From the NCBI GenBank assembly GCA_964438335.1, contig CAYTKG010000001.1, positions 1 through 28,946 of the forward strand: a stretch of DNA of 28,946 bases, in the 5' to 3' direction. The notes under the pieces were generated by a model, which worked only from the letters and a program-made list of their open reading frames with translations, had not been told where the DNA came from and made no database searches. Positions 1 to 28,946 of this stretch are shown here, one piece after another. The DNA is from an uncultured Candidatus Saccharibacteria bacterium. GTDB taxonomy: Bacteria; Patescibacteriota; Minisyncoccia; Minisyncoccales; CAYTKG01. Each line of letters begins with the position of its first letter. Position 1 is the first letter of the stretch. The translations under genes and the position numbers were made by a program.

Positions 1-59
1 ACCGAAAAACATACCTCGTATATTTCTGCTAGGGTGGTTTTTAGCAGAATGACAGGATA

Positions 60-94
60 AAAATATATCAAAATCAGAATAAAATATATCAAAA
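60..94. repeat. Direct repeat AAAATATATCAAAA x2 (60-73, 81-94; 21-bp period) abutting the methyltransferase ATG
   Basis: Two exact 14-bp copies read from the sequence. Confidence 0.75.
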
Positions 95-916
95 ATGAAG
101 AAAAAGAGTGTAAAAAAGTTATATGGCGAAATGGTTTTAAAAGAATGGAAAAGATTAACTAAGGACCCATTTCATAAATTAGAATTTGAAACAACTCTTC
201 GTTTTCTTTAAAAATATCTTCCTCAAAAAGGACTAATTCTTGATGCCGGCGGAGGTCCGGGAAGATACACTATTGCTTTAGCGAAGAATGGGTATGATGT
301 AGTTTTACTTGATTTAGTTCCCGAACTTTTAGAATTTGCCAAGAAACAAATAGCTAAAGCAAAAGTTGAAGCAAACGTTAAGTCAGTGATCGAGAGCTCT
401 ATTATTGATTTGTCATGTTTTGATAGTAATTATTTTGATAGTGTTGTTTGTTTGGGAGGACCGTTGTCACACATTAAAGGTAATAAAACAAGAAAAAAGG
501 CAGTTTCCGAGTTAATAAGAGTTGCAAAAAAAGGAGCCCCTGTGTTTATCTCGGTAATGGGTAAGCTGGCGGTGTTGGCGAATTGTTTAAGATATTGGCC
601 GGACGAGATTAAACAAACAAGACATTTTAGGGAAATTTGGAAGAATGGCGATGACAATATATGGCATGGGAGTTCTTATTGTCATTTTTTTATGCCCGAG
701 GAATTTAAAACTCTTGTATCAGAAAGCGGCTTAAAGATATTGGAATGCGTTGGTCTAGAGGGATTGGGATCAAATGCTAAAAGAGAAATTAATAAACTGG
801 CAAAAAATTGGCCAAAGGCCTGGAAGAACTGGATAGAGGCTCATTGGGGACTCTGTTCTCACTCTGCTGTTTTTGCCACCAGTGGCCATATGTTAATAGT
901 GGGAAGGAAGAAATAA
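95..916 (+). pseudogene. Class I SAM-dependent methyltransferase interrupted by an in-frame TAA (209-211)
   Basis: ATG95 reads MKKKSVKKLYGEMVLKEWKRLTKDPFHKLEFETTLRFL*KYLPQKGLILDAGGGPGRYTIALAKNGYDVVLLDL in the same frame as track ORF 386-916. SAM motif I (LDAGGGPG) lies after the stop and before the track's GTG start. Confidence 0.85.
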
Positions 917-917
917 A

Positions 918-1019
918 GAATCATTAGAAGATGGGGCGCGCTTGAGTTCAGGGGGTCATAAAAAGATATTTGAGATTGTTAAAGAGTTTTTATTTCAAAA
1001 TAATTTCAAAATAAAATAA
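918..1019 (+). pseudogene. Probable C-terminal remnant of an SGNH/GDSL hydrolase gene
   Basis: Startless frame ESLEDGARLSSGGHKKIFEIVKEFLFQNNFKIK* resembles SGNH block V (DGxHPNxxGHxxI) plus the terminal helix; the catalytic His is lost. Confidence 0.45.
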
Positions 1020-1073
1020 TTTAATTGGCCATCGAATTATTGTTTGATTTTTTGTTTTGGAGTAAAATCTGGC

Positions 1074-1111
1074 TATGGCAAATAAAAACATATATGGCAA
1101 ATAAAAACATA
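1074..1111. repeat. Exact 19-bp tandem duplication TATGGCAAATAAAAACATA x2 spanning the HD-gene start codon
   Basis: 1074-1092 is identical to 1093-1111. Confidence 0.95.
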
Positions 1112-1660
1112 GAAAAAACAAAAACCCACTTTTTGGAAACTTTTAAACAAAAAAGAAATCCTGTTTATCCTTATCTCCCGAGACACGTTATCGAAGCGGA
1201 GAAGTGGGCTAAGAAAATTTTGAAAAGTCATCCCGAGGCAGACGAAGAAATAGTTTTATTGTCTGTTTGGCTTCATGATATTGGTTTGGCAACCAAAGAT
1301 GAAAATGATGACCACGCTGTTCAGTCCGAAACCGAAACCAGACGTTTTCTTACAGAAATGGGAATGACATCTGACAAAATTGAGAAAGTGGCTCATTGCG
1401 TAAGAGCCCATCGATGTAAAGATGTTAAGCCATCAACTTTAGAGGCAAAAATTTTAGCAGCAGCCGATTCTGCTAGCCATATGACCGATATTAATTATAT
1501 AGTTCATATCTCAGATGGTTTGAGAGATTACACTCTTGCTAAACTCGAGAGAGATTATAGAGATGTTGGTTTATTTCCCGAATTAAAAAAAGAGATTACC
1601 CCTCTGTACAAGGCCTGGAGAGAATTATTGAGCGTTTATCCCGATTTGAACAGGTTTTAA
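1094..1660 (+). CDS. HD-domain metal-dependent phosphohydrolase
   Basis: Early His (PRHV), WLHDIG motif, AHR, and ADSASH distal Asp. ATG1094 preferred over the track start at 1025. Confidence 0.85.
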   Translation: MANKNIEKTKTHFLETFKQKRNPVYPYLPRHVIEAEKWAKKILKSHPEADEEIVLLSVWLHDIGLATKDENDDHAVQSETETRRFLTEMGMTSDKIEKVAHCVRAHRCKDVKPSTLEAKILAAADSASHMTDINYIVHISDGLRDYTLAKLERDYRDVGLFPELKKEITPLYKAWRELLSVYPDLNRF

Positions 1661-1735
1661 TTTCAATATCTTGCGGGAGATTTGTTTTAGCGTAGAGGAC
1701 ACCGCTATTCAATCAAGAAATTAGCTTACCAAATT

Positions 1736-1754
1736 CGGGCTTTTGCCCGTTTTT
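1736..1754 (+). terminator. Intrinsic terminator after the HD gene
   Basis: CGGGC-TTTT-GCCCG followed by TTTTT. Confidence 0.6.
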
Positions 1755-1804
1755 GGGTTCTGTCAGAAGTTTAAGTTCTTTTGGTTTTTTGATAGAATAA
1801 AGCC

Positions 1805-2662
1805 ATGAAAAAGTTTTTTGAACTTTATACTTCTTCTTTGCCTCAATCGACAATTGAAAGAGTAGGGGAAATCGAGGGCTATACCTTAAGATGGTTTTCC
1901 GGAAAATCAATTGTTAGGTTTTTGCCTTCTGAAAAAGAAGGATTGTTTTTTCGTCTTGATAGAAAAGAGATTGCCGTTTCTCCCCAAAATATTATCTTTG
2001 ACGAAAAGCATTGCACGAGCTTAAAGTCGGGATTGGTTGAGGTTAGGGAAACAGAACACGTTCTTTCGGCAGTCCATGGATTAGGAATCACAAATTTAGT
2101 GATTGAAATCGAGGGGAGCGGTGAGCCACCAATTATGGATGGCAGCTCAAAACCTTTTGTGGAAGTTTTGCTTAAATCAGGCATCAAAAGATTGTCGGAG
2201 AAAAGGAGAGAGATAAGGATAGTTCGCGAATTTAGCTTCTCTCTTCCAGGCAGTGAAAGCTTTATTAGAGCCGAGCCATTTGATGGTTTGTTTATTGATA
2301 TGACAGTTGACTATCCCTTGCCAATTGGCAAACAGCATTTATCAATATCAGTCAATCCAGAAAGTTATCAAAAAGAAATTGCTTTTGCCCGACCGCCTCT
2401 AAGATGTTCCATAGAAGAAGCCTCTGAAGAGAAACTTAAAGAGTGGTTCAGAGGTTGGCAAGAAGCAAAAGATTCAATTGTTTATTACTCCAAAAAAGAA
2501 TACTTAACTCCGCTTCGGTCAGAAGACGAAATGGTCAGGCACAAAATTTTAGATTTTATTGGCGACATTGCTAATATTGGTTTTCCCATTAAAGGGAAAT
2601 TCGTCTGTTTTAAAGTGGGGCATAGAATTAATGGAGAGTTTACGAGATTGTTTGCAAGTTAA
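1805..2662 (+). CDS. lpxC: LpxC-family (UDP-3-O-acyl-GlcNAc deacetylase-like) zinc deacetylase, divergent
   Basis: TEHVLSAVHGLGITNLVIEIEG-EPPIMDGSS, YQKEIAFAR, VRHKILDFIGD and KVGHRIN match LpxC motifs (E78/H79, H238/K239/D242, H265 in E. coli numbering). Confidence 0.85.
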   Translation: MKKFFELYTSSLPQSTIERVGEIEGYTLRWFSGKSIVRFLPSEKEGLFFRLDRKEIAVSPQNIIFDEKHCTSLKSGLVEVRETEHVLSAVHGLGITNLVIEIEGSGEPPIMDGSSKPFVEVLLKSGIKRLSEKRREIRIVREFSFSLPGSESFIRAEPFDGLFIDMTVDYPLPIGKQHLSISVNPESYQKEIAFARPPLRCSIEEASEEKLKEWFRGWQEAKDSIVYYSKKEYLTPLRSEDEMVRHKILDFIGDIANIGFPIKGKFVCFKVGHRINGEFTRLFAS

Positions 2663-2707
2663 TCCAAAATGTAAACAGGAAAAAAGAGCTGAATTATCAA
2701 GGTTATT

Positions 2708-2731
2708 ACCCGAGATTTTTCTCGGGTTTTT
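2708..2731 (+). terminator. Intrinsic terminator after the lpxC-like gene
   Basis: ACCCGAG-ATTTTT-CTCGGGT followed by TTTT. Confidence 0.7.
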
Positions 2732-2741
2732 GTTGAGAGGA

Positions 2742-2779
2742 CTTGACAAGAGATGGTTATGGGTATATACTCATAACAA
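2742..2779 (+). promoter_or_regulatory. Sigma70 promoter with overlapping palindromic operator, copy 1 (upstream of DUF5320)
   Basis: TTGACA 2743-2748, 17-bp spacer, TATACT 2766-2771. Palindrome GTTATGGGTATATACTCATAAC at 2756-2777 (10 of 11 pairs). 35/38 identical to 20236-20273. Confidence 0.85.
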
Positions 2780-2826
2780 AGGTCGAAGAGATTAAAAATT
2801 ATTAAATTATTATTTGAAACAAAAAT

Positions 2827-3084
2827 ATGCCAAGGTTTGACGGAAGTGGTCCTCTGGGTTTAGGTCCGGGCACCGGTCGGGGATTAGGTCCTTGCGGCGC
2901 TGGTTTGGGTTGGAGAAGAGGTTTTGGCCGAGGTTTCGGTTGGAGAAGGTTTTGGGGTTATCTTCGTCGATCCCCAATGAGCAAAAAGGAAGAAGTTGAA
3001 ATGCTTACAGACGAAGCCGCAGTTTTGGAAGACGAATTAAAAGCGATTAAAGAACGCCTGAACGAATTGAGGACTAAAAAATAA
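2827..3084 (+). CDS. DUF5320-family Gly/Arg-rich small protein
   Basis: MPRFDGSGPLGLGPGTGRGLGPCG start, GRGFG repeats, and C-terminal coiled coil ELKAIKERLNEL. Confidence 0.85.
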   Translation: MPRFDGSGPLGLGPGTGRGLGPCGAGLGWRRGFGRGFGWRRFWGYLRRSPMSKKEEVEMLTDEAAVLEDELKAIKERLNELRTKK

Positions 3085-3098
3085 AGAGAGCAGGGGAG

Positions 3099-3165
3099 CC
3101 CGGTTTTTCAAAGAGCCGGGTTTTTCTGTTTTGGGTTATTTATCCGGGCTTTTGCTCGGATTTTT
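3099..3165 (+). terminator. Two tandem hairpins with T-tracts after DUF5320
   Basis: CCCGGTTTTT-CA-AAGAGCCGGG+TTTTT (3099-3125) and ATCCGGGC-TTTT-GCTCGGAT+TTTT (3142-3165). Confidence 0.65.
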
Positions 3166-3228
3166 AGTTTGCTAAAATAGAAAAATGCAAAATTAATTAC
3201 CTTGATAAGTCATAAATATGTTTTCATG

Positions 3229-3270
3229 TTAAAATAAAACAAAGGCCAATTAAAATAAAACAAAGGTCAA
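3229..3270. repeat. 21-bp tandem duplication TTAAAATAAAACAAAGG(C/T)CAA in the DUF1003 promoter/leader
   Basis: 3229-3249 vs 3250-3270, one mismatch. The first copy overlaps an extended -10 TGtTAAAAT (3227-3235). Confidence 0.85.
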
Positions 3271-3294
3271 GAAGATAAAAAAAGGAAATAAAAT

Positions 3295-3705
3295 ATGGTT
3301 AAGAAAAAAATTAGTAAAATAGACGGCAAAATAGAAGATGAATTTAGCGCCGGAATGAAAGATACTTTTTCGGAAAGACTGGAGCAGGGAATAGTGAATT
3401 TTATCGGTTCTTGGCTTTTTTTGCTGTTGAATATAGTTTTTTTTGTCTTGTGGTTAATTTTGAAACTATCTTATAATCAGCTTACTTTTTGGGTTTCTTT
3501 GGAAGCGATTGTTTTATCGGTTTTAATTTTGATTAACGCCAACAAGGAGACGGGGAACGATAGAAAGAGAGCAATTAAAGATTATAAAATTGATATGAGT
3601 GTGGCCCAAAGAGCAAAGGGAATAGAAAGAGAGATTAAAGAGATAAAAGAAAAAATTAACTGGTTAGCAGAAAAAATGAGCCGAGAGAGACGGGCACCAA
3701 AATAA
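3295..3705 (+). CDS. DUF1003-family two-TM membrane protein
   Basis: IVNFIGSWLFL...LTFWVSLEAIVLSVLILINANK...DRKRAIKDYKID followed by a coiled coil. Confidence 0.8.
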   Translation: MVKKKISKIDGKIEDEFSAGMKDTFSERLEQGIVNFIGSWLFLLLNIVFFVLWLILKLSYNQLTFWVSLEAIVLSVLILINANKETGNDRKRAIKDYKIDMSVAQRAKGIEREIKEIKEKINWLAEKMSRERRAPK

Positions 3706-3744
3706 AGACAAGCAGGATAATTTGGATTGAGGGAGATTTTTGAT

Positions 3745-3772
3745 TTGACTTTTTTTAAAAAAGCGATATGAT
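3745..3772 (+). promoter_or_regulatory. Putative sigma70 promoter for secDF
   Basis: TTGACT-16 bp-TATGAT. Confidence 0.4.
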
Positions 3773-3840
3773 AGGATGCTGAAAGGGGAGTTAAATTAAA
3801 GACATAAAGATAATTTAGGGCTTTTTTTATTATTTATTTT

Positions 3841-5238
3841 ATGATCGAGAGAAAGAAAACTTTTATTATTTTGGGTATTCTTTTAGTTTTAACTTTCTTT
3901 TTGGCTAATTTTTGCTACCCAAAATACTTTAATCAAGGAATTGATTATTTTAATTCAAGGACCGGCCTGAATCTGCCTCATTTTTGGAGTGTGCCTTTCA
4001 AATTAGGGCTTGGTTTGGAAGGGGGCATTCATCTTGTTTACGAAGCCGATTTGTCTAATATCGACAAAAAAGATTACGCTTCCTCGATGGAAGGACTGAA
4101 AGACGTAATCGAAAGGAGGGTTAATCTTCTCGGGGTCGAAGAGCCGGTGATTCAAATAGAAAAAACACCGAGTCATTATCGGCTAATAGTAGAATTAGCC
4201 GGCATTAAGGATTCGGCTAAGGCAATTAAAGTGATTGGTCAAACTCCTTTTTTAGAATTTAGAGAGGAACGAGCCGAGGAAGAAACCGAGAAAATTCTGG
4301 CTAAACAAGAGGAGTTAAAAGGGAAAACCGAGGAAGAGTTTAAAAAAATCGAAAACTGGCAATTGGTCTTTGAAGATCCTTATTTTAAGTCCACTTCCTT
4401 GACCGGAAGATATTTAAAAAGAGCTGATTTGCAATTTGACCAGATTACTTTTGAACCTATTGTTGTTCTTCAGTTTAATGACGAAGGCGGGAAGATTTTG
4501 AAAGATTTGACCTCGAGGAATGTTGGTAAACGTTTGGCCATTTACATTGACAATGTTTTGGTTTCCGCTCCGGTTGTTCGGGAGGCAATTTCTAAAAAAG
4601 AGGCTCAGATTACGGGAAAATTTACGGTTGAAGAAGCCAGAAAATTAGCGAGGAACCTTAATTCCGGCGCTTTGCCGGTTCCGGTGAAATTGATTTCCCA
4701 ACAGATAGTTGGGCCGAGCTTAGGAAAAGTTTCCTTGGTGAGATCATTAAAAGCAGGGATTATCGGTTTTTTGGTGGTTATTCTCTTTCTAATTATTTTT
4801 TACAGACTGCCCGGTCTTTTGGCTTCCTTTGCTTTGATTACTTATATTGTTATAAACTTAGCCATTTTCAAATTGATTCCGGTGGTTTTAACTTTAGCAG
4901 GTATTGCCGGTTTTATTCTTTCGATGGGAATGGCTATTGATGCCAATATTTTGATATTTTCTAGGATGAGAGAAGAATTTAAAAAAGGAAAAACATATAG
5001 CGAGGCCCTAAAAGAAGGAATAAAGCTTGCCTGGCCCTCTATTCGCGACGGCAATTTAACCACGATTTTGGTTGCCATAATTCTCTTTATTTTCGGCACC
5101 AGCTTTGTTAAGGGTTTTGCCTTTACTCTTGTTATCGGCAACTTGGTTAGTCTTTTCTCTGCTGTTTTTGTGACCAATACTTTTTTGGAATGTTTTAGGG
5201 GAACTCGGTTTGAAAATTGGCGATGGTTGTGGCAATAA
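3841..5238 (+). CDS. secD: Protein translocase subunit SecD
   Basis: KLGLGLEGG, IERRVNLLGVEEP, LNSGALPVP, VGPSLG, LTLAGIAGFILSMGMAIDANILIF. Confidence 0.97.
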   Translation: MIERKKTFIILGILLVLTFFLANFCYPKYFNQGIDYFNSRTGLNLPHFWSVPFKLGLGLEGGIHLVYEADLSNIDKKDYASSMEGLKDVIERRVNLLGVEEPVIQIEKTPSHYRLIVELAGIKDSAKAIKVIGQTPFLEFREERAEEETEKILAKQEELKGKTEEEFKKIENWQLVFEDPYFKSTSLTGRYLKRADLQFDQITFEPIVVLQFNDEGGKILKDLTSRNVGKRLAIYIDNVLVSAPVVREAISKKEAQITGKFTVEEARKLARNLNSGALPVPVKLISQQIVGPSLGKVSLVRSLKAGIIGFLVVILFLIIFYRLPGLLASFALITYIVINLAIFKLIPVVLTLAGIAGFILSMGMAIDANILIFSRMREEFKKGKTYSEALKEGIKLAWPSIRDGNLTTILVAIILFIFGTSFVKGFAFTLVIGNLVSLFSAVFVTNTFLECFRGTRFENWRWLWQ

Positions 5239-5257
5239 TTAATTTGAATTAAAAACG

Positions 5258-6145
5258 ATGATTAATTTCTTAAAATATCGTAAATTTTATTATCTTTTCT
5301 CCGGCCTTTTGATTTTAGTCAGTTTGGGAGGTCTAATTGTTTTTGGTTTAAACCCAGGAATTGATTTCAAGGGCGGAACGATTTTGGAACTAGAATTTGA
5401 ACAAAGACCGGAAAATTCGGTTATTCGGGAGAAATTAGCTCAATTTGATTTGGGCGAAGTCACTGTCCAGCCTGCCGGTCAGGACAATGTCATTTTAAGA
5501 TTTAAAGATATTGACGAAAAAACTCACCAAGAAATAATTTCTGCTCTTAATGAAATTTCAAAAGCAGAGGAAATCCGTTTTGAGAACATTGGGCCAATAA
5601 TGAGCAAAGAAATGCGCTCTAAAACTTTGATTTTGATATTCTTTTCTGTATTGACAATGTTTGTCTATATGGCCATTGCTTTTAGAAAAATTCCTCCTCC
5701 TATTTCCAGCTGGCAATTTGGAATGGTTTCGATTATCACTCTTTTCTTCGATATTCTTATTCCTCTTGGCCTTTTTGCCTTCTTGGGGAAATTTTATAAT
5801 GTCCAATTTAACATTCCTATTGTTACCGCTCTTCTAACTATTTTGGGCTACACGATGAATGATAAAGTAATAGTTTTAGACAGAACTCGAGAAAATCTCT
5901 TAACAAGCCACGAAACTGATTTTGAAAAGTTGGTTAATTTAAGCTTAAATCAGGTCTTGTCGCGTTCTCTCAGTACCGGCACTTGTACTCTTCTTATTTT
6001 ATTGATTCTCTTTTTCTTTGGCGGAGAAACCCTAAAATATTTTTCTTTGACTTTGTTTGTGGGTATTCTCGTGGGGACATATTCATCTTTATTTTTAGCC
6101 AGTCCTATTTTGGTAACTTGGCTGAATCGAAAAAGAAATTCGTAG
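5258..6145 (+). CDS. secF: Protein translocase subunit SecF
   Basis: GIDFKGGT, FENIGP, ILGYTMNDKVIVLDRTREN, GTYSSLFLASP; adjacent to secD. Confidence 0.97.
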   Translation: MINFLKYRKFYYLFSGLLILVSLGGLIVFGLNPGIDFKGGTILELEFEQRPENSVIREKLAQFDLGEVTVQPAGQDNVILRFKDIDEKTHQEIISALNEISKAEEIRFENIGPIMSKEMRSKTLILIFFSVLTMFVYMAIAFRKIPPPISSWQFGMVSIITLFFDILIPLGLFAFLGKFYNVQFNIPIVTALLTILGYTMNDKVIVLDRTRENLLTSHETDFEKLVNLSLNQVLSRSLSTGTCTLLILLILFFFGGETLKYFSLTLFVGILVGTYSSLFLASPILVTWLNRKRNS

Positions 6146-6494
6146 ATAAGGGAATTTATAGGGGGCGATAAAATTTCTACTCTAACCAAAATCAAAATTG
6201 ATAATTCCGGGCTTGGCTTTACGGATAAAAAGGAGCTTTTCGGAGAAGGGGAGACTCGAACCCTTCTGAAAAGGGCTCAAGATCTTGGTTATGAAATTTG
6301 GGAAGAAGCAGGAACCTTTTTTATTAACTTTTGATGATTTACGATAAAATAAAAGGATAAAGGCTTTATTCTGGCGGGGAATTTTTATCAAAATTTTGAA
6401 ATCATAGGCCAGCAGGTTAACTTTTCGAGATTTTTTTGAGTTTTTTAGGTAAAATAAAACAATATGGAAAAAATAATTTCAAAAGAAGAATTAG

Positions 6495-7688
6495 ATGGAA
6501 AGAAGCAAATTAGAAATTAAAGAACTGCTCAATCGGGGAGTAGAAAAAGTAGTAGTAAAAAAACATTTAGAGCAGGCCCTTAAAAGCGGCAAAAAACTCA
6601 GGGTGAAATTTGGTATTGATCCCACCGGTTCTAAGATTCATTTAGGAAGGGCTATTCCTCTTTGGAAACTTCGGGTTTTTCAGGAGTTGGGCCATCAAGT
6701 GGTTTTAATTATCGGCGATTTTACCGCCCAAATTGGAGATGCCTCGGATAAACAAACCATGCGTCGGACTTTATCGGAAAAGGAAGTAAAAGAAAATATG
6801 AAGGATTATATTAAGCAAATCAGCCGGATTTTAGAGATGGATAGGGTCGAACTTCACTATAACAGCGAATGGTGGGGAAAATTAAAAGCCAAAGATTTAT
6901 TGGCTTTAGCCATGAAATTTACGGCCCAACAAATGATTCAGCGAAGGAATTTTAAAGAACGTTGGGACCGGGGAAAACCCATTGGTTTGCACGAACTTGA
7001 TTATCCCTTGCTTCAAGGTTACGATTCTGTGGCCGTAAAAGCTGATGTTGAAATTGGCGGTTTTGATCAATTGTTTAATTTAGAAATCGGTCGAGAAGTT
7101 CAGCGGATTTTTGGCCAGCCGCCCCAGGATATTATGCTTTTTCAAATGCTGCCCGGCTTAGATGGCCGGAAGATGTCCACTAGTTGGGGCAACGTGATTA
7201 CCATTGTTGATAGACCGAACGAGATATACGGAAAGGTAATGTCAATGAGAGATGAGATGATTTTAGAATATTTTAAATTGGCAACCCGGCTTCCGCTCAA
7301 GGAAATAAAAAAGATTGAAAGAGATTTAAAGAGCAGAAAATTGCATCCTAAAGAGGCCAAGAGTCGATTAGCCAGGGAGATTGTTAGTTTGTATCATGGC
7401 GGAAAAGCCGCTGAAAAGGCAGAAAAAGAATTTGAAAAAGTTTTTAAAGAAAAAAAATTGCCCGCCAGGATACCAAGTTTTAAATTATCTGAGAAAGAAA
7501 TGTCTCTTCTTGATGTTCTTTCGAAAACCAAATTGGTTGCTTCAAAATCAGAAGCAAAGCGACTTATTTTACAAAAAGGGGTGAAAATCAACGGTGAAGT
7601 TCAAAAGGACTGGCAAAAAGTTTTAGAAATTAAAGAGGGGATAATAATTCAAGTAGGGAAGAGAAGGTTTGTTAAAATAAAAACTTAA
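6495..7688 (+). CDS. tyrS: Tyrosine--tRNA ligase
   Basis: KFGIDPTG, HIGH-like HLGR, YPLLQGYDS, EIGGFDQLFN, KMSKS-like KMSTS, and C-terminal S4 domain (SKSEAKRLILQKGVKING). Confidence 0.97.
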   Translation: MERSKLEIKELLNRGVEKVVVKKHLEQALKSGKKLRVKFGIDPTGSKIHLGRAIPLWKLRVFQELGHQVVLIIGDFTAQIGDASDKQTMRRTLSEKEVKENMKDYIKQISRILEMDRVELHYNSEWWGKLKAKDLLALAMKFTAQQMIQRRNFKERWDRGKPIGLHELDYPLLQGYDSVAVKADVEIGGFDQLFNLEIGREVQRIFGQPPQDIMLFQMLPGLDGRKMSTSWGNVITIVDRPNEIYGKVMSMRDEMILEYFKLATRLPLKEIKKIERDLKSRKLHPKEAKSRLAREIVSLYHGGKAAEKAEKEFEKVFKEKKLPARIPSFKLSEKEMSLLDVLSKTKLVASKSEAKRLILQKGVKINGEVQKDWQKVLEIKEGIIIQVGKRRFVKIKT

Positions 7689-7701
7689 GTTAGAGAACAA
7701 G

Positions 7702-8151
7702 ATGAAAGATTTTTTATTATTAATTGTTCTTTGGGTTTTAATAGGAATTTTTGCCATAATTGTTAGTCCGATGGTGATTCCGGCTTTTAGAAAGTATGTG
7801 AATTTTTGCTTGGTGATAGTTTCTGGTATTAGTTTTTCTTTGCTTGGATTAATTTTGATATTTTTAACCTTAAGGGGAAAAATTAAAGGGAAGCTAAAAA
7901 AAAGTTTATTTTTGATTGGAATTTCTGCTATTGGTTTTTTTGTTAGCATTTTGCTTCATAATCTTTTTTACGGCCTAAGCATAATTACCAGTCAGACTAC
8001 CTGGTTAAGTTATTTGGCGAAGGGTCTTGAGGGCGGTTTCTTTATTCTTGGAGTTTTTATTTGTCCTTTTGGTTTTTTAGGAGGCATAATAACCAGTTTT
8101 CTTTTGTTTATTAAAAGAAAGAAAAAGGGAGAGGGGATTTTTCTTGAGTAG
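7702..8151 (+). CDS. Hypothetical integral membrane protein (about 4 TM)
   Basis: 149-aa ORF with four hydrophobic stretches; ILLHNLFYGL motif. Confidence 0.75.
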   Translation: MKDFLLLIVLWVLIGIFAIIVSPMVIPAFRKYVNFCLVIVSGISFSLLGLILIFLTLRGKIKGKLKKSLFLIGISAIGFFVSILLHNLFYGLSIITSQTTWLSYLAKGLEGGFFILGVFICPFGFLGGIITSFLLFIKRKKKGEGIFLE

Positions 8152-8196
8152 AACAATTTTCTCTTTTCAAGTTTTATTTTTTGAAATTAATAGAGG

Positions 8197-8217
8197 CCGA
8201 ACCATTGTTCGGTTTTT
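8197..8217 (+). terminator. Intrinsic terminator after the tyrS/membrane-protein pair
   Basis: CCGAAC-CATT-GTTCGG followed by TTTTT. Confidence 0.6.
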
Positions 8218-8237
8218 AATTAAGAGTGGTTGGAGAT

Positions 8238-10094
8238 ATGAGTTTTCTGAAAAATCATCAAACTAATTGGCAATACCTTCTCATGGTGACAGTTTTGGCC
8301 GTTATTGTTGGCCAATGGGCTTTAGAATTGCCAAAAAAGGAAGCCTTTTTGAATAATTTTCCGGGAAGCGGGAAGTTGATAAAGAAAAAAATTCTTGAGC
8401 AGAAAACAGAAACAACTTCCCCGGAAGAGAATAAAATCAGTATTAATGGGGATTTTAATGACAGTCAGCAGTTCAGAAATCGGGTGATAAGGTTTATAAG
8501 AGAAGCGGCCGAGAAGTACCTTGAAGAGAAAGACAGCGATCAAATAAGTTTTTCTTCAAAGGAATTGGAAATAAAAGGCAATTGGAAAGTTGAAGTTAAG
8601 ATCTACCACCAAGGAGAAGTAAAGGGTCAGGCAAGAGAAGAAAATGAAATCTTATCACTGGCTTTAAAAGAAGCGACTGAAGCCGCCCTTAATAATGAAA
8701 AATCCCAGAATTTGACCAAAGAAGATTTAGGAGAACTAAGATTCTTAGTCAAGTTTTTTTATCCTCCCCACCAATTTTCTTTTATTGAATCCAATGGCCA
8801 AGGAAAAGAACTCCTTGGTGATTTGGTTGCTGTTCGAAATTTGGATAAAAACTTGATTTATCAAAAAATTAATGAGGGCAAAGAATTTCTTTATCGAATG
8901 GAACACCAGGACAAACATGGTTTTTACAAAAAATACGATGTTCTTAACGACCGCTTTGAAAATCGATTACACACCGTTTATTCCGCTTCCATTATTTATA
9001 CCTTTTTATATATTTATGACTTGGAAAAGGATTTTTGTTCCGAATTGTCCGAGCCGGGCGAGCATGAATGCGGTCGGGAAATTTTAAAACGTCTGTCCGA
9101 TTGGGGAAATTTTCTTCTTTCAATGCAGAATAGGGATGAAAAAGACGAAAGATACGGCGCTTTCCATTATTCTTATTATTTAGAGACAAAAGAAAAAGAG
9201 AAAAAATTTGTGGTCGGCACCAGCGCCTTAAGCATTTTTACCCTCCTGAGATTATATGAATTTACTAATAATCCTGAATATTTAGAGTCGGCCAAACTGG
9301 CCGGCAATTGGTTAACAACAATGCAAAGACCGGATGGAGGAATGAAATCTTCCGAGACTTATTCTGATGGTCAGTGGTTGACCAATCAGAAGGAATCTTT
9401 GCTTTATGACGGCCAAGTTTTGTCTGCCCTTTCTAAACTTTACAAAGTAACGGGCGACGAAAAATACTATCAAACAGCTAAAAGAATTGCCCAACGTTTT
9501 GTTGATAAATATGAACAAGAAAGGGGCTATATTCAGGGTGAATACCGGGAGAAGAATCCTATTTCCAATTCTTGGGTGGTAATGTCGCTAATGGATTTTT
9601 ATAAAGCAACTCGGGCCTATAATGAGGCTGAAGCGGCGGATCTAATTCGTTACCGAAATATCATTTTTGAGCTGAGCGAGAAAATTTTGAAGAATCAAAG
9701 AGATGACTCAAAGGACCTTCTATATTTCGGTAGTTGGCGGGGCGCTTATTCAACCAGCGGCACCGGCTGGATGACCGAGGTAATGACCGAAACCTACAAA
9801 TTCTGTCAAGCAGAAAGAAAAGAAAACTGCCGTCAGTACAAAGACGGAGTAGTTAGGGCCATTAGATGGCTTATCCAAAATACTTATTCAGAAGAAAACA
9901 CTTTTTTCCTGAAGAATTCGGAAAAGGCAATCGGCGGTGTTTTTTGGAATAGATTAAATAAATATGTAAGAACCGATTCGGTCTGTCATGCCTTGAACGG
10001 TTATGTTTTGATTTTTAATGATTTAGAGGATAACCTGCTTCTTTCGGTGCCTGAAAAACCATTTGGGCAGATTTTTAGCGAGCTAAAAAAGTAA
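8238..10094 (+). CDS. Membrane-anchored protein: AMMECR1-like segment plus (alpha/alpha) helical-barrel (six-hairpin glycosidase/prenyltransferase-like) domain
   Basis: N-terminal TM helix; VKIYHQGEVKG...ALKEATEAAL...LTKEDLGELRFLV resembles AMMECR1; repeated helical units (AKLAGNWLTTMQRPDGG, YGAFHYSY, GSW); ends RTDSVCHALNG. GGAG precedes ATG8238 (alternative GTG8226). Confidence 0.6.
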   Translation: MSFLKNHQTNWQYLLMVTVLAVIVGQWALELPKKEAFLNNFPGSGKLIKKKILEQKTETTSPEENKISINGDFNDSQQFRNRVIRFIREAAEKYLEEKDSDQISFSSKELEIKGNWKVEVKIYHQGEVKGQAREENEILSLALKEATEAALNNEKSQNLTKEDLGELRFLVKFFYPPHQFSFIESNGQGKELLGDLVAVRNLDKNLIYQKINEGKEFLYRMEHQDKHGFYKKYDVLNDRFENRLHTVYSASIIYTFLYIYDLEKDFCSELSEPGEHECGREILKRLSDWGNFLLSMQNRDEKDERYGAFHYSYYLETKEKEKKFVVGTSALSIFTLLRLYEFTNNPEYLESAKLAGNWLTTMQRPDGGMKSSETYSDGQWLTNQKESLLYDGQVLSALSKLYKVTGDEKYYQTAKRIAQRFVDKYEQERGYIQGEYREKNPISNSWVVMSLMDFYKATRAYNEAEAADLIRYRNIIFELSEKILKNQRDDSKDLLYFGSWRGAYSTSGTGWMTEVMTETYKFCQAERKENCRQYKDGVVRAIRWLIQNTYSEENTFFLKNSEKAIGGVFWNRLNKYVRTDSVCHALNGYVLIFNDLEDNLLLSVPEKPFGQIFSELKK

Positions 10095-10100
10095 AAAGAT

Positions 10101-10655
10101 ATGGATTTTTATCTTTTTCAACAAATTAATCAATTAGCCGGTCGGTGGCCGTGGTTGGATGCCTTAGCTGTTTTTTTTGCCAGAGAAAGCGGCTACCTTT
10201 TAATTATTTTTCTTTTTATTTTTTTGCTTTGTCGAAGGAATAAGAAATACAGGATAATGATTGGCGAGGCCATTTTGGCTGCTTTTTTGGCCAGATTTGG
10301 TATTGTTAGCTTGATAAGATTGATATTTTTCCGGCCCCGGCCGTTTGTCAATCACCAAGTTAATCTTCTTCTGGCTCATCAACCGGACGCTTCTTTTCCC
10401 TCGGGCCATGCTGCTTTCTTTTTCGCTCTTTCTTTAGTGGTTTATATTTTTAACAAAAAAGCCGGTTTTTTGTTTTTGGCAGTTAGTTCCTTAATGGGTT
10501 TTGCTCGGGTTTTGGGAGGGATTCATTATCCGTCGGATATTTTTGGAGGAATTCTCGTTGGTCTTTTCTCGGCCTGGTTCGTCACTCAATATTTAAGAAA
10601 TTATGTTTGTCGAATTTCTGACCGGATTTCGAAAAAGATTTCTAATGACGATTAA
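10101..10655 (+). CDS. PAP2-family phosphatase (undecaprenyl-diphosphatase BcrC-like)
   Basis: RPRP, SFPSGHA and ARVLGGIHYPSD motifs. Confidence 0.92.
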   Translation: MDFYLFQQINQLAGRWPWLDALAVFFARESGYLLIIFLFIFLLCRRNKKYRIMIGEAILAAFLARFGIVSLIRLIFFRPRPFVNHQVNLLLAHQPDASFPSGHAAFFFALSLVVYIFNKKAGFLFLAVSSLMGFARVLGGIHYPSDIFGGILVGLFSAWFVTQYLRNYVCRISDRISKKISNDD

Positions 10656-10736
10656 GCCGATCCGAAGAAGAAAATGTGGTAAAATAAAAGGAGAGTTGTA
10701 AGGGGTTATGATCAAATTTAATAATTAAATGAACAA

Positions 10737-11203
10737 ATGTCCCCAAGATTTATCTTGCTTGTTGTTATGGTAGGTGCGGTGATGCTCGTCGGCGGCTTAA
10801 GTTATTGGCTTTTTAAATTAACATTAGCGCCTTAAGACGAAACCTCAATTTTTATGGAAGAATTAAGAGAGAAGACCGGAGTAGAATTTTCCAGAACTCA
10901 AATAGTTGAATTTAATGGAACATTAGAAAGAACGGAGAGATTAAAGAAATAACGATTCAAAGGGCTGGCTTCAGCGCCAAGAATGTTTCGATTGACCAGC
11001 GGGCAAAAATCGAGGCCTTTTTTGAAGAAAGAGGTTTTCAGAAAGACGTTTATAATCTTGCCGCCGGAACAATCGCCGGCCTTACCGGCTACAAGAAAGA
11101 CGATTTTGTTTGTTTAATAAAAAAAAGAAGCCGGCTTGACAGATGGGGGAGGCCCTTGGCTACGGGTGAAAGAGATATAGAAATAAAGTGCGGTCAAGAT
11201 TAA
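10737..11203 (+). pseudogene. Disrupted membrane-anchored hypothetical protein (stop at 10833-10835, frameshift near 10914-10916)
   Basis: MSPRFILLVVMVGAVMLVGGLSYWLFKLTLAP*DETSIFMEELREKTGVEFSRTQIVEF, then a frame change to WNIRKNGEIKEITIQRAGFSAKNVSIDQRAKIEAFFEERGFQKDVYNLAAGTIAGLTGYKKDDFVCLI...IEIKCGQD*. Confidence 0.75.
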
Positions 11204-11287
11204 AATTCGTTAAAGTTTTTGACCCAAGGGTCCAAACTTTTTACTGGCCGCTTTTTGTGTCGTTTTAGAAAAACAAATTGGAATCAA

Positions 11288-12235
11288 ATGAGAAAAAGAA
11301 AAGAAAAAATACTTTTAGGAGAAAAGGAGATGATTTTAGAGAATTTAGAGAGGGGAATGCTTTTCAGAAAATACGTTATCTGGGGAATACTCCTTCTCTT
11401 TTTGGTCATTAAACTTGTCTTTAAACCATTTCCTTATTACTATTTAGGCCTTTTTTCTTTTCTTTTTGCTTTTTCTTTGGTTTTTCCTTTGGCAATCTGG
11501 ATTAAAAAACGTCCTTTTCTCAATGCCGACCAAATTCGATTAATTTTAGTTTGTCTTTTTATTTTTGAACTTATAACCTTTTGTTTCCTTCTTATTCTTT
11601 TTCTTCCCATTGCCGTTTACTACCGAGTTTATATCGGTTTTCTCTCTATTCCTATTTTTACTTTTTATTCGGTTTGGATCTATCCCTTTTTGCTTTCAAG
11701 AAAATACAGTGATTTCTTCTATATTATTTCTTTTATTCTTCTGATTACTCTTTCGGTTTTGGAGCAAAAGGGCATTTATCCCTCTTATCCTAATTACCCA
11801 ACCCATCGGGGAGAGATTTTTCCTCTGTATTTTTTAGTTATGCCGATAGCTATTGGCGCTTTAACCCTATTTCTTTTTAGAAGCACCATGGATCATTTTT
11901 GGAAGCGGTTTATTGATTTAAACTTTGAGTTAAGAAAATTAAGCCGGGAATTGGAAAAGAAAGTTCAAACAAGAACCAGGGAATTAGAAGGAAAAACAGA
12001 AGAATTGGAAGAGGCAAGAAAGATTTTGGAAGTGAAGGTTCAAGCTAGAACCAGAGAATTAGAGGAATTGGCCCAAAAGAGAGAAGAGATTATTAAAGAA
12101 AGGACCAAAGAGCTGCGCAAGAAAATTAAAGAATTGGAAAAGTTTTATAAGGCGACCGTAGGCCGGGAGTTAAAAATGATTGCCCTAAAAAAGGAAATCG
12201 CTAAATTAAAATCAAGATTGGAAAGCGGGGGATGA
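11288..12235 (+). CDS. Multi-TM sensor-like protein ending in tandem signalling-helix coiled coils, no kinase domain
   Basis: About 6 TM segments, then VQTRTRELE / VQARTRELE / IKERTKEL and ELEKFYKATVGRELKMIALKKEI. Start uncertain (11219 TTG, 11288 or 11329 ATG). Confidence 0.75.
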   Translation: MRKRKEKILLGEKEMILENLERGMLFRKYVIWGILLLFLVIKLVFKPFPYYYLGLFSFLFAFSLVFPLAIWIKKRPFLNADQIRLILVCLFIFELITFCFLLILFLPIAVYYRVYIGFLSIPIFTFYSVWIYPFLLSRKYSDFFYIISFILLITLSVLEQKGIYPSYPNYPTHRGEIFPLYFLVMPIAIGALTLFLFRSTMDHFWKRFIDLNFELRKLSRELEKKVQTRTRELEGKTEELEEARKILEVKVQARTRELEELAQKREEIIKERTKELRKKIKELEKFYKATVGRELKMIALKKEIAKLKSRLESGG

Positions 12236-12245
12236 TTTTGGTGAT

Positions 12246-12280
12246 AAAAAAAAGAAGTCCCGTGGTTCTCACGGGGCTTC
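12246..12280 (-). terminator. Terminator hairpin between convergent genes
   Basis: GAAGTCCCGTG-GTTCT-CACGGGGCTTC preceded by A8 on the + strand (a T-tract for the - strand gene). Confidence 0.65.
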
Positions 12281-12297
12281 GTGATTTCAAGACTGAC

Positions 12298-12489
12298 TTA
12301 ACGTTTAAATCTTTGGGCTCTTCTTTTAGACCAACAATCTTTACAATAAACCGGTCTGTCCGGGTCTGGTGTAAAAGGAAGTTCGGTAATTTCTTTGCCG
12401 CAATCAGCGCATTGCCAGTTTCCTTTTACCATTTCTCGTGAAGAGAAGCTTTTTTTCTCTACTCCTTCTTTGATTCTTTTGAAAATCAT
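12298..12489 (-). CDS. CxxC-x17-CxxC zinc-ribbon domain protein
   Basis: WQCADCGKEITELPFTPDPDRPVYCKDCW has exactly 17 residues between the CxxC pairs. ATG at 12489 (alternative 12432). Confidence 0.9.
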   Translation of the reverse strand: MIFKRIKEGVEKKSFSSREMVKGNWQCADCGKEITELPFTPDPDRPVYCKDCWSKRRAQRFKR

Positions 12490-12602
12490 AATCAATTTAA
12501 TTAACGATGATTCAAAATAAAAGCGACCTTGATGACTTTCTAAGTCGCTATCCTTTGACTTCAATAAAGCATTAAAGTTTAGCGCCTCGACTTAGGAGGT
12601 CT
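12490..12602 (-). promoter_or_regulatory. Structured 5' leader (candidate cis-regulatory RNA) of the zinc-ribbon gene
   Basis: Hairpin CCUC-[CUAAGUC]-GAGG, hairpin ACUUUAAU/AUUGAAGU, downstream GACUUAG complementary to the first loop, and an alternative helix AGCGACUU/AAGGUCGCU. Confidence 0.45.
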
Positions 12603-12608
12603 GAATTT

Positions 12609-12637
12609 ATTATACTTTTATTAATGACAAAGCGCAA
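12609..12637 (-). promoter_or_regulatory. Sigma70 promoter of the zinc-ribbon gene
   Basis: TTGCGC (12637-12632), 17 bp, TATAAT (12614-12609). Confidence 0.6.
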
Positions 12638-12659
12638 GTTTATTATAAATTTTAATTTA

Positions 12660-12668
12660 TGTTAAAAT
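12660..12668 (+). promoter_or_regulatory. Extended -10 element for the alpha/beta hydrolase gene
   Basis: TGtTAAAAT 22 nt before the ATG. TGnTAAAAT also occurs at 3170, 3227, 10677 and 26486, each upstream of a + strand gene. Confidence 0.5.
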
Positions 12669-12690
12669 AAAAAACAGTTAAAATAAGAAG

Positions 12691-13509
12691 ATGACAAGCA
12701 AAAAGATAAAAATAAGAAAGAACTTAAAATTGAATGTTTTTGATTCTTCTTTTGAGAAACAATATCGAACCAGAAAAACGATTATTTTTGTCCACGGCGG
12801 CGGCGGTTCGCTTGCCAATTGGAAATATCAGCTTTCTTATTTTTCTCAAAAATACAGAACGATTGCTTATGACTGGAGAGGCTGCAGGGCCTCTGATCGA
12901 GCTTCAAGCTATACTTTTGATGATCACTATCAAGATTTTCTTGCTCTTTTGAAAATGCTTAAAATTCCAAATGATTTTGTTTTAGTGGGACACAGTTATG
13001 GTTGTTTAATTGGCCAAAGATACACAAGCGAACATCAAGTTAAGAAATTTGTTAATTCCTGTTTTGGTTTAACCATTAGAAAAGTCGGTTGGCTTCAATT
13101 GCCGGATTTACCCGGTTTTTTAAGAAAGCCGCTTTACAAACGCCTTGTTCTTTCCGGAAATCCAATTTTAGCCAAGAGATTTTTGGCTTCGCCAAGCACT
13201 CCTCTTCAGAGGATAAAAGAACTTTTAGAGGAAAACAAGATTCCGTCTTTAGAATTCTTTCTGGATTTAAAAACGTTTCGGGAAGGAGAAAGGACGGTCT
13301 CGGAATGGATAAGCGGTTATCAGGGGGAGATGCTGGTGGTTGGCGGCGACCAAGATAGAATTGCCACTCTTGAAGGGCTGGAACGGTTAAGGCAATTGGT
13401 TCCCCGGGCAAGGTTGGAAATTGTGGAAAACACCGGCCATCTCACTCCTTATGAAGCGCCTGACCGGTTTAATAAATTGATTGAGAATTTTATTGAAGAA
13501 GGTTTTTGA
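12691..13509 (+). CDS. Alpha/beta-fold hydrolase
   Basis: FVHGGGG oxyanion loop, VGHSYG nucleophile, GGDQD acid and TGHL catalytic His. Confidence 0.92.
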   Translation: MTSKKIKIRKNLKLNVFDSSFEKQYRTRKTIIFVHGGGGSLANWKYQLSYFSQKYRTIAYDWRGCRASDRASSYTFDDHYQDFLALLKMLKIPNDFVLVGHSYGCLIGQRYTSEHQVKKFVNSCFGLTIRKVGWLQLPDLPGFLRKPLYKRLVLSGNPILAKRFLASPSTPLQRIKELLEENKIPSLEFFLDLKTFREGERTVSEWISGYQGEMLVVGGDQDRIATLEGLERLRQLVPRARLEIVENTGHLTPYEAPDRFNKLIENFIEEGF

Positions 13510-13556
13510 ATCTTTTTTAGCAAGGTCGATTCTAAAAATAAAAAATTTTATTTGCC

Positions 13557-14084
13557 ATGGAACAACTACACCCAAAAGCAGTCTGGTTATTCTTTTTTCA
13601 GTCCCTTTTGCGCTTTGCTATTCTGGCATTCTTTTTTGGGCCCTTTTTGGTGATTCCTTGGATAGCAAATTTAGGTTCTCCCGAAACGTTGCCTTTTTTT
13701 CCCTTTGAATGGTTATTGGCTCCGGCTTTCCTTTTTGGCGCTATTTTTTGTTATATTGGTTTTTCCTATTTTTGGGCCAAATTAACTTATCGTAACTGGC
13801 GCTACCAGTTGACCGAAAACGCAATCAAGATAGAAAAAGGAGTTATCTTGAAGAAATATATTTCTATTCCTTACGAAAGAGTTCAGAATGTGGATATTTA
13901 CAGGGGTGTTTTTGCCAGAATTCTTGGTTTAAGCGATCTTCAAATTCAAACTGCCGGTTATTCTGTTTCGGGAAAGTACGGGTCTGGAACCGAGGGCCGG
14001 CTTCCCGGTCTTGATCCTCAAAGGGCAGAGCAATTAAGAGAAGAGCTGGTAAGAAGGATTCGAGGAAAAGATCAGGGGCTGTAA
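13557..14084 (+). CDS. YdbS-like membrane protein with bacterial PH (bPH_2) domain
   Basis: Two TM helices, then WRYQLTENAIKIEKGV...IPYERVQNVDIYRGVFARILGLSDLQIQTAG. Confidence 0.9.
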   Translation: MEQLHPKAVWLFFFQSLLRFAILAFFFGPFLVIPWIANLGSPETLPFFPFEWLLAPAFLFGAIFCYIGFSYFWAKLTYRNWRYQLTENAIKIEKGVILKKYISIPYERVQNVDIYRGVFARILGLSDLQIQTAGYSVSGKYGSGTEGRLPGLDPQRAEQLREELVRRIRGKDQGL

Positions 14085-14115
14085 TGATTTTAATTAAAAA
14101 TTAAGCGCAAAGAGA

Positions 14116-15744
14116 ATGATGGCTAAGAAAACTTTGGCGACAATTTTAGTTATTGGGGGGATTCTTTTTTCCTCAGTTTTTAGTTATCGGTTTCTTTTAA
14201 AGTCTCAAAAGCCGCTTTTTGAAACCGCTGTTATCAAGAAGGGAAATATTTTTCAAGAAGTTTTAGCCACCGGTCAGGTAAAAAGAGGCGAAGAAATTTC
14301 CCTTGCCTTTAAAGATACGGGTAGAATTGAAAAGATATTTGTAAAAGTAGGGGAGGTGGTGGAAGCGAATACTCAATTGGCTAAACTTGAAACTACAGAA
14401 CTTGAAATTCAACTTAAAGAGGCCCGGGCCAATCTGACTGTTTCCCGGGCCGAACTTGAAAAATTATTGGCCGGAGCCACCAAGGAAGAAATCGATTTAA
14501 CCAAAGCTCAAGTGGATAGCGCCGAAACGGCTTTAAGAAAAGCAGAGCAGAATTTGACTGATAAACAAATCAATGCCCAAGAAGATCTTAAGAATGCTTA
14601 TCAAGACGCCCTAAACACGTTGGAAGATTCCTACCTGAAACTTTATAACGCCCAGAATACGGTTGATTTAATTCAACGGACTTATTTTGTTGTTTATGAT
14701 CAGGATGGTCTCGATGTTCAAGAAAACAAGGCGAGAATAGAAAAAGCAACGGCTCGAGCAAAAGATTATCTTGATGCGGCTAAAAATTCCTTTGAGGACA
14801 GAGATATCGAAACGGCTCTTTCCGAAATGAAAAGGGCTTTAGAAACCGCTTCTGAATCTTTAAGAATCGTTCGGGAAATATCGGAAAAACCGGCTTATCG
14901 CTCCCTTGTTTCTGCCGGCGACAAAACTTCGTTGGATAATCAGCGTTCTTATGTTACTACCGCCTTGACTAATACGGTCAATGCCCAACAGACAATTTCT
15001 TCTACTAAGGCCAATAATGGGTTGATTCTTAACGCGGCTAAAGCTGATGTTTCTTTGGCCGAAAAAACTTTGGAAGAAGCCAAAAGAAGCTTGGCCAAGG
15101 TGATGGCCTCGCCTCGCCAAGAAGACATCGATTTATGCCAAGCCAAAGTAGAACAGGCGGAAGCCCAAGTGATTCTTTTGGAAAACAAAATTAAAGAAGC
15201 AGTTCTAAGGGCCCCGGTCAAGGGTCAGATAACAGAGATAGATAAGAAAGAAGGAGAGATGGTTCAGGTTTTATCTCGGGTAATTTTTTTAATTCCTCAA
15301 AAACCTTTTCAAGTTGAAGCAGATATTCCTGAGGTTGATATTGGCAAGATTGATTTGGGCGATTCTTCAAAGATTGCCCTTGATGCTTTTGGAGAAGAAG
15401 AATTTTCGGGGAAAGTAATTGAGATTGATCCGGCCGAAACAATTATCCAGGGGGTGGTTTATTACCGGGTGAGAATTTCTTTGGATACCGAGGAAGAAAA
15501 GATAAAACCGGGAATGACGGCTAATGTGATTATTGCCGCCCATTCAAAACAAAATGTATTGGTTTTGCCCCAAAGGGCGGTGATTGAAAAAGGAGGAAAA
15601 AAGTTTGTCAGGGTGCCGATTGATAATAAAAATTTCAAAGAAGTTGAAATTAAAACAGGTCTGCGAGGAAACGGGGGGGAGGTTGAAATTATAGCCGGCT
15701 TAGAAGAAGGGGACAAAGTCATCACTTTTCTTAAAGAAAAGTGA
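14116..15744 (+). CDS. MacA/HlyD-family efflux adaptor subunit with a very long alpha-helical hairpin
   Basis: N-terminal TM; GRIEKIFVKVGEVVEANTQLAKL lipoyl half; long coiled coil; LRAPVKGQI; KIKPGMTANV; EVEIKTGLRG...EIIAGLEEGDKV. Confidence 0.9.
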   Translation: MMAKKTLATILVIGGILFSSVFSYRFLLKSQKPLFETAVIKKGNIFQEVLATGQVKRGEEISLAFKDTGRIEKIFVKVGEVVEANTQLAKLETTELEIQLKEARANLTVSRAELEKLLAGATKEEIDLTKAQVDSAETALRKAEQNLTDKQINAQEDLKNAYQDALNTLEDSYLKLYNAQNTVDLIQRTYFVVYDQDGLDVQENKARIEKATARAKDYLDAAKNSFEDRDIETALSEMKRALETASESLRIVREISEKPAYRSLVSAGDKTSLDNQRSYVTTALTNTVNAQQTISSTKANNGLILNAAKADVSLAEKTLEEAKRSLAKVMASPRQEDIDLCQAKVEQAEAQVILLENKIKEAVLRAPVKGQITEIDKKEGEMVQVLSRVIFLIPQKPFQVEADIPEVDIGKIDLGDSSKIALDAFGEEEFSGKVIEIDPAETIIQGVVYYRVRISLDTEEEKIKPGMTANVIIAAHSKQNVLVLPQRAVIEKGGKKFVRVPIDNKNFKEVEIKTGLRGNGGEVEIIAGLEEGDKVITFLKEK

Positions 15745-15746
15745 GG

Positions 15747-15873
15747 ATAAATTCCAAATCTCAGATTCTAAAATCCAAATAAATTCCAAATCTTAGATTC
15801 TAAACGGTTTAGAGTTTTAGTCATTGGAATTTAAATTATTATTTGTTATTTGGTGCTTGCGATTTGGAAGTTT
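15747..15873. repeat. Intergenic direct+inverted repeat element (AATTCCAAAT / ATTTGG type)
   Basis: 26-bp direct repeat (15747-15772 vs 15779-15804, one mismatch), central palindrome TCTAAAC-G-GTTTAGA (15799-15813), and right arm GATTTGGAAGTTT complementary to left AAATTCCAAATC. Confidence 0.75.
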
Positions 15874-15881
15874 AATTACTT

Positions 15882-16553
15882 GTGATTAAGGTTCGCGATT
15901 TAAGAAAAATTTATTCTGGCGCCGTCCCCACCGTGGCTATCGATGGGGTCTCTTTTGATATTCAAGAGGGAGAATTTGTAGCCATTATGGGTCCCTCGGG
16001 TTCGGGCAAATCAACTCTAATGCATATTTTGGGTTTTTTAGACAAGCCCACTTCGGGAAGTTATCAATTTTGGAATCGGGAGATTTCAGAATTTTCCGAA
16101 CAAGAAATGGCTAAAATTAGAAATAAGAAAATAGGGTTTGTTTTTCAGATGTTTAATCTCTTACCGAGGTTGAATATTTTAGAAAACATAGAGTTGCCCC
16201 TTCTTTATTCAGGGATTACAAAATCAAAAAGAAACGAATTGGTGATGAGGGCGATTGAAGAAGTTTCTCTTTCTCATCGGCTTTCTCATTTTCCCAATCA
16301 GCTTTCCGGCGGCGAGCAGCAAAGAGTGGCTATTGCTCGGGCCTTGGTTAATGACCCGGCGGTGATTTTTGCTGACGAGCCCACTGGTAATTTAGATTCG
16401 GAGTCCGGCCAGCGAATTTTAGATATTTTTCAGAATTTAAACCAAAAAGGCCGGACTATTATTTTAGTTACTCATGAAGAGCAGATTGCCAAAAGAGCCA
16501 GACGCATTTTGTATTTGGTTGACGGAAAATTAATCAAAGACGAACTGAAATAA
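15882..16553 (+). CDS. ABC transporter ATP-binding protein (MacB/LolD-like)
   Basis: [40 protein letters not shown]. Confidence 0.95.
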
Positions 16554-16555
16554 AA

Positions 16556-17818
16556 ATGAAGTTATTAAATGCAATCAAAATCGCCATTTTTTCTTTAAGA
16601 ACAAATAAAACCCGTTCCTTTTTGGCAATGCTTGGCATTATTATCGGGATTGCCTCGGTTATCATTATGGTTTCCATCGGTAATGGAGCGAGGAATTTAA
16701 TTGTTCGGCAAATTGTTTCTTTTGGTTCGAACAATATTTTTATCGAGCCCGGGCCCTGGTCAAAAAGAATGGAAAGGGGTCAGTTATTCCAGTCAGCTTT
16801 AGAGGAATCTGAAATTAAAACTTTAACTTTAAAGGATGCTGAGGCAATTGAGAAATTGCCTAGCGTTGAAATGGTTGCTCCTTTTGTTGTTGGTGTTGGC
16901 CGGGTTATTTATAAAGATACCAACAAGAAAATTACTTTTATGGGTTCAACCTCCTCAGCCGGAGAAATAATGGGAGTGGGAGTGACCCGAGGTCGGGATA
17001 TAACCGAGCAGGAGATAAAGGCGATGGCTAGGGTGGCTGTTTTAGGATATAAAACAGCAGCGGATTTATTTGGTGAAGAAGACCCGATTGGCAAGACTAT
17101 TAGAATAAAAAAAACCAATCTAAGGGTGATTGGTGTTTTAGAAGAGGGGGGAATGCAGATGTTTATGAATTTAGACGAGATAGTTTATGTTCCGGTGACC
17201 ACCGCCCAGAAAGTTTTATTAGGCATTGATTATATTAGATGGATTATTGTTAGGGCCAAGAATGAAGAGGCGATCAATGAAGCGATTAGAGATATCCGTC
17301 TTCTGTTAAGAGAAAGACACGGTATTTATAATCCGAAGGGAGATCTCTCAAGAGATGATTTTAAAGTAATTAGCCAGGAGGAGACCGCCGAAATGCTCGG
17401 GACGGTAACCGGTGTTTTTACCGCCTTTCTTTCGGTGGTAGCTGCTATTTCCTTGGTAGTGGGCGGCATTGGAATAATGAATGTGATGTTGGTTTCAGTA
17501 ACGGAAAGAACTAGGGAGGTGGGTTTGCGGAAGGCGGTCGGAGCCCAAAAAAGAGATATTTTGTGGCAGTTTTTATTGGAATCAATTACCCTGACAATCC
17601 TCGGAGGGGCAGGAGGAATTTTATTGGGAATAGCCGGTTCTTTTCTGGGCGGAATAGCGATTGGTTATTTTTTGAATTTAGAATGGGGCTTTGTTTTGCC
17701 GTTAATAGGGATTTTAACCGCTTTCGGCGTTTCCACCATTATTGGCTTGGTTTTTGGAATTTACCCGGCTCATAAAGCGAGCCAATTAAACCCAATCGAT
17801 GCTTTGCGCTATGAATAA
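16556..17818 (+). CDS. ABC transporter permease (MacB_PCD + FtsX)
   Basis: NKTRSFLAMLGIIIG, SLVVGGIGIMNVMLVSVTERTREVGLRKAVGA, FGIYPAHKASQLNPIDALRYE. Confidence 0.95.
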   Translation: MKLLNAIKIAIFSLRTNKTRSFLAMLGIIIGIASVIIMVSIGNGARNLIVRQIVSFGSNNIFIEPGPWSKRMERGQLFQSALEESEIKTLTLKDAEAIEKLPSVEMVAPFVVGVGRVIYKDTNKKITFMGSTSSAGEIMGVGVTRGRDITEQEIKAMARVAVLGYKTAADLFGEEDPIGKTIRIKKTNLRVIGVLEEGGMQMFMNLDEIVYVPVTTAQKVLLGIDYIRWIIVRAKNEEAINEAIRDIRLLLRERHGIYNPKGDLSRDDFKVISQEETAEMLGTVTGVFTAFLSVVAAISLVVGGIGIMNVMLVSVTERTREVGLRKAVGAQKRDILWQFLLESITLTILGGAGGILLGIAGSFLGGIAIGYFLNLEWGFVLPLIGILTAFGVSTIIGLVFGIYPAHKASQLNPIDALRYE

Positions 17819-19172
17819 AAAAAAGAAACTGATGGTTTTAACTCTCTTGATTATTTCGCCTTTATTCTTCTATTTAAGTTTAATTGTTCCCAAAATAGTT
17901 GAGGTTAAGCCCCGGGCTAACGAATTTCCAAATTCTTCTTTTCCGAAATTAAACTTTGATATTAAGGTTAATTCTTTTTTTCTTCCTTTTTTTGACGAAA
18001 TAAAAGAAAATTTACTTACTTCTCGAACTGATTTTCTTGAAGTCAATCTTGAGGAAATGAAGGTTCGGGCTTATCGGGCCGGGATTCTAAAAAAAGAAGT
18101 TCCTATTTTAACTAAAGGCGACCCTCGAGGATGGGGAGGAACAGCCGCTGGTTTGTATCAAGTGAAATCAAAATACAGAAATAGTTTTTCCGTTGTTTCC
18201 AAAGTTTATATGCCTTGGGCTATTCATTTTTATGGAAAATATTATCTTCATGGCCAGCCATATTATCCGGGCGGCAAACATCTTATTTCTTCGGTCTCCG
18301 GCGGCTGTCTTCGTTTAAACGACCAAGACGCTAAGAGTATTTATCAATTAGCCGTAACCGGAACGCCGATTTTGGTAATTGACAAATCAAAAGATGGTTA
18401 TAAATATTCCGAGAAAACAATAACCAGATTTCCGGAAGTTTCAGCAAAGAGTTATTTGGTGGCTGATTTAGATTCCGGTTTTGTCTTGGCGGAAAAGGAT
18501 TCCCAAATTTCTTTACCGATTGCTTCTCTAACCAAGCTAATGACCGCCGTGGTGGTGGCCGAAAATATTGACCTTAGTAAATTCATTTTAGTGAGAGAAG
18601 AAATGCTTGAGGCTTATGGTTCAACTGAGGGTTTGGTGGCGGGCGAAACTTTTAATGTGGTTGAATTATTTTATCCTCTTTTAATTGAATCCTCCAACGA
18701 TGCGGCTGAAGTTTTGGCAGGATTTTTGGGGAGAGAAAAGACTATCAGATTAATGAACGAAAAAGCTAAGTCAATTTTGATGGAGCAAGCCACTTTTGTT
18801 GGGCCCTCCGGTTATAATCCGGAAAACAAAGCCAGCGCCCGAGATCTTTTTTACCTGGGACGGTATATTTTGAACAACCGACCACCCATTTTAGAGATTA
18901 CTAAAAGCAAGAAAGTCCGAACTTTTGGCAAGATAAGTTTTGAACTTGATAATCTGTGGAATAAAAATATTTTTGTTCACGACCCGGATTTTATTGGCGG
19001 CAAAACCGGCTACATTAAAACTTCTAAATATACTGCCCTTTTTATTTTTCGTTTTTCTGACGAGGATGGGAACGAGCGTCGGTTGGCAATCATTCTTCTT
19101 GGTTCCGACAATCTTGAAGTTGATACTCAAAAAATTTATCAATGGCTTCAAAAAAATTATTTTCAAGATTAG
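17811..19172 (+). CDS. Fusion of L,D-transpeptidase (YkuD) and D-Ala-D-Ala carboxypeptidase (peptidase S11)
   Basis: N-terminal TM; YLHG...SGGCLRL (His 18249, Cys 18306); then SLTK (18525), SSN and KTG motifs. ATG17811 overlaps the permease stop. Confidence 0.88.
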   Translation: MNKKKKLMVLTLLIISPLFFYLSLIVPKIVEVKPRANEFPNSSFPKLNFDIKVNSFFLPFFDEIKENLLTSRTDFLEVNLEEMKVRAYRAGILKKEVPILTKGDPRGWGGTAAGLYQVKSKYRNSFSVVSKVYMPWAIHFYGKYYLHGQPYYPGGKHLISSVSGGCLRLNDQDAKSIYQLAVTGTPILVIDKSKDGYKYSEKTITRFPEVSAKSYLVADLDSGFVLAEKDSQISLPIASLTKLMTAVVVAENIDLSKFILVREEMLEAYGSTEGLVAGETFNVVELFYPLLIESSNDAAEVLAGFLGREKTIRLMNEKAKSILMEQATFVGPSGYNPENKASARDLFYLGRYILNNRPPILEITKSKKVRTFGKISFELDNLWNKNIFVHDPDFIGGKTGYIKTSKYTALFIFRFSDEDGNERRLAIILLGSDNLEVDTQKIYQWLQKNYFQD

Positions 19173-19180
19173 AAAACAAA

Positions 19181-19198
19181 AAGCCTGGTTTCGGGCTT
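19181..19198. terminator. Probable bidirectional terminator between convergent genes
   Basis: AAGCCTG-GTTT-CGGGCTT flanked by A-rich and T-rich tracts. Confidence 0.55.
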
Positions 19199-19205
19199 AT
19201 AATTT

Positions 19206-20135
19206 TTACTCTTTGATTTTCACCGCTTTACCCAATCTCTTTAAAGAAATTTTTGCCCGAATGAGGTTGGCCAGGGTATCGGTGATAATGTTAAGGGTTG
19301 TTTGGGTTTTTTGGAGATAAGCGTTGACGATAATTAAATCGCCAATAGGAGCCACTCCTTTGAAAATTTTATAAACTACCAAAAAGACAGCGGCAGTTCG
19401 GCTGGCGCTCGAAAGGGATTGAAGAGCGATCCATCGCCAATTATTCACATTGATAGCCGAGACAATTGCTTGGTAGAGGTCTTTTCCTTCTTCGGTGATA
19501 GTATCGGCGAAGATACAACTGTCTTCTCTTTGCCTCCAAACTTCGGGTGTTTTTCGGTAGGTCGTGCCCCAGAAGATTTCTGCTTTTTTAAAATATCTCT
19601 TAAGGTTTTGATAATAAATTTTAAGAGAAAAATAATCGATTAAAAGATAAAGAAATCCGTAAGCTATTAAAAGAAACAAATAATCTTCGCTCGCCTGCCA
19701 AAAAATGAGGGGAATAATAACGAGGTTTATCGGCAACTGGAGGATTTTGTCTTTGTAAAAATTCACCAGGGCCTCGATATCCTCGCTAGCTTTTTTAACC
19801 GCCTGAACCGCTTCGCCTGTTTTTTTACCATTACGGATTTCCGTTTTTCTGGAAAAAAAGGTAGCTAAGGAAATTTTTAGTTCTGCTCCGATTTTTTCCA
19901 AACCAAACTTTGAACGCAATCTAACCCAGTCCTCTGCTATTTTGTTTAAGCCCATTAAAACAATCCAGCCAATGGCCGAATGCCATGCTTTTGGATCGGC
20001 GCTGACAATGTTAATTACCTTGGCAAAAGCGTACGGCCAGAAAAGAACCTGAATAAAAGCAATTATCCTTAAGAAAGAAAAGAATAATATCTGTTTTCTA
20101 TGCTCCTGAAAAAATTTTTGGAAAAATACTTTCAT
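19206..20135 (-). CDS. Stand-alone ABC exporter transmembrane domain (ABC_membrane-like), no fused NBD
   Basis: Exporter-like helix pattern (LFWPYAFAKVINI; KKASEDIEAL; GVAPIGDLIIVNAY; AKISLKRL) stops where the NBD linker would begin. Confidence 0.75.
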   Translation of the reverse strand: MKVFFQKFFQEHRKQILFFSFLRIIAFIQVLFWPYAFAKVINIVSADPKAWHSAIGWIVLMGLNKIAEDWVRLRSKFGLEKIGAELKISLATFFSRKTEIRNGKKTGEAVQAVKKASEDIEALVNFYKDKILQLPINLVIIPLIFWQASEDYLFLLIAYGFLYLLIDYFSLKIYYQNLKRYFKKAEIFWGTTYRKTPEVWRQREDSCIFADTITEEGKDLYQAIVSAINVNNWRWIALQSLSSASRTAAVFLVVYKIFKGVAPIGDLIIVNAYLQKTQTTLNIITDTLANLIRAKISLKRLGKAVKIKE

Positions 20136-20162
20136 TAAGAAAGAAAGATTGGCTTTTACTTA

Positions 20163-20191
20163 ATAATAAAACCCCCCTTTTTTGATGTCAA
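20163..20191 (-). promoter_or_regulatory. Sigma70 promoter of the ABC TMD gene
   Basis: TTGACA (20191-20186), 17 bp, TATTAT (20168-20163); divergent from the CDF promoter. Confidence 0.65.
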
Positions 20192-20235
20192 TCTAAAATG
20201 ACTTCTTTTAAGAACTGCCCGAAATTGCGCCCCCG

Positions 20236-20273
20236 CTTGACAAAAGATGGTTATGGGTATATACTCGAAACAA
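20236..20273 (+). promoter_or_regulatory. Sigma70 promoter with overlapping palindromic operator, copy 2 (upstream of CDF-NifX)
   Basis: TTGACA 20237-20242, 17 bp, TATACT 20260-20265; GTTATGGGTATATACTCGAAAC at 20250-20271; 35/38 identical to 2742-2779. Confidence 0.85.
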
Positions 20274-20290
20274 GTTGAGAGCAGAAATTT

Positions 20291-21517
20291 ATGAATCCCC
20301 AAACAATTTCCTTAATTAGTATTTTTATCAATTTTGCTTTGGGCATAACCAAGGTGATTTTTGGTTTTTTTATCAACAGTACAGCCGTAATTGCCGATGG
20401 GCTTGAATCCGGTTTAGATGTCATTTCCTCTTTTATTACCTTTTTGGGTCTTCGGATTGCCAAAAAGCCGGTTGATAAAACCCATCCTTATGGCTATTTT
20501 AAAGCCGAGAGTTTGGCCGGGTTCGTTATTAGCTTGTTTCTTCTTATTTCCGGTATTTGGATTTTGTATGAGGCAACAAAGCGTTTTTTAAGCGGAGAGA
20601 CGGTGACATTTTCGATAAACGCTATTATAATGATGATAGTTTCGATTTTGGTGACTGAGTTAATGGCAAGATGGAAATTTCATTTCGGAAAGAAACATCA
20701 GAGCCTGGTCTTGGTAGCCGATGCGGAACATTCCCGGTCCGATGTTTTGGCTTCAACTGGCGTTCTGATAGGACTGGGTCTGAGTCGATATTTTAGTTTT
20801 GCCGATAATCTTATTGCCTGGCTGATTGGCGGCTATATTATTTTTGAGGCTTTTAAAATCGGCCGAGAGATTACCGATTCTTTATTGGATGTGGCTAACC
20901 AGGAAATTGAGGAAAGAATTGAGAAAATTTGTCGAGCTCATAAAATCGAAATTGCTGATTTAAAAACCAGGAAAATTGGGGCTTTTAATTTTGCCGAGAT
21001 TAAAATTAAATTGGCCCCAAAATTAAAAGTCGATGAGGTGGCTAAAATCACTGCTTTCCTGGAAGAAAAGCTTTTGAACAATATTCCGGAATTAAAACAA
21101 ATTGTGATATCCATCGAGCCCTATCAGATGACAAGAAGCGTGATTGTCCCTGCTTTTGGCGGGAAAATATGTTCTTCCAAGGGCTTTGAAAGAATCGGCC
21201 CGAAGAAATTGGGGAAAAGAATTATTGTTCCCTGGGGAGAAGGAGAAATAAGTTCTCGTTTTGGAGCCAGCCAGTATCTGATTATCGATGTAAAAAATAA
21301 TCAAATTTTAACTAAAGAAATTGTTAAAAATCCTTATTTTGAGGAAGGAACCTCTCGGGGGACAAGATTTGCCAAGGCGGTGAGGGCCGACAAAGTTCTC
21401 GTCCGACAGATTGGGCCCAATGCTAAGCAAAATCTGGAAAATTCCGCTATTGAGATAATAATCGTTCCTCCGGGAAAAGATTTAAAGCAACTCTTGGAAG
21501 AAATTAAATTCAATTAA
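20291..21517 (+). CDS. Cation diffusion facilitator transporter with C-terminal NifB/NifX-like (FeMo-cofactor-binding fold) domain
   Basis: KPVDKTHPYGYFKAESLAG, ADAEHSRSD, dimerisation domain (LKTRKIG), then ISSRFGASQYLIIDV...ADKVLVRQIGPNAKQNLENSAIEII. Confidence 0.88.
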   Translation: MNPQTISLISIFINFALGITKVIFGFFINSTAVIADGLESGLDVISSFITFLGLRIAKKPVDKTHPYGYFKAESLAGFVISLFLLISGIWILYEATKRFLSGETVTFSINAIIMMIVSILVTELMARWKFHFGKKHQSLVLVADAEHSRSDVLASTGVLIGLGLSRYFSFADNLIAWLIGGYIIFEAFKIGREITDSLLDVANQEIEERIEKICRAHKIEIADLKTRKIGAFNFAEIKIKLAPKLKVDEVAKITAFLEEKLLNNIPELKQIVISIEPYQMTRSVIVPAFGGKICSSKGFERIGPKKLGKRIIVPWGEGEISSRFGASQYLIIDVKNNQILTKEIVKNPYFEEGTSRGTRFAKAVRADKVLVRQIGPNAKQNLENSAIEIIIVPPGKDLKQLLEEIKFN

Positions 21518-21573
21518 AGAATTTTGTTATATTCAAGAATTTAAGAAGTTTCCAGGGAGAAACCCTTTTATTT

Positions 21574-22845
21574 ATGAACAATCAAAGTTTTTTTTCGGAT
21601 AGTCAAAAAAGGTTTAGAGAAATTGCCGAGATTTTAAAATTAAAACCGGCTGTTGTTCAGGAATTAGAAGAACCTCAAAGATTGATTAAATTTCAGATTC
21701 CGGTTTTGATGGACAATGGTGGAATAAGGACTTTTATTGGCTTTCGGTCTCAGCACAATAACGCTCTTGGCCCTTATAAGGGTGGTATTCGTTTTGGCCC
21801 CGGGGTTTCCGAAGACGAAGTTAAGGCCTTGTCGATGTTGATGACCTGGAAATGTTCTTTGGCCAACCTTCCTTTTGGCGGCGCCAAAGGAGGGGTAATT
21901 GTTGATCCCCGAAAACTAAGTAGAAAAGAACTAGAGGGGTTTTCCCGGGGATATGTTCGGGAGATTTTTTCTTGGTTGGGACCGGAGCTTGATATTCCGG
22001 CGCCCGATGTCAACACCAATCCTCAGATTATCAGTTGGATGGTTGATGAATATTCCCGGTTGAGCGGTAAATTCAGTCCAGGAGCTTTTACCGGCAAACC
22101 AGAAGAACTTTGGGGCCTAAAAGGAAGGAGAGAGGCGACCGGTTTTGGCGGCGTTGTTATTCTTGAAAACCTGGGCCAAGTGTTTAATTTTGGGCCCAAA
22201 GAAACAACTATTGCCATTCAGGGTTTTGGCAATGTCGGTGCTAATTTTGCTCTTTTTGCTTTTCAAAAAGGTTATAAAATTTTAGCTGTTTCTGAAAAGG
22301 AAGGCGGAATTTATGTTGAAAAGGGCTTGAATCCGGAAGAAACACTAAAGTGTCGAGAAAAAAAGGGGAAAATAGCCGGCTGCTACTGCTTTGGTTCGGT
22401 TTGCGATTTAAGTCATGGCAGGCAGATTAGCAATCAAGAGCTTTTAGAAATGAAAGTTGATGTTTTGGTGCCGGCCGCAATTGAGAATGTGATTACCAAA
22501 GAAAATGCTTCTAGGATTAAAGCAAAATATATCATTGCTATGGCTAACGGTCCGATTACTTCTGCCGCTCAAAAGATTTTGGAAGAAAAAGGAAAAATTA
22601 TTGTTCCCGATTTTTTAGCCAATGCCGGCGGGGTGATTGCTTCTTATTTTGAGTGGCTTCAGGCAAAAAGCGGTCTCTTTTGGGAAAAAGAGAAAACTTT
22701 TAAGGAGCTTTCAATGATTTTAGAAAAGTCTTTTAAAGAAGTTTGGGCTTTGGCCGAGAAAGAAAAGACAGGGTTGACAAAAGCGGCCTATCTTCTGGCC
22801 GTTTCCCGGGTGGCTAAAGCTATTAAATCAAAACGGGGAATATGA
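21574..22845 (+). CDS. gdhA: Glu/Leu/Phe/Val dehydrogenase (glutamate dehydrogenase-like)
   Basis: GPYKGGIRF, LMTWKC, GGAKGG, DIPAPDVNT, IQGFGNVG, ANGP, PDFLANAGGV. Confidence 0.93.
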   Translation: MNNQSFFSDSQKRFREIAEILKLKPAVVQELEEPQRLIKFQIPVLMDNGGIRTFIGFRSQHNNALGPYKGGIRFGPGVSEDEVKALSMLMTWKCSLANLPFGGAKGGVIVDPRKLSRKELEGFSRGYVREIFSWLGPELDIPAPDVNTNPQIISWMVDEYSRLSGKFSPGAFTGKPEELWGLKGRREATGFGGVVILENLGQVFNFGPKETTIAIQGFGNVGANFALFAFQKGYKILAVSEKEGGIYVEKGLNPEETLKCREKKGKIAGCYCFGSVCDLSHGRQISNQELLEMKVDVLVPAAIENVITKENASRIKAKYIIAMANGPITSAAQKILEEKGKIIVPDFLANAGGVIASYFEWLQAKSGLFWEKEKTFKELSMILEKSFKEVWALAEKEKTGLTKAAYLLAVSRVAKAIKSKRGI

Positions 22846-24011
22846 AAAAGGCACTTTTTATCATTTTTGCCTTACTTTTTGTTTTAAGTGGTTTTAATTT
22901 TGCCTTAGCTCAAGAAAAAATAGAGATTAATTTCTTTTATAGCAAAACTTGTTTTCATTGCGCCAAAGAAAAGGCATTTTTGGAAAATCTCAAAGAAAAG
23001 TATCCGGAAATTGAGCTTAAGGAATTAGGAATTTTTAAACGGGAAAATGTTGTTTCGTTAAAAGAATTTTACGAACGATACCAAGTTTCTTCTAAGGCCA
23101 GAGGTTATGTGCCTATTACTTTTATCGGCACGAAATATTTTTTGGGCTATGACAATGATGAAAATACCGGCAAGCAGATTGAAGATTATATTTTGTCGTT
23201 GATTGAAGAAAATGGAACCATTGTTTCTCCTTATGGTCATACCCGGCTTCGGCTTCCAATTATTGGCCAAGTTGATATTTCAAAACTTTCTCCTTTGGCT
23301 TTGGCAATTATTTTGGGCACTCTTGACGGTTTTAATGCCTGCGCGATGATCGCTTTGGGATTTCTTTTAACTTGTTTGGTGGCTACCGGAATGAGAAGAA
23401 AAATAATCTTGGCTGGCGGTGTTTTTATATTTATTTCCGGGTTGGTTTATTTTCTTTTCATTTCTGCTTGGCTCAATCTCTTTTTGGTTTTGGAACAAAT
23501 AAAACTAATTACTTCTTTGGTGGGGGTAATCATCATTATCTTCTCGATTTTTTTACTCAAAGATTATTTTCAAGGAATAGTTTGTCGGTTGTGTGAAGTT
23601 AGTCCAAATGAAAAGAGTCTTTTTGCCAGAATCGAAAAAACCCTTTTAAGGAAGATGGAAGGAATTTCTAAAGCTGAAATTCCTCTTGTTTTGTTTTTAA
23701 TCGGCGTGGCTCTTATTGCCGCCGGTGTTAATCTGGTGGAATTAATTTGTTCCTTTGGTTTTCCTTTGGCTTTTACTAAGATTTTGGCCGACTTGAAATT
23801 GTCCCCATTTGTTTATTATCTCCTTTTGCTTGTCTATGTCCTTTTTTATATGATTGATGATTTTTTAATTTTTCTCCTTGCCGTTTTCACTTTAAGAATC
23901 ACTCAGGTTTCCCAGAGATATTTGAAAGTGATTAAGCTTGTTTCTGGAGTTCTTCTTTTAGTCTTGGGCTTAATAATCCTTTTGCGGCCAGAATTTTTAA
24001 TGTTTGGTTAA
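22842..24011 (+). CDS. Thioredoxin/glutaredoxin-like domain (CFHC) fused to a multi-TM DsbD/cytochrome-c-biogenesis-like domain
   Basis: Signal peptide; FFYSKTCFHCAKEK; YVPITFIG cis-Pro motif; TM region with DGFNACAM and VELICSFGFP. Confidence 0.75.
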   Translation: MKKALFIIFALLFVLSGFNFALAQEKIEINFFYSKTCFHCAKEKAFLENLKEKYPEIELKELGIFKRENVVSLKEFYERYQVSSKARGYVPITFIGTKYFLGYDNDENTGKQIEDYILSLIEENGTIVSPYGHTRLRLPIIGQVDISKLSPLALAIILGTLDGFNACAMIALGFLLTCLVATGMRRKIILAGGVFIFISGLVYFLFISAWLNLFLVLEQIKLITSLVGVIIIIFSIFLLKDYFQGIVCRLCEVSPNEKSLFARIEKTLLRKMEGISKAEIPLVLFLIGVALIAAGVNLVELICSFGFPLAFTKILADLKLSPFVYYLLLLVYVLFYMIDDFLIFLLAVFTLRITQVSQRYLKVIKLVSGVLLLVLGLIILLRPEFLMFG

Positions 24012-24054
24012 AATTAAAAAGGTCGAAATAAAAAAAGAGCAATCTTTTAAAAGT

Positions 24055-24609
24055 ATGGAAAGAGAAAAAGCATTAAATTTACTCCAAGAAAACATTAAAA
24101 ATCAAAATCTGATTAAGCATTGTTTGGCAGTTGAGGCGGCGATGAAAGAACTGGCTGAACATTTCGGAGAAGAAAAAGAAAAATGGGGTCTTTGCGGACT
24201 TTTACACGATATTGATTATGAAGAAACTAAAGACAATCCCGAACTGCATTCAAAAGTCGGAGCCGAGATGTTAAGGGATTTTGGCTTGGAAGAGGAGATT
24301 TGCCAGGCGGTTTTGACTCACAATCAGGTTCACGGAATTGAACCCAAAACTTTAATGGCCAAAGCCCTTTATTGTGTTGACCCTTTAACCGGTCTGATAG
24401 TAGCGGCTGTTTTAGTTTTGCCTTCAAAGAAATTGAACGACCTAAGAGTAGAAAATGTTCTGAATCGATTTAAAGAAAAGGGTTTTGCCCGGGGAGCCAA
24501 TCGGGAAATCATTGCCAGAGCCGAAGAATTTCTCAATCTATCTCTTGAAGAATTTATCAGGATTACTTTGAAAGGAATGCAAAAAATTTCTGCCGATTTA
24601 GGCCTCTAA
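24055..24609 (+). CDS. HDIG-type HD-domain phosphohydrolase
   Basis: LIKHCLAVE, GLLHDIDYE, PELHS, VLTHN, CVDPLTGLI, FKEKGFARG. ATG24055 preferred over 24004. Confidence 0.88.
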   Translation: MEREKALNLLQENIKNQNLIKHCLAVEAAMKELAEHFGEEKEKWGLCGLLHDIDYEETKDNPELHSKVGAEMLRDFGLEEEICQAVLTHNQVHGIEPKTLMAKALYCVDPLTGLIVAAVLVLPSKKLNDLRVENVLNRFKEKGFARGANREIIARAEEFLNLSLEEFIRITLKGMQKISADLGL

Positions 24610-24662
24610 TTTTCCTTCAACGTTTAAAACAGTCTAAACCCGAAATTAGACCGCTTGATGAA

Positions 24663-25367
24663 ATGACCAAAGACGCAATTTTGAGTGTTAAAAATTTAAA
24701 TGTAATTTTAGAAGGAGAAGAAATTATTAGGGATTTGTCGTTTGAAATCAAAGAAAATGAAATTTTTACCATTTTGGGCCCCAATGGGGCCGGCAAGACC
24801 ATTCTCCTGAGAACTCTTTTGGGTCTCTTGCCTTACAAAGGAGAAATAAAATGGAAAAAGGAGCTGAAAATTGGTTATTTACCCCAGGGTTTAACTCAAT
24901 TAAAGGTGAAAGAGCTGCCCTTATCTGTTAGTGAATTTTTTGGCCTTAAAGATATTTCCCAAGAAAAAGCAAAATATTTCTTAGAGTTGGTAGGAATTGG
25001 GGAGAAGGCATTTTTAGAGAAAGAGGCCGGTAATTTATCTTCGGGGCAATTTCAAAGAATGCTGATTGCTTGGGTTTTGAGCGACAATCCCCGGGTTCTC
25101 CTTTTTGACGAACCGACAACCGGAGTTGATGTTGGTGGCGAGGAAACAATTTATTCGCTTTTATATCGTTTCTGGAAAGAAAAAAAATTAACGATCTTGC
25201 TGGTAACTCATGATTTAAATGTGATTTATAAATATTCGACCAGGGTTTTATGTTTAAACAAAAGAGAAATTTGTTCTGGCCCGCCCCGCGAGATTTTGAG
25301 TCCGGAAGTTTTGGAAGAAACATACGGTTCGGGAATTAAATTCTATCAGCATCATCATTCAATATGA
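24663..25367 (+). CDS. znuC: Metal (Zn/Mn) ABC transporter ATP-binding protein
   Basis: GPNGAGKT, IGYLPQ, LSSGQFQR, LLFDEPTTGVD, VTHD, C-terminal HHH. Confidence 0.88.
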   Translation: MTKDAILSVKNLNVILEGEEIIRDLSFEIKENEIFTILGPNGAGKTILLRTLLGLLPYKGEIKWKKELKIGYLPQGLTQLKVKELPLSVSEFFGLKDISQEKAKYFLELVGIGEKAFLEKEAGNLSSGQFQRMLIAWVLSDNPRVLLFDEPTTGVDVGGEETIYSLLYRFWKEKKLTILLVTHDLNVIYKYSTRVLCLNKREICSGPPREILSPEVLEETYGSGIKFYQHHHSI

Positions 25368-26140
25368 TTTCTCAATCTATTTTAACTTTAATTACGGCAA
25401 TTTTTATTGGCGGTGCGGCCGGCTATATTGGTTCTTTGATGTTGACGAAAAGAATGGCTTTGGTTGGTGGTCCTTTAGGCCATCTGGCTTTGCCAGGAGT
25501 GGCTTTAGCCCTAATTTATCATTTTAATATTTTTCTCGGGGCCTTGTTTTCTATTTTTTTGGGGATATTTTTCATTTGGTTTTTTGAGACCAAAACAAAA
25601 CTTTCCCTTGAGGCCTTAACCGGCGTGGTTTTTGCCTCGGGGGTGGCCTTGGGCTTTTTGATTCTGCCAATGTCTCACGCAGAAGAAGCAATTGTTGGAG
25701 ACATTACCAAGGTGGACTTGCTTGATGCTTTTTTGGCTGTGGGGTTGGGAAGTGTTATCTTTTTGGCGACAAGAAAAATTTACAAAAAAATTGTTTTGAC
25801 TTCAATCTCCGAGGACTTGGCTAGGGCTAGACAAATTAATATCAAGAAAATAAATTTTATTTATCTTTTATTAATTGCTTTTATTACCGCCCTGGAAGTT
25901 AAGATAATTGGTATTTTGCTTACGGCTGCCCTTTTTGCTATTCCTGCCTCAACCGCCAGAAATTTAAGCAAAAATCTTTTTCAGTATTCTTTGTTCAGCA
26001 CCGTTGTCGGTATTATTTCCGCTCTTTCCGGAATCATCCTTTTTAAAATTACTAATTTCCCAGCCGGTCCTTTAATGATTCTCTCTTCGAGCTTGTTGTT
26101 TTTACTTTCTTTGGTCTTCAAACGAAAAACGGCTTATTAG
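25364..26140 (+). CDS. znuB: Metal (Zn/Mn) ABC transporter permease (ABC-3)
   Basis: KRMALVGGPLGHLALPGVAL, EALTG, IVGDI, VKIIGILLTAALFAIPASTA; 4-bp overlap with znuC. Confidence 0.88.
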   Translation: MISQSILTLITAIFIGGAAGYIGSLMLTKRMALVGGPLGHLALPGVALALIYHFNIFLGALFSIFLGIFFIWFFETKTKLSLEALTGVVFASGVALGFLILPMSHAEEAIVGDITKVDLLDAFLAVGLGSVIFLATRKIYKKIVLTSISEDLARARQINIKKINFIYLLLIAFITALEVKIIGILLTAALFAIPASTARNLSKNLFQYSLFSTVVGIISALSGIILFKITNFPAGPLMILSSSLLFLLSLVFKRKTAY

Positions 26141-26206
26141 AATAATTTTTATTGTTTAACAAGCGAATCGACCATTTAAAAATAGTTAAAAAGCTTAGTA
26201 ACTTTT

Positions 26207-26488
26207 ATGGCGAGGCCCAAAAAACAAAGAATGATTAGGTTTGACCCTAACGTAACCTATTTTAAACCGAGAGCGGTGCCGCTTTCGGTTTTAAAAGAAG
26301 TAAACCTGGAAGTGGATGAATTAGAAGCCATTCGGCTTTGCGATTTAAAAGATTGCAATCAGATTGAGGCCGCCAAAAAAATGGGCATTTCTCAAAGCAC
26401 GCTTCAACGAATTTTGGTTTCTGCTCGGAGAAAAGTGGCCGAGGCCTTAATTGAGGGCAAGGCAATTAAGATAAGAAAAAATAGATGA
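26207..26488 (+). CDS. DUF134 / UPF0251 putative HTH DNA-binding protein
   Basis: MARPKKQR...YFKPRAVP...DELEAIRLCD...QIEAAKKMGISQSTLQRILVSARRKVAEALIEGKAIKI. Confidence 0.93.
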   Translation: MARPKKQRMIRFDPNVTYFKPRAVPLSVLKEVNLEVDELEAIRLCDLKDCNQIEAAKKMGISQSTLQRILVSARRKVAEALIEGKAIKIRKNR

Positions 26489-26524
26489 TAAAATAAAAGA
26501 AAAAGGAACAGTTTAGTGAAGAGT

Positions 26525-27589
26525 ATGAGGGAACTAATTAGAAGCAGAATTTTGCGGGCAATTGAACAAAAAGTTTTTCCGGGTTGTGTTGTTGGTATTA
26601 TTAGAAAAAATGGCGAGAGAATTGTTTTACCGTTTGGCCGTTTTACTTACGAAGAAAAGGCAAACCCGGTTAGAAAAGACACCATTTTTGATGTCGCCTC
26701 AATTACCAAATCAATTCCCACTTCTTGCCTGGCTTTAAAACTTATTGACGAAGGGAGATTAAAACTTGAAGACAGATTAATAAAATTTGTCCCGGAATTT
26801 CGGAATTCTGATAGAGAAAATGTTTTAATTAAACACCTCCTTACCCAGACATTAGCTTTTGATCATCGGGTTAGTTTATCATCATCCAAAGATAAAACGC
26901 CGGATGAAATTTTAGAAGTCATTTTTACTACCGAGTTTGAGGATAAACCAGGGAGAAGGTATTTTTATCTTAATGCCACCAGTATTTTACTTGGACTGGT
27001 GGTAGAGAGAATCTTTGCTAAAAAATTAGATGAATTAGCTGAAGAGATTTTTTTTAACCCTCTTCAAATGCGACGGACAACCTTTTTCCCACTGAAAAAG
27101 TTTGAAAAGGATGAGATTATGCCTACCGAGATTGACAATTGGCGGGGGAGAATAATTCAGGGCGAAGTTCATGACGAAAGTGCTTTTACGCTACAATCAA
27201 AATTAATTGTTGGTTCGGCCGGCTTATTTACGACCGTGCCTGATTTATTGAATTTTTTAGAAATGTTGTTAAATAAAGGTGAGCTGGGCCGCAAGAAATA
27301 TTTTTCCCCAGAGATGGTTGAATTGATGCACACTAATCAACTTGAACTAATCGGAGAAAAAATTGGTCTGGGCTGGGAACTTTGTCAGCTACGTTATATG
27401 GGTCAATATTGTACCCCAAAAACCTTTGGTAAAACCGGTTTTACCGGCTGTTATTGCCTATGTGACATTCCAAAAGAAGTGGGCATTGTTTTGTTATCAA
27501 ATTACACTTTCCCCAAAAGAAAACCTGACGCCACCTTGATTAATCGGGTAAGAAGGGATATTGCCGATATAGTTTTCAAAAATTTATGA
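26525..27589 (+). CDS. Serine hydrolase, beta-lactamase family
   Basis: FPGCVV, FDVASITK (SxxK), HLLTQT, YLN (YxN), GEVHDE, SAGLF, FGKTGFTG. Alternative GTG start at 26516. Confidence 0.9.
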   Translation: MRELIRSRILRAIEQKVFPGCVVGIIRKNGERIVLPFGRFTYEEKANPVRKDTIFDVASITKSIPTSCLALKLIDEGRLKLEDRLIKFVPEFRNSDRENVLIKHLLTQTLAFDHRVSLSSSKDKTPDEILEVIFTTEFEDKPGRRYFYLNATSILLGLVVERIFAKKLDELAEEIFFNPLQMRRTTFFPLKKFEKDEIMPTEIDNWRGRIIQGEVHDESAFTLQSKLIVGSAGLFTTVPDLLNFLEMLLNKGELGRKKYFSPEMVELMHTNQLELIGEKIGLGWELCQLRYMGQYCTPKTFGKTGFTGCYCLCDIPKEVGIVLLSNYTFPKRKPDATLINRVRRDIADIVFKNL

Positions 27590-27593
27590 GATT

Positions 27594-28346
27594 ATGACAG
27601 TTATTTCCTGGAATGTTAATGGAATAAGGGCGATTTACAAAAAGGGATTTCTGAGCTGGTTAACAAAAACTAAAGCAGATATTGTTTGCCTACAAGAAAT
27701 TAAGGCCCAACCAGAACAATTGCCGGCTGATTTAGTCAGACCTGATAGTTATCATTCGTATTTTAACTCAGCTATCAAAAAAGGTTATGCCGGTGTAGCC
27801 GTTTATACCAGGAAAAAACCCCTAAAGACAGAACGGGAAATGGGGATGAAAAGATTTGACCAAGAAGGAAGAATGTTAAAATTAGAATATCCTGATTTTA
27901 TTCTACTCAACCTTTACCTGCCTCACGGCGGCAGAGGAAAGGAAAATTTAGATTATAAATTAGCGGTTTATCATCATCTTTTAGACTATTTAGAGAAGAT
28001 TAAGAATAAAAAGTTGATTCTGGCCGGTGATTTCAATATTGCTCATCAGGAAATTGACTTGGCTAGGCCAAAACAAAACCGGAATAACATTATGTTTACC
28101 CCGGACGAAAGAAAGCAAATCGATAAACTAATTGGCCTAGGTTTTATTGACACTTTTAGAAAATTTCATTCTCAAGGCGGTCATTACACTTGGTGGCCTT
28201 ATTTTGTCAATGCCCGAGAACGCAATCTTGGCTGGCGAATAGATTATATTTTTGTTTCCAAACTTTTAGCTTTAAAATTAAAACGGGCTTTTATTCTTTC
28301 AAAAGTAACGGGTTCTGACCATTGTCCTATTGGGGCGGAAATATAA
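27594..28346 (+). CDS. xth: Exodeoxyribonuclease III (AP endonuclease)
   Basis: ISWNVNGIRA, CLQEIK, GYAGVA, GDFNIAH, YTWW, GWRIDY, SDHCP. Confidence 0.96.
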   Translation: MTVISWNVNGIRAIYKKGFLSWLTKTKADIVCLQEIKAQPEQLPADLVRPDSYHSYFNSAIKKGYAGVAVYTRKKPLKTEREMGMKRFDQEGRMLKLEYPDFILLNLYLPHGGRGKENLDYKLAVYHHLLDYLEKIKNKKLILAGDFNIAHQEIDLARPKQNRNNIMFTPDERKQIDKLIGLGFIDTFRKFHSQGGHYTWWPYFVNARERNLGWRIDYIFVSKLLALKLKRAFILSKVTGSDHCPIGAEI

Positions 28347-28389
28347 CTTACGACCGAAATTTCAGCGATTGAAACCTTTTATTTTGTAT

Positions 28390-28946
28390 ATGAATCTCTT
28401 AAGTCACTTATCATATCCTGTCTTAATTTTTGTCTTCTTGGCTCGGCTGTTTCATTTTGATTATTCCTTTTTTGATCTTCTACTTTTACTTTTCTTTTCT
28501 ATTCTCCCGGATTTTGATCTTGTGTTCTTTTCTCTTTTTAAACAAAAAAATCACCATTTTTCCTTTTTTGACTTAATTAAGCTTACTCTCTTTTCAATTT
28601 TGCCTAACCTTAATTTTCTTACCGGCCGGTTGGCTGAAAAACTTCATCGTCCTTCTCAACATCATCAATGGTTAAGCCACCAACCTTTTACTTATCTTCC
28701 TTTTGTTATTTTCCTGTTTTTCTATCCAAATCCAAAATTATTCTTAGCTTGTTTTGGTCTTTACTCTCATTTTATTTTGGACACTCTTTTTGGGGGAAGA
28801 ATAATGTGGCTTTACCCTTTTTCTTCAAAATTTTTTGGCCTTTTTTCGGAAAAATTTAAAAATTCTTCCGGCTTGGATTATTTCAGGGCTTACAAAAAAT
28901 CTATTATTTACAAGATAGACATCCTCGCCTTTTTTGCTTTGTTAAT
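28390..28946 (+). CDS. Inner-membrane metal-dependent hydrolase (YdjM/LexA-binding family), 3'-truncated by the window end; missing from the ORF track
   Basis: MNLLSHL...SILPDFD...HHQWLSHQP...YSHFILDTLFGGRIMWLYPF; the frame is open to position 28946. Confidence 0.85.
   Translation, partial: MNLLSHLSYPVLIFVFLARLFHFDYSFFDLLLLLFFSILPDFDLVFFSLFKQKNHHFSFFDLIKLTLFSILPNLNFLTGRLAEKLHRPSQHHQWLSHQPFTYLPFVIFLFFYPNPKLFLACFGLYSHFILDTLFGGRIMWLYPFSSKFFGLFSEKFKNSSGLDYFRAYKKSIIYKIDILAFFALL

Follow-up and report, generated by a model that had tools for sequence, protein, structure and literature searches.

A small clade of LpxC-fold proteins with a remodelled substrate region in CPR bacteria

A divergent LpxC-family gene lies in the 28.9-kb window (the whole stretch of DNA analysed here) and belongs to a previously undescribed small subfamily of LpxC-fold proteins; its carriers are CPR bacteria of the Parcubacteria type that live in hydrothermal-vent and sediment communities. 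Judging from alignments and structural models, we consider it probable that its product is a functional zinc-dependent amidohydrolase, which would act outside lipid A synthesis and apply the LpxC mechanism to some substrate that is not UDP-3-O-acyl-GlcNAc. Orphan lpxC genes are already known from monoderm Bacillota (PMC11448272). What appears to be new here, as far as the sequences indicate, is a CPR clade with a remodelled set of motifs, and in a literature search neither LpxC homologues from CPR nor this set of motifs turned up.

Family assignment and genomic setting

The coding sequence occupies positions 1805..2662 of the plus strand in the ORF list, starts with ATG and encodes 285 amino acids plus a stop codon; in alignments, the N-terminus of the protein is kept across relatives. 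The Pfam LpxC profile (PF03331) matches residues 14-281 over profile positions 1-264 of 268, with 189.6 bits (E 1e-55) against a gathering score of 27. Among proteins of solved structure, the LpxCs of P. aeruginosa, E. coli, Yersinia and Aquifex match best (E 4e-28 to 2e-23), and identity to solved LpxC structures is 28-31%. An AlphaFold2 model, for which a 64-sequence alignment was the input, reached a pLDDT of 96.5 and a pTM of 0.94. When the PDB was searched with Foldseek, the best 50 matches were all LpxC (TM 0.82-0.87, rmsd 1.9-2.9), and the two-domain beta-alpha-alpha-beta sandwich of LpxC is present in the model. The Pfam match, the confident model and the retrieval of LpxC alone from the PDB therefore identify an LpxC-fold, LpxC-family protein. 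All three NCBIfam LpxC equivalog models score it far under their curated cut-offs: 134.4 bits versus 187.25 for TIGR00325, 131 versus 465 for NF009667, and 87 versus 423 for NF009666.

The sequence shows neither a signal peptide nor a link to a secretion system. A role in defence or in phages was also considered and dropped, as neither PADLOC nor PHROGs gave a defence or phage family match. Among DNA sequencing runs, the gene occurs in metagenomes from hydrothermal vents and marine sediments; in an expression search of sequencing runs, the gene was found in no RNA runs.

The original prediction had placed the gene in a CPR-like genome, away from lpxA, lpxB, lpxD and fabZ and followed by a terminator of its own, and on all these points the present analysis agrees with it. 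Among the best 120 matches of the TyrRS encoded in the window, which served as a marker, those that carry a taxon name are 65-68% identical to it and belong to Ca. Nealsonbacteria, Gribaldobacteria and Parcubacteria. Another member of the clade, P0005, is found in the NCBI MAGs GCA_021835685.1 and GCA_021795805.1, where it immediately follows a block of ribosomal-protein, SecY, Adk and Map genes. In that block S5 is followed by L15 at a 10-bp distance with no L30 between them, and L30 absence is said to have been described as a CPR hallmark by Brown et al. in 2015.

Besides the LpxC-like gene, the window contains HD-domain, DUF5320, DUF1003, SecD, SecF, TyrRS and PAP2 phosphatase genes, among others, and it also encodes a MacB-type ABC system, a YkuD-S11 peptidoglycan enzyme and a GDH. 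A domain search of all ORFs of the window detected no lpxA, lpxB, lpxD or fabZ domains, and no lpx genes were present in the flanks of five relatives; the orphan status of the gene holds locally, that is, in the window and in those flanks. The genes that surround the relatives are diverse, and include a ribosomal-protein operon with a beta-CASP RNase and Fic, radical-SAM genes, ArgRS and kinases. No conserved neighbourhood was detected, as the six contexts share nothing past strain-level synteny, and this lack of common genes therefore deprives us of a guilt-by-association clue. On a related 607-kb contig, the neighbourhood of TyrRS differs from that of the window.

CPR genomes have been described as lacking the genes for lipid A, lpxC and kdsA among them (PMC5220378), and CPR cells as lacking an outer membrane (PMC7137472) and needing hosts as a source of lipids and building blocks (PMC5220378, PMC7137472). 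A bulk survey of KEGG categories listed some 'lipopolysaccharide' genes as kept in Patescibacteria (PMC7137472), and LpxC-like proteins may be part of the explanation.

The terminator mentioned above corresponds to a real pattern of stem plus T-run: an intrinsic-terminator-like hairpin, ACCCGAGA-TTTT-TCTCGGGT followed by TTTTGTTGAG, is located on the plus strand at 2708..2737 (stem 2708-2727), 46 nt past the stop codon, and has 8 pairs, 5 of them G-C. A second pattern of this kind (CGGGC-TTTT-GCCCG plus TTTTTGG; 1736..1759, stem 1736-1749, plus strand) closes the upstream HD-domain gene. With terminator-like patterns on both sides, the LpxC-like gene therefore appears to be a monocistronic unit. 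A possible extended -10 element, TGATAGAAT, was tentatively read by eye at 1790..1798 of the plus strand, 6 nt before the ATG; it has no -35, and was not reported by a consensus promoter scan. No Shine-Dalgarno sequence is evident before the ATG, and the sequence suggests that the transcript may lack a leader or carry only a very short one.

Catalytic centre and substrate region

Equivalent residues were sought in E. coli LpxC (Ec), using a reference sequence identical to PDB 4MQY. The zinc ligands Ec H79, H238 and D242 are kept as H85, H246 and D250, and are invariant in the clade and in the family; the general base Ec E78 is kept as E84, and the pair H265-D246 as H273-D254. All are encoded on the plus strand: E84-H85 (codons gaa cac), invariant in all alignments, at 2054..2059; H246-K247-I-L-D250-F-I-G-D254, also invariant, at 2540..2566; and H273, the equivalent of the general acid or oxyanion partner, at 2621..2623 within 'KVGH'. 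These are the residues that the original prediction had recognised in its TEH, HKILD and VGH motifs. Its description of the catalytic centre as intact, however, is only partly accurate: it is correct for the zinc ligands, E78, H265 and K239, and incorrect for T191, which is Pro in the window protein. In E. coli LpxC, T191 is the threonine that stabilises the oxyanion. The same residue has been listed alongside E78 and H265 as critical to catalysis (PMC13333357), hence the catalytic centre is not preserved in full, and the loss of T191 may by itself lower activity.

Equivalents of K239 (K247) and K262 (K270) are also retained, together with an aromatic residue at the position of F161. In the 4MDT product complex these three residues presumably face the UDP moiety, the lysines being oriented towards the phosphates. 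Their retention keeps a nucleotide-sugar substrate plausible, and a UDP-sugar with some acyl group would be a possible candidate.

The substrate site presents a different picture, which was examined by counting residues in a 386-sequence alignment that includes 370 LpxC-family sequences from outside the clade. Where the canonical motif is A-R-T191-F192, the alignments place A195-R196-P197-P198 (2387..2398, plus strand). T or S is found at the Ec191 position in 367 of the 370 other sequences (99%), and P, A or S in 14/14 complete clade members. At the Ec192 position, F or Y is present in 365/370 (98.6%), while Pro occupies this position in 14/14 complete clade members and in 0/370 others. Because the changes are common to all 14 complete members of the clade and nearly absent among the 370 others, they cannot be ascribed to chance drift; on the alignment evidence, they are a lineage signature rather than noise.

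In the N-terminal region, GYTLRWFSG (G25-G33; 1877..1903, plus strand) replaces GxGLHxG (Ec G15-G21) in alignments A1 and A4, with Ec H19 changed to R29 and one residue inserted. Of the clade sequences, 15 align at the H19 position and every one has Arg, while 262/370 others have His; the GxGLHxG motif, to which L18 and H19 belong, is lost in the window protein and in the clade. A clade-invariant pair, H69-C70 ('KHCT'; 2009..2014, plus strand), was also detected. Alignment A4 places this His at the tunnel residue Ec L62, beside Ec C63, an assignment that depends on the alignment as the 386-sequence one gives a gap there.

Insert II is remodelled as well (L199-Y227, approximately Ec F194-V217; 2399..2485, plus strand), and contains the clade-invariant residues L-R-C201 and W214-F215. 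In the alignment with E. coli LpxC, its Gly-rich GL..GGS..NAIV half is replaced by EWFRGWQEAKDSIV. The same alignment bears out the three substitutions that the original prediction had proposed: ARPP for ARTF (at A195-P198), GYTLRWFSG for GxGLHSG (at G25-G33), and EWFRGWQEAKDSIV for GGSLxNAIV. The segment that matches Ec 193-217 has 28-29 aa in the clade and exactly 25 aa in 275/370 others, with the proviso that the alignment of Insert II varies between runs. Its composition differs too: mean hydropathy is -0.63 in the clade versus +0.11 in canonical LpxCs, with 9.1 versus 5.5 charged residues and 1.1 versus 3.6 Gly residues.

In genuine LpxC, the passage for the acyl chain is shaped by Insert II. 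The published tunnel residues of LpxC are L18, L62, I198, C207, F212 and V217 (PMC11472313). In the tunnel region of the clade, L62 is replaced by His (in A4), the F212 position is occupied by K, E or Q, and the G210 position by Tyr or Trp; the L18, I198 and V217 positions remain hydrophobic in the alignments. When secondary structure was assigned with DSSP, Insert II of the window-protein model was found to consist of coil, a helix at 208-214 and a second helix at 219-224, while the same modelling of a canonical Vibrio LpxC produced a strand-helix-strand Insert II (E189-191, H192-200, E213-215). Altogether, a predicted remodelling of the acyl tunnel is well supported, with alignment, hydropathy and DSSP, rather than cavity geometry, as its basis.

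Conservation of the clade and rival explanations

The gene is not a one-off; it is part of a small conserved clade among wider LpxC homologues with a long Insert II. A search of 5.8 billion proteins retrieved about 13 sequence clusters (P0001-P0013) at 51-100% identity, all else being at 38% or less; upon clustering at 50%, the clade has one full-length representative among 1.84 billion. The clade is rare: a degenerate 60-nt pattern specific to it matched only 3 JGI metagenome contigs, and a profile search of genome contigs with the clade alignment yielded, among the matches listed, only ordinary LpxCs at 38% identity or less. The clade is monophyletic in 100/100 NJ bootstraps. Across its ten full-length members, identity per column averages 69% and about 75 columns do not vary; these include all the zinc, base and acid residues as well as the clade-specific R29, H69-C70, P198-L-R-C201 and W214-F215.

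Synonymous sites between clade members are saturated (pS 0.81-0.91 versus pN 0.25-0.31). In the two unsaturated pairs, dN/dS is 0.11 and 0.20, the latter value being calculated from seven differences only. The clade is thus under strong purifying selection (dN/dS 0.1-0.2), which argues for an altered but retained function and against a drifting relic. Damaged copies were also detected. In L098, a near-identical strain, 96 nt are deleted in frame between AAAAGA microrepeats, which removes 32 aa of the ARPP/Insert II region; in L088, a relative on a 133-kb contig, the C-terminus is replaced and the H265 equivalent is gone. Some lineages can therefore do without the gene.

The mechanism that we propose for the window protein involves a cytoplasmic LpxC-fold enzyme in which the metal site (H85, H246, D250), the base E84 and the acid pair H273-D254 would serve to hydrolyse an N-acetyl (amide) group by the metal-water mechanism of LpxC. 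Because two near-universal substrate-site residues are lost and the tunnel is predicted to be rebuilt, removal of acetyl is probably from another molecule: the substrate would be something other than UDP-3-O-(R-3-hydroxyacyl)-GlcNAc, most plausibly a nucleotide-sugar or a GlcNAc-bearing envelope precursor without a long 3-O-acyl chain. The enzyme would perform a stand-alone, single-gene function outside lipid A synthesis. The repurposed deacetylase of the original prediction is broadly in line with this proposal and is partly supported, by the LpxC fold, the metal and acid-base centre, the remodelled substrate region, the CPR contig, the absence of nearby lipid A genes and the purifying selection; the substrates that it names (non-acylated UDP-GlcNAc, another sugar nucleotide or a host-derived precursor) are conjectural.

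Other explanations must be weighed. One is that the gene is a vestigial or catalytically dead lpxC remnant, ancestral or transferred, that is either decaying or kept for binding or regulation. Loss of the catalytic Thr and the lesions of L098 and L088 would fit such a relic, and there is a precedent in the orphan lpxC genes of monoderm Bacillota, read as lpxC2 remnants (PMC11448272). We consider it unlikely, however, since synonymous sites are saturated while the proteins are 54-60% identical, with dN/dS of 0.11-0.20, and since the metal and acid/base residues are all invariant, along with about 75 columns over ten members. The very confident AlphaFold2 model points in the same direction, and a non-catalytic role needs no conservation of E84, H273 and D254. 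It is quite improbable, in turn, that the protein is an ordinary if divergent LpxC that carries out the committed step of lipid A synthesis, with a cryptic pathway elsewhere in the CPR genome: T191 and F192, conserved at about 99% elsewhere, are replaced throughout the clade, the GLH motif is gone, Insert II is remodelled, all three NCBIfam equivalog cut-offs lie above the score, and no lpx neighbour is found in six contexts. The reported absence of an outer membrane and of lpxC and kdsA in CPR (PMC5220378, PMC7137472) is also hard to reconcile with such a pathway, even if the strong Pfam match, the LpxC fold, the intact set of zinc ligands, E78, H265, D246, K239, K262 and F161 aromatic, and the 'lipopolysaccharide' genes retained in Patescibacteria according to the KEGG survey (PMC7137472) are what an ordinary LpxC would display.

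An epibiotic CPR cell might conceivably use the protein to process or disrupt the lipid A precursors or GlcNAc-lipids of a Gram-negative host, a scenario compatible with the need of CPR for host-supplied lipids and building blocks (PMC5220378, PMC7137472) and with the retention of the UDP-facing lysines. We hold this to be very doubtful, as neither a signal peptide nor a secretion-system linkage is visible, defence and phage families gave no matches, and the changes in the tunnel lining speak against long-acyl substrates. Finally, a mis-binned or chimeric contig, with a gene derived from a diderm bacterium, would be suggested only by the surprise of finding an LpxC homologue there. This explanation has next to no likelihood and was rejected: the gene order HD, LpxC-like, DUF5320, DUF1003, SecD recurs in independent ENA, Logan and JGI assemblies, the linked TyrRS is of CPR type, relatives are found in CPR-style contexts in two NCBI MAGs, and GC and GC skew are uniform over the window.

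The reading that we prefer, a functional amidohydrolase with a substrate outside lipid A synthesis, has consequences beyond the clade. LpxC is regarded as an enzyme with one function only. It is a target for narrow-spectrum antibiotics, and serves as a marker of the LPS outer membrane in studies of the diderm/monoderm transition. If the preferred reading is confirmed, an lpxC match by itself will not indicate that lipid A is made; clade proteins are already labelled as UDP-3-O-acyl-GlcNAc deacetylase by automated annotation. Confirmation would also offer a way into the envelope or aminosugar chemistry of CPR, essentially unknown so far, as well as a natural experiment on the specificity residues of LpxC (T191/F192, GLH and Insert II).

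Comparison with known systems

The window protein has the same fold as LpxC (EC 3.5.1.108, PF03331; 4MQY and 4MDT from E. coli, 7K99 from P. aeruginosa, 1P42 from A. aeolicus). They have in common the His/His/Asp zinc ligands, the Glu base, the His-Asp pair, K239, K262, the F161 aromatic and a similar length. Unlike LpxC, the window protein bears T191P and F192P, has lost GxGLHxG (H19 to R plus an insertion), and possesses a conserved 11-residue N-terminal extension and no C-terminal tail. Its Insert II is 28-29 aa long instead of 25, hydrophilic and poor in Gly, and is modelled as coil-helix-helix rather than beta-alpha-beta. The gene itself differs in having no lpxA, lpxD or fabZ neighbours and in residing in a CPR host without an outer membrane.

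The orphan lpxC genes of monoderm Bacillota (Desulfotomaculum acetoxidans, Peptococcaceae DCMF), which have been read as vestigial lpxC2, resemble the window gene in being singleton lpxC homologues, located away from lpx clusters in bacteria whose lineage lacks an LPS outer membrane (PMC11448272). Compared by description only, they differ in being paralogues that group with Terrabacteria LpxCs, with no active-site remodelling reported (PMC11448272).

Other non-canonical LpxC homologues, LpxC-like proteins with a long Insert II (P0248-P0262, P0394-P0417), were detected by a profile search and by a second search seeded from its matches. Their insert has 30-34 aa, with the signature ARTF-xRxP..W.R.R..LP..SPxI and 'KPGH'; T/S191-F192 is kept, GLH is often lost, and His is nearly invariant at the L62 position. 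At least one member comes from a CPR genome, a MAG whose annotation reads Ca. Saccharimonadales. In 4/5 contexts, a gene with a PF03781 FGE-sulfatase domain (200-285 aa) adjoins or overlaps the long-Insert-II gene, and genes for an NAGPA phosphodiester glycosidase, a VanY/M15 peptidase and a GFO/IDH/MocA oxidoreductase are found nearby, once each. A literature search found no link between LpxC and formylglycine enzymes. The clade and the long-Insert-II group are alike in that the catalytic centre is kept, His is present at the L62 position, the insert is enlarged and charged, and K143 is usually not Lys. The clade differs in its insert of 28-29 aa, in ARxPLRC..EWF.GY and in KVGH, and the PF03781 partner is absent from the window and from the clade contexts. 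A joint clade of both was considered and gained no support from the NJ tree (0/100 bootstraps).

A tentative interpretation, for which we judge the balance to fall just short of even, is that the clade and its long-Insert-II relatives represent a radiation of LpxC-fold zinc hydrolases, at least partly in CPR, that was recruited to one or more pathways other than lipid A synthesis, and in which the sister groups would form a two-gene module with an FGE-sulfatase-like partner. Were this so, it would be the first function outside lipid A synthesis for a fold so far associated with only one reaction, and that function might lie in the construction or remodelling of the CPR cell envelope, itself poorly understood.

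Metal-dependent de-N-acetylation of GlcNAc outside lipid A synthesis is carried out by the LmbE/PIG-L/MshB/BshB enzymes and by CE4 enzymes of the PgdA type. The reaction is of the same kind as that proposed for the window protein and the folds are unrelated, so that the resemblance is a functional analogy only.

Long-Insert-II LpxC-like genes and a small PF03781 partner

Among the LpxC homologues that carry a long Insert II, one of which comes from a Ca. Saccharimonadales MAG, the LpxC-like gene is adjoined or overlapped by a small gene with an FGE-sulfatase domain (PF03781) in four of the five contexts. The pairs lie at L095:2084-3685, L096:1036-2495, L097:2135-4616 and L099:5163-6873, each handle denoting a locus. 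NAGPA, VanY/M15 and GFO/IDH/MocA genes are also found nearby, each of them once in the five contexts. Our literature search retrieved no paper connecting LpxC with formylglycine enzymes, and the two genes may constitute an undescribed two-gene module.

Apparently damaged copies in the clade

Two clade members appear altered. Locus L098 represents a strain near-identical to that of the window, with the same gene order (HD, LpxC-like, DUF5320, DUF1003, SecD). Its LpxC-like gene (L098:2391-3152) has, relative to window 2378-2473, a 96-nt in-frame deletion that is flanked by short AAAAGA repeats and removes residues 192-223 (IAFARPP...EAKD) from the protein. Either the gene has naturally lost its function in this strain, or the assembly collapsed at this point.

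The other gene, L088:3174-4178, on JGI contig Ga0172371_10000061 (133.5 kb), is intact as far as FIGD; beyond this stretch, the protein continues as an unrelated, Lys-rich tail of 80 aa without an equivalent of H265, the general acid residue of E. coli LpxC. The gene caller placed its start at an internal Met. This gene is probably a disrupted copy.

Surroundings of the LpxC-like gene in the window

With one exception, the large ORFs of the window (1-28946) all share the + strand. GC skew stays positive along its whole length, so that the cumulative skew climbs monotonically; both features are consistent with a segment of a single leading-strand replichore. Searches for tRNAs and Rfam RNAs gave no hits across the 28.9 kb.

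Directly 3' of the LpxC-like gene lies a DUF5320 gene (2827-3084, +), a linkage retained among near-identical strains only. The N-terminal half of its product is repetitive and Gly/Arg/Pro-rich (GPLGLGPGTGRGLGPCGAGLGWRRGFGRGFGWRRFWG).

A 622-aa protein (8226-10094, +) weakly matches several (alpha/alpha)6-barrel families (GH76, GH88, GH127, LanC-like), and a PAP2 phosphatase gene (10101-10655, +) begins 6 nt after it; the two may form an envelope glycan or lipid-phosphate pair. A single 457-aa ORF (17799-19172, +) joins a YkuD L,D-transpeptidase domain (residues 79-193) to an S11 D,D-carboxypeptidase domain (residues 208-412). A cation-diffusion-facilitator transporter (20291-21517, +; Cation_efflux and ZT_dimer) carries a C-terminal Nitro_FeMo-Co domain, which is dinitrogenase cofactor-binding-like.

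Receiver-fused LpxC homologues

Among the homologue search matches, fusion to a response-regulator receiver domain (PF00072) is seen in many LpxC homologues whose source MAGs are of Nitrospirota or Deltaproteobacteria type. These proteins show a distinctive variant motif, 'ARSFNT...MTSH', and GLLSG in place of GLHxG.

Follow-up and report, generated by a model that had tools for sequence, protein, structure and literature searches.

Several small HTH repressors are known which control their own genes through palindromes overlapping the promoter, with boxes that are conserved across phyla, for example LexA (SOS box), HrcA (CIRCE), Rex and NrdR. The DUF134 (UPF0251) protein encoded in the window (the whole stretch of DNA analyzed, 28,946 nucleotides), together with its putative operator, would be an autoregulated HTH repressor of this known kind, with DUF134 as a new member. 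As in the above systems, (i) a 22-bp palindrome covers either the -10 or the start site of the predicted promoters, (ii) the regulator gene is situated inside the presumed regulated operon, with one to few sites per genome, and (iii) the sequence of the box is preserved between distant phyla. Unlike these repressors, DUF134 is very small (about 92 aa), has no sensor domain in the Candidate Phyla Radiation (CPR), and is associated with a promoter geometry that varies, the palindrome being placed over the -10 in CPR and over the predicted start site in many metagenome loci. No described target, structure or effector of DUF134/UPF0251 (PF02001) was found by literature and database search, and no papers on the function of DUF134 or DUF5320 were found in the literature searched.

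The ORP (orange protein) clusters of Desulfovibrio vulgaris provide a second comparison; sigma-54, IHF and OrpR, a Fe-S redox sensor, control them (PMC8359166). Operons headed by the same site in relatives resemble these clusters in encoding paired MinD-like P-loop ATPases, into which 4Fe-4S ferredoxin domains are inserted, along with Nitro_FeMo-Co (NifX/ORP-like) proteins; both occur together in relatives such as L137. In contrast to the ORP clusters, control appears to be exerted through a sigma-70-type promoter (TTGACA-17-TATACT) and a putative DUF134 operator with no sigma-54 promoter, and no OrpR/EBP gene was found among the scanned window ORFs. The window also differs in having no MinD-like ATPases or free-standing NifX, and no CbiA/Fer4 ATPase in the gene run; a CDF transporter, ZnuBC-like ABC genes, GDH and thioredoxin-type genes are found instead. 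Within the window Nitro_FeMo-Co is seen only at the C-terminus of the CDF protein (Pfam), as a domain with a weak match to the MrpORP model (NCBIfam).

The element in question, CTTGACAA(G/A)AGATGGTTATGGGTATATACTC(AT/GA)AACAA, is 38 nt long and is present as two copies (Table 1) which are 35/38 identical (repeat family D12, 92%), the copies differing at three bases, in repeat position 9 (G/A) and positions 32-33 (AT/GA). The sequences flanking the two copies are unrelated. Position, identity and unrelated flanks were all reproduced as described in the first-pass annotation. Both copies carry the above promoter with a dyad (arms GTTATGgGTAT and ATACtCATAAC) over the -10, and both promoters score 11/12 against TTGACA-17-TATAAT, joint-highest in their respective halves of the window; the repressor-type geometry proposed earlier agrees with these predictions. 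The symmetry claimed for the dyad holds well in copy 1, of which 20/22 positions are self-complementary (minus-strand match, 2 mismatches), but in copy 2 the right arm is degenerate, with CGAAAC instead of CATAAC (2 mismatches), which may mean weaker control of the long gene run. When up to 3 mismatches were allowed, a search for the 22-nt dyad returned only these two matches in the window and none in 100 dinucleotide-preserving shuffles of it (0 expected by chance). The AAAGGTCG box following copy 1 belongs to leaders of these Patescibacteria in general and is not regulon-specific. No Rfam 15 RNA family for a leader after the operator was matched at the gathering score in the whole window, with chance-level matches only in 2650-3320.

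Table 1. Coordinates of the two promoter-operator copies and of the features downstream of them
Feature	Position	Strand	Basis or detail
Promoter-operator copy 1	2742..2779	+	-35 TTGACA 2743-2748; -10 TATACT 2766-2771; 22-bp dyad GTTATGGGTATATACTCATAAC 2756-2777
AAAGGTCG box	2778..2785	+	directly 3' of copy 1 dyad, at predicted transcript start
DUF5320 gene, first after copy 1	2827..3084	+	Pfam PF17253, 75 bits vs cut-off 27, E 1.2e-20, full-length match
Promoter-operator copy 2	20236..20273	+	-35 TTGACA 20237-20242; -10 TATACT 20260-20265; dyad GTTATGGGTATATACTCGAAAC 20250-20271
CDF metal transporter, C-terminal NifX-like domain (CDF-NifX)	20291..21517	+	Pfam Cation_efflux, ZT_dimer, Nitro_FeMo-Co; NCBIfam
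Glu/Leu/Phe/Val-type dehydrogenase (GDH)	21574..22845	+	Pfam
Thioredoxin-membrane protein, putative: N-terminal CxxC thioredoxin-like segment and CcdA/DsbD-like DGFNAC motif	22842..24011	+	reading of sequence
HD/HDIG-domain protein	24004..24609	+	Pfam HD domain
ABC transporter ATPase (ZnuC-like)	24663..25367	+	Pfam
ABC-3 family permease (ZnuB-like)	25364..26140	+	Pfam PF00950, E 9e-43
DUF134/UPF0251 HTH protein, proposed repressor	26207..26488	+	Pfam PF02001

The DUF5320 gene appears to be monocistronic because two terminator-like hairpins lie downstream of it (3087-3132 and 3142-3161, terminator scan). The start codon of CDF-NifX is 18 nt past the end of copy 2, and DUF134 follows this copy as the seventh gene in the same direction, with a site-to-gene distance of 5.96 kb. 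Pfam agreed with the earlier gene calls for DUF5320, CDF-NifX, GDH, the HD protein, the ABC pair and DUF134, whereas the thioredoxin-membrane protein had no Pfam match, its description (CFHC and DGFNAC motifs) being a provisional one obtained by reading the sequence. All families of the copy 2 run except HD were found again in other genomes, in operons headed by the site: CDF-NifX relatives at 56–67% identity, GDH in L023, L098, and L202, thioredoxin-membrane homologues after DUF134 in many such operons, and ZnuC/ZnuB pairs 3' of DUF134 in L114, L130, and L131 and also present in L202. The true start of the HD gene is probably the ATG at 24055, 5' of which a further AAAGGTCG box is found at 24018-24025. 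As the first reading had allowed for, this box may indicate a possible internal promoter (~24000), from which HD, ZnuCB and DUF134 could be expressed independently of the operator.

The distribution of the site was examined in genomes and metagenomes. An exact 21-mer scan of species genomes identified two further MAGs, with the site upstream of DUF134 in one (L001) and of DUF5320 in the other (L002). A degenerate scan for the element in 185,579 species genomes, whose pattern required an upstream TTGAC and thus preset the promoter context, gave at least 120 loci and 119 instances, with at least 900 nt of downstream sequence in 100. Among these matches listed, co-directional DUF5320, DUF134 or NifX-like genes followed the site in 97/100 and a DUF134 gene was reached in 87/100. 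The titles of element-carrying contigs include Acidobacteriota, Planctomycetota, Sumerlaeota, Fibrobacteraceae and Syntrophorhabdus. A metagenome scan for the dyad by itself also gave at least 120 loci, and a DUF134 start was located within 400 nt in 97 of the 120 matches listed; the dyad at many of these loci lies over the predicted start site, immediately 3' of the -10. Among the closest 80 DUF134 loci, 34–38 had a same-strand upstream site, typically 55–90 nt 5' of a DUF5320 gene heading an operon that ends in DUF134. Forty six of the 80 had no site inside the fetched flank (up to 4 kb), and in all four that could be checked on the contig (L009, L033, L040, and L075) the site was found 5.3–6.4 kb upstream, a distance comparable to that in the window. 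The proposed co-occurrence of dyad and DUF134 across genomes agrees with both sets of counts, and the element is not a genome-wide repeat, since the two independent collection scans placed the site, among the matches listed, almost only before DUF134/DUF5320/NifX-like operons. The L189 site is followed by a MarR-type gene and looks like a chance match. It is probable, judging from sequence comparison, that this dyad operator, present in many bacterial phyla, gives the DUF134 (UPF0251) family a binding site and its first regulon.

The operator consensus is RTTATGRRTATATAYTCATAAY for the CPR class, and outside this class the operator is RTTATGAGCATATGCTCATAAY. In the 146 sites collected TTATG/CATAA is near-invariant, and 131 have T:A at positions 9/14, with C:G in 9 and an asymmetric pair in only 6. 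Several sites (L012, L041, L086, and L089) are perfect 22-bp palindromes, and many genomes keep the palindromic site 5' of the orthologous operons. The base pair at positions 9/14 was found to covary with column 63 of DUF134, which corresponds to the N-terminus of the third (recognition) helix in the AlphaFold2 model. Arg occupies this column in 14/14 unique pairs having C9 and/or G14, while T9/A14 pairs have Gln in 88/104, Arg in 2/104 (L159 and L080) and another residue or a gap in 14 (Fisher 2e-16, a test which treats pairs as independent, whereas the Gln/Arg switch occurs in only ~3 independent lineages). In an independent metagenome set, Arg is present in 92/92 DUF134 proteins adjoining the GAGCATATGCTC palindrome among the matches listed. 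The window DUF134 has Gln63, paired with T9/A14 in both operators. The direction of the covariation agrees with the textbook contacts of Gln with A and of Arg with G. As the base pair covaries with a recognition-helix residue of DUF134, it is DUF134 itself, and not another protein, which is suggested as the reader, with Gln/Arg63 as a candidate specificity-determining residue. The earlier assignment of the dyad to DUF134 is hence favored by both the near-exclusive association and this covariation, from which we infer that DUF134 physically binds the dyad.

A different reading would have DUF5320, or an obligate DUF134-DUF5320 complex, setting the recognition of the dyad, with DUF134 alone not binding. 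The co-occurrence of DUF5320 with the site is almost as tight as that of DUF134; it is the first gene past the site in 77 of the 100 genome-scan instances listed and it accompanies the site across phyla (L086, L135, and L138). The DUF134 protein of L094 furthermore has a zinc ribbon and a Gly/Arg-rich tail resembling the DUF5320 N-terminus, although DUF5320 is not called in this tail by Pfam. However, DUF5320 is a coiled coil preceded by a Gly-rich N-terminal part and has no recognisable DNA-binding fold, DUF134 comes directly after the site without DUF5320 between them in L001, L081, L112, L174 and most metagenome loci, and the varying operator base tracks a residue of the DUF134 recognition helix. 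This reading is consequently regarded as unlikely.

The window DUF134 matches positions 5-90 of 98 of the PF02001 profile with 94.9 bits (cut-off 27, E 4.4e-27), and PF02001 is found in all 1110 homologues. AlphaFold2 models the 93 aa of the window protein as a three-helix HTH, similar to sigma region 4, that packs against a small beta-sheet. Foldseek places it closest to ECF sigma region 4, to GerE and to the DeoR DNA-binding domain, most matches having a TM of ~0.5 and an rmsd of 0.6–1.2 A over 40–51 residues, with a best E-value of 0.027. Weak matches to Sigma70_r4, ECF sigma and DeoR models (Pfam/NCBIfam) are all below the family thresholds, and the protein does not qualify as a sigma-70 family factor, region 4 being sub-threshold (22.5 bits vs 24.1; TIGR02937 29.2 vs 42.9) and region 2 absent. 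The HTH superposes on those of sigma-70 region 4, GerE/LuxR-type proteins and B. subtilis DeoR (SorC-family), but DUF134 differs from all three in its conserved N-terminal RPxKxR...YFKP segment and in a beta-sheet formed from N- and C-terminal strands, and has neither a receiver domain nor a sugar-binding domain. The sequence and fold likeness to sigma-70 region 4 could suit a DUF134 that binds the dyad as an activator or a sigma-region-4-like recruitment factor and not as a repressor. Such a role is quite improbable, as promoters with an 11/12 consensus and a 17-bp spacer should be strong unaided, a dyad over the -10 or the start site occludes RNA polymerase at either position, and the protein, at 93 aa, has no sigma region 2.

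The inner TGAACAnnTGTTCA of some operator variants may resemble ArsR/SmtB-type 12-2-12 boxes, some non-CPR variants are GTTATGAACATATGTTCATAAC (L086 and L185), and the regulon includes metal transporters. An unlinked regulator of another family (e.g., ArsR/SmtB-type) could on this basis read the dyad, DUF134 being merely regulated. Nevertheless, no ArsR-type or other HTH gene was detected among the window ORFs scanned, which were all but nine (these mostly evident housekeeping/transport), and the site-headed operons examined in other genomes contain no regulator besides DUF134, save the MarR-type gene at L189. The high frequency of DUF134 in cis in both scans and the location of the Gln/Arg covariation in DUF134 itself also oppose this possibility, which is considered very improbable. 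That the repeat is a duplicated strong promoter or small mobile repeat, whose palindrome has no regulatory role, is scarcely credible: the -35-to-dyad spacer, poorly conserved elsewhere, shares 6/7 bases between the window copies, which fits recent duplication, but the conservation of the dyad far exceeds the needs of a -10 hexamer and includes symmetric compensatory change, the dyad is retained across phyla even where the -10 falls outside it, and it occurs ~1–2 times per locus at these operons only among the matches listed.

The whole is best explained, with considerable confidence, by a DUF134 dimer which represses its own split regulon by promoter occlusion. The 38-nt element would be a sigma-70-type promoter with a 22-bp palindromic operator laid on its -10, and the operator would be the binding site of the DUF134 protein encoded in the window, presumably bound as a dimer. 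Each recognition helix would read one half-site (TTATG plus the inner GTAT), with residue 63 touching position 9/14, and DUF134 on the DNA would block the -10 such that both promoters are, we infer, repressed rather than activated. The copy 1 promoter would drive DUF5320 and that of copy 2 all seven genes from CDF-NifX to DUF134; as DUF134 would lie within the copy 2 transcript, it would therefore be autoregulated. An ancestral operon (site, DUF5320, NifX-like, CDF-NifX, further genes, DUF134) may have been split in the window genome, with duplication of the promoter-operator keeping both halves under the same control. The relative L202 has an unsplit operon of site, DUF5320, NifX, CDF-NifX, GDH, ZnuC and ZnuB, and the window looks like an operon of this type that has been divided, with a separate promoter-operator for either part. 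The split regulon first suggested by the two copies is corroborated by this operon and by the recurrence of the copy 2 families in site-headed operons, while its "metal/redox" label is suggested by gene content only.

Sensing of a signal may occur via NifX-like domains or DUF5320, a possibility raised because some DUF134 proteins (Syntrophorhabdus) are fused to a NifX-like domain; in CPR the NifX-like domain is stand-alone or CDF-fused. More tentatively, DUF134, DUF5320 and NifX-like proteins could form one ancient sensing module, DUF134 being the DNA-reading subunit with a near-universal operator, in which a metal-sulfur cofactor or redox signal perceived by the NifX-like domain or the Gly/Arg-rich DUF5320 would release DUF134 from the DNA; this is conceivable but doubtful.

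Both DUF134/UPF0251 and DUF5320 occur widely among anaerobes and in the Candidate Phyla Radiation. The precise operator and the candidate residue 63 make the function of the DUF134 family testable, and the motif can be used for regulon annotation in genomes and metagenome contigs which carry the operator. The conserved candidate regulon comprises DUF5320, thioredoxins, NifX-like proteins, MinD-like Fe-S ATPases, CDF-NifX, a CcdA-like thioredoxin membrane protein, ZnuBC-like ABC genes and GDH, and poorly understood ORP/NifX-type clusters would thereby be linked to a simple sigma-70-type circuit in unculturable organisms. If the sensing module proves true, it would be the general regulator so far missing for the ORP-like, NifX and MinD-type clusters that anaerobes carry beyond the Desulfovibrio OrpR system, and also one of very few definable transcription circuits in uncultured Patescibacteria.

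The 38-nt repeat claimed in the first-pass annotation was confirmed (35/38 identity, unrelated flanks) and, with up to three mismatches allowed, the window was found to hold only these two copies of the 22-nt dyad core, which appeared in none of 100 dinucleotide-preserving shuffles of the window at the same tolerance. Each copy matches TTGACA-17-TATAAT at 11 of 12 positions and has the joint-highest score in its own half of the window, in agreement with the promoter claimed for it. The dyad (half-sites GTTATGgGTAT and ATACtCATAAC) takes in the last 10 spacer bases and runs through the -10 hexamer TATACT to 6 bases beyond it. Copy 1 is self-complementary at 20 of 22 positions, and the right arm of copy 2 is degenerate (CGAAAC), which may result in weaker repression there. 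With only two copies in 29 kb, unrelated flanks and ties to specific operons in other genomes, the element was rejected as a genome-wide repeat or MITE. It was also rejected as the general strong-promoter consensus of these organisms, since the dyad occurs once or twice per 8-kb locus and is absent from other genes in the same loci.

The G+C content of the window is 37% and the sequence is most closely related to metagenome-assembled genomes (MAGs) of Parcubacteria/Paceibacterota; the window genome itself looks like that of a Parcubacterium. A full-length LpxC-family deacetylase is encoded in the window; Parcubacteria are generally thought to be without lipopolysaccharide.

Features of the window discussed in the text
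Feature	Position	Basis or remark
LpxC-family deacetylase	1805-2662	Pfam, E 1e-55
Promoter-operator copy 1	2742-2779	before DUF5320
AAAGGTCR box (AAAGGTCG)	2778-2785	after copy 1
DUF5320	2827-3084	Pfam
Promoter-like site	3229-3256	before DUF1003 gene
AAAGGTCR box (AAAGGTCA)	3262-3269	before DUF1003 gene
DUF1003 membrane protein	3295-3705	
HlyD-like gene	14116-15744	
26-nt repeats, two copies	15747-15804	
ABC ATPase/FtsX-like pair	15882-17818	
Promoter-operator copy 2	20236-20273	before CDF-NifX
CDF transporter, C-terminal Nitro_FeMo-Co domain (CDF-NifX)	20291-21517	Pfam
Glu/Leu-type dehydrogenase (GDH), HD protein, ABC ATPase, ABC-3 permease		copy-2 run; Pfam
HD ORF	24004-24609	from mechanical start
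AAAGGTCR box (AAAGGTCG)	24018-24025	
DUF134	26207-26488	Pfam

An exact 21-mer scan of one genome each for 185,579 species returned two other MAGs, in which the site lies directly upstream of DUF134 (locus L001) and upstream of DUF5320 (L002). The best 80 DUF134 loci by closeness contained 34-38 copies of TTGAC-N9/10-RTTATGRRTATATAHTCATAAY (the count varies with the mismatch or PWM threshold applied), all of them on the DUF134 strand. The site typically stands 55-90 nt before DUF5320, which is followed either by DUF134 directly or by NifX-like, CDF-NifX and two ~280-aa genes and then DUF134. The 46 DUF134 loci with no site in the flank fetched were not accepted as negatives, because this flank extended no more than 4 kb upstream and in four of them the site was located farther away, at 5.3-6.4 kb upstream on the contig concerned (L002/L009, L100/L033, L195/L040 and L198/L075). 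DUF134 closes a long operon in those four loci, and the site-to-DUF134 distance in the window (5.96 kb) matches theirs. The right-arm variant TCAAAA showed no clear difference as a marker of long operons (3/17 vs 8/78).

A degenerate pattern, run on all species genomes, recovered at least 120 loci, and downstream frames were classified using HMMs derived from the first set. Among the matches listed, 100 instances had at least 900 nt downstream; DUF134, DUF5320 or NifX-like genes lie co-directionally downstream in 97 of these and DUF134 is reached in 87, which supports the proposed tie of the dyad to these families. The real exceptions are few (contigs of a Clostridium, a Eubacteriales and a Ktedonobacteraceae); the right arm is imperfect in each, and they are apparently matches by chance. 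Loci L099, L164 and L189 are judged to be apparent chance matches. The apparent exceptions L185, L188 and L190 were dismissed when DUF134 was found in stop-to-stop frames. The matches listed span many Patescibacteria lineages, together with Acidobacteriota, Planctomycetota, Sumerlaeota, Fibrobacteraceae, Syntrophorhabdus and others, taxa which are read from contig record titles of large binning projects and may be unreliable. In the non-Patescibacteria-titled contigs DUF134 is longer (130-253 aa) and the dyad is often the perfect palindrome RTTATGAGCATATGCTCATAAY. As the degenerate pattern required TTGAC upstream, a metagenome collection was scanned with the palindrome alone, giving at least 120 loci with a G+C content of 29 to 70%. 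The DUF134 start lies within 400 nt of the palindrome (mostly 20-60 nt) in 97 of the 120 loci listed, and DUF5320 or NifX-like genes were found in 8 more. Some genomes have a second dyad-like site, namely L162, where it is in tandem inside the leader (ATTATGAATATTTATTCATAAG), and L076 (1939 and 3374), where the second promoter-site precedes a 435-aa gene without an assigned family.

The symmetry of the dyad exceeds the needs of a -10 hexamer. The outer TTATG/CATAA is almost invariant in 146 sites, and positions 9 and 14, a symmetric operator pair, vary jointly (T:A in 131, C:G in 9, asymmetric in 6). When operators were paired with the DUF134 encoded downstream (118 unique pairs), the highest mutual information of operator position 9 was with HMM column 63. 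Arg is found at this column in 14/14 pairs with C9 and/or G14, and the T9/A14 pairs have Gln in 88/104 and Arg in 2/104 (Fisher 2e-16, a statistic that ignores phylogeny). At least three lineages show the Gln/Arg switch, among them Parcubacteria near the window type (L170, L036 and L029). From this pairing Arg was predicted in the DUF134 adjoining GAGCATATGCTC palindromes, and all 92 of the 92 such proteins from the independent metagenome set had it. The pairings of Gln with adenine and of Arg with guanine are textbook side-chain/base contacts. In the window DUF134 the sequence around column 63 is I-S-Q63-S-T-L-Q-R, and T9/A14 is found in both window operators. No other HTH protein was found among the window ORFs scanned; some operator variants may resemble ArsR/SmtB 12-2-12 boxes, and no ArsR/SmtB-type regulator was found in cis.

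The AlphaFold2 model of the window DUF134 (pLDDT 78.6) has strands at residues 16-19, 31-34 and 86-90 and helices at 36-47, 52-59 and 63-83, so that residue 63 is predicted to open the third helix, the putative recognition helix. In a fold search the HTH superposed on ECF sigma region 4, GerE and the DeoR DNA-binding domain, with no match as good as E 0.001, and a sequence search of the PDB returned no solved DUF134 structure (best E 0.57). Fusions of DUF134 to a Nitro_FeMo-Co (NifX-like) domain occur in two Syntrophorhabdus contigs (L135 5628-6389 and L201), and one to a zinc ribbon with a Gly/Arg-rich tail occurs in a Sumerlaeota contig (L094); these additions are possible sensor domains of the family.

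The earlier gene calls in the window were upheld by Pfam (see table). Intergenic gaps in the run behind copy 2 are short or negative, and a terminator scan gave no convincing terminator inside it. In four of the five closest CDF-NifX relatives the site lies 0.7-1.0 kb upstream, followed by DUF5320, a small gene, NifX and CDF-NifX, and in L202 the operon goes on with GDH, ZnuC and ZnuB. In the window, DUF5320 stands alone behind copy 1, followed by terminator-like hairpins, and copy 2 stands 18 nt upstream of CDF-NifX. Judged by the gene orders of the relatives, the window therefore looks like their DUF5320...CDF-NifX operon split in two. The two window copies have in common 6 of the 7 bases between -35 and dyad, a spacer poorly conserved between genomes, which suggests a recent duplication of the element inside the window genome; this is suggestive only, as the chance of such a match is ~1% by a rough estimate.

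The mechanical start of the HD ORF in this run is the TTG at 24004, so that the ORF overlaps the gene before it; the true start is likely the ATG at 24055 (MEREKALN...), since a AAAGGTCG box stands 37 nt upstream, and this box may mark an internal promoter. Elsewhere in the window, two copies of the 26-nt ATAAATTCCAAATCT(C/T)AGATTCTAAA (96% identical, 32 nt apart) lie between the HlyD-like gene and the ABC ATPase/FtsX-like pair and are a possible regulatory site for this efflux operon.

For the AAAGGTCG box behind copy 1, a role as part of the operator or as a regulon-specific riboswitch-like leader was considered, and a regulon-specific role was rejected, AAAGGTCR being a general 5'-leader element in these Patescibacteria. 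It has 175 distinct occurrences in ~3 Mb and is found in many of the loci L003-L207. For 101 of the 175 (58%), an ATG ORF of at least 50 aa starts 25-65 nt downstream, with a peak at 30-50 nt, compared with 6-17% for 12 permuted 8-mers. It often stands 5-8 nt downstream of a -10-like hexamer, which places it at the transcript start, with an A/U-rich spacer after it, and a proximal Shine-Dalgarno is often absent. No Rfam match was found for the leader. In about two thirds of box-bearing DUF5320 leaders the box lies in a hairpin loop (e.g., L029 1755-1790, L051, L130, L148 and L161), of which the 5' arm begins at the predicted +1 (AGATAG...) and the stem shows compensatory and G-U changes. The mean best helix is 6.7 bp vs 5.18 +/- 0.21 in partner-swapped controls (0/200 as high), and the hairpin has no Rfam family. 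A tRNA-like fragment in the L002 leader was discarded, none being detected by ARAGORN. The DUF1003 gene that follows DUF5320 is preceded, within 3212-3282, by a promoter-like site and AAAGGTCA box of its own; 2775-2798 and 3259-3282 are 83% identical because the leader box is common to both.

In the CPR class (Patescibacteria-type sites) the -10 hexamer of a near-consensus promoter contains the dyad centre. In many of the metagenome GAGCATATGCTC loci (L208-L327) the -35 is ~26-31 nt and the -10 about 3-8 nt upstream of the dyad, which begins 1-2 nt after the -10 and so lies over the start site. One operator appears to serve two promoter geometries and, both being repressor positions, repression by DUF134 is proposed: a DUF134 dimer would repress its own operon and, in the window genome, also the separate DUF5320 gene. 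The operator interpretation of the first-pass annotation is supported by the site-operon association and by the covariation of operator and column 63, although we infer the binding itself, its stoichiometry and the sign of regulation. The regulon comprises CDF-NifX, NifX-like proteins, ZnuBC-like ABC genes, GDH, thioredoxins, a CcdA-like thioredoxin membrane protein and pairs of MinD-like ATPases that carry 4Fe-4S inserts. This content hints at a metal, Fe-S or thiol signal, and the DUF134 fusions are also a hint to the signal.

Full-text literature searches returned no functional study of DUF134/UPF0251 (COG1342, PF02001) or DUF5320; the NCBIfam name for the DUF134 family is 'hypothetical protein' and the source annotation is 'predicted DNA-binding protein (UPF0251 family)'. 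Among described systems, the ORP cluster of Desulfovibrio vulgaris comes nearest in gene content; it is controlled by sigma-54, IHF and OrpR (PMC8359166). The circuit here is a different one, and the window is without MinD-like ATPases. By mechanism it would be an ordinary autoregulated HTH repressor with its operator, and what is unusual is a box conserved across phyla. A large family without assigned function gains a candidate binding site, a candidate specificity residue and a directly testable regulon.
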